In this document: in pieces, positions 1-64,000 of the stretch | Numbering within the stretch: position 1 is the stretch's first letter | Layout: each line of letters starts with the position of its first letter | Made by a program: the position numbers and the translations under genes | The notes under the pieces: generated by a model | The model's database searches: none | Told to the model about the DNA's origin: nothing | What the model saw: only the letters and a program-made list of their open reading frames with translations | DNA from: Methanobacteriota archaeon | GTDB taxonomy: Archaea > Thermoplasmatota > DTKX01 > VGTL01 | Direction of reading: 5' to 3' | DNA length: 64,000 bases | Assembly (NCBI GenBank): GCA_016874675.1 | Contig: VGTL01000007.1 | Coordinates: 41-64,040, forward strand

Positions 1-155
1 ACCGGCGTTTCTTGCGGTTCAGGGTCCGCATACATTCATATCCGCCTCTTAGATTTACCGAGAGGTCCTTATTTCGGGATTCTACATCCCCGGGCGTCCA
101 AAGAAAAACGCATAAGGGGCGAACGCGATGGCAGGGCCGGTATCGGGGTGCAAGG

Positions 156-410
156 ATGGGACTTCTCGACAAGACCAAGGACCTGGGGAAGAAGACGGTC
201 GAACTGGGCAAGAAGGGAGTGGACAAGGGCATCGATCTTGGGAAGAAGGGCGTGGGCGCCACGAAGGAGGCCGTGAGAAAACACAACTGCGTGGAGTGCA
301 AGCACTACGTGCCGGCCGACGAGAACAGCGGCGACTGCCCTCCCGGCGGCCACCGCATGGCCTCGGCCGACGTCGGCACCTGCCCGCAGAAGGCGTTCGT
401 GAAGAAGTAG
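156..410 (+). CDS. Small protein (84 aa) with Lys/Gly-rich ~11-residue repeats and a Cys4 putative metal site
   Basis: ATG at 156 after GGGGTG. Sequence MGLLDKTKDLGKKTVELGKKGVDKGIDLGKKG...CVEC...C...CPQ. Confidence 0.7.
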   Translation: MGLLDKTKDLGKKTVELGKKGVDKGIDLGKKGVGATKEAVRKHNCVECKHYVPADENSGDCPPGGHRMASADVGTCPQKAFVKK

Positions 411-415
411 CGCCG

Positions 416-1297
416 ATGGGCCGGATGGGCGGGCCGGGGACCCGATCGCGCCGGCCGCGATACTCGGGGATATTCGAGCGCCTGGAGCGCGAGGCCGGCT
501 TCGTCACTCCGCAGGACCCCATTTCCGAGTTCTGCCGCCGGGACATCGACCGGAGCCAGCACGCCGCGCTCGACGGCCCGGTGGCCCCGGCGCGCCAGGT
601 TTTCAGGGACCCGCGGGAGGCGGCCCGCGTCGTGTCCGGGTTCGCAAGGCAGGCCGGGGCCGACCTCGTGGGCTTCACCCGCGTGAAGCGGTCGTTCGTA
701 TTCGAGGGCGTCGAGATCCGCCATCGCCACGCGGTCATCCTGGGCCTGCAGATGGATTACGACCGCATGGCCGCCGCGCCGGCGCAGCCCGCCGGGAGCG
801 AGGCCCTCCGCGCCTACTGGGTGCTGGGCGGCATCACGGTCAAGGTGGCGGAGTTCGTCCGCTCGCTGGGCTATGCGGCCCGGGCCCACCACCCGAGGAG
901 CTCTGGCGGCCGGCCGCCGACGGTGCTTCACACCCTGGCCGCAGTTGAGGCCGGACTGGGGGAGACGGGCCGGTCGGGGCTGCTCGTCACGAGGGAGTTC
1001 GGGCCGAGGGTGAGGCTCTCGACGGTCACGACCGCGCTCCGCCTGCCAGCGGGGGGCCGCAAGGCCTTCGGCGTGGACCGCTTCTGCCGGGAATGCCGCG
1101 CCTGCCGGGAGGCCTGCGAGGGAGGGGCCATCCCGGACGAAAAAAAGCGCGTCCGGGGGGTCCTCAAGTACACCATCGACCCGGACCGGTGCCTGCCGGT
1201 GTTCGCCCGTTACGACGGTTGCGGGGCGTGCATCGCCCGGTGCCCGTTCAACCGGGGGCCGGGGACCGGGCCTGGTCATCGACGGGGACAGGTTTAA
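416..1297 (+). CDS. Reductive dehalogenase/epoxyqueuosine reductase-like 4Fe-4S dicluster protein
   Basis: GADLVGF motif, AVEAGLGETGRSGLLVTREFGPRVRL, CRECRACREAC and C-X9-CGACIARCP. ATG at 416 lies just after the upstream stop. Confidence 0.8.
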   Translation: MGRMGGPGTRSRRPRYSGIFERLEREAGFVTPQDPISEFCRRDIDRSQHAALDGPVAPARQVFRDPREAARVVSGFARQAGADLVGFTRVKRSFVFEGVEIRHRHAVILGLQMDYDRMAAAPAQPAGSEALRAYWVLGGITVKVAEFVRSLGYAARAHHPRSSGGRPPTVLHTLAAVEAGLGETGRSGLLVTREFGPRVRLSTVTTALRLPAGGRKAFGVDRFCRECRACREACEGGAIPDEKKRVRGVLKYTIDPDRCLPVFARYDGCGACIARCPFNRGPGTGPGHRRGQV

Positions 1298-1321
1298 TAC
1301 ATCGAGGGAAAATATCCGGCC

Positions 1322-2344
1322 GTGGGCTTTTTCAGGAAGTCGAAGATATGCCCCATATGCTCCGGGAGCAACGAGGTCTCCATCGACGAGGAGGCCGGGG
1401 TCTACGGCGTCGTGGTCTTCCCGTTCACCAGGGCGTCCTGCGGCTACTGCCGTTATAGATTCAGCTTTCCGGGCCTGACGCTCGCGCTGGGACCGGGCTG
1501 GCTGCTCCCGCCGCTGGTCGCGGCCTCCGTCCCGGGCGTGGCCGGGGCCGTGGCGCTCCTGGCCTTTCTGGTGACGGCCCCGGTCAGCCTTGGGGTCTTC
1601 CTCTCCATCGTCCATGCGGACCTCTTCGACCGTCTCCTGTACCGCCTGGTGCTGCGGGAGGCGGAGAAGCTCGTGCGCAGGGGCGAGAAATACGGCTGGG
1701 CCGGCCGCTTCGAGAACGAGGAGATGAGGGAGCGGGTGAAGCGGCGGCTCCCGGCGAGGCAGGGACAATCGCGGTGCTCATCTGCCGGCCGTTGGTTTGG
1801 GCCGCCACGGGCAGTCCTCGATCTCGCACCCCTTGCAGCCGACGAATATCGATATCGCCGGGATCACGGCGAAGCCGTCGACGCAGAAGGCAACAAGGAG
1901 GATGGCGGCGGGCCACGAGAAGGCCGTCCAGATGAGGCAGGTTCCACCCGCGAGGGGCGCCAGCCAGACGGGGAACATTATCGCTATGTTGCGCCGGAAC
2001 ACCCCGCGGAAGTCGCCGCCCGCCTTCCGGGCGAACAATCGCGGCGCCACCCTGCCGTAGCCGCAGGGGCAGGCGCCGGTCCCGAAGTGGTGGCAGTACG
2101 GGCAGATGATCGCCCAGAAGAGGACTATCGAGGCGGCGCAGTAGGCCAGGAAGAGGAGGGAGAGGGGCCACCAGAGGAGCCAAAGCATCGCCGCCCCCAG
2201 CGCGAACAGCAGGAGGGTCGGGCCGTTGTCCAGGGCGACGAGCCAGGCCGGGACCTCCCGCGCGCAGCGGTTGGGGACGCCGCAGTCCTCGCCCTGCCCG
2301 GCCCCATGGTCCCTTGGCGCCCCGTCCACGGGCATTTCGATTAG
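1322..2344 (+). CDS. Zn-ribbon membrane protein; only the first ~150 aa look genuine, the rest runs antisense through the next gene
   Basis: CPIC...CGYC followed by hydrophobic segments. No stop before the opposing gene. Confidence 0.5.
   Translation: MGFFRKSKICPICSGSNEVSIDEEAGVYGVVVFPFTRASCGYCRYRFSFPGLTLALGPGWLLPPLVAASVPGVAGAVALLAFLVTAPVSLGVFLSIVHADLFDRLLYRLVLREAEKLVRRGEKYGWAGRFENEEMRERVKRRLPARQGQSRCSSAGRWFGPPRAVLDLAPLAADEYRYRRDHGEAVDAEGNKEDGGGPREGRPDEAGSTREGRQPDGEHYRYVAPEHPAEVAARLPGEQSRRHPAVAAGAGAGPEVVAVRADDRPEEDYRGGAVGQEEEGEGPPEEPKHRRPQREQQEGRAVVQGDEPGRDLPRAAVGDAAVLALPGPMVPWRPVHGHFD
1778..2335 (-). CDS. Cys-rich multi-TM hypothetical membrane protein
   Basis: About four hydrophobic segments with CPYCHHFGTGACPCG and GCKGCEIEDCPW. 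Confidence 0.75.
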   Translation of the reverse strand: MPVDGAPRDHGAGQGEDCGVPNRCAREVPAWLVALDNGPTLLLFALGAAMLWLLWWPLSLLFLAYCAASIVLFWAIICPYCHHFGTGACPCGYGRVAPRLFARKAGGDFRGVFRRNIAIMFPVWLAPLAGGTCLIWTAFSWPAAILLVAFCVDGFAVIPAISIFVGCKGCEIEDCPWRPKPTAGR

Positions 2345-2398
2345 CCTGCGGCCTATTTACCTTTTGTTGTTCGCATAGTGGAAATGGTTGCCATTTTC

Positions 2399-2561
2399 AA
2401 GGCGCAGGGCGCAGGGCGCAGGGCGCAAGGGGCGAAGGCGCAGGGCGCAGGGCGCAGGGGTCAAGGAACGGGGAATTGAATGATCCGATAATCCCCTTGT
2501 CCCTTGCGCCTTGGCCCTTGCGCCTCACGCCTCGCGCCTTGCGCCTCGCGCCCTGTGCCTT
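2399..2561. repeat. Heptamer tandem inverted repeat (GGCGCAG/GGCGCAA arm, spacer, CTTGCGC arm)
   Basis: Tandem GGGCGCA units, ~30-nt spacer, then tandem CCTTGCG units. Confidence 0.85.
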
Positions 2562-2584
2562 GTATCATCCTCGAGCCCGCAAGC

Positions 2585-3751
2585 TCACTTGCGCCTTCTG
2601 AGCTGGAGGACGGCCCCTCCCAGGGTCAGGCAGGCCATGAGCACCAGAACGAGCACCTGGGGCCAGATGTGCTCCAGGCCCCAGCCCCGGAGCATCACCG
2701 AGCGCATGGCGTCGATGCCGTAGCGCAGCGGGACGCAGTAGGAGACGGGCTGGAGGAACTGCGGTATCGATTCCACGGGCCAGAACATCCCGGCGAGCAA
2801 AATCGACGGGAAGAGGACGAGCGGGATGAACTGGATGGCCTGGAGCTCGTTTTTGGCGCTCGCCGAAAGGAGGATGCCCAGCCCCTGGTGGACGAAGGCC
2901 AAAAGCAGGATGACGAGGAGCGCCACGGCGATGTTGCCCACCACGGTGATGTTGAATATCAGCATCGCCGCGAAAAGGATGACGAGGCTCTGGAGCAGCC
3001 CGAGCACCGCGAACGCCAGCGCGTACCCGAACACGATCTCGGAGGCGGTGGCCGGGGACACGAGCAGGCGCTGGAGGGTGCCGCTGCGCCGCTCGTAGAC
3101 GAACAGGATTATCGTCAGCATCGTGGTGACCATCATTATCGCCATCGACATTATCGCCGGGGCGAAGTAGTCGATGAACTTGGTGTCGCCGCCGCCGTAG
3201 GCGTAGGATATGTCAGGCTCTATCGGGATTTTGCGCGCGCTCTGGCCCGTTTCCTCGGTGATCTTGTTGATCGCGGCCAGGTAGGCGTTCGTGACGACCT
3301 TGAGCACGGTCTGGGCGATGTTGGGGCTGGAGCCGTCGATGTAGATTTCTATGCGGGCGGGCAGGGCCCCCGGAGTGGCATTGGCGCTCAGGAGGAAGTC
3401 CTGCGAGAAGTCCGGCTGGAACCTTATGGCGGCCCAGGCCTCGTTGCGGTCGACCTTGCCCTTCGATGCCTCCCAGTCCGTGGAGGCGGTCAGCTCCAGC
3501 GTATCGCGGTTGAGCTTGTCGATAACGCGGTTGCCGACGGTCCGGTTGCCCGAGAACATCGGGACGGACGGGATGCCGGAATCCAGGTTGACGATGTCCA
3601 CCTTCACGTGGCTCACCTCGCCTCCGAAGGTGTAGCCGAAGGCGAGCATCATGAGGAGCGGCATCCCGATGACGAAGCCCAGCGTCCGGCGGTCGTGGCG
3701 GAACTGGAGCAGCATCCGCCGGGTGAACCCGAGCATCCGCCGAGCGTTCAT
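2585..3751 (-). CDS. ABC-2 type transporter permease
   Basis: N-terminal TM, extracellular loop, ERRSGTLQRLLVSP motif, several C-terminal TMs. Confidence 0.9.
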   Translation of the reverse strand: MNARRMLGFTRRMLLQFRHDRRTLGFVIGMPLLMMLAFGYTFGGEVSHVKVDIVNLDSGIPSVPMFSGNRTVGNRVIDKLNRDTLELTASTDWEASKGKVDRNEAWAAIRFQPDFSQDFLLSANATPGALPARIEIYIDGSSPNIAQTVLKVVTNAYLAAINKITEETGQSARKIPIEPDISYAYGGGDTKFIDYFAPAIMSMAIMMVTTMLTIILFVYERRSGTLQRLLVSPATASEIVFGYALAFAVLGLLQSLVILFAAMLIFNITVVGNIAVALLVILLLAFVHQGLGILLSASAKNELQAIQFIPLVLFPSILLAGMFWPVESIPQFLQPVSYCVPLRYGIDAMRSVMLRGWGLEHIWPQVLVLVLMACLTLGGAVLQLRRRK

Positions 3752-4470
3752 TCCGCACCCCTCCTCGCGACCTCCAGGAAGACGTCCTCGAGCGACCTCT
3801 TGCCGTGTTTTTTCATGAGCTCCTCCGGGTCGCCCTCGGCGATGAGCCGGCCCTGGCGCAGCAGGCCGACCTTTTGGCAGTGGCCCGCCTCGTCCATGTA
3901 GTGGGTGGTGATGACCACCGTTATCCCCTTCTCGCCCAGCTTGTCGAAGTACTCCCAGAACGAGGCGCGCAGCTCGGGGTCCACGCCCACCGTGGGCTCG
4001 TCCAGGATGAGCAGCCTCGGCTCGTGCAGCAGGGCGCAGGCCAGGCTCAGCCGGTGCCTCATGCCGCCGCTCAGGGTGGAGGCGAGATCGTCCCTCCAGC
4101 CGGCAAGGTCGACGAAGTCGAGCATCTCCCTCTCGCGCTCGCGGAACCGGGCCGGGGTCATCCCGTAGAGGCTCGCGAAGAGCTCCAGGTTCTCGTGGAC
4201 GGTGTTGTCGATGTAGACCGCCACGTCCTGGGGCATGTAGCCGATCGAGGAGAGGACCTCGCCGGAGGGCATGGCCCTGCCCAGCACCTTGACCGACCCA
4301 AAGGTCGGCCTGAGCAGGCCGCAGATCATCTTTATGGCCGTGGTCTTGCCCGAGCCGTTGGGGCCCAGGAGGCCGTAGGTCTCCCCTTCTTCGATCTTGA
4401 GGTCCAGATTGTCGACCGCGGTGAATTTCCCGAACTTCTTGACAAGCCTTCCCGTCTCTATCGCCGCCAT
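3748..4470 (-). CDS. ABC transporter ATP-binding protein
   Basis: GPNGSGKT, LSGGM, LILDEPT, TTHY. ATGA overlap with the permease. Confidence 0.95.
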   Translation of the reverse strand: MAAIETGRLVKKFGKFTAVDNLDLKIEEGETYGLLGPNGSGKTTAIKMICGLLRPTFGSVKVLGRAMPSGEVLSSIGYMPQDVAVYIDNTVHENLELFASLYGMTPARFREREREMLDFVDLAGWRDDLASTLSGGMRHRLSLACALLHEPRLLILDEPTVGVDPELRASFWEYFDKLGEKGITVVITTHYMDEAGHCQKVGLLRQGRLIAEGDPEELMKKHGKRSLEDVFLEVARRGAE

Positions 4471-4474
4471 CCTC

Positions 4475-5062
4475 TCACCCCTTTCTCAGACCCTCCACGA
4501 ACATCGAGCAGAAAGCGCGTATCGCCCTGTCGTCCATGGTGATGAACATGTCCTTCCCCAAAAACGCGGTCATCACGAACGAGCGGAAGAAGAAGCTGAA
4601 AAAGACCATCGCGGCCATCCTGGGGTCCACCTTCCGGATGAGGCCTTCCCGGGCGGCCTCTTCGAAGTATCCCGACAGGAGCTCGATGGCCGCCCGGGGC
4701 GCCGGCTCTATCCGGCGCCACATCCTGGGCCGCCGGTGCATCTCGGTCATGCCGAGCTTGAGGATGGGCGCCTTCTCGAGCATCCCGGCGAGCATGAAGC
4801 TCCCTATGAGAGAGAGGTCCTCCACGACGTCGCCCGTGGCCGGGAACCCGCCGGGCGGGAGGCGCTGCTCCATGTCCGCCTCCCGGTCGAGCAGCGCGAA
4901 GAAGAGCTTCTCCTTGGTCCCGAAGAGCCTGAAGAGCGTGACCTCGTTCGCGCCCGCCCTCCGCGCTATGGCCCGCGTGGTGACGCCGTCGAAGCCGCGG
5001 CGGCAGGAAAGCTCGAGCGCGGCGTCGAGCAACCGGGTGCGGGCGTCCTTCCTCCGGGCCAT
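4475..5062 (-). CDS. TetR/AcrR family regulator
   Basis: GFDGVTTRAIARRAGANEVTLFRLFGTKEKL HTH; ATG at 5062. Confidence 0.92.
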   Translation of the reverse strand: MARRKDARTRLLDAALELSCRRGFDGVTTRAIARRAGANEVTLFRLFGTKEKLFFALLDREADMEQRLPPGGFPATGDVVEDLSLIGSFMLAGMLEKAPILKLGMTEMHRRPRMWRRIEPAPRAAIELLSGYFEEAAREGLIRKVDPRMAAMVFFSFFFRSFVMTAFLGKDMFITMDDRAIRAFCSMFVEGLRKG

Positions 5063-5079
5063 CGTACCACCGGGCAGTG

Positions 5080-5101
5080 TATGCAAGTGCTTGCTTGCAT
5101 A
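5080..5101. promoter_or_regulatory. Putative TetR operator TATGCAAG-N6-CTTGCATA
   Basis: Perfect 8-bp inverted arms ~18 nt upstream of the tetR start, downstream of a TATATAT box at ~5116-5122. Confidence 0.7.
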
Positions 5102-5216
5102 ATGGCTTCTCGTGGATATATACCTTTGCCCGGCCGCCAAGACCTGACAGGCATTTATTATAAATAACTATAACCGGATATAGAAAGTTATAATAACCCC
5201 GACGAGCCAATATACC

Positions 5217-5441
5217 ATGATGACGGCGACCACGATTCAGATAGACAAGGGCTTGAAAGCGCACCTTGACGGCCTGAAGCTCCATCCCCGGGAGACCTAC
5301 AACGAGGTGCTCGAAAGGCTCCTCGAGGACCAGCTCGAGCTCAGCGAGCAGACCAGGCGGGAAATCGAGGAGGCGCTCGAGGCGGTGCGCAAGGGGCGCT
5401 TCAAGACCCACGAAAAACTGGGCAGGGAAATGGGATTCTAG
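5217..5441 (+). CDS. Antitoxin (RHH-like) of a RelE/ParE toxin-antitoxin pair
   Basis: TTIQI...LKLHPRETYNEVLERLL with an acidic C-half; 1-nt overlap with the toxin. Confidence 0.8.
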   Translation: MMTATTIQIDKGLKAHLDGLKLHPRETYNEVLERLLEDQLELSEQTRREIEEALEAVRKGRFKTHEKLGREMGF

Positions 5442-5692
5442 TGCCTTTCCAGATCATTTGGTCCGAGCCGGCCGAGAAGGCGCTGAGGAAGCTCGACCGG
5501 TCCGTTGCGAAACGGATATACGGGACCGTCGGCCGGCTCGCGGGGGACCCGCTTCGCAACGTCATCCGCCTTGTCAACTCCCCGTATTACAGGTTGCGGG
5601 TGGGTGATTACCGGGTGATATTCGACCTCCAGGCCGACCTGATGAGGATCCTCGTCGTCAAGGTGGGCCACCGCAAGGGCATCTACGGTTGA
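5441..5692 (+). CDS. relE: RelE/ParE family toxin
   Basis: AEKALRKLD...YRLRVGDYRVIF...VKVGHRKGIY. Confidence 0.9.
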   Translation: MPFQIIWSEPAEKALRKLDRSVAKRIYGTVGRLAGDPLRNVIRLVNSPYYRLRVGDYRVIFDLQADLMRILVVKVGHRKGIYG

Positions 5693-8600
5693 GCCCCGGG
5701 GGGTTTCGGCCCGCCCCTCCCCGGCTTCGGCCCGCCTCGTCCCCTTCCGCCGGCATGTAGGCCGCCGCCCGCCGGCGGCGGCCTGTCTCCGTGCCGGTGC
5801 GAGAGGATGCGCAAAAGGATGTAGATGATGATGGACACGGCGAGGAGGGCCCCGACCGCCGCGGCGGGCATCTCCCAGCCGACGTTCGGGCCGGTCGCCT
5901 GCCGCACATCCACCGTGACCGTCCGGACCGAGACGCCCCCGGCGGCGTCGCTCGCGGTCAGCGTCACCGTGTAGCGGCCGGGCCTGGAATAGGCGTGGTG
6001 GGCCCTCGCCCCGGTCGCGGTGGAGCCGTCGCCGAAGTCCCACAGGTACGAGAGGGCCTCCGGCGGGTCGTCGGGGTCGGTCGTGCCCGAGCCGTCAAAA
6101 CGGAGCTCGGAGCCGGTGGCGGCGCTCCCCCCGACCGGACCGATCCGGGCCGAGGGCGGGGTGTTTTCGACCACCACGAGGAAGGCGGCGGGCGCGCTCC
6201 ACTCCCCGAGCTGGTCCATCACTGTCAGGTTGACTGTATAGACGCCCCGGCGGGCGTAGTAGTGCGTCGGGGCCGGCAACTCGGAGGAGCCGCCGTCGCC
6301 GAACTCCCAGCGGATCCGGACGACCCGGCCGTCGGGGTCGGAGGACCTCGAGACGAACGAGAACAGGGTGGCCACCGTGCCGTTTTGCGGGAAGACCTGA
6401 AGCCGCGCCTGCGGGGGGGCGTTCAGGACCGCAACGACCGTCGAGAACAGGAAGGTCGACCCGTCCTCGAGGCGGACCAGGAGCTCCACGGTGTAGTTGC
6501 CCGGGATGGCGTAGGTGTGGCCGGCCGCAAGCCGCGCGTCCGACATCTCCACCCCCCCGTCACCGAAAGACCACATGCCGGAGACCACGCGCTCCGCCGG
6601 GCCGGTCATTTCGACCGAGAAGGCGACCGGGCTCCCGGACCGGGCCGGGTCCGGGAGGGCGCGTATGGTCAGCTCCAGCGCCGGGGGCGACACCTCCATG
6701 TTGAGGGCGTTTTGGCACTCCCGGACGGTCCCCTCGAGGTTGGACAGCCACGCCCGGACCGTGTACCGGCCGGGCGAGGTGTAGGCGTGGGTGGCCGAGA
6801 GCGCAGTGGACCACTCCGTGGCGTTGCCGTCCCCGAAATCGAACCGGACCCCGGCGAGCGCCCCGGCCGAGCGCTCGAGGCGCACCGAAAAAATCACCGG
6901 CTCCCAGCAGGCGACCCGCGTCCCGCCCGACACGAGCGAGCCGTTCGGCATCGCCGAGACGAAGAACTGGACCGTGGCCAGGTTGTTGTCCTCGAAGAGC
7001 TCGTCGATGAGGTGGGTGGAATCGACCATGAAGGAGGCGTTGTGCCACCCGGGCGTGGCGATGGCGGCCGCCGAGAGACCGAACTCGCACCCGGGCAGGC
7101 ACTCGGCCAGCTCCTTCGCAAGCAGGGGGCTTCCATCAAGGCCGATTTCGAGGACGGCGCCGGGCGCCGGCTGTTGGAACGGGTTGAAAGAGGCGTTGTG
7201 GACGCCGGTGGCGGAGATCCGCACCAGGTCGCCCTCCACCGGAGAGGGGGGCGAGACCTGGAGCGACAGGGGATGGAGCTCCGGCCCGCTGCGGAGGGAC
7301 AGCTCGAGCTGGAACGGGCGGTCCACCACCCCCTGCACCCGGCCGACGCCCTTCTGGTCGGCGAGGGCGGTGAACTGGTGGGGGTTGTAGTCGCGATCGG
7401 TCCCGTTCCACCATACATGCTGGCCCTTGACCGCCAGCGTCTGGCTGCGGTATTCGGGGAGGTCGACCGCCACCGCACCGAGGCGGTCGGTCACGAGCAG
7501 GTGGAAGGTGCCGGCCGGCAACCAGTTCTCGGGGTCCCCGGGCGGGTTGGCGTTGTACCTGGCCGTCACCCGGACGCTCCAGAACCTCCCCTCGCGGCAG
7601 GCGCCGTCGCCCGCCGCCGGGCCGAATGCGTTGCCGCCGGAGTCCCCGGTGTAATCCAGCCCGTGGATGCCCCAGGCGCTGATGTTCTCCAGCTGGTTGG
7701 AGTTGACGGCGATGTCGGTCCTGCGCAGGGCGATGCCGACGCGCGAGCCCGCGACCGTGTTGCGGTCCACCGAGCCGGGGTTGTGCGAATCGGACCGCAT
7801 CTCCACCGAAATGCCGGTCTCGTTGGCCGAGACCCCGTTCCCGGTGATGTCCCCGGTGAAGTCGACCGCGAGTATTCCGGTCTGCGCCTGCCCGGCCAGC
7901 CGGTTCCCGCTGACCGTCACCTTGGAGGAGCGGATATCGAGCCCGGTCCTCCCGCCCAGGATGGTGTTGTTGGATATGAGGCCCCGGCCGGAGGCGTCCT
8001 GCATCATGCTGGCGTTGATGCCCGTGGTCCCGGAGCGCACGGTGTTGTCGGATATCCTCCACGGCAGGCCGTCCGGGTTCTTTCCGCGCACCTCGATGCC
8101 GTTGTCAACGGATTCCACGGTGTTGCCCACGACATTGCCGTACGACTGGACCACCACGCCGTAGTTGGAGGCGGTCACACGGTTCTCGCCGACGATGTCG
8201 TCGTTGTTGTAGCCGCCGAAGTATATGCCGGTGCCCATCCCGGAGATGTTGTTGCCCCGGACCTCCGAGTACTCGAGGATGCTCGGGTTCCTCAACAATA
8301 TCCCGTAGGTCCCGATGGTCGGCCTGGCCGGCCCGTCGATCGTGTTTCTGAGGACGCACGCCGGCCTGCTGCAATCGATCATACCGCCGTTGTGGCCCAG
8401 TTCCGAGCGGATGGTATTGCCCTCCACGAGGCCCCCGCCCGAGCTGAGCGCGATACCCTTGCCGCCGAGGACCGAGTTCTCCCGTACGGCGAGGGTGTCG
8501 GTGGTGAAGTCGTAGCAGACGACGGCGTAGTCCTTGCAGTTGAAGGTCGAGCGCCCGATGATGGTCACCGGCGAATAGACCGCCCCGATGGAGCTGCCGT

Positions 8601-9498
8601 CCCCTTCGAACGCGCAGCCGCGCACCAGGCTCTCCTTGGGATCGTTGAAGAAGACGGAGCACTCCGGCCGGCTGAGGAACCCTGAGGCGACGAGGCATCC
8701 GGTGTAGCTCCGGTTGAATGTGCAGTCCTCGACGGTCAGGTTGGCTCCCCGGCCGGCGGCGGCGGCCGGCGGCGCGTCGCGCGCGCGCCCCCCCGCCTGG
8801 CCGAAGCCGCACCCCGACATTACTGTCTTCGAGGAATAGAAGGAGCAGCTGGCCCGGTAGGAGAAGAGGCAGTCCACGACGGTGACGTCCGAGAGCGTGG
8901 AGTCGATGCCGCCGGTGGCCTCGTCGGTGCAGTTCACCAGCGACACCGAGGAGTTCCAGATGTATAGGCCCGCCGAATCGTTGCAGGCGAACCGGGTGTC
9001 CTCCAGGGTGATGCGCGAGTCTTCAAAGACCAGCACGGGCTCCCAGTCCTTGAAGGTGTCGTTGAACACGCACTGCCTGAAGCTGGCCGTCCCGCCCAGC
9101 ACGTTGATGCCGCCCCTCTTGGTATCGAAGCTGGGGCCGATGTTGCCCATGCAGGACCGTTCCGCGTCCAGCTCCCCGTAGACCCGGAAGAACGCCGCCG
9201 GGACCGCCGGGTCGGGGTTCACCGTGCAGCCGATCAGGGTCAGGCGGGCGCCCCTCCCGACCGTTATCCCGCTCTTGTACGAGGAGGTCTGGTTGAACGA
9301 GAGCAGGACGTTGTCCAGCGTCAGCCGGGCCCCCGACCTGACCGTGAGGTTCCAGGGGCCCAGCTCGATGGTCTCGTTCGAGACGAGTGTGTCGGCCGTG
9401 ACGACCCAGTCCTGGCCGGGAGGGGGGGCCTGCGCCGGGACGGGAATGGCCGGGACCAATGAAAGGAGCACCAATGCAGTGACGGCGAGCGCTCTCAC
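5683..9498 (-). CDS. Membrane-anchored surface protein: right-handed beta-helix (NosD/CASH-like) + CARDB + 4 PKD + C-terminal TM
   Basis: Signal peptide, repeated GI...V..NT motifs, IDELFEDNN, four FGDG PKD motifs, TM followed by a basic tail. Confidence 0.85.
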   Translation of the reverse strand: MRALAVTALVLLSLVPAIPVPAQAPPPGQDWVVTADTLVSNETIELGPWNLTVRSGARLTLDNVLLSFNQTSSYKSGITVGRGARLTLIGCTVNPDPAVPAAFFRVYGELDAERSCMGNIGPSFDTKRGGINVLGGTASFRQCVFNDTFKDWEPVLVFEDSRITLEDTRFACNDSAGLYIWNSSVSLVNCTDEATGGIDSTLSDVTVVDCLFSYRASCSFYSSKTVMSGCGFGQAGGRARDAPPAAAAGRGANLTVEDCTFNRSYTGCLVASGFLSRPECSVFFNDPKESLVRGCAFEGDGSSIGAVYSPVTIIGRSTFNCKDYAVVCYDFTTDTLAVRENSVLGGKGIALSSGGGLVEGNTIRSELGHNGGMIDCSRPACVLRNTIDGPARPTIGTYGILLRNPSILEYSEVRGNNISGMGTGIYFGGYNNDDIVGENRVTASNYGVVVQSYGNVVGNTVESVDNGIEVRGKNPDGLPWRISDNTVRSGTTGINASMMQDASGRGLISNNTILGGRTGLDIRSSKVTVSGNRLAGQAQTGILAVDFTGDITGNGVSANETGISVEMRSDSHNPGSVDRNTVAGSRVGIALRRTDIAVNSNQLENISAWGIHGLDYTGDSGGNAFGPAAGDGACREGRFWSVRVTARYNANPPGDPENWLPAGTFHLLVTDRLGAVAVDLPEYRSQTLAVKGQHVWWNGTDRDYNPHQFTALADQKGVGRVQGVVDRPFQLELSLRSGPELHPLSLQVSPPSPVEGDLVRISATGVHNASFNPFQQPAPGAVLEIGLDGSPLLAKELAECLPGCEFGLSAAAIATPGWHNASFMVDSTHLIDELFEDNNLATVQFFVSAMPNGSLVSGGTRVACWEPVIFSVRLERSAGALAGVRFDFGDGNATEWSTALSATHAYTSPGRYTVRAWLSNLEGTVRECQNALNMEVSPPALELTIRALPDPARSGSPVAFSVEMTGPAERVVSGMWSFGDGGVEMSDARLAAGHTYAIPGNYTVELLVRLEDGSTFLFSTVVAVLNAPPQARLQVFPQNGTVATLFSFVSRSSDPDGRVVRIRWEFGDGGSSELPAPTHYYARRGVYTVNLTVMDQLGEWSAPAAFLVVVENTPPSARIGPVGGSAATGSELRFDGSGTTDPDDPPEALSYLWDFGDGSTATGARAHHAYSRPGRYTVTLTASDAAGGVSVRTVTVDVRQATGPNVGWEMPAAAVGALLAVSIIIYILLRILSHRHGDRPPPAGGGLHAGGRGRGGPKPGRGGPKPPGAQP

Positions 9499-9599
9499 AA
9501 TGACCCCGCGAGTATTTCGCCGGCGGACTATATAGATTTATTGGGACGTTTTTAAGCAGCCTTGAAATACCACCGCCCCCATTCTGCGGCGGTGGTGGC

Positions 9600-9989
9600 A
9601 TGGTCCAGGGAAATCTGCCCGTGAAGCGGATGGTGCTGTACAAGCACGGCGTGGGGTTCATAGAGCGCGGCGGGGCCTGCGAGGGCGGCCTCGTCAAGCT
9701 GAGCTTCAAGCGCGACGAGATGGACGACGTCCTCAGGAGCCTCTCGGTGTTCGTCAGGGGCAAGGGCCAGGTGACGGGCGTGTCGTACGAGACGGCCGAC
9801 GACATCTCCAAGCTCCTGGCCGAGAAGGCCATCAATGTCCCGGACAAGGAGGCGATGGTGGGGCTCCTGCGCGCGCTCCGGGGCTACCGCGTTAGGCTCT
9901 GGGTGCCGGGGGAGCAGGCCGAGGGGAAGGTGGTCGGCACGGAGGAGGTGCCCCAGATGGACCGCTGGGCCAGGAGTCCGGCCAGATAG
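9600..9989 (+). pseudogene. N-terminal fragment of a DUF4139-like protein, probably truncated
   Basis: LPVKRMVLYKHGVGFIER...MDDVLRSL resembles the N-terminus of much longer proteins; it stops at 129 aa. Confidence 0.55.
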
Positions 9990-10099
9990 TCCAGGAGCAG
10001 GACCGGTTGCGCAAGAACCTGGGGGCGCTGGGCCCGAGCCAGCAGGAGGCGGGCATGCGGGGAAAGTATGTCTCCAAGCTCGGGGCGTTGGGTTGAGCG

Positions 10100-10174
10100 G
10101 GCAGGGCGCGGGGCGCGGGGCGCGGGGCGCGGGGGGAATGTGAAGGCGCAGGGCGGGAGACGCAAGGGGCAAGG
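10100..10174. repeat. Heptamer repeat, single arm
   Basis: GGGCGCG x4 plus GGCGCAG/GGGCAAGG immediately before ATG 10175. Confidence 0.7.
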
Positions 10175-12118
10175 ATGACCGAGAAGAAGGACATAATCAA
10201 GGAGCTCGGCGAGGGCCAGCTCTTGCTCCCCGGGCTGGTGAACGCGGCGCTGGTCGCCAACGACCGGGTCAAGTACTACTTCACGCTCCTGCAGACGGCG
10301 CGCTCCCGGGCGGAGCACCCCGGGCGGGAGTTCCCCGACCTCAAGGCCGAGCGCGAGACGGCCGGGGTGGACGAAAGCTTCCTGGACAACGTCGTCACCG
10401 GGACCGAGAAGGTCTCCCCGGGCAGGTACCGGCTGCCCTTTTCGTCCGACATATTCGCGGCCGTCCGGGCAGCCATGGAGGACATGGCCCGGCCCGTCCT
10501 GATGCGCGAGGGGGCCGAGACGGACGAGCTCCGCTCCCGGCTGGGCCGGCTCCTGGAAGGGCTCCCCGCCGGCGGGGACGAGCCCGTGCCCGAAGAGCTC
10601 ATAATGAGGCTCACCTCCGCCGACCGCGACGCCGGCGACAGCCTCCACCTGCTCGTGATGGACCTGCACAAGCGCCTCAACGCCCTGCAGGGGGAGCTCT
10701 CCAAGGACGTCATAGACGGCGCCCGCACCTACCTGCTCGAGGAACGGGACCGGGAGCTGGTCCGATCATTCATGTCCGGCGTCAACCGGACCGCCCCGCT
10801 CAAGTTCGAGCACCCCGGCCTGGGCACCACCGCCACGCGGGCGGGCCCAAAGCTCCTGCTCCAAAACGACATCGGCACCACCGACGCCCACGTCCTCGTG
10901 GTCAACATAGAGGACTCCACGGTGTCGATAGTGTACACGGACGTCCACCTGTCCCGGCTGATGTTCCTCCACGGCCTCCTCGAGAAGTACCCGGTCAAGT
11001 GGGAGGACACGCTCTCGAGGAGCGGCGGGGCCCGGTTCGAGTCGGGCATGTACCACCTGTCCGTCGGGCGGTTCACGGCCAAAGACCGCGACGAGCTCAA
11101 GGCGTTCCTCGCCCACTTCGGCTCCCGGCTGGTCTTCCTCATCGACTGGAACCGCGCCCGGAAGCGGTTCCGCAACTTCCTGCGCAAGAAGGACTGCATC
11201 GCCGCCCTGAGGTGGGCCGCCGACAACGATGTCGGCCACATGGGCTTCCTGAAGCTCGGCGGCGAGAAGCTCGTGTACGAGGCGCTGGAGCTTGCCGCCC
11301 GCGTCCCGCTGCGCTACGGCGAGCCGCTCTACCAGATACTCGGGCGCGAGCGCACTCTCGAGTACATACAGTGGGTGCTCAAGACCGCCACCTCGGGGCT
11401 TTTGGCAAACCGGTCGGTCCTCCTCATACAGGACGAGATAAAGGCCGAGCTTTTGCGCTACTTCCGCTCGGCCCACCAGGGCCTCATGGAGATCTGCACC
11501 GAGCACGCCTCCGTGACGACCGAGGTGGCGACCGCGGTGCGCGACTCGCTTCTCGGAGTCCATAGGGGCGGAAGCTCCTCGTTCGTCACGCGGACCGCCA
11601 AGCGGGCCAAGCGCTGGGAGAGCCAGGCCGACGAGCTCGTGAGCAAGGTCCGGGGGCTCTCCAAGCGGGCCGAGTCCGGGCCCTTCTTCATCGCGCTCAT
11701 CACCGCCGCCGACGACGCCCTGGACTACCTCGAGGAGGCCTGCTTCTTCGCCACGCTGGCGCCGTCCGGCCCGGGGTCGAAGGGCATCCACTCCGAGCTG
11801 GTCGGAATGTCCGAGCTAGCGGTCAAATCCAGCCAGGAGTTCCTCAGGGCCCTCCACGCCGCCCAGTTCGTCCAGAAGGGCTGCACCCGCGAGGAGATGC
11901 AGGACTTCCTGGAGCCGGTCGACCGGGTGCTCTCATTGGAGCGGGAATCCGACGAGGCGCTCCGCCGCACCCAGAAGACCATACTCAAGGAGAGCTCCGA
12001 TTTCAAGGAGCTCTCGGTCCAGTTCGAGCTCGCCCGCAGCATCGAGGAGGCCACCAACTCCTTCATGAAGTCCGTCCACATCATGCGCGACTACATACTC
12101 GACATGGTGAACAGGTAG
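10175..12118 (+). CDS. Large phosphate-transport-regulator-like protein with a C-terminal DUF47/PhoU-like helical domain
   Basis: C-terminal WESQADELV...DDALDYLEEA...LERESDEALR...IEEATN pattern. N-terminal KFEHPGLGTTATR and QNDIGTTDAHV. Confidence 0.7.
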   Translation: MTEKKDIIKELGEGQLLLPGLVNAALVANDRVKYYFTLLQTARSRAEHPGREFPDLKAERETAGVDESFLDNVVTGTEKVSPGRYRLPFSSDIFAAVRAAMEDMARPVLMREGAETDELRSRLGRLLEGLPAGGDEPVPEELIMRLTSADRDAGDSLHLLVMDLHKRLNALQGELSKDVIDGARTYLLEERDRELVRSFMSGVNRTAPLKFEHPGLGTTATRAGPKLLLQNDIGTTDAHVLVVNIEDSTVSIVYTDVHLSRLMFLHGLLEKYPVKWEDTLSRSGGARFESGMYHLSVGRFTAKDRDELKAFLAHFGSRLVFLIDWNRARKRFRNFLRKKDCIAALRWAADNDVGHMGFLKLGGEKLVYEALELAARVPLRYGEPLYQILGRERTLEYIQWVLKTATSGLLANRSVLLIQDEIKAELLRYFRSAHQGLMEICTEHASVTTEVATAVRDSLLGVHRGGSSSFVTRTAKRAKRWESQADELVSKVRGLSKRAESGPFFIALITAADDALDYLEEACFFATLAPSGPGSKGIHSELVGMSELAVKSSQEFLRALHAAQFVQKGCTREEMQDFLEPVDRVLSLERESDEALRRTQKTILKESSDFKELSVQFELARSIEEATNSFMKSVHIMRDYILDMVNR

Positions 12119-12127
12119 GCTGGGCCG

Positions 12128-13756
12128 ATGGAGGGCGACCAGAACCGCTTCGCATCGTTTTGGACCGGCTCGGCCGACGCCGTATCGCGGGAGGAGTTCG
12201 GCAACAAGGCGGCCAACCTGGCCGCGATGGTCTCCCTGGGTGTTCCGGTCCCGCCGGGGTTCGCGCTGGGTGTCTCGGTGTGCGAGGACTTCCACCGCGG
12301 CCGGGGCAGGCTCCCGGCCGACGTCCCGGTCCTCCTGGGGAAGGGCATCCAGCTTTTGGAGAAGGCCACCGGCCTGAAGTTCGGCGGCCGCCGCAGGCCC
12401 CTCCTCGTCTCGGTGCGCTCGGGCGCGCCGGTCTCCTTGCCCGGGCTCATGGAGACCATCCTCAATGTCGGGCTCAACCGTGAGACCCTCCAGGGCCTCG
12501 TTTTCATGTCCGGCAACCCGCGCTTTGCACACGACTCCTACCGCAGGCTGGTGGAGGGCTTCGGCACCACGGTCTTCGGCCAGGACCCGCGCCCCTACCG
12601 GACCCTGCTCGCCCGGGCGCAGGAGAGGGAGGAGGTCCCCGACGCCACCGAGCTGGACTGGGCCACGCTCCGCGACCTGGGCTGCGAGTACGAGCGGCTG
12701 TTCCAGGCTTCCGCGGGCACCCGGTTCCCGCAGGAGGCCTTCGAGCAGCTGGGGCTCGCGACGGCCGCGGTGCTCCGCTCCTGGAAGGGCCCGAAGGTGG
12801 AATCCTTCCGCAGGCTGGGGATGCTCAAGGGCGCCCGGGGCACAGCCGTGACTGTCCAGGCGATGGTCTTCGGCAACATGGGGCCGCGCTCGGGGGCCGG
12901 GGTCATGTTCACCCGGGACCCCTCCACCGGGGCGAGCGAGCCCATGCTGGACTTCAAGTTCGGCGTCCAGGGGGAGGACGTCGTCTCGGGCGACGCCTCG
13001 GCCGCGCCGGTCATGCTGGCGGAGGTCCTGCCGGAGGTCCACGCCGAGCTCCTGCGCACGGGCCGCCGGCTGGAGCAGCACTTCGGGGACATGCAGGACC
13101 TCGAGTTCACCGTCCAGGAGGGGAGGCTATACATCCTCCAGAGCCGTGCCGGAAAACGGGCGCCCCTTGCGGCGCTGCGCATCGCGGTCGAGATGGAGCG
13201 GGAGGGCCTGGTGCGGCCCGAGGGGGCGCTCTCGATGCTCGCCGAGGTCGACATCGGCGCCATCCGGGTCCGCCGCCCGGTATCGGAAGGGACCCCCATG
13301 GCCCGGGGGGTGCCCGCCTCGACGGGCGTCGCCTCGGGCTCGGTGGCCCTTTCCCCGGAAAGGGCGAGGAGCTCCGGCGCCTCCCGGCCGGTGATACTGG
13401 TCCGGGAGACGGCCTCGCCGGAGGACCTGCCGGGCCTGGCGGCGTCCGCCGGACTGCTCACGGCCCGCGGGGTTCGGACCTCCCACGCGGCGGTGGTCGC
13501 CCGCCAGCTCGGGAAGGTCTGCATCGTCGACTGCGGGGCGCTCCGGATCGACGTCCAGTCCCGGCGGTGCCGGCTGGGCGAGCGGGACATCCCCGAGGGC
13601 GAGCTCATCACGCTCGACGGCAACACCGGCAACGTCTACCAGGGGAGGATAGAGGTGGTGGAGGAGACCCCGGCCGAGCTCCTGTCGGCGTACCGCTCCT
13701 GGAAGGAGGGGCGGGACCCGCCGCGCGAGGTCAGCGGGTCTTGTCCCCGTGCCTGA
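12128..13756 (+). CDS. PPDK-like protein with ATP-grasp and phosphohistidine domains but no PEP/pyruvate barrel
   Basis: GNKAANL, VPPGF, VSVRSGA, QAMVFGN, QGEDVVSG, DLEFT, TSHAAVVAR; only 542 aa. Confidence 0.88.
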   Translation: MEGDQNRFASFWTGSADAVSREEFGNKAANLAAMVSLGVPVPPGFALGVSVCEDFHRGRGRLPADVPVLLGKGIQLLEKATGLKFGGRRRPLLVSVRSGAPVSLPGLMETILNVGLNRETLQGLVFMSGNPRFAHDSYRRLVEGFGTTVFGQDPRPYRTLLARAQEREEVPDATELDWATLRDLGCEYERLFQASAGTRFPQEAFEQLGLATAAVLRSWKGPKVESFRRLGMLKGARGTAVTVQAMVFGNMGPRSGAGVMFTRDPSTGASEPMLDFKFGVQGEDVVSGDASAAPVMLAEVLPEVHAELLRTGRRLEQHFGDMQDLEFTVQEGRLYILQSRAGKRAPLAALRIAVEMEREGLVRPEGALSMLAEVDIGAIRVRRPVSEGTPMARGVPASTGVASGSVALSPERARSSGASRPVILVRETASPEDLPGLAASAGLLTARGVRTSHAAVVARQLGKVCIVDCGALRIDVQSRRCRLGERDIPEGELITLDGNTGNVYQGRIEVVEETPAELLSAYRSWKEGRDPPREVSGSCPRA

Positions 13757-13907
13757 ACGAGTTGGCGCAGACCGGGGAGCAGAACTGGTGGTCGGCGCCG
13801 TCGACGTGCTTCTTCACCACACCCCCGGGCTTCATAAGCTTCCCGCACTTGTCGCAGGTGACGTCCATGCTGTGGCGCATCTTGCTCATCGAGTCCTTCA
13901 AACCCAT
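13731..13907 (-). CDS. TRASH/YHS-like metal-binding small protein (58 aa, absent from the ORF track)
   Basis: Hand translation MGLKDSMSKMRHSMDVTCDKCGKLMKPGGVVKKHVDGADHQFCSPVCANSFRHGDKTR; TTATAA upstream at ~13944-13949. Confidence 0.8.
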   Translation of the reverse strand: MGLKDSMSKMRHSMDVTCDKCGKLMKPGGVVKKHVDGADHQFCSPVCANSFRHGDKTR

Positions 13908-14024
13908 CCTGTTCCGCCTCCGGGCGTTCCATCCGCTTGCGCCCTTATAAGATTTGCGCGGGGGCGACTCTCAACTCGCGACAGAAGCAATTTAAATCCT
14001 AGTTGCCGCATAGTAATATGAACC

Positions 14025-17000
14025 ATGAGGGGGAAAGGACGCGCGAGGGGTGTCTTGGAAGCGACCCTGCTTATTTCCCTGCTCCTCCCCTGCCTGGTCC
14101 TCCCGGCCGCCCCGACCGCTTCCGCCCGTGAGATCACCATCACCTCGTTCGAGGACGGGCGGACCCGTGCCGAGGTGGCGTTCGGCGCGGCCGGCACCGA
14201 CCTCTCGCTGTCGATATCGATGCAGACCGGGATGCGCACCAGCTGGGCGTTCATCAACATCAGCGGGGCGCCCTACACGGGCGGCGGGAAGGACTGCCCG
14301 CTGTCGCCCTCGCTGGACCTGGGCGCCGACGGCGAGCCCGAGTGGCGCTTCAACGGCACGGGCTACGGGGCGCTGGGCCACCAGTACCTCTTCCCGGACG
14401 GTTCGGCGTCCTTCCAGGCCGTGTTCCCGGCGGCCGGCCTAAATGATTCGATGGCCATCCGCCTGCCGGCGGGCTCCACGATTATCGACGCCTCCTTCGA
14501 CCTCGTTCCCTCGGGCTTCGCGGGCCCGTCCGTGAGCGTCTCGGTGGACGTCGGCACCGACGGCGTTGCCGACTGGAGCAACTCCACCCTTGCCGGCAAG
14601 GCTAGCGTCCCGGGCATCGCTAGCCTCATCGGGAGCTATCTTTCGGACGCGTCGCCCAGCGGTGCCGACCAGTACGGCGTCAGGTACGTCGACGTCCCGG
14701 TGCGCCTCTCCTGCGGGTCGGCCGCCACGCTCTCGGCGACCAACCTCAGCGTCCGCTACGACGTCACGCTCACCACCACCAACCTCGCCCTCAAGCTCCT
14801 GGCCCTCGTGCCCGGCGAGCCGGGCACCGGCAACGTCAGTGTCCCGGTCAGGCTCGCCTCCGGGAGCGCCGGGAGGATAATCATCAAGGACATCGCCCTC
14901 CAGGTGCGGCCGCCGCTCCACGCGCCCGACCTCCTCGACCCCGACCCGCCCCTCTCCCCGGAGCTGTTCATCGACGAGAACCGGAGCGCCCGGTTCAGCG
15001 TGAGGGTACAGGACATCTACGGGGACCCGGTCACCCTGCAGTGGTTCCTGGACCTCGTGCCCGTCCCGGGGGAGACCGGGACCTCGTTCACGCTTCTCAC
15101 CAATTACAGCTCGGCGGGACGCCACAGCGTCACGGTCACCGCGGCCAACGACCTCTCGGAGGGCTCCCTGACCTGGTGGGTCAACGTGGCGGATGTCAAC
15201 CGGCCGCCGGTGATACGGGGGTTCGCTCCCCACGCGGCGACCGTCGGGGAGGGCTTCCTTCTGAATTTCAGCGTGGACGCCTACGACCCTGACGGGGGCC
15301 AAACCAGCTACGCCTGGTACCTCGACGGCGCCCGGCAGTCCGAGCCTGGCCCCACATGGAGCTACCGGCCCCAGCTGGGCGACGCCGGCTACCACGATGT
15401 GGACCTCACCGTCGGGGACGTCGGGGGCGGTTCGGCCAACCTGTCCTGGAACGTGCTGGTCAAAAAGACCAACGTGGCCCCGACGGTCGTGGACTTCTCG
15501 CCCGCCTCCGACCCGGTGGTGGCCGAGGGCCAGGCGCTCCAGTTCCGCATCGCGGCCTCGGACCCCAACGGGGACCCCCTGACCTACGAGTGGGTCCTCG
15601 ACGGCTACTCGGCGGGCTTCGGGGCCACCTACAACTACACCCCGGACTTCTCGGCGGCGGGGGTCTGGGTGCTCCGGGCGCTCGTCTCCGACGGGGTCTT
15701 CACGGCCGGACGGACCTGGAACATCACGGTCACCGACGTCAACCACGCCCCCGCGGCGAGGATGGACCGGCCCCGGGAGGGCGAAGAGTACCTGGACACG
15801 GACATCATATTGCTTTCCGCCCGGAACTCGACGGACCAGGACCGCGACCCGCTCGCCTTCCGCTGGTACGACGGGGAGACTGCCATCGCCGAGGGGGTGA
15901 CGGCCAACGTGAGCCTCACGCGCGGCCCCCACAGCATCCGCCTGGTCGTGGAGGACGGCAAGGGCGGCAAGGGGGAGCTTGCGGTGAACATAACCGTCCG
16001 CACGGTATCGGCCTCCACGGAGGTGAGCCTTTCCCCCGGGAAGCCCCGCGAGGGCGAGCGCATCCGCATAAAGGTGGTCGTGACCAACGAGGGCGACACC
16101 GCGATGACCAGCGTCCCCCTGGAGCTCCAGATGGACGGCGTGCGGATTGGCGGCCGGACCGTCGCCCGCATCCTCCCCGGCGACAACGCCACCGAGTTCT
16201 TCTTCTGGACCGCCGAGCCCGGCAGGCACGACCTCTCGGTCAGCGTGGGCAACCAGACCTCGGTGCTCTATGTCTCGGTCGCCCCGGGCGTGCCGGCGTT
16301 CTACTTTTGGATCCTGATGGCGCTGGGGGCGGGGCTCATCGCGATGGCGGTCTCGGCGGTGCACTTCTCCATCCAGTGGAGACGGGCCATCCGGGAAGGC
16401 ATAATCGACGAGGGGAAAAGGCGCGGCCGCAGGAAGGACCAGGACCGCGGGAAGGGCCAGGAAGAGCGAAAGCCGCTTGGGTTTTTCAACATCCGGCTGG
16501 GGGCCTCGCCGTACAAGGAGCGGCCCCTCGAGATACAGACCACCATGCCCGAGGACAGGCCTCCCCAGGACAACATCCGGGAGGAGCTGACGCCGGTCCG
16601 GAGGCACTACCTGGCCCGCCAGCCGGCCCCTCCGGGGAAGGGGGGCCCCGCGCCCTCGCCCCGGGGGTCGCCCGTCACGGCGGGCCTGTTCGCCGCCAGG
16701 CGGTCCGAAAGGCCCCTGCCGCCCCCGCCCGAGGCCTCGGACGTCGAGCTGCCCGTGGCCCACCCGGCCCCGCCGGAAAGCAAGCCGTCCGTGCCATCGC
16801 CGCCGCCGAAATCGAAGGCGAAGCTCCCGCCTCCGCCCCCGCCCGGGAAGGGCCCCGCGCCGGAGGAGCCCGGGCGCGCTCCCAAGAAGCGGATGAAGGC
16901 CGTGGAGGACCGCCTGCACGACCTGGAGGGCCGGGGCATGGACATCGCCGCGCCCCGCCGGTTCGCGAGCCTGGCCGCCTCGTTCTTCAAGGGCGGCAAC

Positions 17001-17165
17001 GTGGCCAAGGCCGACCAGTACCTCGCCAAGGCCGAGGCGAAGCTGGACGAGCTGGAGAAGGAGGCCCGACCGGCGAAGGCGGAGGGGCCCACCTGCCGCA
17101 AGTGCGGGGCCGAGGTCGACCCGGCCTGGATCGTGTGCCCGGAGTGCGAGGCGATGCTGAAATGA
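14025..17165 (+). CDS. Surface protein: Ig/PKD-like repeats + CARDB, TM, Pro-rich cytoplasmic tail and C-terminal Zn ribbon
   Basis: Signal peptide, N.PP/D.DGD repeats, TM FYFWILMALG, terminal CRKC...CPEC. Confidence 0.85.
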   Translation: MRGKGRARGVLEATLLISLLLPCLVLPAAPTASAREITITSFEDGRTRAEVAFGAAGTDLSLSISMQTGMRTSWAFINISGAPYTGGGKDCPLSPSLDLGADGEPEWRFNGTGYGALGHQYLFPDGSASFQAVFPAAGLNDSMAIRLPAGSTIIDASFDLVPSGFAGPSVSVSVDVGTDGVADWSNSTLAGKASVPGIASLIGSYLSDASPSGADQYGVRYVDVPVRLSCGSAATLSATNLSVRYDVTLTTTNLALKLLALVPGEPGTGNVSVPVRLASGSAGRIIIKDIALQVRPPLHAPDLLDPDPPLSPELFIDENRSARFSVRVQDIYGDPVTLQWFLDLVPVPGETGTSFTLLTNYSSAGRHSVTVTAANDLSEGSLTWWVNVADVNRPPVIRGFAPHAATVGEGFLLNFSVDAYDPDGGQTSYAWYLDGARQSEPGPTWSYRPQLGDAGYHDVDLTVGDVGGGSANLSWNVLVKKTNVAPTVVDFSPASDPVVAEGQALQFRIAASDPNGDPLTYEWVLDGYSAGFGATYNYTPDFSAAGVWVLRALVSDGVFTAGRTWNITVTDVNHAPAARMDRPREGEEYLDTDIILLSARNSTDQDRDPLAFRWYDGETAIAEGVTANVSLTRGPHSIRLVVEDGKGGKGELAVNITVRTVSASTEVSLSPGKPREGERIRIKVVVTNEGDTAMTSVPLELQMDGVRIGGRTVARILPGDNATEFFFWTAEPGRHDLSVSVGNQTSVLYVSVAPGVPAFYFWILMALGAGLIAMAVSAVHFSIQWRRAIREGIIDEGKRRGRRKDQDRGKGQEERKPLGFFNIRLGASPYKERPLEIQTTMPEDRPPQDNIREELTPVRRHYLARQPAPPGKGGPAPSPRGSPVTAGLFAARRSERPLPPPPEASDVELPVAHPAPPESKPSVPSPPPKSKAKLPPPPPPGKGPAPEEPGRAPKKRMKAVEDRLHDLEGRGMDIAAPRRFASLAASFFKGGNVAKADQYLAKAEAKLDELEKEARPAKAEGPTCRKCGAEVDPAWIVCPECEAMLK

Positions 17166-17295
17166 GGGCGCAAGGCGCAGGGCGCAAGGGAAGGCACGAG
17201 GGGCAAGGGTCAAGGATGAGCGAGGCAAACGGTCCGTAGATCCCCTTGACCCTTGCGCCTTGTCCCGTGCGCCTCAAGCCCTGCGCCTTGCGCCT
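17166..17295. repeat. Heptamer inverted repeat between convergent genes
   Basis: GGCGCAA/GGCGCAG arm ending GGGTCAAGG, spacer, CCTTGACCC...CTTGCGCC arm. Confidence 0.85.
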
Positions 17296-18002
17296 TACTG
17301 GATGTACCGCCCCACCTTCTCCTGCCTCTGGGCCCGCAGGTTCTCGAGCTCCTCCTCGAAGGAGCGCGTGTCCTCCGAACTGATGAACTCGCCCATCGAG
17401 CGCGAGAGGCAGTCGATGCGCCCGATGGTCTCCGAGAAGTCGTTGAACGCCTCGTTCACGCGGCGGTCGACCTCGCGCATGGTGGAGACGGTGGCGAGGA
17501 CGGAGGCGTAGCCCTCGAGGGCGTTCGCGAACAGGGTGTTCTCCTGCCTGACGAGCCGGAGGAGCTCGGAGGGCCTTCGCCGGGCGGCCTCCATCCTCCC
17601 GCCCAGGACCGAAAGAAGCCTGCGGCCCGCGGCGAGCTCCCTTGTGCAGTCGTCGGTCGCGGCCGCGCAGCGGTCCCTGAACTCCGCGTAGCGGGTGCGG
17701 AGGCCCTCGAACGCGCCCTCCAGCGACGAGTGGACGTTGCTCAGCGAGTTGTGCATCTCCACAAGACGCGGGACGACGGTCTCGGCGCCCCGGCCGCTGC
17801 TTTGGGACATCCGGGCGAGCGCCCCGAGCTGGGTGGCCAGGCTCTCGAGCACCTTCCGGGAGGACTCGAGCCTCCGCTCGAAGTCGTCGATTCCCGCCAG
17901 GAGCTCCCTGGCCTCCCCGGTCGAGACGCCCGCCGGCCGGGCCGGCCGGCCCCCGGCTCCGTCCGCCGCCTTCGCGGCTGCGTTGGGGCGCGCTCCGGGC
18001 AT
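17295..18002 (-). CDS. Coiled-coil hypothetical protein
   Basis: Helical E/L/R-rich 235-aa ORF, 7 nt downstream of ftcD. Confidence 0.65.
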   Translation of the reverse strand: MPGARPNAAAKAADGAGGRPARPAGVSTGEARELLAGIDDFERRLESSRKVLESLATQLGALARMSQSSGRGAETVVPRLVEMHNSLSNVHSSLEGAFEGLRTRYAEFRDRCAAATDDCTRELAAGRRLLSVLGGRMEAARRRPSELLRLVRQENTLFANALEGYASVLATVSTMREVDRRVNEAFNDFSETIGRIDCLSRSMGEFISSEDTRSFEEELENLRAQRQEKVGRYIQ

Positions 18003-18009
18003 CGGCGCC

Positions 18010-18906
18010 TCAGCCCCCGAGGCGCGCCTCGAGCACCTGGTCGGTCGTGAACCCCTGAAGGGAAAGGTAGTGCGCGGCGCAGTCCACCAGAGCCTCCAGC
18101 GGAACGAGCCCCACGACCTCGCTGCGGTGCACCCTCACCCCGGCCCGCCCGGCCTCGGCCCTCACGGCCTCGAAGGCGGCGGCGATGCCGGTCCGCCTGA
18201 AGTCGACCAGGTTCATCGAGACCTGGACCATGCCCTTGCCGGAAAGCTCCAGCCCCAGGGCGCGCACCGCCGGGAGGCCGCCGTCCTTCTCGCGCACCTT
18301 CCTGGCGATGGCCTTGGCGACGTCGAGCCGGTCGGTCTCGAGGTCGACGTTGTAGGCGATGAGGGGCGGGCGCGCCCCGACGATGGTGGCCCCGGCAGTG
18401 GGGTGCATGCGGGGCTCACCGACGTCGGGCCTCCAGGCCGGCTCGGAGATGTTGAGCTTGCGGCCCTCGTACTCGCCCCGCCGGACGTCGGGGAGGCTCC
18501 GGCGCGCCGGCGACAGGGCGGCCTCCTCGTAGAAATAGACGGGGACGCGCAGCCTCTCCCAGAGCTCCCGGCCGGCCTGGCGCGCAAGCTCCACCGTCTC
18601 GGCCATCGTGATGCCAAGGATGGGGACGAAGGGCAGGACGTCCAGGGCGCCCAGGCGCGGGTGCTCCCCCCGGTGCCTCTCCATGTCGATGAGCCCCACG
18701 GCCACCCCGGCCGCGTCGAGGGCGGCGTGCTTGACCGCCGCCGGCTCCCCGACGAACGTGAAGACGGAGCGGTTGTGGTCCCGGTCGTATTCCATGTCCA
18801 GGAGCTTGACGCCCGGCACGGCGCGTATCGCCGAGGCTATCTTCTCGAGCACCTCCGGCCGGCGCCCCTCGCTGAAGTTGGGCACGCACTCGACGAGCTG
18901 GGTCAT
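18010..18906 (-). CDS. ftcD: Glutamate formimidoyltransferase
   Basis: LVECVPNFSEGR, DHNRSV, HPRLGALDVLPFVP, HPTAGA, VQVSMNL. Confidence 0.95.
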   Translation of the reverse strand: MTQLVECVPNFSEGRRPEVLEKIASAIRAVPGVKLLDMEYDRDHNRSVFTFVGEPAAVKHAALDAAGVAVGLIDMERHRGEHPRLGALDVLPFVPILGITMAETVELARQAGRELWERLRVPVYFYEEAALSPARRSLPDVRRGEYEGRKLNISEPAWRPDVGEPRMHPTAGATIVGARPPLIAYNVDLETDRLDVAKAIARKVREKDGGLPAVRALGLELSGKGMVQVSMNLVDFRRTGIAAAFEAVRAEAGRAGVRVHRSEVVGLVPLEALVDCAAHYLSLQGFTTDQVLEARLGG

Positions 18907-18935
18907 GCGTATCGGTGGATGGAACGACGGACGGA

Positions 18936-18943
18936 TTTATAAA
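18936..18943 (-). promoter_or_regulatory. Archaeal TATA box for ftcD (probably leaderless mRNA)
   Basis: TTTATAAA ~30 nt upstream of ATG 18906 in a GC-rich background. Confidence 0.6.
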
Positions 18944-19018
18944 GTTGGTTAGGGGGCCGCGCGTTCAGGTTGGTCGGGGGGACGCCGGGGGAGCTCTGTC
19001 GAGGGGATGTGTCGGGCG

Positions 19019-20176
19019 CTAGGGTCTTCTGCGCCCCTTCCTGCGCGCGGCGAGCTCCACTGCGTGGAGCCTGGCCTCGGCCAGCCCGGAGGCCTCCCGC
19101 TCCCGGCGGCGGGAGCGCAGGGTCATGTGGACGGCCACTCCCACCGTCATCAGCGAGAATATCATGAGCAAGGCCGCAGTGAGGAGGAGCCAGTCGGTGC
19201 CGTCGCCTCCGTCTACAGGGGGGTTCTGACCGTCCACGGGGGCCGGCGGATACCTCAGAACCAGCCCGCCGGCCCCGACGCACAGGGCGTAGCTACCGTT
19301 GGGGGCGTAGGCTATCGAGCAGATCGAGGCCGTCGTGTTGGTCTCCACCTTCGACAGGGGCCGGCCCTCCTCGTACATGTAGAGCAGGCCGCCGCGCGCG
19401 GCGAGCAGGGCCGTGCGGTTGTCGGGAGACCAGTCGGCGGCGAGCCACTGGTTGGCCGTGGGGGAGTCCAGCGGGGTGAAGCCGGCTCCGTCGTAGCGGA
19501 AGAGGTTGCCCAGCGTGCCGTAGACCAGGGCCGCCCCGCCATCGCGCCTCCAGGACACGCCCCGGAGGTACTGGTCCGCGACCCCTGTCCCGAGGCGGGC
19601 GACCGTCCCGGACTCCGGGTCGTACCGCAGCACGAACGGGAAGTCGCCGCAGACGAACGCGTAGCGCCCGTCGGGGCGCCAGGACACGCTCGTGAGGGTC
19701 CCGTTCACCGCCGGGTCGAGCAGTGTCAGCGCGCTCCCGTTCGTGCGGGCCAGGGTGCCGTTGTGGCCGACGATGAGGGCGAAGTCGCCCTGCGGGCGCC
19801 ACTTCGCGTCCTCGAACCAGAGGGTGCGGTTCTGGGGAGCGGCGCGCAAGCCCGCGCCGTCGTACTCGATGAGCGTGCCCTCCCTGCCGACGAGCAGGGC
19901 GCGCGAGCCCGAGGGGTGCCAGCCGATGCCGTTGAGATCGGCCGATGTCCCGGCCGGGGGCTTCATGAAGAACCGCCCGGTGTACTGCAGCAGGGTCCCG
20001 CCCTCGCCGGCGATGAGGGCGAAGGTGTCGCCTTGGACGGGCCGCCACGAGACCGCCCGAAGGTCCAGCGAGGCCGTGCTCTCGAGGCGCTCGGCCGCCT
20101 TTGCCGCCGCCGGGGGGCACTGGAGCTGGACGAGCAGAAGCAGCCCCACGAGTACGAGCGCGGTCTTGCGGCTCAT
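19019..20176 (-). CDS. Exported WD40-like beta-propeller with a C-terminal membrane anchor
   Basis: Signal peptide MSRKTALVL, seven L..V.W.P.G..ALIVG..G repeats, C-terminal TM. ATGA overlap with the M50 gene. Confidence 0.85.
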   Translation of the reverse strand: MSRKTALVLVGLLLLVQLQCPPAAAKAAERLESTASLDLRAVSWRPVQGDTFALIAGEGGTLLQYTGRFFMKPPAGTSADLNGIGWHPSGSRALLVGREGTLIEYDGAGLRAAPQNRTLWFEDAKWRPQGDFALIVGHNGTLARTNGSALTLLDPAVNGTLTSVSWRPDGRYAFVCGDFPFVLRYDPESGTVARLGTGVADQYLRGVSWRRDGGAALVYGTLGNLFRYDGAGFTPLDSPTANQWLAADWSPDNRTALLAARGGLLYMYEEGRPLSKVETNTTASICSIAYAPNGSYALCVGAGGLVLRYPPAPVDGQNPPVDGGDGTDWLLLTAALLMIFSLMTVGVAVHMTLRSRRREREASGLAEARLHAVELAARRKGRRRP

Positions 20177-20883
20177 GGTACGATCCCGAAGAAGCCCAAA
20201 AACTTGTCGCCCAGGAGCAGGAGCGCCGCGAGCGCCGCCACCAGGCCGATGTAGACGGCGGGGCTCCACCTCCACACCTTGCTCCCGTCGAACGGGTACA
20301 CCGGCAGCATGTTGAAGAGCCCCAGGAAGGCGCTGACTATGACCGCGGTGGTGGCGATGTAGCCGAAGAGCGAGGCGGGGCCAAGAAGGATGGCGAGCGG
20401 CAGGCAGATGAAGCCCACGAGGGCGTTCGTGCCCGGCCCCGCGGCCGATATCTTGCCGTTGTCCCCGGTCGTGACGTTGCCCCGGATCATGACCGCCCCG
20501 GGCGCGATGATGAACCAGAACCCGATTATCGACATGAAGAGGCCGATCCCGAGCCAGGTGTCGGAGCGGCGGAACTCCGCCCAGTGGCCGTACCGGCGCG
20601 CAATGAACTTGTGGGCGAGCTCGTGGGTGAACACGCCCAGCATGACCGCGACCAGGGAGAGCAGGAACACCAATATCGCGATTATCCCCGGGATGGCGCC
20701 GAGAACCGCCAGCTTGATCTCGGCCATGGAGAAGATGGCCGAGAGCGCCAGCACCGCGATGGTCAGGTCGATTATCTCCTGGGGGCTGGTCACCGGCCCG
20801 GGCCCGGGCTGGATGTATAGGACCTCCCGCCCGCCGTACGCCCCCGGGCCGAATATCACCGGCTCGTCGTCGTCACCCCTCAC
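20173..20883 (-). CDS. Site-2 protease (peptidase M50)
   Basis: HELAH, AAGP, FNMLPVYPFDG. Start uncertain; GTG 20883 chosen. Confidence 0.9.
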   Translation of the reverse strand: MRGDDDEPVIFGPGAYGGREVLYIQPGPGPVTSPQEIIDLTIAVLALSAIFSMAEIKLAVLGAIPGIIAILVFLLSLVAVMLGVFTHELAHKFIARRYGHWAEFRRSDTWLGIGLFMSIIGFWFIIAPGAVMIRGNVTTGDNGKISAAGPGTNALVGFICLPLAILLGPASLFGYIATTAVIVSAFLGLFNMLPVYPFDGSKVWRWSPAVYIGLVAALAALLLLGDKFLGFFGIVP

Positions 20884-20956
20884 CAGGACCCCCCCGCCGT
20901 GAACGGCGGGGCTCCCCCGCCATGCAATGTGACGAACCCCGGACTCAAGTCCGGGG

Positions 20957-21122
20957 CATCCCTTGCCCCCTCGCACCCTTGCATTCTCACACCCTTTCCC
21001 TTGCCCCTTGCCCCTTGCCCCTCAACCCTTGCACCCTTGCTCCCTTGCTGCCTTGCTCCCTTGCTCCCTTGCTCCCTTGCTCCCGTTCGCCCAGCACCCT
21101 GCACCCTGCACCCCGCACCCCG
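20957..21122. repeat. Tandem 7/8-mer repeat tract (CCTTGCC/CCTTGCTC/CCCTGCA)
   Basis: Long run of CCCTTGC(T/C/A) units between the traB-like and M50 genes. Confidence 0.8.
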
Positions 21123-21126
21123 TTCT

Positions 21127-22296
21127 TTAGCCAAATCCCATCTGTATAAGGTACGGGAACGCCACGAACGTCCCTGTCATGCTCCCGACGTTGGTCAGCG
21201 CCGCCACCATCAGCACCCTAATGACCCGGTTGTTGAAAAAATCTTTGGTGCCCTTCGTCTGGCCGAGGTCCTGCCAGTCCCTCACCGTCGGGGTGCGGAG
21301 CTTGGCCTCCACCAGCCCGGAGAACCAGCCGGCGGCCACGCCCGGGTGGATGGCGGTGAAGGGCGAGGCGATGAACGCCGTCCCGATGGAGTACGGGTGG
21401 CCCCGCGCCGCGGCGCAGAAGACCGCCGAGAGGATGGCGTGTATCAGGAACCACCATCCGAATGCCTCCAGGCTCTTGTTCGGTCCGCTCCGGATGCCTA
21501 TCCATACGATGAGCACGGCGAGCAGCACCGCGATGCCCCAGCCCAGCACCTTGCCCCAGGGGAACCCCTTCGGGGGCAGGCGCTCGAGCTCCTCGAGCGA
21601 GGGGAGCTTCTCGCCGGAAAGCACCCTCTCGATCTTCTCCTTCACCCCTTTCACGTGGCCGGCCCCGACGACCGCCAGCACCCTCTTTCCGCGGGAGGCG
21701 TCGGCGATGCGGCGGGCGATGTAGGTGTCCCGCTCGAAGAGGAGCACCTCGGCGACGTTGGGGGCGAGCCGCCGGAGCTCGTTCATCATCGAGCTGAGCG
21801 CGTCCTCCTTCATGAGCTCCTTGAGGTCCAGCTCCCTGGCCTCCTCCTCGTAGTCCAGGAAGGGCAGCTGCAGGAGCGTCCACACGATTCGCAGCTTCTC
21901 CCGGGCGGTCATCCGCTTCCAGGCGCGCTTGAGGGTTATCGTGATGTCGCGGTCGGCCAGGAGCACCCGCGCGCCCCCCTTCTCGGCCGCCCGGATCGCC
22001 TCCAGCATCTCGGAGCCGGGCTCGGCGCCGAACTTCTCGCCGAGCCTCCGCTGGTAGGAAGCGAGGAACGACTGGGCGATGAACACGTAGGCGTTGCGGT
22101 CCTTCAAAAGCCGCGTGATGGGTGTGCTCTCCCAGCCCTTCTTGTCGGAGAGCACCTTCAGCCGGCGCTCGTCGAGCTCCACCGCGACGATGTCGGGCCG
22201 GAAGACCTCTATTGCGTCCCTGACCTCCTTGACGCTCGCGGGCGAGACGTGGGCGGTCCCGACGATGAGGATGTTGTCGCCGACGTTCTCGAACAA
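21127..22296 (-). CDS. TraB/GumN (pheromone shutdown-like) family protein
   Basis: IVGTAHVS, VAVELD, PGSEM, ERD, VVGAGH and C-terminal TMs. TTG start at 22296 inferred. Confidence 0.9.
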   Translation of the reverse strand: MFENVGDNILIVGTAHVSPASVKEVRDAIEVFRPDIVAVELDERRLKVLSDKKGWESTPITRLLKDRNAYVFIAQSFLASYQRRLGEKFGAEPGSEMLEAIRAAEKGGARVLLADRDITITLKRAWKRMTAREKLRIVWTLLQLPFLDYEEEARELDLKELMKEDALSSMMNELRRLAPNVAEVLLFERDTYIARRIADASRGKRVLAVVGAGHVKGVKEKIERVLSGEKLPSLEELERLPPKGFPWGKVLGWGIAVLLAVLIVWIGIRSGPNKSLEAFGWWFLIHAILSAVFCAAARGHPYSIGTAFIASPFTAIHPGVAAGWFSGLVEAKLRTPTVRDWQDLGQTKGTKDFFNNRVIRVLMVAALTNVGSMTGTFVAFPYLIQMGFG

Positions 22297-22298
22297 TC

Positions 22299-23651
22299 TC
22301 AGCCCTCGCCCCGCAATCCGGCCGCCCCAAGGTAAAGCTTGCGGACTGCCCTCCGAGCCAGGCCGGACCGGCTCTCGTCGGTGCGGGCCCGCCCCAGGAC
22401 CTCCAGCGGGACCCGGGCGCCGGCGGAGGAGGCGTGGCCGCCGGCGGAGCCCGCCCGGCCGAAGGCCCTCCGGAGAAGCCGGCCCATGTGCAGCGACGGG
22501 TCGTTGGAGCGGGCCGAGACGAAGAGGTCGCCCCGGAGAACGCCAAACACCACCGCGGCCTTCACGGCCTCGAGCCTCACGAGGAAGTCGGCGGCCACGG
22601 CGAGGGAGTCGCGGTCGCGCATCTCGCCCGCGCAGGCGAGGAGGTGACCGCCGTGCATCTCCCGCGCCCCGATGGCGCGCGCCAAAAGGTCGGCGGTGGA
22701 GGAAGGCATCGGCGGCGAGATGAAGCTGCGCATGAGGGCCAGGTCGGCGTGCTCGGCGAGGTACACCGCCGCCTCCAGGTCGTCGCCGCTGACGTGGCGG
22801 GTGAGGTCGTCGGTGTCCGCCTTGACGGCGAAGAGAAGGCCGGCGGCGAGCGCCGGGTCGGGCCTTATCCAGAGCCGGCGCAGGTAGCCCGAGAGCATCG
22901 TGGCCACGGCCCCCACCTGGGGCCGTATGTCGGCGAAGGCGGCCGCCGGGGAGCACCCCCCGGGGAGCGGGTGGTGGTCGATGACCAGGTCCACCCGGGA
23001 GCCCGGGGGAAGGATGTTGTTCTGCCCCGGCAGGGAGGACTCGACGAGCGCCGTGAGGGCGTGCCGCGCCGAGGCGGCCCGGGCCTCGTCGGCGGTCTTG
23101 AGCTGGACCAATGGCGCGTCCAGGGCGGTGACCAGCAGCCGGTTGCCGGGGCGCGCGATCTCGCCGCCGTAGTAGAGCGCGCAGCGGACCTGGTTTCGGG
23201 CGCAGATCCTCTGGAGGGCCACCGCCGAGGAGATGGTGTCCGGGTCGGGGTTGTCGTGGAGGAACACGGCGACCCCCCTGCGGCCGGCGGGCCGGATGGC
23301 CGCCACCAGCCGCCGGGCCAGGCGGCGCCGCTCGAGCTCGGTTATCTCGGAGAGGAAGGTCGATGCGACCAGGGCGCCCGGCTCGAGCACGAAGTCCGCC
23401 CCGGCCGCGACGGCGCGCCGGGACGCCCCCGGCCCCCCGGATTCGGCGAGCACGAGCAGGTCCGGCCGGCCGGCCCGAAGGGCGCGCACGGCGGCCAGGT
23501 TGGCCCGGTCGCTGCCGGTGACGACGAACACGGCGCCGGCGTCCGCCCTGACGGCCAGGGCCCGCCGGACCCGCTGGGGCCGCTCGCCCCGGGCGGCCAG
23601 CGCCACGGCCAGGTCCCGGGCGGTCGGGCCGGTCCCGACTATCGATATCAA
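22299..23651 (-). CDS. DHH family phosphoesterase with an N-terminal TrkA-N-like domain
   Basis: HDNPDPDTISS, IDHH, DT, SARS, GGH. Confidence 0.88.
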   Translation of the reverse strand: MISIVGTGPTARDLAVALAARGERPQRVRRALAVRADAGAVFVVTGSDRANLAAVRALRAGRPDLLVLAESGGPGASRRAVAAGADFVLEPGALVASTFLSEITELERRRLARRLVAAIRPAGRRGVAVFLHDNPDPDTISSAVALQRICARNQVRCALYYGGEIARPGNRLLVTALDAPLVQLKTADEARAASARHALTALVESSLPGQNNILPPGSRVDLVIDHHPLPGGCSPAAAFADIRPQVGAVATMLSGYLRRLWIRPDPALAAGLLFAVKADTDDLTRHVSGDDLEAAVYLAEHADLALMRSFISPPMPSSTADLLARAIGAREMHGGHLLACAGEMRDRDSLAVAADFLVRLEAVKAAVVFGVLRGDLFVSARSNDPSLHMGRLLRRAFGRAGSAGGHASSAGARVPLEVLGRARTDESRSGLARRAVRKLYLGAAGLRGEG

Positions 23652-23652
23652 T

Positions 23653-24156
23653 TCAAGCGCCCCCCCAGGGCGCCTCCTTGTGCGAGCCCATGACTATCTG
23701 GACCTCGGTGTCCGTCACACCGTCGATGCGGAGGAAGTCGTCCACGAAGTCCTGGAGCTCGGCGATGGACACGAAACGGGCGATGACCAGGATGTTCCTC
23801 TGGCCGCTGACGCGGTTGACCTCCAGTATGCGCTGGTGGGCCCGGAGATGTTCGACCACGGACTTGAGCCGGCCCGGCGCCACGGAGAGGTGGATGAACG
23901 CCCGGACCGTGTTCTCTATGGCGGCGAAGTTGATCCGCGTGGTGAATCCGAGGATGAGCCCCCGGTCCGTGAGGGCGCGCACCCGGCGGCGGACGGTCGC
24001 CTCGGTGATGTGGAGCGCGGAGGCCATGTCGCTGTAGGTCTCACGGGAGTTCGCAACGAGCATGGACAGGATGCCCATGTCCGTGTCGTCGACCGGGAGC
24101 AGGTCCGGGTCCAGGCCCTTCCACCTCTGCCGCAGGTCCTGCGCTTTTTCCTTCAT
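23653..24156 (-). CDS. Lrp/AsnC family regulator
   Basis: DDTDMGILSML...TVRRRVRAL...GLI HTH plus a RAM domain. Confidence 0.92.
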   Translation of the reverse strand: MKEKAQDLRQRWKGLDPDLLPVDDTDMGILSMLVANSRETYSDMASALHITEATVRRRVRALTDRGLILGFTTRINFAAIENTVRAFIHLSVAPGRLKSVVEHLRAHQRILEVNRVSGQRNILVIARFVSIAELQDFVDDFLRIDGVTDTEVQIVMGSHKEAPWGGA

Positions 24157-24257
24157 CCACCCCCCCTTTCGGATGTGTGCAGATTCCGTCTTTTTTTTTG
24201 CCCTTCGCGTCGAATATCGAAAGCATCGCGAGCTAATAAAGTTATTGCCATCGGCAT

Positions 24258-24392
24258 GAGGCGCAGGGCGCGGGGGGTTCGGGGCCGTGAATCCTCATTA
24301 CCCCCCTTGTCCCTTGCGCCTTGTCCCTCGCGCCTTCAGCCTTGCGCCTTGTCCCTCGCGCCTTCAGCCTTGCGCCTTGCGCCCTGCCCCCT
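24258..24392. repeat. Heptamer inverted repeat
   Basis: Short GGCGCAG arm and long CCTTGCG arm with an internal duplication (TTGTCCCTCGCGCCTTCAGCCTTGCGCC x2). Confidence 0.8.
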
Positions 24393-24658
24393 CCAAAAGC
24401 ATTGCTTTAAGGCCAGCGACCGCCAAAAGGGGGGTAGAAACAGTCTGTGGAAGAGGTGGGTGTTCCATTTCTCGGCGGTCACTGGCCCTTCATCATGAGT
24501 TTCCATGTTATGGCGTCTTGCGGACGCCTCTCTGACCGCATACATTCTCGCAGGCACTATAAATAATTTGCTGATGGATTCCGGCAGGAAGGCGACGGAT
24601 AGCGAAAAGATGGCGAATAACGGCGCGGCAACCGGCGCCCTGCGCCCTGCGCCTTCCT

Positions 24659-25522
24659 TTATTTTATCCTCACCTCGACGACCGCCACGCCGAGGTCCAG
24701 CCGCCTGACCTTCATGAGGTCCAGGGCCACGAAGCCCGCCCCCACCGTCAGGTTGTACTGGGTCTGCCAGGTGAGGTTGGTGAGGGGGGTGGTGAGCGTC
24801 GAGTTGAAGTACCGGGCCCAGGCGCCGGGATAGGGGGTCGTGAGGTTCAGCCGTATGTTCCGGCCCAGGGTCCACTCGCCGCCCTCGTAAATGTTGGCGT
24901 CGCGCACGACGAGGCGGGTCTCGATGATGGCGTTCTCCGTCCCGGTGAAGGAGCTGAAGTCGCCCGCTATCGACACGAACAGCATGGAGACGGAGAGGTT
25001 GCCGCCGTCGTCCTTGGAGACGCCGAAGTGGGGCGGGGCGCGGACCGCGGCGTCGCGGGGCCCTGCCACGAGGATCGCCCCCTGCTCGTAGATGTAGGAC
25101 TGCTGGTCGATGTAGTAGTTCTGCGAGGTGTAGGTAAGGTTGCCGCGGCTCAGGGCGAAGATGTCGGCCGGGTCCGTCTGGTTGTGCACGGAGAGGCTGC
25201 CGTTGAACGGGTTGCTCACGATTCGGCCGGTGCTCCGGGAGAAGCCCAGGAGCGCGGAGGGGGCGTTGCCCAGGGTTATCTTGCTCGAGGTGGACACCGG
25301 GCTGTCCCGGAGCACCTGCGCGTCTATGTTCTCGCGCAGGGCGTAGAACTGCTCCAGCGTCCGCCGCATGTGCTGGGACTCGTCGGACTCGCCCCAGGCG
25401 GGGACGAAGACCACCATCACGATGGAGATCACCGAGCTGATGATGAGAAGCAGCATCACCGCCGTCACCGCGCCCGAAATGGCGTCCCGGTCGCGCCCCC
25501 AGCCGAACTTACGTCGCCGCAA
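24659..25522 (-). CDS. Small pilin-like protein with class III signal peptide (paralog 3)
   Basis: RDRDA|ISGAVTAVMLLL, VPAWGESDESQH, GNLTY.S.NYY.DQ..IYEQGA. Confidence 0.8.
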   Translation of the reverse strand: MRRRKFGWGRDRDAISGAVTAVMLLLIISSVISIVMVVFVPAWGESDESQHMRRTLEQFYALRENIDAQVLRDSPVSTSSKITLGNAPSALLGFSRSTGRIVSNPFNGSLSVHNQTDPADIFALSRGNLTYTSQNYYIDQQSYIYEQGAILVAGPRDAAVRAPPHFGVSKDDGGNLSVSMLFVSIAGDFSSFTGTENAIIETRLVVRDANIYEGGEWTLGRNIRLNLTTPYPGAWARYFNSTLTTPLTNLTWQTQYNLTVGAGFVALDLMKVRRLDLGVAVVEVRIK

Positions 25523-25528
25523 TGTCCA

Positions 25529-26527
25529 TCACGTCCGAAGCTGCATCTCCACTATCGCTATCCCGAGCTCCAGGCGGGTCACGCCCGCGAAGGTGGCGTT
25601 CACGGACCCCGGCCCGACGGTGACCGAGTAATCGGCCGGGAGGAGCCCCGCATCCGGCCGCCCCAGGGCGGTGTTGAGGAAATCGGCCCAGGCGGAAGGA
25701 TAGCCTGTGGTGATGTTGAGCGTGGTGCCCTTCCCGAGGGTCCAGTCGGTGCCCGAGTAGGTGGTGAGGTCGTAGACGTCGAGCGTGGTCTCCAGCTGCA
25801 CGTCGCCAGTGCCCTCCCGGGCGGTGGCGGCCCCTCCCAGGGACACCAGCGTGATTGAGACCGTGTAGTTGCCGTCGGCCTCCCTCCGGGCCTCGACGTG
25901 CGGCCCGGCCTTCATCACGGCCCGGCCACCCTGCACTATCAGGAGCGCGCCGTTCTCGTAAACGAAGGTCTGGTCCACGTAGTACGTGTTGGCCGAGGAG
26001 TAGGTCAGCTGGCCCCGGGCGATTCCCTGGGAGTCGTTCCGGTCGGTGGTGTTGGAGACCATGTAGACCCCGGTTTCGGGCCGGAACCTGAGGGCGCCCG
26101 GGGCCCTCGTGATGTGGAAGACCGGGCCGCCCTCGTCCCCGATGGTCAGGCGGGTCGTGTAGGTCGAGCCCTTGCCGGCGAGGATCTGGACGTCGATGTT
26201 GTTTTTGAGCTCGAGCATCTGCGTCTGGATGCGCTTGAGCTGGGCCGCCTCCGTGTCCTTGCCCCAGATGGGCACGTAGATGCTCATGAACATCGACATG
26301 GCCCCCACGGCCACCATCAGGATGAGCAGCGTGACCACGATGCCCGAGGCCGCCCGGCGGTCCCGGCGCCAGTGGTGCCTCAGGGTGCGGTGGGAGGTGA
26401 GGGGCAGCGGGCAGCAGGGAGCGGTGACGGGATGATTCCCGTCGTCCACCGCTGCCCGCTGCCCGCTCCCCGCTCCCCGTTCCTCCCGCTGCCCGCTGCC
26501 CGCTGCCCGCTGCCCCCGTCCGATCAC
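25529..26527 (-). CDS. Small pilin-like protein (paralog 2) with a leader extended by a repeat
   Basis: GTG 26527 overlaps the upstream TGA and is in frame. RRDRRA|ASGIVVTLL, VPIWGKDTE, NTYYVDQTFVYENGA. Confidence 0.75.
   Translation of the reverse strand: MIGRGQRAAGSGQREERGAGSGQRAAVDDGNHPVTAPCCPLPLTSHRTLRHHWRRDRRAASGIVVTLLILMVAVGAMSMFMSIYVPIWGKDTEAAQLKRIQTQMLELKNNIDVQILAGKGSTYTTRLTIGDEGGPVFHITRAPGALRFRPETGVYMVSNTTDRNDSQGIARGQLTYSSANTYYVDQTFVYENGALLIVQGGRAVMKAGPHVEARREADGNYTVSITLVSLGGAATAREGTGDVQLETTLDVYDLTTYSGTDWTLGKGTTLNITTGYPSAWADFLNTALGRPDAGLLPADYSVTVGPGSVNATFAGVTRLELGIAIVEMQLRT
26400..26520. repeat. GGCAGCG/CGCTGCC heptamer inverted repeat inside a predicted leader peptide
   Basis: GGGCAGCGGGCAGC arm, spacer, (GCTGCCC/GCTCCCC)n arm. 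Confidence 0.8.
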
Positions 26528-27405
26528 TTCGACACCCTCGTTTCCACGACGCTGAACCTGACGGTGAGCTGGGAGACGCTGTATATATTGAACGTGAAGC
26601 CGGTGGCGGACCAGGAGACGCTGTAGTTGGAGGAGGTGAGGTTGGCGCTGGCGGAGGCCGAAAGCACCGAATCGGTCAGCCAGCTCGCCCAGCCGTCCCC
26701 GCAGGTGGTCGAGGCGTTGAAGGTGATGTTCCGGTTGGACGGGAACGGTATCACGGTCTCCTCGGTGTGGACCACGCGCGTCTCGATGCCGGCGCTGCCG
26801 GTGCCGGTGATCTGGGCGGAGTCCCCGTACAGGGCGTATATCGAGAAGTGGACGTTCAGCGCCCCGTTCCCGTCGCGGGAAAAGCGCGGCTCCGAGCCCT
26901 CGCGGAAGGTGGAGCAGGTCCCCTGCCTGACGATGACGGCCCCCTGCTCGTAGATGTGCTCCTGGTCGACATAGTAGGAGTTGCGCGACTGGAAGGATAT
27001 CCTCCCGCGGCCGATGCCGAAGACGTCGGACACGTTGTCGGCGTCGTGGAGCTCGAACACGCTGCCGCTGCTGTCCAGGGAGAGCGTCCCCTTGGACGGC
27101 TCGCCCTGTATGCCCAGAAACGAGCTCGTGGTCCCGGAGGTCATCACGATGTGGTAGTAGAGGCTCCCGGCACCCTCGCCCTGGTCGATCTGGTCCTCGA
27201 TGCCGTCCCGCACCGACTGGAACTGGTTGGCCACCTTGTTCATGTGCTCGGCCTCGGCGTCCTTGGACCAGGACGGGACGTAATACAGGGCCACGCCGGC
27301 GAGCACGGTGGTGATGATTATGACGAACAGCACCGCGGTGACCGAGCCGGCTATGCCGCCCCGGTCCCTGGCCCACCGGGCCCTCACCGGACGATCCTGC
27401 CTCAC
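26524..27405 (-). CDS. Small pilin-like protein with class III signal peptide (paralog 1)
   Basis: ARDRGG|IAGSVTAVLF, VPSWSKDAEAEH, NSYYVDQEHIYEQGA. Confidence 0.8.
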   Translation of the reverse strand: MRQDRPVRARWARDRGGIAGSVTAVLFVIIITTVLAGVALYYVPSWSKDAEAEHMNKVANQFQSVRDGIEDQIDQGEGAGSLYYHIVMTSGTTSSFLGIQGEPSKGTLSLDSSGSVFELHDADNVSDVFGIGRGRISFQSRNSYYVDQEHIYEQGAVIVRQGTCSTFREGSEPRFSRDGNGALNVHFSIYALYGDSAQITGTGSAGIETRVVHTEETVIPFPSNRNITFNASTTCGDGWASWLTDSVLSASASANLTSSNYSVSWSATGFTFNIYSVSQLTVRFSVVETRVSK

Positions 27406-27448
27406 CCTTCTCGCTCCCGAATTATCATTGTTTCATTGCCTTTTATAG

Positions 27449-30400
27449 TTATTCTGTCGGGAACCAACAGTCGCCCGGGCGAAAACGACGCTCGACCGGC
27501 AGGAACCGGGTCGCGGGACCGGCCGGAGCCCCCGACCCTTCCGGTCCGGCCGGCTCCGGCGGGACCCGTGCCCCGTCGTCGGTCCCGGTCACGCCCCGAC
27601 CGCCTTCCGCCGAGGGCCCGTCGTCGCAGGAGCGCCCGGTGCCGGGCATCGAGGGTGCGCTGGCCGCCGACCGTCCCTGCCCGGTCGTGGTGTTACCCGT
27701 CACGGTGACGTCGTCGATGAAGAACCCGCCGAACCCGGCGCCGAGGTCCTGGTGGTGGTTGACGGTGTCGTTGCGCGTGACCACGCGGAAGCGTATCTGT
27801 ATGACCGAGCCGGCCCAGCCCGAGAGGTCGCAGTTTAGGCGCGTGAGGGTGCCGGAGCTCACCCAGTTGCCCCCCAGGTTCACGCCGGTGTAGCTCGTCC
27901 CGTCGGGCCCGGCGGCCTCCGTCCCGGAGACGTTCCAGGCCGAGCGCACGCCCATGTTGAGCTGGCGCCAGCTCAGGCCGTTGTCGCCGGAGACCTCCAC
28001 GCGGAACCCGTCCGGGGGCCTTCCCTCGGGGTAGAGGATGTTGAAGCGGAACAGGGCGTTGAGCCGGACGTCCTTGGCGCGGCTGAGGTCTATGGGTATC
28101 GTGACCAGGCTGTTGTCCAGGCCGCCCTTCAGGGTGTCGATGCCGGCGCGCGGGTTGTGGTTCCACCAGGCGCGGGTGCCGCTTGCGGCGAACCGGCCGT
28201 CGGCGTAGTCGTCGCCGTACATCAGGCCCTCCTGCACGAGCTCCCACTGGTCCGTGGCGGCGGCCGTCACCGCCGCAGCGTCGGAGCGCTGGACGCGTAT
28301 CTCGACGTCGTCTATGGCCCAGCCGAAGCCCGTGCCCCCGCCGCAGAACAGGTACAGGAACCGGACCCTCACGTACTGCTGGCCGATGTACGGGGACAGG
28401 TCCGCCTGCACGAAGTCCCAGGTGAACTTCCCGGCGCCGGATATCCCGTTCCAGCACCAGCGCATGTCCGTGCCGGCGCCGTCCCTGAGGTGGGCGCTGC
28501 CCCACTCGGAGATCTTGAGGTTGTTGGGGTAGGGCTGGGTGGGCGCCAGGTAGCGGTAGGTCCAGGGCCCGCCGGCGCCCGGCGCCGTGCCGACCTGGAG
28601 CACGCCCCCGTTGGAGCCGACCTTGAGGTTGTACTTGTGCCAGAAGGTGAGCTTGGCCGAGGCGACGCCGGTCAGGCCGAAGGTCGGCGTGGTGATGGAC
28701 TTGTCGCGCGGGACCTCGTCGCCGTCGTTCCAGTAGGAGGTGAAGCTCTGGGGCGGCGGCCCCGCCGGCGGCGTCACCGCCGTTATGAGGACGTCGTCCA
28801 CGGACCAGCCGGTGTCTATGTTGTTGTCGTTGTTGGAGACGAACCGGAAGCGGAGCCTCATCTGGTTGGTGAGCGGCACGGTCCCCGAGACGGTCATGTC
28901 CAGGCCCAGCACCGCAGCCCAGGTGTTGTTGTTGGTGTCGGACTGCCACACCGTCACCCACGTGGCGCCGTTGTCGTTGCTGATGTCGGCGTAGCACCAG
29001 TCGTCGGCGAAGACGTCCGTGCGGTGCCAGAACGTGAGCAGGGGCGAGGTGTAGCCACCCGAGAGGTCGAAAATAGGGGAGACGAGGGTGTCGTCGTCGT
29101 TCTTGCGGTACTGGTTGCCGGCGTCGCGGTAGCACCGGTACGAGTAGCTGTCGGTGTGTGCCCAGGTCGTGTCCCGGTGCCAGTAGGAATCGGCCGGGGC
29201 GGCGTTGGTGATGGTCCACCCGGGCGGCGGCTCCAGCTCGAAGCCCTCCTGGATGAGGGTCACGGTGGCCTGCGGCGCGGCGGCGCCCTCCCCGCTGCGG
29301 CCCCAGCCGAGGGTGCCCGTCACGACCACGTCGTCCACCGACCAGCCCTGGGCGTTCGTGTTGCCGTCGGACCACATGCGGAACGCCACCTTCATCTGCG
29401 AGGTCGGGGTTAGGGCGTTGAGCAGGACGCCGGTGACGGACGCCGGGTTGGCGTTGTTGGCCCCCTGGATGTTGTTGGCGAAGCACTGGACGCCCACCCA
29501 GGTGGCGCCGTTGTCGTTGCTCAGGAACACGAAACCGGCGTCGAAGCCCCCGGCGCGGCGCATCGCCGGGCGGTGCCAGAAGCCGAGCTGCAGGTCGCGG
29601 TAGCCGTAGGCGTCGAAGGTCGGCGTGATGAGCCAGTCGTCGTTCCAGTTGGCGTAGGAGCCGACGCCGTCGTAGCATCGCCAGGAGTGGATTCCGGAGC
29701 CCCTGAAGTCGTTGGTCTGGTACCTCCAGAAGGTGCCCGCGGCGGCGTAGTTGCGGGTCGTCCAGCTGCCCGCGCCGGGCTCCATGTTGTCGGAGAAGAG
29801 CACGATCCTGGGGCTTGAGCCCGCCGCGTCGGGCGGGGGGGCCGGCCGGGCCGCCGGCGCGCCGCCGCGGCCCAGAGTCTGGGCGAGCTCCTCTATCTTC
29901 CTGGAGATGTTTTCGAACACCTGGGCGATGTCGCTGGGGCCGGGCGAGTAGTAGTACCACCCGCCGCCGCCGGGGGTGATGTTCGCCTCGGCCGCCAGGT
30001 TCACCATGTTCGTCCTTATGGTGGCGGTGATGCCGGCGCCGTAGCCTATGAGGAACACCGGTATCGGCTGGGTCTTGACGATGGCCATGGCGGCGGCCAG
30101 GCCGGCGGCCACGCTCGGCTGGTCCGAGTTGCTGTCCCCGTCGGTCAGGACGACTATGCAGCGCACTCGGGTGTTGTCCCCGTAGTCCCGGATGTACCTG
30201 TAGCTCACCACCACGGCGTTCCAGAAGGGCGTGCCCCCGTCGATCGTTATGTTCACGATGCCGTCGGCAAGCAGGCTCTTGTCGCCGGTGAGCGGGGTGA
30301 ACAGCCTGGTGTAGTAGGGCGTGAGCGGCGGGTTGGGGGCGCTGTTGAGCGGGTAGTTCGTGGTGAAGGCCGCTATCGCCCCCCGGTCGCTCGTGTGCAT

Positions 30401-33400
30401 CCGGTTGACGAACGTGAACATCGCCGACTTGGCGCCCTCGGCCCTCGCCGGCGTGTCCCACTCCATGGACCCCGTGGCGTCCAGCGTCAGGATGACGTCC
30501 ACCGGCGTGCGCGAGGTGGCGACGGGCTCGTGCATGTAGAACGCCCTGTCCTGGCTGTGGTACTGCTTCGTGATGTTCGCGAGGCTGGCGTTGTCGGTGG
30601 TGTTCCTCCAGCCGTTGTACTCGGCCCAGCTGCCCAGAATGTCGCTTGCGACCGGCCCGGGGTCGAGGTACTCCAGGGTGGATTCGCCGTTGATGCGGGC
30701 GATGGTGGAGCTGTGGGACCACTTCCCGGTCCCGTCCTCCATGTCGTCGTAGAAGAAGTATACCTGGAGGTTCACCCGGGCGTCGTTGTTGAACTCGAAG
30801 ACCTCCCCCAGGAGGTCGTCGGGGTCGACCCGGACCGACATCACCCGGTTGCCGGCGAAGAGGGGCGTCCAGATGACCTCCACGAGGGCGAAGGAGTCGT
30901 GCTCCACGGAGATGGAGACCGAGTCTATCACCGTGCCGCCGTCGCTGAAGCGCACCACGGCGTCGCCGCGGGTCCCGCCGGGGTTCCAGACCCTGGCCTT
31001 GAGCATGTAGGATTCGCCCATCATGGGCTTCATGTCCCGCAGGGGCTGCAATGTCGTGTGGAAGAGGTCCAGGTGGGTGATGCGCAGCTCGGTGCGCTCG
31101 TCGTACATGTTGAACCAGCCCATCACTAGGTAGGCGAGCTCGGCGTTGCAGTCCTCGTTGTCCGTGTAGGAGATGAAGCTCGGGTCCCAGCCGAAGACCA
31201 CCGTGCGGAAGTTGGCGGTGACGTTGTCGTGCCTGATCGCTATGAACGGCCGGGAGAGCTGGACGTCGTCCACGCGGGCCGTGCCGGTCCCTATCGCCAC
31301 CTCGAAGCCGTCCACCTCCCGGATGTTGAGGCCCCCGCCCGCGCCCTCGCGCAGGTCCAGGAGCAGGTCCCGGGTGACGGTGTGCCAGCCGTTGTCGGCG
31401 GTGTAGGCCCCCAGGCCGTGGTGCACCGGCTCGGCCCCCAGGAGGCTTGTGTCCGAGTTCGTGTAGGTGAGCGTGTGCTTCGTGCCGACGGTGTCCGTGA
31501 GGTGCCAGACGAAGGTGTAGGGTATGGCCGAGCGGAAGCTCCACCGGGCGACGGAGCGCTGCTCCTCCTTCCAGGGCAGCGAGTTGGGGTTCTGGTCGGA
31601 CGCCTGGCTGAAGTCGCCCACGATGAAGGAGTTGGGGTTGATGTGCGCGCCGGTCCGGGCGACCTGTATCACGTTCTGGCCGCGCAAGGGGTCGTAAACG
31701 TTGGTTATCGTGGAGGAGGTCAGGGGCTGGACGACGCGGGCGTACCAGCCGGCGGTGGTGCCGTCCTTGCCGTCGGAGTAGACGATCTCGTTTGGGGTTG
31801 TGATGTCAGGCATCGGCTTCTGGTAGAGCATGCCCAGGCCGTCGTTGTAGGGGACGAGCTTGTGGGCGGCGTCGGCGTAGGTGGGCGTCGCCGGGTACCT
31901 GGTCCCGTGGGCGATGGGGTCCAGGTTGGCGCCCTCCAGGTGATCGGGCGTCCTCTGCCCGACGGGGTTGTCCACCCGCGCCAGCCGCAGGTAGTCCCGG
32001 ACGAACGGGTCGGCGCCGCCCGTGTAGTCGCCGTTGGGGACGGCCCGGGGCCCGACCAGCCACAGGTACCGGCCGTCCCCCTTGTCGAGGAAGGTCTTGA
32101 GGCTGGCCTTGTCCGTGGCGGTGAGCGCGTTGCCGGCCTGGCCGGTCACCCATATTATGGCGTTGTAGAGCTCCATCTTGGCGATTCCGGGGCCGTCGCC
32201 CGCGCCGGTGGTGTTGACCTGGTCGTAGGTGTAGCCCAGAAGGTCGAACGCCCGGGTCAGGTTGGCGGTCGAATCGTAAAAGAGCCCGCCGTTGTTGGGG
32301 CTGCCGTCGTCGTCAACGACCAGCGTTCCGTAGCGGACGAACACGGTCCGGGCGAGCGAGGCCGCCACCTCGTTGTTGTTCTCGTTGAGCTCCTGGATGT
32401 AGTCGTAGGGGTCGACCTTGCCCAGCACGGTGTGCTCGCCGATCCGGTCCGCGATCCAGCCCATGGTCACCTTGATGAAGCCGCCCCGCCCGGGCACCTT
32501 CAGGCTGGCGTTGCCGGTGTCCTGCGGGATCCATATCTCCGAGGTGGGCGGGTCGAGGGTGGTGTTGCCCCCGCCTGCCTCTATCGTCACGTGCACCGGG
32601 TCGAACACGATCCCGTCCACGTAGAACCCGACCTGGAGCTGGGGCCGGCTCTGGTCCACCGGCTCGTCCCCGACGCCGTTGTTTCGCAGGTACATCGTGA
32701 TGTTGACCATCTCCATGAACGCCGGCGTGGTCTTGCTGAACCGCTGGTCCGAGACCCCGAGGTCCCGGCCCCAGGCGGCGCCCACTCCGAACCACTCGAG
32801 CATCTCGTAGGTCATAATCGAGCGCTCGTTGGGCGACCTTATGCGGGAGGGCTCGAACCCGAAGAGGCAGGTCTTGTAGGTGTCGTCGGTCGGGGTGCCG
32901 TTGGTGGTGGCGTTGAACAGGATGGCGAAGGCGTTGCCGCCCCCCGACTCGTTGAACACTGCCGCGCCGGTGGGCAGGAGCCTCATGGTGTCGGAGCGGT
33001 CCGGAAGGCCGGTGGGGAAGGGCAGGTCCATGACCATGTTGAAGCCCGCCATCGGGTTCCGGCCCTCCACATCGTTCGTGAGCCCCACGTTGAGATGGCC
33101 CAGGGGGGTGGCCGGGCTCACCTTCATGTATGTGTTGAGGAAGGCGTTGGTCCGGCCCAGGCCGCTCAGGACGTCCTGCCCGATGAGCCAGAGCTTGCCC
33201 TTGTCGTCGAGGTAGCGGCCCAGCTGGACCTGGTCGTTCGCCGTGACCGTGGTCCCGGGCTCGTAGCCTGTGAGCCAGATGACGAGATCGTAGTCCACGA
33301 GGGGCCTCTCGCCGGCGTCGAAGAGGGGACCGTCCCCCCCGCCCGGGACCGTGTGGACCGAAAACGACGCCGCCACCGAGCCCAGGGCCTCCTTCATCGA

Positions 33401-34630
33401 GGTGGTGACGTCGCGCAGCCCCCCGTCGCCCGCCCGGTCGTCGTCCACGAGCAGGATGGTCGGCAGCACCTCCACCTGGAGGAGCGCCTGGTCCGTGGAG
33501 CCGCTGGGGTCGGTGACGTTGACGATGACGTTGTGGGTGCCCCCGCGGGGGGTCCGCCACACGATGGTGGAGACGGACTCGCCGCCCACCGGAACGCCCA
33601 GCCCGGTGTCCTCGCCGATGAGGTTGGCCGGGTCGACGCTGCCCAGGTAGTAGCGGACGGTGGCGTTGGCGGGCACGCCCCCCTGGTTGGAGATGCGCGC
33701 CGTCAGGTTGACGTAGGCCCCGTGCACCGGGAACCGGGGCAATGACTCTATGGAGCGTATCCGCAGCACCGGGTTCCCCGGGTGGGAGGCGATGACCGTG
33801 TAGCCAACGCGGTAGTCTGTCGAGGCGTAGTTGTTGGCGAACCGGGTCTCGTTGGGCAGGGGAACGATCCTGACGCTCAGGGTGTGCATCCCCCAGCTGC
33901 CGGCCGGTATGCGGTACTGCACGCTGAGGTTGGTCGAGGAGGTGCCGTCGAGGTCCAGAGTGGCGGTGAGCACCGGGTAGGACCGCCGGTCCAGCACGGA
34001 GTAGTCCGAGACCCTGACCGTGAAGTTTTGGGCGGCCGCCGGGCCGAAGTTGTGCACCGTGACATTGACGGTCACGGTGTCGTCGGCCATCGGGCCGTTG
34101 GTGTCGTTGAAGGTCGCGTTCCGGAAGAGGATGATTATGTCGTTGCGCGAAAGCCCCAGGTCGGGCACCATGCTGGCGTCCGGGCCGCGCTGGAGGACCT
34201 GGTCCAGGAGGACCATGTCGTTTTTCGTGTCGATGACCTGTATCCTCACCCTCTGGCTGGGGTTGGTGATGTACCGCAGCGTCCAGTTCTCGCCCACCTG
34301 CCAGCCCTGCCCGGCCTTGCCGTCGGTGATCGAGGCCTGCCGGTCGTACGTATCGTTCACGTAGAGCTGGAACCGGGTGGAGAGGTTGTCGAGCGCCTCG
34401 CCGCCCATGTGGAGGACGGTGATGTCCTCCCCGTCGTAGGAGGCCACCAGGTCCGCCCGCACGCTGTCCCGCGGGTCCTGCACCGTGCTCAGCTGGAGCG
34501 CCAGCGCCGAGACCATTATGACGGACATGGCGACGAGCAGGATGTCGCCGATAATCTCGGCCGCGCCCGACCGGTCGCCGGAGAACCTCCGCCCCGATTT
34601 TGCCCTTCCGATGCCGCGCCTTGCGTTCAT
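27449..34630 (-). CDS. Giant type IV pilin-adhesin A (2393 aa): archaeal pilin N-domain, CARDB, alpha/beta domains, vWA, MAM-like jelly-rolls
   Basis: DRSG|AAEIIGDILLV, HMGGE, MIDAS DATGS...T...LTDG, repeated FWH...GW.VDDV. Confidence 0.85.
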   Translation of the reverse strand: MNARRGIGRAKSGRRFSGDRSGAAEIIGDILLVAMSVIMVSALALQLSTVQDPRDSVRADLVASYDGEDITVLHMGGEALDNLSTRFQLYVNDTYDRQASITDGKAGQGWQVGENWTLRYITNPSQRVRIQVIDTKNDMVLLDQVLQRGPDASMVPDLGLSRNDIIILFRNATFNDTNGPMADDTVTVNVTVHNFGPAAAQNFTVRVSDYSVLDRRSYPVLTATLDLDGTSSTNLSVQYRIPAGSWGMHTLSVRIVPLPNETRFANNYASTDYRVGYTVIASHPGNPVLRIRSIESLPRFPVHGAYVNLTARISNQGGVPANATVRYYLGSVDPANLIGEDTGLGVPVGGESVSTIVWRTPRGGTHNVIVNVTDPSGSTDQALLQVEVLPTILLVDDDRAGDGGLRDVTTSMKEALGSVAASFSVHTVPGGGDGPLFDAGERPLVDYDLVIWLTGYEPGTTVTANDQVQLGRYLDDKGKLWLIGQDVLSGLGRTNAFLNTYMKVSPATPLGHLNVGLTNDVEGRNPMAGFNMVMDLPFPTGLPDRSDTMRLLPTGAAVFNESGGGNAFAILFNATTNGTPTDDTYKTCLFGFEPSRIRSPNERSIMTYEMLEWFGVGAAWGRDLGVSDQRFSKTTPAFMEMVNITMYLRNNGVGDEPVDQSRPQLQVGFYVDGIVFDPVHVTIEAGGGNTTLDPPTSEIWIPQDTGNASLKVPGRGGFIKVTMGWIADRIGEHTVLGKVDPYDYIQELNENNNEVAASLARTVFVRYGTLVVDDDGSPNNGGLFYDSTANLTRAFDLLGYTYDQVNTTGAGDGPGIAKMELYNAIIWVTGQAGNALTATDKASLKTFLDKGDGRYLWLVGPRAVPNGDYTGGADPFVRDYLRLARVDNPVGQRTPDHLEGANLDPIAHGTRYPATPTYADAAHKLVPYNDGLGMLYQKPMPDITTPNEIVYSDGKDGTTAGWYARVVQPLTSSTITNVYDPLRGQNVIQVARTGAHINPNSFIVGDFSQASDQNPNSLPWKEEQRSVARWSFRSAIPYTFVWHLTDTVGTKHTLTYTNSDTSLLGAEPVHHGLGAYTADNGWHTVTRDLLLDLREGAGGGLNIREVDGFEVAIGTGTARVDDVQLSRPFIAIRHDNVTANFRTVVFGWDPSFISYTDNEDCNAELAYLVMGWFNMYDERTELRITHLDLFHTTLQPLRDMKPMMGESYMLKARVWNPGGTRGDAVVRFSDGGTVIDSVSISVEHDSFALVEVIWTPLFAGNRVMSVRVDPDDLLGEVFEFNNDARVNLQVYFFYDDMEDGTGKWSHSSTIARINGESTLEYLDPGPVASDILGSWAEYNGWRNTTDNASLANITKQYHSQDRAFYMHEPVATSRTPVDVILTLDATGSMEWDTPARAEGAKSAMFTFVNRMHTSDRGAIAAFTTNYPLNSAPNPPLTPYYTRLFTPLTGDKSLLADGIVNITIDGGTPFWNAVVVSYRYIRDYGDNTRVRCIVVLTDGDSNSDQPSVAAGLAAAMAIVKTQPIPVFLIGYGAGITATIRTNMVNLAAEANITPGGGGWYYYSPGPSDIAQVFENISRKIEELAQTLGRGGAPAARPAPPPDAAGSSPRIVLFSDNMEPGAGSWTTRNYAAAGTFWRYQTNDFRGSGIHSWRCYDGVGSYANWNDDWLITPTFDAYGYRDLQLGFWHRPAMRRAGGFDAGFVFLSNDNGATWVGVQCFANNIQGANNANPASVTGVLLNALTPTSQMKVAFRMWSDGNTNAQGWSVDDVVVTGTLGWGRSGEGAAAPQATVTLIQEGFELEPPPGWTITNAAPADSYWHRDTTWAHTDSYSYRCYRDAGNQYRKNDDDTLVSPIFDLSGGYTSPLLTFWHRTDVFADDWCYADISNDNGATWVTVWQSDTNNNTWAAVLGLDMTVSGTVPLTNQMRLRFRFVSNNDNNIDTGWSVDDVLITAVTPPAGPPPQSFTSYWNDGDEVPRDKSITTPTFGLTGVASAKLTFWHKYNLKVGSNGGVLQVGTAPGAGGPWTYRYLAPTQPYPNNLKISEWGSAHLRDGAGTDMRWCWNGISGAGKFTWDFVQADLSPYIGQQYVRVRFLYLFCGGGTGFGWAIDDVEIRVQRSDAAAVTAAATDQWELVQEGLMYGDDYADGRFAASGTRAWWNHNPRAGIDTLKGGLDNSLVTIPIDLSRAKDVRLNALFRFNILYPEGRPPDGFRVEVSGDNGLSWRQLNMGVRSAWNVSGTEAAGPDGTSYTGVNLGGNWVSSGTLTRLNCDLSGWAGSVIQIRFRVVTRNDTVNHHQDLGAGFGGFFIDDVTVTGNTTTGQGRSAASAPSMPGTGRSCDDGPSAEGGRGVTGTDDGARVPPEPAGPEGSGAPAGPATRFLPVERRFRPGDCWFPTE

Positions 34631-37600
34631 TGCCTGTGCCCCCTTTGGGAATCACTCACGATAAGCTCGTTTCTGGAAAGGATCGTCATCACCGGCACCG
34701 CCGGGGCCGGCCGGGCCGCCTGCGGCGATGCGGGCCCCGTCCCGGCCGGCGGGGCCGCCTGCGGCGACGGCGCGGGATCGCCGGTCCCGACCGCATCCCC
34801 CGCCGCGGCCGGAGCACCGTCCGGGGCGGCCCCCGGCCCGCCGGCCGACCGGCCGCCGGTGGTGGTGTTGCCGAACACCGTCACGTCGTCGATGTAGAAC
34901 CCGCCCCATCCCGTGACGGAGTGGTAGTGGTTCACCGAATCCGTGCGGGTGACCACCCGGAACCGCAGCTGGATGACCGAGCCCGCCCAGCCGGTGAGGT
35001 CGCAGTTGAGCCGGGTGAGGCTCGTGGAGTGGACCCAGTTGCCGCCCAGGTCCACGCCGGTGAAGCTCGTGCCGTCGGGCCCGGCCGCCTCCGTGCCCGA
35101 GACCTTCCAGGCGGAGCGGACGCCGAAGTTTATCGGCCTCCAGCTCACCCCGCCGTCCGACGAGACCTCGACGCGGAAGCCGTCCGGCGGTCGGCCGTCC
35201 GTGTAGTTGATGTTGAACTTGAACTTGGCGATGAGCCGGGCGTCCAGCGCGCTCCTCAGGTCTATGGGGACGGTCAGGAGCGAGTTGTCGAGCCCGGGCC
35301 GCAGGTAGTCGACGCTCGGGGACGGGCTGTGGCAGAGCCAGGCCCAGTCCCCGCTCCAGGCGTCGGCGGTGTCCGCCCCGCCGCCCAGCAGCGTGCCCTT
35401 CCGGACCAGCTCCCACTGGTCCCTGGATGTGTCGGTGACGGCCACGGAGTTGGAGCGGCTGACCCGGACCTCGACGTCGTCTATCCACCAGCCCAGTCCC
35501 CCGCCCCCGCCGGCGCGCAGGTAGGCGAACATGACGCGCACGTACTGCTGGCCGCAGAAGGAATTGAGGTTGACCTCGGCGAACTCCCAGTCGAAGTCGC
35601 CCTTGCCTGAGATCCCGTTCCAGGCCCAGCGGATCTCGGAGCCCAGGTCGTCGAGGCGGGTGATTGTGGTCTTCAGGTTGCCCTTGTAGGACTGGCCGGG
35701 GGTCACGTACTTGTAAGTGAAGGTGGTGTTGTCGGCCGAGGTGCCCACGAGCACCACGCAGCCGCTCAGGCCCATCGTGATGGAGTACTTGTGCCAGAAG
35801 CTCAGCCGCGCTGAGCTCACCCCGCGAAGGTCGATGCTCTGCGTCAGGGCGTACCGGTCGTTGGGGCCGGGGATGTTGGGGCTCCGGGCGCCGGCGGCGC
35901 CCTCGGCGGACCCGCCCGTCCGGGAGCCGGGCGCCGGCGCGCCGGGGCCGGGCGCCTCCGGCCCGGGCGCCGCCGCGCCCCGGGCCAGCACCAGCGACGA
36001 GAGCTGCTCGCCCACGGCCTGGAACACGCCGAAGAGGTCCAGGCTCGAGGGCGCGTAGAAGTAGGACCCCTTGGGGGAGGTGGTGGCGATGCGGTACAGG
36101 TTGTACTCCGGCGTGCCGGACTCCTGGGAGCCGGCGCCGGTGTAGACGGTGAAGGCGTTCTGGGCCCGGTCGACGACGTTGGCCGCCACCGAGGTGGACG
36201 AGAACGCCGGCAGGTTGGGGTCGTGCTCCAGGTCGATGCCAATGGTGAATAGGGGTATGGGCGCGTTGAGCAGCCCCTTGCGGGTGCCGTCGGCCACCGA
36301 GAAGCTCTGGGTGAACCAGTAGCCCGGGATGGCGGCCTTCCCGAAGTACTTGCCGGTGTGGCTGCCGGCCACCTGCGTCACCCCCCAGTTCCACCAGGGG
36401 GCGTAGCCCCACGGGTTGTCGTCGCTGCCCAGCTCCAGCTGGTTGTAGTCGGCGGGCCAGCTGGGGGGCAGGCCTATCGTGCCGTCCGAGCCCTGGTAGT
36501 CCTGGCCGTCGCAGAGCGCCACCACCGCCGGGACGCGGTCGGGGGATCTGAAGTCGATCACGTACTGGATCGCCTCGCCGAAGGCGAGCCAGATGGGCGT
36601 CCAGGCCTGCACCGACAGGCCGTTTATGGTGGTCGTCACCCCCGCCCGGCCGGCCGCGTCGAGCAGCGTGAACGGCCGCACGAACCGCTGGCCGGGGTTG
36701 GAGGCCATGCAGAATATCGCCACCCGGCTGTCGTTGGTCAGGTTGTTGACCAGCGTGAGGGCCGCCGCCTTCTCGTCGGCCAGGGGCTGGCCGGTCATCG
36801 AGTTCGAGGTGTCGAAGACCAGCGCCAGGTCCACCGGCGGCCCCGGCTCCTTCATGTGGAACGAGGAGTTCATGGAGTGGTAGTCCCGGGTGGTCTGGGC
36901 GAACCCGGAGAGCGCCTGCCAGGAGGACGCCACGCCGGTGCTCACGTTGCCGATGTCGATGTACTCGAGGGCCGACTCGCCGTTTATGCGCACCACGGTG
37001 GCCTCGTGGCGGAAGTTGCGCGCCCCGTCCTCCATGTCGTCGTAGAAGAAGTAGGAGCGCAGGTTAACGGAGGCCAGGTCGTTGAACCGCATTATCTCGG
37101 ACACCACCGAGTCGGGGTCGAGCTGGACCGATATCTTGCGGTCCCCGGCGAAGAGCGGGGTCCAGATGATCTCGGCTATCGTCTCTCCGTCGGGCGCCAC
37201 CGAGACGAACGAGGTCCCGATGACGGTGCTGCCGTCGAGGAAGCGCACCGAGCAGTCCCCGCGGGCGCCGCCCGGGTTGGCGACCACCGCCTTGACCACG
37301 TAGGAGTTGCCCATCGCCGGGTGCATCCCTTGGATGGGAGTCAGGTTGCCGTAGTACATGTCCATCTCCGTGACGCGCAGCTCCACCCGCGTCTCGGGCA
37401 AGCCCAGCCAGTGGAGCGCCATGTAAACGAGCTCCGATTCGTACTCGGTCTCCGGCACCGTGCCGCGCCCGGCGATGAACGAGAGGTCGTAGCCGCAAAG
37501 GAGGGTACGGTAGCCCATGGAGGACGAGTCGAACCGGACTGCGTTGTATGACGATCCCGCAGGGTTCAGGTAGGTCACGCCCCGGGCGTCCGCCCGCGGG

Positions 37601-40383
37601 GTCAGCCGGGAGCCGCCGGTGACCGGGCCGAATGTCCGGCTCGTGGTGTAGTTGATGCCGTGCCCCACCGGGTCGTCCCGCACCCCGAGGAGCGGGTCGG
37701 GCATCCCCACGCCCCGGTTCACGGCCGAAACGTGCAGGAAATCGTAGAGGAACGAGCCGGCGCCGTAGATGCCGGTGGGGAACATGTCCTGGCCGATGAG
37801 CCAGAGGCCCCGGTCGTCCCCGGCGGACAGGAAGCCCTTGAGGTTGGTCTCGTCCTGGCTGGTCAGGGGGTTGGGTGCCCCGGGGGCGCACTGGCCTGTG
37901 AGCCAGATGACCGTGTTGAACCTGCGCAGGTAGGATTCGGACGGGCCGTTGATGCCGGGGCCCGGCACGACGTACGTCGTGGCCGTGTAGCCCAGCCGCT
38001 CCAGGGCCCTCTGGAACTCGAACGTGCTGTTGTAGAAGGTCGCCATCGCCCGGTTGTTGGGGCTGTCGTCGTCGTCCACAACGAGTATGCTGTACCGGAC
38101 GACCAGCGAGGACGTGGCGGAGCCCCACACCTCGTTGTTGTCCTCGTTGGTCTCCGCAATGAAGTTGAACGGGTCCACGCTGACGCGCACGGCGTGGCTG
38201 CCGACGCGGTTGGCCAGCCACACTATCGTCACCCGGACCACGCCTCCGTCGCCCGGGACCCCCGGCACCTCGACGGGGTTGGTGGTCATGGAGCCGTTCA
38301 TCAGGGTGTCGTTGATGTACACCTGGTAGGGCGGGATGGGGGAGTTGTCCATGAGGAACAGCACCAGCACGCGGTCGCCGCCCTCCGGCTCGTACCCCTG
38401 GCCGTTGTTGCGCACCCAGACGGTGATGTTGACCTCTTCCATGAAGTCGGGGTTGAGCTTGCCGATTACCTGCTCCGACAGCGCCAGGTCCCGGCCGTAG
38501 CGGGCCAGGCAGTCGAACCACTTGAGCATGTGGAAGGTCAGGTTGGCGCGGTCGTTGGCGCTCCTGAGCTGGGAGAACTCGAACGAGAAGAGCGCCATCG
38601 TGTAGGTGGGCCCGGAGGAGTTGGTGGTGGCGTTGAACATCAGGGCGTACTTGGAGCTCGTGGAGGAGTTCCAGAGCGCCGCCACGGAGCGGCTGTCGTT
38701 GACCAGCTTGTCCGCGAGGTCCGTAAGGCCTCCAGCCCACGGAATCGAATTGACGGGAAGCGTCATGTTGCACGTGACGAAGTTCTCAGGCACGCCCTCC
38801 AGCGGGTTGTACAGTCCGGCGTCCAGCACCTGCCCGGAGACGTGCAGGTAGCCGCTCAGCCAGGCGGGCGCCGTGCTCCGCAGGTCGTTGACGAGGTCCT
38901 GGCCGATGAGCCAGAGCTTGCCGCCGTGGTCCATGTACTGTGAAAGCGACGCCATGTCGTTGGGGGTGAGGGTGGAGGTCCTCTCGTGGCCGGTGACCCA
39001 GATGACCAAATCGAAGTCGGCGAGCCGCCGCTTGGCCGGCCCCGTGTCGTACTTGGGGCCGTCGCCCCCGCTCACCTCGTAGTAGGTGTACTCCGCAGAC
39101 ACGGCGCTGAGGGCGGCCTCCACCGCCGAGGTGGCGTCCTTGAGCGTCCCGGGCCCGGCCTTGTCGTCGTCGACCAGGAGCACGGTCGGCAGGACCTCGA
39201 TGTAGACCGTCCGGTTGTTGTTGTCGGGGTTGGCGTCGTCGGGGGGGCCGTTGATCACCGAGACGTTGGCGAACATCCGGTGGATGCCGCCGAAGCTGGG
39301 CAGCCAGACCGTGTCGACCTCGAGGAGCTGGCCGGCGGACACCGAGAGGTTGTAGTCGGTGAAGAGCTCCACGCCGTTGTCCCAGTAGGTGACGCTCGCC
39401 ATCGCCGGCACGCCGCCCTGGTTGGCTATCCGCACGAACATCTTGACGGCGTCGCCGTGGATGGGGTGGTTGTTCGAAAACGATATCGAGGTGATGTTGA
39501 GGTCGGGTGCATCGGGCGTGGTTATGCCGGGACCGATGCGTATCTGCCTGCTCGCGTAGTTGTTCGTGAAGACGCTCTCGTTGCGCAGGGGGACCGCCCT
39601 GACGTAGACCGAGTGCGGCCCCCAGGCCGTGATGGGCCACGGCACGCTGACGACGGCCGTGTCCCCGGGGTTGCCGGAGGAGTTCAGGAAGGGCACCAGG
39701 CGGGGCTCGAGGGCCAGCGCCGTGTACATGAACACGGACGAGGCGACGGTTATGTTGTTCACAGGCACCCGGCCGAAATTGTGGACCACCACCTGTACGG
39801 CGAGGATGTCGCCCTCCACGGGGGCGTTGTCGCCGTCGTCGACGAGCGAGCCGGCGCGCCAAAACGATATGTCGTCGGCCGAAAGGCCCACGTCCGGCAG
39901 CAGGGAGTAGTCCTGGGGCCGCCGGATGAACTGGTCGGAGAGCACCCGGGAGTCGCGGGTGTTCACCACCACGACGTGCACCCGGTCGTCGGGGGAGACC
40001 ACGGCGCTCACGTTCCTCGTCCAGACCTCCCCGACGCCCAGCGCGCCGTCGGGGTGCCCCTGCGAGATGGAGAAACGGGCCGGCAGGCTGTAGTCCTTTC
40101 CGATCTGTATCGTCACCTGGTCCTGCCGGAGCACGGCGCCGCCGACGTGCTCGATGGTGACGTTCGTGCCGTCGAACGAGGCGACCGTGTCCGCCTCGAG
40201 CGTGCCGGCCGGCGGGGGCAGGCTCATGAGCTGCGTCGCCAGGGCCGAGAGCATGATGACGGAGGTCACGACGAGCAGGATGTCCCCCAGCGTCTCCGAC
40301 ACGCCCCGCCGGTCGTCTTGGAACCTCCGGCCGCCCCGCCCCCGCACCCCGCGCCCTGCACCCTGCGCCCTGCACACTGTCAT
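34627..40383 (-). CDS. Giant type IV pilin-adhesin B (1918 aa) with a vWA cassette
   Basis: DRRG|VSETLGDILLV, HVGG, MIDAS DTSNS...TP...LCDG. ATGA overlaps at both ends. Confidence 0.85.
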   Translation of the reverse strand: MTVCRAQGAGRGVRGRGGRRFQDDRRGVSETLGDILLVVTSVIMLSALATQLMSLPPPAGTLEADTVASFDGTNVTIEHVGGAVLRQDQVTIQIGKDYSLPARFSISQGHPDGALGVGEVWTRNVSAVVSPDDRVHVVVVNTRDSRVLSDQFIRRPQDYSLLPDVGLSADDISFWRAGSLVDDGDNAPVEGDILAVQVVVHNFGRVPVNNITVASSVFMYTALALEPRLVPFLNSSGNPGDTAVVSVPWPITAWGPHSVYVRAVPLRNESVFTNNYASRQIRIGPGITTPDAPDLNITSISFSNNHPIHGDAVKMFVRIANQGGVPAMASVTYWDNGVELFTDYNLSVSAGQLLEVDTVWLPSFGGIHRMFANVSVINGPPDDANPDNNNRTVYIEVLPTVLLVDDDKAGPGTLKDATSAVEAALSAVSAEYTYYEVSGGDGPKYDTGPAKRRLADFDLVIWVTGHERTSTLTPNDMASLSQYMDHGGKLWLIGQDLVNDLRSTAPAWLSGYLHVSGQVLDAGLYNPLEGVPENFVTCNMTLPVNSIPWAGGLTDLADKLVNDSRSVAALWNSSTSSKYALMFNATTNSSGPTYTMALFSFEFSQLRSANDRANLTFHMLKWFDCLARYGRDLALSEQVIGKLNPDFMEEVNITVWVRNNGQGYEPEGGDRVLVLFLMDNSPIPPYQVYINDTLMNGSMTTNPVEVPGVPGDGGVVRVTIVWLANRVGSHAVRVSVDPFNFIAETNEDNNEVWGSATSSLVVRYSILVVDDDDSPNNRAMATFYNSTFEFQRALERLGYTATTYVVPGPGINGPSESYLRRFNTVIWLTGQCAPGAPNPLTSQDETNLKGFLSAGDDRGLWLIGQDMFPTGIYGAGSFLYDFLHVSAVNRGVGMPDPLLGVRDDPVGHGINYTTSRTFGPVTGGSRLTPRADARGVTYLNPAGSSYNAVRFDSSSMGYRTLLCGYDLSFIAGRGTVPETEYESELVYMALHWLGLPETRVELRVTEMDMYYGNLTPIQGMHPAMGNSYVVKAVVANPGGARGDCSVRFLDGSTVIGTSFVSVAPDGETIAEIIWTPLFAGDRKISVQLDPDSVVSEIMRFNDLASVNLRSYFFYDDMEDGARNFRHEATVVRINGESALEYIDIGNVSTGVASSWQALSGFAQTTRDYHSMNSSFHMKEPGPPVDLALVFDTSNSMTGQPLADEKAAALTLVNNLTNDSRVAIFCMASNPGQRFVRPFTLLDAAGRAGVTTTINGLSVQAWTPIWLAFGEAIQYVIDFRSPDRVPAVVALCDGQDYQGSDGTIGLPPSWPADYNQLELGSDDNPWGYAPWWNWGVTQVAGSHTGKYFGKAAIPGYWFTQSFSVADGTRKGLLNAPIPLFTIGIDLEHDPNLPAFSSTSVAANVVDRAQNAFTVYTGAGSQESGTPEYNLYRIATTSPKGSYFYAPSSLDLFGVFQAVGEQLSSLVLARGAAAPGPEAPGPGAPAPGSRTGGSAEGAAGARSPNIPGPNDRYALTQSIDLRGVSSARLSFWHKYSITMGLSGCVVLVGTSADNTTFTYKYVTPGQSYKGNLKTTITRLDDLGSEIRWAWNGISGKGDFDWEFAEVNLNSFCGQQYVRVMFAYLRAGGGGGLGWWIDDVEVRVSRSNSVAVTDTSRDQWELVRKGTLLGGGADTADAWSGDWAWLCHSPSPSVDYLRPGLDNSLLTVPIDLRSALDARLIAKFKFNINYTDGRPPDGFRVEVSSDGGVSWRPINFGVRSAWKVSGTEAAGPDGTSFTGVDLGGNWVHSTSLTRLNCDLTGWAGSVIQLRFRVVTRTDSVNHYHSVTGWGGFYIDDVTVFGNTTTGGRSAGGPGAAPDGAPAAAGDAVGTGDPAPSPQAAPPAGTGPASPQAARPAPAVPVMTILSRNELIVSDSQRGHRQ
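40335..40375. repeat. Heptamer repeat arm within the leader of giant pilin B
   Basis: CCCCGCACCCCGCGCCCTGCACCCTGCGCCCTGCAC encodes CRAQGAGRGVRG. Confidence 0.65.
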
Positions 40384-43300
40384 CGCCGGTCACCTCCGGG
40401 CGCATGGAAACGGGCGGCCCGGGTGGCCGCCGGCAGGCAGGATCGCGGCGGCCCGCCGGCGTCCCCGGCCGGCGCCTGCAGGGGGCCGGCGGCCTCGCCA
40501 GTGGCCGCCGTGCCTCCATCGCCCGGGGTCTCCCCGGGGCCGGCCCCACCCTGCATCTTGCCGGCTCCATCACTGCTGTGATGGGAATCAGGCACCGGCC
40601 CGCCGCCCGGCTGTGACCGGACCGCCCTGCCCCCGCCGGTGGTGGTGTTGCCCACCACCTGCACGTCGTCGATGTAGATGCCGCCGAAGCCGGCGCCGGC
40701 GCTCTCGTAGTGGGTGGCGATGTCGGTCCGGGTCACCACCCTGAAGCGGAGCAGGATGACCGAGCCCGCCCAGCCCGAAAGATCGCAGTTGAGGCGGGAG
40801 AGGGTGTTGCCCGCCACCCAGTTGTCCAGGATGTTGACGCCTGTCATGCTGGTGCCGTCCGGGCCGGCCGCCTGGGACCCCGAGAGCCCCGACGAGGAGC
40901 GCACGCCGCGGTTGAGGGCCGTCCAGGTCTCGCCGTTGTCGGAAGAGACCTCCACCCGGAAGCCGTCGGGGGGCCGCCCGTCCGAGGCGTTGATGTTGAA
41001 CTTCAGGTTGCAGTGCAGGGCGGCGTCCAGGGCGTTGGTGAGGTCGATGGGGACGGTGGTGAGGCTGTTGTCTATGCCGCCCTTGAGGTGGTCCACGCCC
41101 GCGCTGGGGTTGTGGCACAGCCAGGCCCGCACCCCGCTGAAGGAATCCGCGACATCGGTCCCTCCCAGGGGCGTTCCCCGGGTGACCAGCTCCCACTGGT
41201 CGTCCACCGATGTGGTGGGCCCGGCCGCGTCGCCCCGCCCGGCCTTGACGACCACGTCGTCGATGTACCAGTAGCCGACGCCGGTCATGGTGGCGTTCAG
41301 GTAGAGGAACTTCACCTTCACGTGCACCTGCCCGATGAACGGGGAGAGGTCCACCGTGATGTAGTCCCAGCCTCCCAGCCCGTTGGTGCTCACGCCGTTG
41401 TAGCACCAGCGCATCTCCCGGCCGAAGTCGTCCCTTATCCTGCTTGCGGGGATGTCGAAGCGGATGTTGCCCGTGTAGGGCCTCGTGGGCGTGACATAGC
41501 GGTACTTGTAGTTGTTGTCGCCGGCGGTGTCGTTCCCCACCATTATGACCACGCCGTTGGCGCCCACCTGCATGGAGTACCTCTGGTAGAAGCTGAGCCC
41601 GGCCGAGGAGTACCCGACCAGCGAGAACGGCTGGGTGACGATGTAGAAGTCCTCGTTGGCGCGCCCGCCGGCCCCGCCCTCGCCGCCGCTCCCCGCCGCC
41701 CGCTCCCCGCTCCCGGACGACCTCCGGTCGTCTTCGCCTAGACGAGCTTCGCTCGTCTGCGGTTCGCTCGCCTGCGGTCCCGCTCCCTCCACCGATCGCA
41801 TGATGCCCGGCGTCTCCACCGCCCCCTCGAAGGGCAGGATGGTGTGTATCCAGCAGTTGCCGCTGCCGCCGACCAGGTACAGGAATCGGTGGTTGGCCGT
41901 GAAGTTCCACCAGTGGTTGTCGTCGAAGTCCGAGGTGGATTCGTCGAAGCCGGTCCCCGGCGGGTTGCCTATCGTGGGCCAGAGCTGCCAGACGAACTCC
42001 CCGCCGCTGTCCGTGGCGAAACGGACGATCTGCAGGCCGGCACCCCCGCCGAAGACGGTCCTCCACTGGAAGGTGTGCGCCCCGGCGGGCAATGTGAAGT
42101 TGGCAAAGCCGCTCCCGTCGAGGTCGTAGGGGACCCAGATCGTGGCGTCCAGCATCGACTGGTTCACGGAGAGGGGCCCGGTCCCCATGACGGTCACGTA
42201 GACCGGGACGGTCGACAGGTACCTCAGGCCGTTCTGGTTCACGCCGTTCAAGCTGCCCAGCACCGGCAGCCCGGGGTCGATGTCGATGGTGATGGCCGTG
42301 CCGAACGAGAAGTCCTGGTAGAGGTTGTAGAGGCGGTTGGCGGCCTGGGCGGTGTTGGTCCCGTAGAGCTGGGGCGTGGACATGCGGTAGAAGCCGGGCT
42401 GCTCGGTGACCAACCGGTAGTCCCACACGCCGTCGGCGTAGAAGTGGTCCTGGTACCTGGGGCAGTTGTTGGCGAAGGCCTTGCCCGCGTGCTGCTCCTG
42501 GCCGAACACCACCGTGATGTTGCGGTCCGAGGTTATCCTGAAGTAGTGGAGGCTGTTGTCGTTGGGGGGCCCCATCCGGCTGAAGACCCTGGAGCTGTGG
42601 GGGTCCACCCGCTGGTTGAGCAGCGACCAGCCGCCCCAGCCCGAGGCCTCTGTCGACTCGTATATGTCGATGTCCAGGGCCTGGGCGTCCTCTATGTTGG
42701 AGACGAGGAAGCGCCAGGGCCACCCGCCGTTGCTCCTGTACATCACGAAGTACAGCTCCTTGCCGTAGGTGTAGCCGGTGGTGGACATGGCGTTGTCGGC
42801 CTCGTCGTTGTCGTTGGAGATGCGGTAGAGCAGTATGGGCTTGGTGGCGGTGACGTTGGCCACGGCGTAGGAGTGCGGGGCGCCGAGGTAGGTGTGCCAG
42901 CGCTCGCCGGCCATGAGGTTTCCCGACACGTCGGTCTCGAGAGTGGCGCCGTAGGTGCCGGGCAATGCCGATATCGCCACCCAGGTGACGGTCACCTGCG
43001 TGTTGTCCTCCAGGGCTATCGCGGCGACGTGGGTGTCCCCCCCCAGCCGGCCGGCCAGGTCGCCCATCACGGTGAAGTTGCGCCCGCAGGCCAATCCGTC
43101 GTCATGGTTGGCCACGTTGACGTTGGAGCCCTCCGAGGAGGTGACCACCACGAGCAGCGGCCCGGTGCTGTGTATCCTGTAGAGCGCACCGGCGGTCTGT
43201 TGGTGGTATATGGCCACGCGGCCCTTGGCGAGTATGCCCGTGTAGAGGAGGTCGTACTCGAGGGTCCCGGTGTTGAACCTCTCGACCGTGTAGCTGGCCT

Positions 43301-46300
43301 CCTTCTTGATGGCGACGATGTAGTATCCCTGGGCGAAGGAGACGTTCCAGGGGTCGTAGGTCAAAAAGAAGGTGTAGGTGTAGTCCTCCACCGCCGGCGC
43401 CAGCATGCGGTAGCTTCTGGGGTAGGTGCGGTAGTCCGAGGTGGTGGCGCACACCCCCAGGGAGGCGGACCAGTCCCGCACTATGTTGGTGTTGACCGTG
43501 CCCGGGTCCATGTACTCCAGGGGGGTCTCGCCGTTTATGCGCAGCAGGGTGGCGTCGTGGTTCCAGTTGACGGTCCCGGACTCCAGGTCGTCGAAGAAGA
43601 AGTAGCACTGGATGTTGATGCTGGCGCGGTTGTTGAACTTCATGACCTCCGCGACCGAGTTGTCCGGGTCCACGACCGCCCCGACCGTGCGGCTCCCGGC
43701 GAACAGGGGCGTCCACACTATCTCGGCCAGCGCCCGGGAGCCCGCGTCCACGGAGACGGTGACGGAGTCGATGACGGTGGTGCTGTCCATGAATCGAACG
43801 ACCGCGTCGCCGCGAGTTCCCCCCGGGTTCCACACGACGGCCTTGAGCACGTACGACTCGCCTATCATGGGCTTCATCTGGCGCAGGGGCACCATGTTGC
43901 CGAAGTAGAGGTCCTGGAAGGTGATGCGCAGCTCGGTGCGCTCGTCGTAGAGGTTGAACCAGCTCATTATCATGTAGACGAGCTCCATGCTGTAGCTCTG
44001 GTCGGTCGAGTAGGAGACGAAGCTTGGGTCCCAGGCAGTGAAGACGGTCTTGAAGTTGAACTCGGAGTTGGAGTAGCGGACGCTGTTGTACGGGCGGTTG
44101 AGCGACAGGCCGTCCAGAAGGCCGGTCCCGACGTTCATCCAGACCTCGAAGCCGTCGACGGAGGCGATGTTGAGCGCCCCGTTGCCGGTGCCCTCCCGCA
44201 GGTCCAGGAGCAGGTCCCGGGTGGCGGTGTGCCACAGGCCGTCGGCCGTCCAGGCGCCGAGCCCGAACTCGGGGTCCGCCCCGGAGAGGTTGGTGTCGGT
44301 GTTGGAGTAGTAGAGGATGTGGTGGCCGCTGAGGGTGTCGGTGACGTGGAACCCGACCGTGTAGTCGATGGCGAAGCAGAAGGACCACTGGGCCACCCAC
44401 CTGTCACGGTCCAGCCAGGGCAGGTCCTGGGGGTTCCAGTCCAGGGAGGGCGCGTGGTCGCCCAGAAGGAAGCTCGAGTCCTGGACGTTGACGCCGGAGC
44501 GCTCCAGCCGGATGACCCGGGAGCCGCGGGCGGGGTCGTCCACGTTCGATATCGTGTTGGTGGTGCCGACGGGGTTGATGCGGTTGTACCAGCCGGCGGT
44601 GGAGCGGTCCTCGGCGTCGCAGTAGGTCTCCCGGTTCATGCTGTTCAGGTCGGGCATCGGCGACTGGTACAGTATGCCCTCCCCGTCGATGTAGGGCACC
44701 AGCCTCCCGCCGCTGTCGGCAAACGTCGGCGTGGCGGGCATCCTCATCCCGTGCGAAACCGGGTCCTGGTCGACGCCCATGAGAAACGAGGGCGTCTTGG
44801 GGGCGGCGGGGTCCGTCACCCTGGCGACCCTCAGGAAGTCCCGGAAGAACGCCTGCGCGCCGTCGAAGTAGTTGCCGACGGGAACGGCGTCCTGCCCGAC
44901 GAACCACAGGTAGCGGCCGTCGCTCTTTTTGAGGTAGCTCTCCAGGTTGGCCTGGTCGGCCGCCGTCAGGGAGGAGGCGGACTGCCCGGAGCACCATATG
45001 ATGGCGTTGTACTGCTCGAGCCTGGCAGGCGCGGGGCCGTCCGCCGCCGGGTCCGGGACCACGAACAGGTCGTAGTCGTACCCGAGGGCGTCCAAGGCCT
45101 GGCTGATGTTTTGGGTGGCGTTGTAGTTCGTGGCCCCGAGGCGGTTGTTGGGGCTGTCGTCGTCGTCGACGAGCAGCGTGCCGTACCGCACGAAGAGCTT
45201 GCCGTCGCAGATGGACGGGTCCACCTGGTTGTTGAGCTCGTTGTTCTCGTCGATGTAGTCGTAGGGGTCGACCCTCACGGTGACGTTGTGCTCGCCCACC
45301 TTGCTGGCCACCCACGCCGCCGAGACCTTGATGTATCCGCCCCGGCCGTTGATGACCATCCCGGGATCGGGGGTGCTCTGGGGTATCCAGATCTCGGAGG
45401 TGGGATAGGTGAATGTGTACGTAACGGGCCCTCTCTCGACGGACACGCTGTCGGGGTCGAAGGTCTTGCCGTCCATGTAGAACCCTATCTGCAGTATGGG
45501 GGACACGAAGCCCGGGGGCTCGTCGTTCAGCCCGTTGTTGCGGACCCAGACCGTTATATTGACCTTCTCCATGAACGAGGGATTGGTGACGTTGAAGCGC
45601 ATGTTCGAGATCGCCAGGTCCCGCCCCCACCGGGCCGAGCAGTTGAACCACTCGAGCATGGAGTAGATGATGAGAGACCGGTCGTTGGGGCTCGAGACCT
45701 TGCCCAGCTCGAAGCTGAAGAGCGAGGCCATGTAGGTCTCGGAGCTGCCGTTGGTGGTGGCGTTGAAGAGCAGCCCGACCGGGCGCTGGGCGCCGTCCCT
45801 CTCTATCAGGGCGTAGGCCGAGCGGGAGGTGTTCTGAACGAAGTCGCCGCGGTTGCTCAGGCCTCCCGTGAACGGGGTCCCGAACGTGAAGTTGGTGCCG
45901 GTCAATATCCGGTCGCCCTGCAGCGGGGTGGGGGTCCCGGCGTTCAGCGGGTAGGGCGTGGCCGGGTCCAGCTGCATCCGGGAGCCTAGGAAGGCGTTGC
46001 CGTACCCGAGGTCGCTCACGACGTCCTGGCCGATGAGCCACAGCCTGCCCCGGGACTCGTGCAGGTAGCGGGTGAGCTCGGACTGGTCGTTTCCGGTCAG
46101 GGTGTTGGCCTCCTCGAACCCGGTCATCCAGATGACGAGGTCGTACTCGACGAGCGGGTGCTCCCCGCCCTCGTACCTGGGGCCGTCGCCGCCGCCGACG
46201 GCGTGCACGCCGTAGGTCGCGCCCACGGCCTGGAGCCCGGCCAGCATGGGCGTCACGACGTCCCGGGGCGAGCCCTCGCTGGCTCGGTCGTCGTCGACCA

Positions 46301-53401: not shown

Positions 53402-55972
53402 ATGCGAGATCGCAAATTGCCGTTGGTGCTCCTGATTGTCGCCATCCTTTGCATCCCGCCGGCGGTGACCGCGGCGGGCGAGGGGCCCGGGCCGGAGGCT
53501 GCGGTCGTGCCGCGGGGCGAGTACAGCCAGCAGGGCAGCTGGGAGGGCGAGCTGAAGCTCACCGGGGGATACTACACGAACTCCAATCTGACCGTCTCCC
53601 TGCCCAACAACGCCACCATCAACTTCGCCTCCCTGGACATCCTGGGCAAGTGGGTCGAGGGTCCCAAGCAGTCGATGGACTGCGATTTCGCCTCCGATCC
53701 CGGCAACCAGTACACCGCCTACGCCGGGGTGTACAACAAGAACGCGCCCGGCAGCGCGAAGCCCAGCGCGTTCCAGGGGGCCCAGCTCCAGGGCTCCGAG
53801 CTCAGCAGCATCGCCTACAGCGACGCCAGGTACGCCCAGTACTGGGGCTACGGGTGGAACAGCGAGTGGGCCTTCCACCACTTCCAGTTCAAGCTGCCGC
53901 TCGACAAGGTGACGAAGGTGGTCGCCACCTACGAGGGGTTCGCCGGCTACTCCTACTACGGAGTGGGAACGGTCGCGGCCTACATCTGGAACAACGCCTC
54001 CCAGGCCTGGGACGTGCTCGGGACCGGCAGCGACAGCCCCAAGTCGACCTTCATGAAGGAGTTCAACGGCCCGGGCCACCTTACGGTCCAGGGCAACTAC
54101 AAGTACATCGACCTGCTAGCCATCTGCCAGAAGGGATCCAATGTCTACGGGAACGAGTACAACGTCATCAACACCGATTATGTCAAGATCTACGTCGAGG
54201 GGAACGTGCTCACCTATCCCGCGAACCCCAAGCTCACCGTGGGCTCCGCCTACAACCCCGCATGGAGCATCCAGACCGACAAGTTCGACTTCCTGGTGAG
54301 CGTCGGCACGGCCGACCTCATGAACCAGATACAGGACGTGACGAGACGGGCGACCACCCAGTACGCCGAGGTCCGGTTCACGTTCAGGTCCGAGACCGTC
54401 GGCAGGGTCAACGTCACCAACCTGAAGATCAGCTACACGTCGCCCCCGTGGTACAAGGGCGGCCTCGACAGGGCCTACTCCCTGGAGGAGGACACGCCCA
54501 ATCCCAAGCTCATCGACCTCAACCAGTACTTCACCGACGACATCGACGAGAAGAAGCTCCGGTTCGATATAATTTACGAGGAGGATTCCAAGAAGCTGGA
54601 CGCCGACATCGATCCAGCGGGCTGGATGGGCTTCAAGCTCCCCACGAAGAACTGGTGGGGCTCGATGAGGTTCCAGGTCCGGGCGACCGACTCCGACAGC
54701 CTCACGCGCGATTCCCCCAAGTTCACCGTCAGCGTGACATCGGTCAACGACCCGCCGGTCATCTCGCCAATAGGCCACATGATCGCGACCGAGGAGGTGC
54801 CCTTCACCTTGCAGGTGAGGGCGCGGGACGTCGACATGGACCTCGACCCCGAGGAGATGGTGATGTTCTCCGACAACACCAGCCTCTTCGAGATAGACAC
54901 CTCGACCGGGAAGGCGTCGTTCACTCCGAGGCAGGAGCAGGTCGGCCTCTACAGCATAGGCATCATCGCGACCGACCTTCTGGGCGACACCGACCAGGAG
55001 AACTTCACCCTCGAGATAATGGACGCCGAGGACGCGCCCGTACTGGACGACATCCCGGACCAGTCGGCCATGCAGGACCAGCCCTTCCTGTACACGGTCA
55101 CCGCCACGGACCCCGACCTGCCCTACGGCGACTCGCTGAGGTTTTTCGACAACTCGCCGCTCTTCGTCATCGAGCCCGACACGGGCCTCATAAGCTTCAC
55201 CCCGACCGTGAAGGACATCGGTTCCTACCTGGTGTCGATCACCGTCAACGACGCCCGCGGCGGGACGGACGTCCGGCAGTTCGAGCTCAAGGTGCTCAAC
55301 CTGCTGGGCACCCTCAACCGGCCGCCCGCGGTCGAGGCGGTGCCGGACCTGACCGCGCAGGAGGGCGTGCAGTTCGAGCACACGGTCAAGGGCTCCGACC
55401 CGGACTTCAACTCGGGGGACAGCATCAGCTACGCCGACAACTGCCCCGTCTTCGACATAGGCGCCGGCAGCGGCCGGATTTCTTTCAAGCCCACCGCCAA
55501 GGACGCCGGCTCGTACAAGGTCAAGGTGACCGTCAAGGACAGGGAGGGGCTGACGGCGACCGTGGAGTTCAACCTGACGGTCCTCAAGACCAACCACCCG
55601 CCCGAGATAACCGAGGTCCTGCCCAAGGACGGCACCGAGGTGCTCGCGAAGCGCGCCTTCAAGCTCTCCGCGGCCGCCCGCGACGTCGACGGCGACCGGA
55701 TCAACTACACCTGGATGGACGGGCCCACGGTGCTCGGGTACGGCCCGGAGATCACCGTGAGCTTCCCCGACGAGGGGACCTACATCATCACCGTCATCGC
55801 GTCGGACGGCAAGCTCGAGAAGGTCAACGAGACCACCATCGAGGTGGTGGACAGGATCTCGACCGGCGGCCCCTCCGGGAGCGGCACGCCCGGCTTCGGG
55901 GCCGCGCTGGCGGCGGCGGCCGTGGCGCTCGCGGCGCTGGGGATGGCGCGCAGGAGAGGGCTGCGCAGGTAG
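53402..55972 (+). CDS. PGF-CTERM surface protein with cadherin-like/putative Ig repeats (paralog 1)
   Basis: Signal peptide, repeated N.PP...D.D...LF.ID..TG.I.FTP, C-terminal TPGF-TM-RRRGLRR. Confidence 0.88.
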   Translation: MRDRKLPLVLLIVAILCIPPAVTAAGEGPGPEAAVVPRGEYSQQGSWEGELKLTGGYYTNSNLTVSLPNNATINFASLDILGKWVEGPKQSMDCDFASDPGNQYTAYAGVYNKNAPGSAKPSAFQGAQLQGSELSSIAYSDARYAQYWGYGWNSEWAFHHFQFKLPLDKVTKVVATYEGFAGYSYYGVGTVAAYIWNNASQAWDVLGTGSDSPKSTFMKEFNGPGHLTVQGNYKYIDLLAICQKGSNVYGNEYNVINTDYVKIYVEGNVLTYPANPKLTVGSAYNPAWSIQTDKFDFLVSVGTADLMNQIQDVTRRATTQYAEVRFTFRSETVGRVNVTNLKISYTSPPWYKGGLDRAYSLEEDTPNPKLIDLNQYFTDDIDEKKLRFDIIYEEDSKKLDADIDPAGWMGFKLPTKNWWGSMRFQVRATDSDSLTRDSPKFTVSVTSVNDPPVISPIGHMIATEEVPFTLQVRARDVDMDLDPEEMVMFSDNTSLFEIDTSTGKASFTPRQEQVGLYSIGIIATDLLGDTDQENFTLEIMDAEDAPVLDDIPDQSAMQDQPFLYTVTATDPDLPYGDSLRFFDNSPLFVIEPDTGLISFTPTVKDIGSYLVSITVNDARGGTDVRQFELKVLNLLGTLNRPPAVEAVPDLTAQEGVQFEHTVKGSDPDFNSGDSISYADNCPVFDIGAGSGRISFKPTAKDAGSYKVKVTVKDREGLTATVEFNLTVLKTNHPPEITEVLPKDGTEVLAKRAFKLSAAARDVDGDRINYTWMDGPTVLGYGPEITVSFPDEGTYIITVIASDGKLEKVNETTIEVVDRISTGGPSGSGTPGFGAALAAAAVALAALGMARRRGLRR

Positions 55973-55984
55973 GCGGACGGCATT

Positions 55985-56108
55985 TCAGGGTGCTGGGTGC
56001 AGGGGAAGACGGGCCGTCCCGCCTCCCGTGATCGTCGCCCTGCCGCGACATCGCGCCCTGAACCCTCGTCTTTTCCCCGCACCCCGCACCCTGCACCCCG
56101 CTCCCTGT
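55985..56108. repeat. Degenerate heptamer inverted repeat
   Basis: CAGGGTGC units and a CCCCGCA/CCCTGCA tandem arm. Confidence 0.55.
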
Positions 56109-56216
56109 CACTCTAGTAACTATTAAGAATCATATCGTTTTTTCGCGTCTTGTGTCGCGAACCGTCAGACAGGGTTTAATAGCTCCTGTTTTTCTGCTCA
56201 ATACGGGAAAGGAGGC

Positions 56217-58790
56217 GTGGGGATGCTGAAAGGGCGCGCAGGATGGGTCATCGCTCTGGCTCTGGGTGTGGTTCTGGGTCTTCCCGCGGTCCCGTCCGAG
56301 AGCGCCCCGGCGGGGGCCTCCGCCTCGGCGCGCGGCGAGTTCGTCCAGGACCAGACCGTCGAGCTGGGCTTCGACAACGAGACCTTCCAGAACCTGTCGT
56401 TTTCCATCTCCCTGCCCTCGAACTCGACCATCCACTCGGCGTCCGTGGACCTCGAGGGGCGGCCGGTGGTCGGGCCCGACACCGGGGTCGCCTGCGACTT
56501 CAGCGGCGACACCAAGGACTATGTCGGCTACAAGGGCACCTACTCGAAGAACGCCCCCGGAACCGCAAGGCCCACCTCATTCCAGGGCACCCAGATGCAG
56601 GGCTCCGACTTGGGCCGGGTGGCCTACCTCGACGGGACCTATGCCGAGCAGTACGCCTACTCGTGGAACGGCGAGTACGGCTACCACCACTTCAAGTTCA
56701 AGCTGCCCCTCGACATGGTGGACAACCTGACGGTCACCTGGAACGGATACTCCGGCTACTACTACAAGAGCGGGAGCTACACCTACGGAGGCTACGGCAC
56801 CTCCAGCGTCTACATCTGGAACAACCAGAGCCTCGAGTGGGAGTACGTCGGCAACGTCTCCGGCGCCCCCAAGACGGTCTCGAAATGGTTCAACGGCTCC
56901 GCCTACCTTGACGGCACCGGCTGCGTGCACGTCCTCTCGCTGACCAAATCGGGCTGGGCCTACTCCGGCAGCTACGCCTACAACAACATGGACACGGACT
57001 ACGTGCGCGTCTGCGCCACCGGCAACGTCCTGCTGTACCCGAAGGACCCGCTCATGGACATCGGCGCCAACGGCCGCGTCGAGTGGTCGCTGGACGTCGA
57101 GGAGTTCGACTTCATGGTCAACGTCTGCGACTACTCGCTGGTCCAGGAGCTCCAGACGCTGGTGAAGAACTCCCCCGGCCGCTTCACGCCGATAAAGTTC
57201 CGGTTCCGCTCCCAGGCCGAGGGCTTCATCGCGGTCTCGAACCTCACCATCTCCTACAACGCGCCCCCCTGGTGCCGCGGCATCCCCGACACCTACGTGC
57301 TCGACGAGGACACCCCCGCCGGGGCGCTCATCGACCTCAACCGCTTCTTCGACGACGACCAGGGCCGGCTGCAGTACGAGATAACCTACGAGGAGGACGC
57401 CAAGAAGCTCGACGCCGAGATCTCGGCGGACGGCCACAGCCTCGACTTCAAGCCCCCGACCCGGAACTGGTGGGGGGAGATGCGCTTCCGGGTGAAGGCG
57501 ACGGACCCGGAGAACGTCCCGCTGTCCGCGGAGAGCAACGCCTTCCGGGTCACGGTGCGGCCCGTGAACGACCCGCCGGTGCTGCAGTACCTCATGCCCC
57601 AGGTGGCGTTCGAGGAGACGCCCTTCCGGCTCACGGTCAGCGTCCGGGACGTCGACATGGACCTGGACCCGGCCGAGAAGGTGGCCTTCTCGGACAACAC
57701 CGACCTCTTCGACATCCACCCCGGCTCGGGCAAGATAGAGTTCACCCCGGCGCAGGAACAGGTCGGTTCCTACAACATCCAGATAGCCGCCACGGACTTG
57801 GCCGGCGCCCGGGACGAGCGCAACTTCACGTTGGAGGTCCGCAACATGCCGGACGCGCCGTCCCTCCAGTCCGTGCCGGACCTGGAGGCGCCCCAGGACC
57901 AGCCCTTCTCGTTCCGGGTCCGGGCCTCCGACCCGGACATTCCGTACGGCGACGGCCTCAACTTCTCCGACGACACCCCGCTCTTCGACATAGACCCGCT
58001 CACGGGCCTCATCCAGTTCGTCCCGTCCGGGAAGGACGTGGGCCGCCACCCCGTCACTGTAAGGGTAACGGACACGACCGGCCTGTGTGCCGACAGGAAG
58101 TTCAACCTCACGGTGCTCAACACCATCGGCAACATCGACCGGCCCCCGGCGATCCAGGCCGTCGGGGACCAGACCGCGGTGGAGGGGCGGCCCTTCGAGC
58201 TTGCGGTCAAGGCGTCGGACCCGGACCTTCCCGCGGGCGACCTCCTGGAGTACTCGGACGACTGCCCGCTCTTCGACATCGACCCGGACGGCCGGATCGC
58301 CTTCACGCCGCGCTTCGAGGACGCCGGCATATACAACGTCAGCGTCACGGTCAGGGACCGCGACGGCCTCTCGGCCTCGGCGGCGTTCGTCCTGACCGTC
58401 CTGACGGTCAACCACGCGCCCGAGATAACGGCGCTGAGCCCCGAGGAGGGGAGCAACTACACGACGGGGGCCAGGATCGTGCTTCGGGCCTCCGCCACCG
58501 ACCTGGACGGCGACGCGCTCAACTACACCTGGAAGGAGGGCGGCATCATCCTTGGCCACGGCGAGGAGCTCGGCGTCTCGTTCGAGGAGGTCCGGACCTA
58601 CTTCATCACCCTGTCGGTCTCGGACGGGGACCTGGAGGCGACCCGGGAGACCTCGGTCGTGGTTCTGGAGCCGCCGCCCGTGCCGGGCCTTCTCGGATCA
58701 CCGGGCGCGCCCGGCTTCGGGACGGTGCTGGCCGTGCTGGCGCTGGCGGGGGCCGCCGTCGCGCTGGCCGCCCGGCGTCGGAAGGGCTGA
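56217..58790 (+). CDS. PGF-CTERM surface protein (paralog 2)
   Basis: Colinear with paralog 1; ends APGFGTVLAVLALAGAAVALAARRRKG. Confidence 0.88.
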   Translation: MGMLKGRAGWVIALALGVVLGLPAVPSESAPAGASASARGEFVQDQTVELGFDNETFQNLSFSISLPSNSTIHSASVDLEGRPVVGPDTGVACDFSGDTKDYVGYKGTYSKNAPGTARPTSFQGTQMQGSDLGRVAYLDGTYAEQYAYSWNGEYGYHHFKFKLPLDMVDNLTVTWNGYSGYYYKSGSYTYGGYGTSSVYIWNNQSLEWEYVGNVSGAPKTVSKWFNGSAYLDGTGCVHVLSLTKSGWAYSGSYAYNNMDTDYVRVCATGNVLLYPKDPLMDIGANGRVEWSLDVEEFDFMVNVCDYSLVQELQTLVKNSPGRFTPIKFRFRSQAEGFIAVSNLTISYNAPPWCRGIPDTYVLDEDTPAGALIDLNRFFDDDQGRLQYEITYEEDAKKLDAEISADGHSLDFKPPTRNWWGEMRFRVKATDPENVPLSAESNAFRVTVRPVNDPPVLQYLMPQVAFEETPFRLTVSVRDVDMDLDPAEKVAFSDNTDLFDIHPGSGKIEFTPAQEQVGSYNIQIAATDLAGARDERNFTLEVRNMPDAPSLQSVPDLEAPQDQPFSFRVRASDPDIPYGDGLNFSDDTPLFDIDPLTGLIQFVPSGKDVGRHPVTVRVTDTTGLCADRKFNLTVLNTIGNIDRPPAIQAVGDQTAVEGRPFELAVKASDPDLPAGDLLEYSDDCPLFDIDPDGRIAFTPRFEDAGIYNVSVTVRDRDGLSASAAFVLTVLTVNHAPEITALSPEEGSNYTTGARIVLRASATDLDGDALNYTWKEGGIILGHGEELGVSFEEVRTYFITLSVSDGDLEATRETSVVVLEPPPVPGLLGSPGAPGFGTVLAVLALAGAAVALAARRRKG

Positions 58791-58873
58791 GCGTCGCCGC
58801 CGGCCCGCCGCCCCGCACCGCTCCAAAAGACATTTATCCCCCTAGCGTCTTGAAAGATGCGCAAGGGATACCG

Positions 58874-61354
58874 ATGAGAACCCCCAGGATACTGTCGGTA
58901 CTGGCGCTGACCGCCCTGCTGGCAATGCCCGCCATCCCGGCCGCGACCCGGGACGGGGAGGGTCCCGCGGCGCCGCGCACCGAGTGGCGCCAGGCCGGCG
59001 TCCAGGACTTCGAGCTCAAGGCCAACGGCTCGGTGTACGAGAGCTCTCTTTTCAAGATCCCCGTCCCGGCCAACGCCTCGGTGACTACTGCATCCTGCGA
59101 CGTCAAAGGAGGCTACGTCAAGGGGCCGCTCACCTACGCCGCCTGCGACTTCAGCGACGAGCAGGCGGGCCACAAGGCCTACAAGGCCTCGACCAACACC
59201 TTCAGCCGGAACACCCCGGTCTGGTCCCTCGCCCAGAGCCCGGTCTCCTCGGGCGAGTACTCCAAGCTGGCCGCCAGCGACGACGACAGGCTCAGCCAGC
59301 TGGGCGACTGGACCGACCAGGACGGCTACGAGCTCTTCAGGTTCCATGTCCCGGTGGACGAGAGCCGGACCCTCGTGGTCAATTGGGAGGGGTACGCCTC
59401 CCTGGACTCCCTGGGCTACTATTTCGTGTACATCTGGAACAACTTCACGGGCATCTGGGAGCTCCTGGAGACCGCCAACCCGACCGCCGACCGCTGGGTG
59501 CGCATGCAGTTCGACACCGACTACTACATAAACGACCGCTCCGTGTGGGTCCTGGCCATGAACGACAACGGGGGGTACATCCACACGGACTACGTGAACA
59601 TCACCATCTCCGGCTATCCCTTCCTTTATCCCAAGAACCCGATGATGGACATAGGCGGGGACGGCAAGCCCGAGTGGTCCCTCAAGACGGAAAAGCTCGA
59701 CCACACGGTCATGGTGTACGAGCCGGCGATGCTCCAGGCCCTCGACGACGCCGCCCGGGGGGGCACCTCCAAGGACGTCAACGTCACCATCCGCTTCGTC
59801 TCGGACACGCCGTGCAGGATACGCCTGTCCGCGTTCTCGTTCAACTTCAGCGCCCCTCCCTGGTGCCGGGGCATCCCGAACATCGTCCTGGATGAGGACT
59901 CCGCGGAGCAGTCGGTGGTGGACCTTGCCCACTTCTTCCAAGACGACGTCGGGGGCAAGCTCACCTACCAGGTGAGCTACCAGCAGGACTCGAAGAGGGT
60001 CCAGTGCCTGGTGAACGCCGACGGCCACACGCTCGATGTCAAGACCGTGACGCGCAACTGGTGGGGCTCTGTCAACTTCCGGGTGCGGGCGGTGGACAGC
60101 GAGGGGCTCTCCGGCGAGTCGGGCAACTTCACCGTCACGGTGCGCCCGGTCAACGACGCCCCCATCATGCCCCAGATACCCGCCCAGATGGGGACCCAGG
60201 GCCTGCCCTTCACCTACAAGGTCACCGCCCGCGACGTTGACGTCGACCTGGACCCGACCGAGACCGTGACCTACTCGGACAACGCCTCCTTCTTCGCGAT
60301 AGACCCGCAGACCGGCTGGATCAACTTCACGCCGAGGCAGGAGGACGTCGGGACCTGGTACATCTGCGTCACCGCCACGGACTCGCACGGGGAGGCGAGC
60401 TTCGCGGAGTTCTCCTTCCTCATCGAGGACGTCCAGGACCGGCCGGTGATGATGCAGATACCCGATCTTCGGGCGACCGAGGACGAGCCGTTCAGCTACA
60501 CGGTGGAGGTGAAGGACCCGGACCTGCCCTACGGGGACGCCCTGACCTTCTCCGACGACTGCGCGCTCTTCAACATCACCCCCGACACGGGGGTCATAGC
60601 CTTCACCCCGACGATCCGGGAGGTCGGGTTCTACCAGGGCAACATCACCGTGCGGGACAGGCGGGGCGGCGTGGACCGCCGCATGTTCAACCTGAGCGTG
60701 TTCAACAGCATAGGCTCCTTCGACCGCCCGCCCTCGGTGGAGCCCATCCCCGACTTCACGGTCGTCGAGGGGACGCCATTCACGTACCAGGTGAACGCCT
60801 CCGACCCGGACGAGGACGATTCTCTGTCGTTCAAGGACAGCTGCCCGATATTCATCATCGGGGCCTCCAACGGGACCATCTCCTTCACCCCGAAGAAGGA
60901 GGACATCGGCACCTACCTCGTGAAGATAACCGTGAGCGACTGGGAGGGCCTCGACGCCGAAACGTCGTTCAGGCTGACCGTGCTCCGGTTCAACAGCCCC
61001 CCGGTCATAACCTCCTTCAAGCCGAAAAACGGCACCAAGGTGCTCTTCGACCACGAGGTGGTGCTATCGGCGGACGCAACCGATCCGGAAGCAGACCGAC
61101 TGTCCTACACCTGGGTCGAGGGCAACCGGACATTGGGGCGCGGCTCGAGCATCGTGACGATGTTCAGCCTGCCCGGGACCTACGTCGTGACTCTCGTCGT
61201 CAACGACTCCCGCGACGAGACCACCCAGAACATCACCCTGCAGGTGGTCACCAAGCTCGACACGCCCAAATCCAGCCCCGGTTTCGGGACCGTCCTCGTG
61301 GCGGGCGCGGCCGCCATCGTCGCCGTGCTCGTGGCCAGACGCAGGAAACGCTAG
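58874..61354 (+). CDS. PGF-CTERM surface protein (paralog 3)
   Basis: ATG 58874 gives the MRTPRILSVLAL signal peptide; ends SPGFGTVLVAGAAAIVAVLVARRRKR. Confidence 0.88.
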   Translation: MRTPRILSVLALTALLAMPAIPAATRDGEGPAAPRTEWRQAGVQDFELKANGSVYESSLFKIPVPANASVTTASCDVKGGYVKGPLTYAACDFSDEQAGHKAYKASTNTFSRNTPVWSLAQSPVSSGEYSKLAASDDDRLSQLGDWTDQDGYELFRFHVPVDESRTLVVNWEGYASLDSLGYYFVYIWNNFTGIWELLETANPTADRWVRMQFDTDYYINDRSVWVLAMNDNGGYIHTDYVNITISGYPFLYPKNPMMDIGGDGKPEWSLKTEKLDHTVMVYEPAMLQALDDAARGGTSKDVNVTIRFVSDTPCRIRLSAFSFNFSAPPWCRGIPNIVLDEDSAEQSVVDLAHFFQDDVGGKLTYQVSYQQDSKRVQCLVNADGHTLDVKTVTRNWWGSVNFRVRAVDSEGLSGESGNFTVTVRPVNDAPIMPQIPAQMGTQGLPFTYKVTARDVDVDLDPTETVTYSDNASFFAIDPQTGWINFTPRQEDVGTWYICVTATDSHGEASFAEFSFLIEDVQDRPVMMQIPDLRATEDEPFSYTVEVKDPDLPYGDALTFSDDCALFNITPDTGVIAFTPTIREVGFYQGNITVRDRRGGVDRRMFNLSVFNSIGSFDRPPSVEPIPDFTVVEGTPFTYQVNASDPDEDDSLSFKDSCPIFIIGASNGTISFTPKKEDIGTYLVKITVSDWEGLDAETSFRLTVLRFNSPPVITSFKPKNGTKVLFDHEVVLSADATDPEADRLSYTWVEGNRTLGRGSSIVTMFSLPGTYVVTLVVNDSRDETTQNITLQVVTKLDTPKSSPGFGTVLVAGAAAIVAVLVARRRKR

Positions 61355-61575
61355 GGAAGGGCAGCGGGGGGATGGCGCAAGGCGCAGGGCGCAAGGGACG
61401 GAGGCGCAAGGGGGAAGGCGCAAGGAGCAAGGATTCTACCCCGAAACCGCCCCATGCTTCCCCGCGCCCTGCCCCTTGCGCCTTCTCCCTTGCGCCTCCG
61501 TCCCTTGCGCCCTGCGCCCTGCGCCTTGCGCCTTCCTCCTGCAACTCCTCCCCGTTGCCCGCTGCCCGCTCCCCA
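61355..61575. repeat. Composite heptamer inverted repeat (GGCAGCG type outside, GGCGCAA type inside)
   Basis: GGGCAGCGGG...GGCGCAAGGCGCAG, spacer, CTTGCGCC...TGCCCGCTGCCCGCT. Confidence 0.85.
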
Positions 61576-61611
61576 ATAGTATAATAAATCGTACCGTCCG
61601 TTACAGTACCC

Positions 61612-62526
61612 GTGAAAATAGTCGTGCTAGGCTCGGGCGGCTCCTGGCCCTGCCGGGACCGAGCCCCGCCGGCCGTGGCGCTCAAGCTCGACGGCGAGAT
61701 AATCCTGTTCGACTGCGCCGAGGGCACCCAGCGCCAGTTCATGTTCTCCACGCTGTCGTTCATGCAGGTCGGGCACGTGCTGCTTTCCCACCTGCACGGC
61801 GACCACTTCCTGGGCCTGCCCGGGCTCGTGGAGACCATGGCCCTCAACGACCGCCAGGACCGGCTCGACGTCTACGGGCCCCCGGGGACCGCCAGGCGCC
61901 TCCGCACGCTCTTTTCGGTGGGCTACTTCTCCGCGGCGTTCCCGGTCGGGCTCCACGACCTGCGCGGCGGCGACGAGGTCGATTTCGGCACCTGCCGGCT
62001 CCGCTGCGCCGAGGCCTCCCACCAGGTCCCGTCGCTTGCGTACTCCGTCGAGGAGCCGCCCCGGCCCGGCCGGTTCAACCTGGACAAGGCCAGGGCGCTG
62101 GGCATTCCGGCGGGCAGGCTCTACAACCGGCTCCAGGCCGGGGAGACCGTCACCCACGCAGGAAGGACGTTCTCGCCGGACATGGTGCTCGGGCCGCCCC
62201 GGGGCGGCCGCAAGGTGGTCTACACGGGCGACAGCGCCCCCAGCGCCGCGCTGACCGAGCTCGCCCGGGGCGCCGACCTGCTCATCCACGATTCCACCTC
62301 GGACTCGGCCCTGGCCGCCAAGGCCAACCAGTACGGCCACAGCTCGAGCGTCCAGGCGGCCGAGACCGCCCGGAGCGCCGGCGCCCGGATGCTACTTCTG
62401 GTCCACATAAGCCCGCGCTTCGGGAAGGAGGACGAGCCGCGCATGCTGGCCGAGGCCCGGGCGGTGTTCCCGGACACGGTCCTGGCCTCGGACCTTCTCG
62501 AGCTCGACATCCGGCTCAGGGACTGA
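61612..62526 (+). CDS. rnz: Ribonuclease Z
   Basis: LGSGG, FDCAEGTQRQ, SHLHGDH, exosite GRF...GP, YTGD, HDST, HSS, HISPR. Confidence 0.95.
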   Translation: MKIVVLGSGGSWPCRDRAPPAVALKLDGEIILFDCAEGTQRQFMFSTLSFMQVGHVLLSHLHGDHFLGLPGLVETMALNDRQDRLDVYGPPGTARRLRTLFSVGYFSAAFPVGLHDLRGGDEVDFGTCRLRCAEASHQVPSLAYSVEEPPRPGRFNLDKARALGIPAGRLYNRLQAGETVTHAGRTFSPDMVLGPPRGGRKVVYTGDSAPSAALTELARGADLLIHDSTSDSALAAKANQYGHSSSVQAAETARSAGARMLLLVHISPRFGKEDEPRMLAEARAVFPDTVLASDLLELDIRLRD

Positions 62527-62608
62527 GGCGCGCCGGCGGCGGGCGGCGGCCCGCGCGAGATCCCGCCGGGCAAACCTTAATGCCGGCCGTGCCCGATACG
62601 CCCTCCCG

Positions 62609-63469
62609 ATGGATGAGGAGCCGTTCCGGGAGGTCTGCCGCACCCTGCGGGACCGCTTCTCTCCCACCGTGGCCTATCTCATCTGCCCGGACCCGGAGGT
62701 CATCCGCAGGGTCCGGGAGGTACTGGGGGAGCTGCCGCTCATAGTCCCGGTCAACCTGAACGGCGCCGGCAACGATATGCTCGCCGCCGGGCTCAAGAAG
62801 CTGGGCGTGAGGGTCCACCTCATCCACGAGGACTTCGAAAGCGACCTGGGCGTGCTCCCCCAGGCGAGGGTGCTGCTCCTCTCGGCCCACTCGGCGAGGC
62901 TCTTCGGGGCCGGCGACCGGGTGCTCCTCCTGGTCCACACCGGGGTCCAGGGCTGGGGGTTCTTCGAGGGGCGGAACCTCCGGCGCAACCGCCTGGGCGA
63001 GCTGCTCCAGGGCCGGCTGCGGACGGAGGTGCTAGAATCCGTCCTGGACCTGTCCATGGAGCTGGTCCGGGAGGGGCGCGAGGGCTTTCCGGTGGGGGCG
63101 CTTTTCACGATCGGCGATTCCGGGAGCGTGATGGGGGCCAGCCGGGAGGGCATCGCCAACCCGTTCGAGGGGCACCCCCTGAGGACACGGGGAATCGGGG
63201 ACCGGCGCAACTGGAAGACCATAAAGAACTTCGCCGCCCTCGATGGAGCCTGCGTCCTGGACGACGACGGCAACGTGGTGGCGGCGGGGCGGTACATCAA
63301 CGTCGGGGAGAACTGGTCGGCCTTCCTCAAGGGCGTCGGGGGACGCCACAGCGCGGCGATGGTGGCCTCGGCCGGGACCAGGGCGGTGGCCGTCTGCGCC
63401 TCGCAGGAAGGCAACATAACCGTCTTCATGGACGGCAAGCCGGTCTATTCCATCGGCGTCCGGGGCTGA
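62609..63469 (+). CDS. dacZ: Diadenylate cyclase (DacZ/DisA_N type)
   Basis: EGREG.PVGALFTIGD, NPF.G, ALDGA, GGRHSAA, SQE. Confidence 0.85.
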   Translation: MDEEPFREVCRTLRDRFSPTVAYLICPDPEVIRRVREVLGELPLIVPVNLNGAGNDMLAAGLKKLGVRVHLIHEDFESDLGVLPQARVLLLSAHSARLFGAGDRVLLLVHTGVQGWGFFEGRNLRRNRLGELLQGRLRTEVLESVLDLSMELVREGREGFPVGALFTIGDSGSVMGASREGIANPFEGHPLRTRGIGDRRNWKTIKNFAALDGACVLDDDGNVVAAGRYINVGENWSAFLKGVGGRHSAAMVASAGTRAVAVCASQEGNITVFMDGKPVYSIGVRG

Positions 63470-63473
63470 TGGG

Positions 63474-64000
63474 ATGGCGGGGCGCTCTCTCGGGCTTCTG
63501 GACATCCCGGCCGGCCGGTCGGGCCCGGCGCCGCGCTTTGCGCGTTTCCACGTGTGGAAGGCCCTCCGGGCCATCGGGCGCGAGGGCCCCATCGGCCGCC
63601 AGAGGCTCGCGGCCGCCATCGGGCTGGGCGAGGGGAGCGTGCGGACGATAGTCAACTTCCTCGTGGCCCGGGGGCTCGTCCGGGCCGACGAGGCGGGGAT
63701 GAGGCTGACCGCCCGGGGCGAGCGGGAGACCGGGGCGGCCGGCCTGTCGATGGCGACGGTCAACGCCCGGGGGCTCTGCGTCGGGGAGTGCGACGTGGCG
63801 GTGCTCGCGCGCGGGAGGGCGGAGCGCGTCAGGGACGGCCTCCGCCAGAGGGACGAGGCGGTCAAGGCCGGGGCGGCGGGGGCCACGACGCTCGTGTTCC
63901 GCGGGGGGCGCCTGCTCATGCCGCCCGAGACCGACCTCGACGCCGAGTACCCCCATCTCGCCAGGCAGGTCCGGGCCGCCTTCGAGCTGCGGGAGGGCGA
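63474..64000 (+). CDS. wHTH protein of the DUF4443/DUF2111 type (runs off the window)
   Basis: Hand translation MAGRSLG...GPIGRQRLAAAIGLGEGSVRTI...GLRQRDEAVKAGAAGATTL. Confidence 0.8.
   Translation, partial: MAGRSLGLLDIPAGRSGPAPRFARFHVWKALRAIGREGPIGRQRLAAAIGLGEGSVRTIVNFLVARGLVRADEAGMRLTARGERETGAAGLSMATVNARGLCVGECDVAVLARGRAERVRDGLRQRDEAVKAGAAGATTLVFRGGRLLMPPETDLDAEYPHLARQVRAAFELREG

Follow-up and report, generated by a model that had tools for sequence, protein, structure and literature searches.

A split jelly-roll domain as docking point for diverse modules in tandem giant, putatively adhesive proteins of a Thermoplasmatota archaeon

The 64,000-nucleotide stretch of DNA analyzed here, which we call the window, belongs to a lake-water archaeon of the Thermoplasmatota, represented by a metagenome-assembled genome of 189 contigs. 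Three giant genes lie in tandem on its minus strand in the order C, B and A (Table 1), with 4-nt overlaps between the stop of C and the start of B and between the stop of B and the start of A. Their products are mutually paralogous, with pairwise alignment identities of 42-45%. The order C-B-A is common to the sister genome G001 and to two metagenome contigs, L065 and L066; gene B is 65% identical to its G001 orthologue over the N-scaffold and 78% over the C-scaffold, the corresponding values for gene A being 64% and 68%. The two small genes beyond A match DUF7289 in Pfam (E 7.1e-08, 32.7 bits; E 9.8e-06, 25.7 bits), and the upstream one is probably over-extended as listed, with its true start near RRDRRAASGIVVTLL. 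On the other side of the trio, a divergently transcribed gene codes for a protein whose Pfam domains mark it as a putative regulator; homologous ORFs adjoin the first gene of the trio elsewhere, namely upstream of c in G001 (L018) and of C in L065. The window is also rich in other surface proteins with PKD, CARDB, Big_9 and NosD domains.

Table 1. Features of the trio and its neighbours, numbered by position in the window
Feature	Position	Strand	Residues	Description
Two small DUF7289 genes	24662..27376	-		downstream of A; pilin-like hydrophobic N-termini
Gene A	27449..34630	-	2393 aa	third of trio
A C-flank	28265..28705	-	aa 1976-2122	flank HMM 220 bits
A payload	28706..30523	-	aa 1370-1975	vWA and two MAM-like domains in tandem
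A payload MAM-like domain 2	~28775-29260	-		local HMM M 422-583
A payload MAM-like domain 1	~29297-29806	-		local HMM M 240-409
A payload vWA	~29840-30511	-		DATGS; local HMM V 5-133, 187-228
A N-flank	30524..30772	-	aa 1287-1369	flank HMM 111 bits
Gene B	34627..40383	-	1918 aa	second of trio
B C-flank	35422..35859	-	aa 1509-1654	flank HMM 211 bits
B payload	35860..36843	-	aa 1181-1508	vWA (MIDAS motif DTSNS) into which beta arms are inserted
B N-flank	36844..37065	-	aa 1107-1180	flank HMM 116 bits
Gene C	40380..47468	-	2362 aa	first of trio (ORF and translation); pilin-like N-terminus, CARDB, split MAM-like jelly roll with non-vWA payload, final MAM-like domain
C C-flank	41214..41651	-	aa 1940-2085	C-terminal two thirds of jelly roll; flank HMM 201 bits
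C payload	41652..43394	-	aa 1359-1939	all-beta, ~530 aa, then G/E/A-rich linker of ~50 aa
C N-flank	43395..43616	-	aa 1285-1358	FFFDDLESG to YRTYPRSYRMLAP; flank HMM 111 bits
HTH / AAA_16-NACHT / TPR protein	47734..50256	+		Pfam; divergent from trio

Each protein of the trio begins with an archaeal type IV pilin-like N-terminus, in which a motif (RRGVSE, RTGVSE or RSGAAE) precedes a hydrophobic stretch, and the Pilin_N model exceeds its cut-off of 25.2 bits in all three (28.0, 29.9 and 40.6 bits). CARDB and InhA-like_MAM likewise score above their Pfam cut-offs; in gene C the three models reach 40.6 (Pilin_N), 87.6 (CARDB) and 27.9 bits (InhA-like_MAM). A scaffold of about 1100-1300 aa leads from the N-terminus to two MAM-like jelly rolls at the C-terminal end. 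These proteins have neither an LPXTG motif nor a C-terminal anchor, and the class III signal with its hydrophobic helix would tether them either to the membrane or to a type IV filament. Elsewhere, the genome codes for four T2SSE-family ATPases, and its prepilin peptidase candidate falls under the cut-off (21.6 versus 26.5 bits); no filament machinery is found among the 18 ORFs of the window that were scanned.

Similarity among A, B and C breaks after YHSQDRAFYMHEP, YHSMNSSFHMKEP and YRTYPRSYRMLAP, respectively, and returns at SITTPTFGL, ALTQSIDL and IVTQPFSL, exactly where a sequence-only reading of the locus had placed these points; its payload coordinates also agree with our flank-HMM boundaries to about 15 nt. 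The docking loop of the penultimate jelly roll thus delimited runs from a strand ending in ...YHS..SF.M.EP to the strand ..T.PF.L. The further proposal that the payload splits one domain is borne out by natural relatives, profile alignment and modelling. In six relatives (P0048, P0107, P0118, P0120, G040_1 and L052) the flanks are almost contiguous, being separated by 2-17 residues, and such uninterrupted domains align by hhalign with complete MAM-like domains with a probability of 97.8% (E 1.2e-12) across template positions 1-160 of 164. In the structure model of C, which like that of B is of moderate confidence (pLDDT 71.4 and 73.5 for the two models), strands 27-78, corresponding to the N-flank and thereby to the first third of the split domain, form one compact jelly roll with residues 660-800. 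Superpositions of this model on single-domain jelly rolls span about 25 to 800, with just 134-158 residues aligned, the ranges giving the first and last aligned residue. The C-flank of B comprises strands 410-543 in the B model (pLDDT 79-94). Because the uninterrupted relatives, the profile alignment and the C model concur, the flanks are shown to constitute one host domain, discontinuous in sequence yet a single beta sandwich when folded. Pfam coverage of the split domain is confined to its C-terminal part (on gene A, residues 2069-2131 match positions 121-183 of InhA-like_MAM), as might be expected if the flanks were two separate small domains strung like beads on either side of the payload; that arrangement is highly improbable, being already contradicted by the contiguity of the flanks in natural forms, the end-to-end profile alignment and the compact superpositions that bridge both flanks in the C model. 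A third, outer jelly roll between FFYDD(M/L)E.G and DQWELV, also part of the sequence-only reading, did not hold up: in the hhalign comparison FFYDDME coincides with strand one of the split domain itself, and DQWELV starts the next, final MAM-like domain.

Pfam matches, local HMMs and the B model agree with the proposed contents of the A payload (a vWA and two complete MAM-like domains) and the B payload (a vWA with insertions). The first 273 residues of the A payload score 31.0 bits against VWA_2 (cut-off 27), and the payload also matches Reelin_subrepeat-B at 35.1 bits; along its whole length it shares 51% identity with its counterpart in G001, and the B payloads of the two genomes are 65% identical. 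The C payload is a non-vWA, beta-rich module, as had been suspected and as profile searches and the C model now indicate, with residues 85-605 of the model consisting entirely of strands in blocks mostly at pLDDT 72-95. It is without similarity to any other payload of the first set, and a sequence search of the PDB with it gave no match. The module is rare, with 18 matches among 1.84 billion representatives and a presence in two of 401 genomes of the phylum. Its suggested resemblance to IgGFc-binding domains is faint: PF17517 attains 14.7 bits, short of its cut-off of 25.6, and hits three of four members (best E-value 0.0052).

We catalogued the payloads of relatives in the Thermoplasmatota (134 rows). 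Both flanks could be located in 132 of the 134, and in these the payload, 2 to 1120 aa long, occupies an identical place in the HMM alignment, in keeping with the claim of one fixed insertion point for very different modules. The payload types are V (51 rows), V+X (42), C (17), V+MM (8), V+M (6), none (5), other (4) and V+C (1). A vWA is present in 108 of the 134, of which 91 have a DxSxS MIDAS and 12 more a Dx[ST]x[ST] variant; LamG and PA14 modules also occur by Pfam among these payloads. The catalogue supports a docking point shared family-wide and hosting very different modules. Into its loop a ligand-binding module would be spliced, by default a MIDAS-bearing vWA, behind which family members would add or lose further modules such as MAM-like, Big_5, LamG plus PA14 or the C module.

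How this diversity arose bears on the earlier proposal that payloads are exchanged as cassettes. Most payloads are homologous, with a vWA in 108 of the 134 rows. On 'quick' LG+G4 protein trees, payload type is strongly clustered along the scaffold tree (25 changes, where shuffled labels average 65.5), and the A and B orthologues in G001 carry the same payloads as A and B. Since payload type is tree-like and these orthologues are congruent, most payload diversity needs no exchange; payloads, mostly vWA-based, are mostly inherited vertically, and their main source of diversity would be vertical descent with domains gained or lost inside the insert. However, the C-type scaffolds are polyphyletic: in AU tests, whose groups were picked after BLAST results and trees had been inspected, a single-clade constraint is rejected (dlnL 468.5, p-AU 4e-45), as are groupings taken from the module tree when imposed on that of the scaffold (p 4e-9 and 5.5e-4). 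Despite the conserved gene order and upstream regulator, the leading gene of the trio bears a V+M payload in G001 but the C module in the present genome.

Gene C itself is, on sequence comparison, a mosaic in which the payload and the C-terminal half of its host domain appear to differ in ancestry from the rest. Its C-flank is 64% identical to P0124 versus 46% to the positional orthologue, while in the two adjoining segments the relation is inverted (upstream, 44% to P0124 and 68% to the orthologue; downstream, 50% and 75%). In the C-flank tree gene C joins P0123/P0124 with support of 97, and joining A and c is disfavoured (p-AU 0.014, 149 columns); the N-flank is uninformative in the AU test (p 0.53). 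The 3' crossover falls at the linker before DQWELV, i.e. the end of the host domain, about 146 aa past the cassette edge. An occasional further source of diversity would be homologous recombination among members of the family. One instance, in the gene C ancestor, would have put the matching stretch of a C-module-bearing relative in place of a vWA+MAM payload and the C-terminal two thirds of its host domain. That gene C and its odd payload are instead an assembly chimera of this 189-contig genome is more improbable than any other alternative considered here, as the C-B-A arrangement with a C module is also found on L065 (85% identical) and L066 (76%), recurs in eight further C-clade proteins, and is spanned at both payload junctions by contigs of run X7, which may be from the same lake, with 0-1 differences.

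A second conflict between module and scaffold trees concerns P0038/P0045, which join P0057/P0078 in the module tree. All four scaffold segments of P0045 (V+C) and P0038 (C) are closest to the local vWA-only clade, a pattern that domain gain or loss alone would produce. One may ask whether the nested design arose without any exchange, through ancient duplication, vertical descent and domain gain or loss in the insert, the mosaic of gene C reflecting unequal rates or convergent constraints on halves that pack against the same payload. A C-flank co-adapted to the C module could indeed raise its likeness to P0123/P0124, and the strong clustering of payload types and the shared A and B payloads of G001 fit such a history. 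So do the lack of recent conversion tracts among the paralogues (DNA identity at most 78% over 300 nt) and of silent C-module copies in the genome; nor do four metagenome runs contain alternative junctions or population variants. Against this stand the reversed identities of the neighbouring segments, the abrupt switch at a domain linker, the rejection of both reciprocal constraints by the AU tests and the second tree conflict, and we regard an exchange-free history as unlikely, though it is the weightiest of the alternatives. The polyphyly of the non-vWA module on the scaffold tree and the gene C mosaic instead imply that exchange occurred. It was ancient, with breakpoints not both at the cassette edges: in the only replacement mapped, the 3' breakpoint falls outside the flank adjoining the payload. 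Of the original cassette model, exchange as such survives, but not as a recent or prevailing process.

Nested vWA designs are familiar from bacterial pilus adhesins and integrins; what is distinct here is that the insertion serves as a family-wide docking point. In RrgA and SpaC a stalk domain is interrupted by the vWA, and in integrin beta subunits the beta-I (vWA) domain is inserted in the hybrid domain, its N- and C-termini re-entering the host. Foldseek ranks SpaC (6m3y), RrgA (2ww8), PitA (7w6b) and Mfa5 (6to1) highest for the B model, with E-values of 1.4e-09 to 7.9e-07; integrin beta subunits (4g1e, 2vc2) are also among its matches. With the Gram-positive and Bacteroidota tip adhesins the trio shares a MIDAS vWA with inserted arms on beta-sandwich stalk domains, but it is archaeal, has a pilin-like N-terminal anchor without an LPXTG sortase motif, has a MAM/CBM-like jelly roll as host in place of a CnaB/Ig-type domain, and its family accepts non-vWA modules or nothing at the insertion point. 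Integrins likewise nest a vWA in a beta sandwich, the match being a structural one, yet are eukaryotic and heterodimeric and are not known for family-wide payload variation. Known MAM/CBM jelly rolls (meprin 7uab, RPTPmu 2v5y, neuropilin 5l73, InhA2 4yu5 and CBMs) are continuous, whereas here the loop before strand ..T.PF.L carries 0-1120 aa. The Streptococcus sanguinis protein PilB (7b7p), a bacterial pilin, is small and bimodular, with its module attached end-on via a short loop (PMC8179133, whose main text does not contain the word 'archaea'), unlike the archaeal Pilin_N proteins with a scaffold of about 1100-1300 aa and a module nested within another domain. Closer in kind are the large, secreted, adhesin-like proteins, bearing class III signal peptides and presumed to act in adhesion, that censuses of archaeal type IV filaments report (PMC4858521, PMC13705601); the passages on them describe no vWA-in-jelly-roll nesting, payload variation or this Thermoplasmatota family, though their supplements may list such proteins.

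We infer that the trio are metal-dependent, glycan- or protein-binding putative adhesins that would display the payload distally, the tandem paralogues providing several specificities per cell. The best overall explanation, which we hold with moderate confidence, is that they are co-transcribed, paralogous giant surface proteins in which a nested docking-point scaffold bears payloads diversified mostly vertically, with occasional recombination, in an adhesin role. Alternatively, they might build the envelope as structural or S-layer-like proteins, or capture substrates by binding polysaccharides or particles, the pilin-like signal serving merely for export and membrane anchoring. The many other PKD, CARDB, Big_9 and NosD surface proteins of the window, the LamG and PA14 modules of the relatives and the lack of filament genes among the window ORFs scanned agree with this, and such large proteins may resemble S-layer proteins, to go by the census text (PMC13705601). 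It overlaps with 'adhesin' taken broadly, and we consider it doubtful, slightly more so than a history free of exchange: MIDAS vWA modules typically adhere to protein ligands, the structures closest to the B model are pilus tip adhesins, and different tips on tandem paralogues suit recognition better than envelope structure.

The payloads of the three paralogous giant surface proteins A, B and C were delimited with a pair of flank HMMs, covering 74 positions ahead of the payload (N-flank) and 146 positions behind it (C-flank). The motifs at which the sequence-only reading saw the three proteins diverge and resume recur exactly in their alignment, and its payload coordinates lie within about 15 nt of the HMM boundaries. 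Its proposal that the payload splits one domain is likewise borne out, both by near-empty natural relatives and by a profile alignment of their uninterrupted domains. In the relatives P0120, P0107, P0118, P0048, G040_1 and L052 the gap at the insertion point is just 2, 5, 5, 7, 10 and 17 residues, respectively, with both flank HMMs matching on either side of it. Since Pfam gave weak matches, confined to the C-terminal part, for two of these natural domains, we used profile-profile comparison across the junction: hhalign aligned the six uninterrupted domains with 22 complete MAM-like domains from A-type payloads (probability 97.8%, E 1.2e-12; query 7-228, template 1-160 of 164) and placed the insertion point in the loop ahead of the strand 'L.TP.FD'. 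Further, the host domain superposes on solved MAM domains as a single compact beta-sandwich, the superposition giving just the ends of the aligned range. By these three independent lines the N-flank and C-flank make up a single MAM-like jelly roll, and we regard a nested architecture, with the payload within that jelly roll, as highly probable.

Features of the trio and its surroundings in the window
Feature	Window position	Strand	Extent	Basis or remark
Gene C	40380-47468	-	2362 aa ORF	
Payload C	41652-43394	-	aa 1359-1939	flank HMMs
Gene B	34627-40383	-	1918 aa ORF	
Payload B	35860-36843	-	aa 1181-1508	flank HMMs
Gene A	27449-34630	-	2393 aa ORF	
Payload A	28706-30523	-	aa 1370-1975	flank HMMs
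Two small DUF7289 genes	24662-25522 and about 25532-26350	-		directly downstream of A; pilin-like hydrophobic N-termini
HTH (Crp/MarR-like)/AAA_16-NACHT/TPR protein	47734-50256	+		divergent from gene C
Large predicted surface protein	5686-9498	-		surface-protein set (PKD x4 + NosD beta-helix; PKD/CARDB; Big_9/He_PIG/cadherin-like)
Large predicted surface protein	14025-17162	+		same set
Large predicted surface protein	53351-55969	+		same set
Large predicted surface protein	56217-58787	+		same set

A third, outer jelly-roll shell, which had been proposed to extend from FFYDD(M/L)E.G to DQWELV, is rejected: FFYDDME.G aligns in hhalign with strand 1 of the very domain that is split, and DQWELV opens the next and last MAM-like domain. 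Hence, the architecture is two levels deep. The two MAM-like domains of payload A stand in tandem behind its vWA domain, neither being nested in the other. A real third level of nesting is seen in a relative, P0117 (payload aa 1184-1961), whose vWA domain is itself interrupted, the local vWA HMM matching residues 10-244 and 693-750 of the payload and the ~450 aa between them belonging to other domains. The payload of another relative, P0076, holds a second copy of the N-flank end (YRSSSTSYVMHEP) and a second vWA domain, pointing to an internal duplication that spanned the insertion point.

The content of payload A is as first read, namely a vWA domain followed by two complete MAM-like domains: its first part matches VWA_2 (31.0 bits against a cut-off of 27), and there are further local HMM matches and a Reelin_subrepeat-B match. 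Payload B falls just below the cut-offs in a whole-protein scan (VWA 23.6 against 23.8 bits, VWA_2 23.4 against 27), and its orthologue group (G018_2) reaches 43.8 bits with VWA; the vWA fold is recovered for both payloads. The DTSNS of payload B and the DATGS of payload A, a DxTxS variant common to all eight payloads with a vWA and two MAM-like domains, correspond to the MIDAS motif, the DxSxS form of which is present in 91 of the 108 vWA-bearing payloads; metal binding is accordingly a prediction from these motifs.

This single loop is reused across the whole family. Queried with the C-terminal scaffold of B, a word-index search recovered 134 proteins at E <=1e-10, with 120 among the matches listed. 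Of 401 genomes sampled from the phylum, 36 contain the B region, usually in tandem sets and with a concentration in a single family-level group (23 of 24). We examined 134 rows (122 proteins and 12 from genomes), and in 132 of them both flanks are present with the payload lying between identical HMM positions; payload length ranges from 2 to 1120 aa. With the addition of P0123 and P0124, each having both flanks, 134 payloads were typed, some rows being duplicates: vWA only (51), vWA with other domains (42), C module only (17), vWA with two MAM-like domains (8), vWA with one MAM-like domain (6), none (5), other (4) and vWA with C module (1). Pfam modules detected on payload representatives include Big_5, Laminin_G_3 with PA14, Ig_Rha78A_N and MAM-like/Reelin-B.

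The description of payload C as beta-rich and lacking a vWA domain agrees with its model, which is entirely beta; it showed no similarity to other payloads in the first comparison. Its supposed likeness to IgGFc-binding domains fared less well. PF17517 scores 14.7 bits against a cut-off of 25.6 (E 0.019), and the likeness is faint even with three of four members matching (best E 0.0052); a search of the Atlas by sequence features, of low recognition, yielded a cluster in which 11% of the members carry PF17517. We treat this as a lead only. Foldseek of an 811-aa C model against the PDB and BFVD returned just multi-domain matches with TM <=0.13, and a PDB profile search with payload C returned none at E <=1. 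Neither these searches nor that of the Atlas assigned it a fold.

The all-beta part of this payload, the C module of ~530 aa, is rare, with 18 matches at E <=0.001 among 1.84 billion representatives; of 401 genomes of the phylum, 2 contain it. Among the 14 matches beyond the first family list, two have both flanks, one has the N-flank only and 11 have neither; the latter are surface proteins of other kinds, with CARDB, PKD, Big_1, SdrD_B, SpaA or CBM96 domains. Loci with the module are also present in Chloroflexota-type bacteria and an Aenigmatarchaeota MAG; at L068 and L070 (bacterial MAGs) and L069 (the Aenigmatarchaeota MAG), outside Thermoplasmatota, the module is 24-30% identical and occurs in proteins without the jelly-roll flanks. 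Two acidic motifs, EGS..N..AN and DNDE.D.A, are invariant in the C-module alignments. In contigs of the runs X1, X7 and X8 there are insertions of 1-2 nt at window positions 41670-41674, in a low-complexity linker just inside the 3' end of payload C; these may be strain variation or assembly noise.

Conserved flanks had been taken to allow the payload to be exchanged as a cassette. Payload inheritance is mostly vertical: on a FastTree phylogeny of 128 scaffolds, with the payload columns left out, payload type changes 25 times, against a minimum possible of 7 and a shuffled mean of 65.5. In G001, a genome of the sister family, the trio recurs in unchanged order with the same putative regulator upstream, and the payloads of A and B are matched by those of their orthologues there, at 51% and 65% identity. 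The first gene of the trio carries a vWA and MAM payload in G001 and one further contig, and the C module in the window and the metagenome loci L065 and L066. An assembly chimera was rejected as the origin of gene C, as a first trio gene with the C module is present in those two loci as well.

Exchange is nevertheless indicated by incongruence between the scaffold and module trees. The 13 C-module scaffolds do not form one clade (dlnL 468.5, p-AU 4e-45; 50-row IQ-TREE). In the C-module tree the clade of gene C groups with P0113/P0084 (99) and P0038/P0045 group with P0057/P0078 (100); the scaffold data reject both groupings (p 5.5e-4 and p 4e-9, respectively). Segment-wise comparison points to gene C as a mosaic. 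The 226 aa ahead of its N-flank are 68% identical to its positional orthologue P0017 and 44% to P0124, the C-flank 46% and 64%, and the last domain 75% and 50%. In a 30-aa sliding window the orthologue is closest on the N side until RINGETPLEY, beyond which all comparisons are at ~30%, and the crossover lies in the linker ...DDVVVKAGRG...DQWELV. The C-flank groups with P0123/P0124 (97), a constraint with A and the G001 counterpart c being rejected (p 0.014); the outer scaffold groups with c (support 94), a constraint with P0123/P0124 being rejected (p 4e-6). The N-flank tree (p 0.53) is uninformative, its 74 aa being too short. All of these tree comparisons are post hoc, protein-level tests on quick LG+G4 trees. 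Hence, the replaced block comprises the payload and the C-terminal two thirds of the host domain, and we consider an ancient recombinational replacement in gene C fairly probable. The expectation of breakpoints at the cassette edges thus holds in part: a block was probably replaced, but its 3' crossover is at a domain linker rather than the payload edge. In P0038 (C module) and P0045 (vWA with C module) every scaffold segment is nearest to the local vWA-only clade, a pattern that fits domain gain or loss within the insert.

Ongoing cassette switching is unlikely. Systems of that kind, such as pilS-type antigenic variation and the orphan modules of polymorphic toxins, keep silent or orphan donor copies. 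In contrast, a search of the archaeal genome with payload C retrieved the gene itself and short low-complexity linker matches, and no silent C-module copies. No recent gene conversion was seen among the paralogues, whose DNA identity is <=78% over 300 nt. Among the contigs of four metagenome runs from lakes or wetlands, none links a flank to a different payload, a result that shows nothing either way as contigs drop rare variants; the listed joints in these runs, with sides of 20-28 letters, are all spurious short matches at 85% likeness.

In structure comparison the B region comes closest to the pilus tip adhesins SpaC, RrgA, PitA and Mfa5, to the modular pilin PilB and to integrin beta chains; the superposition list for the B model is filled by vWA matches. 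Nesting of a vWA domain within a beta sandwich is a feature of RrgA and SpaC as well as the integrins. The likeness to the sortase-assembled tip adhesins is architectural only, unlike which A, B and C have no LP.TG motif anywhere. For bacteria, modular pilins are described whose modules are of vWA, lectin and PA14 type, in a paper whose main text nowhere mentions archaea (PMC8179133). Archaeal type IV filament censuses, in the portions available, refer in passing and in general terms to large adhesin-like proteins with pilin signals (PMC4858521, PMC13705601). Our literature search, which covered passages of main texts, found no description of this Thermoplasmatota family or its insertion point; the supplements of such censuses may list such proteins. 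Therefore, given the known nested vWA domains and modular pilins, we rate the trio family as a variant of the nested-domain adhesin or modular pilin type, distinguished by the family-wide reuse of one loop and the mapped block replacement.

Taken together, we tentatively propose, at somewhat below even probability, that the loop of the MAM-like jelly roll acts as a universal docking port, at which modules are installed, stacked, nested further or removed, giving at least 8 architectures with payloads of 0-1120 aa, among them the rare all-beta module of ~530 aa, which has no recognisable fold and is shared with bacteria. Blocks of the payload with half the host domain would be exchanged between paralogues at conserved domain borders, and thus each genome would keep tandem, otherwise identical stalks with different tips. 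If true, archaea would possess a display platform that is both natural and evolvable. An adhesin or ligand-binding role is inferred with moderate confidence. Archaeal adhesion is poorly understood, and the family offers a concrete, testable architecture in which a fixed stalk bears interchangeable tips at one permissive loop; its empty, single, stacked and doubly nested forms all exist in nature and can be compared. The nested vWA arrangement familiar from integrins and bacterial pilus tips thus exists in archaea too, probably by independent origin. The insertion-tolerant loop could guide the engineering of protein display, the C module is an extracellular fold worth solving, and the mapped mosaic points to domain-level recombination, not clean cassette swapping, as what diversifies such proteins.

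In their alignment A, B and C are 42-45% identical to each other. Pilin_N (PF07790) matches their N-termini above its cut-off of 25.2 bits (A 28.0, B 29.9, C 40.6), and CARDB and a near-C-terminal InhA-like MAM family are above the Pfam cut-offs in all three. In class III signal peptides a hydrophobic helix comes after a short, charged leader whose last residue is G or A. Read directly, the leaders (DRSGAAEIIGDILLVAMSVIMVSALAL, DRRGVSETLGDILLVVTSVIML, GRTGVSEIVGDVLLVSIAVVMMGAL) are short, charged and end in G or A ahead of such a helix, and the N-termini (RSGAAEIIGDILLV, RRGVSETLGDILLV, RTGVSEIVGDVLLV) are presumably class III signal peptides with predicted cleavage. The named nearest relatives among the matches listed, from Thermoplasmata or Thermoplasmatota MAGs, are annotated merely as 'CARDB domain-containing protein', 'type IV pilin' or 'VWA domain-containing protein'. 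Besides the payload, the trio shows a second presence/absence difference: a ~190 aa beta-sandwich domain (aa ~940-1130 in both A and C; columns 987-1176 of the three-protein alignment), matching Glce_b_sandwich in A at 28.8 bits, from which B is entirely free. Each protein also has two repeated segments of ~230 aa (aa ~390-620 and ~765-1000 in A, likewise in B and C) with the conserved motifs VVDDD...DLVIW.TG...LWLIGQD and no Pfam match, hence two copies of a scaffold domain that lacks annotation.

The stop codon of C overlaps the ATG of B by 4 nt (40380-40383), as does the stop of B that of A (34627-34630), which suggests that C, B and A form one transcript with translational coupling. The listed 615-aa ORF of the second DUF7289 gene is over-extended upstream. 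Homologues of the divergently encoded HTH/AAA_16-NACHT/TPR protein occupy the same position in G001 (L018) and L065; the protein is a possible regulator of the trio. Of the 18 window ORFs scanned, none was recognised as a filament ATPase or platform gene; the genome (94% complete) has four T2SSE ATPases above the cut-off on other contigs and one Peptidase_A24 candidate for the prepilin peptidase (21.6 bits against a cut-off of 26.5). The metagenomes containing the window DNA are from lake water, and the G+C content of the window is about 64-73%. Outside the trio, the window is rich in surface proteins with PKD, Big_9, CARDB and NosD domains, and judging from these domain matches the whole of it is a putative surface-protein island.
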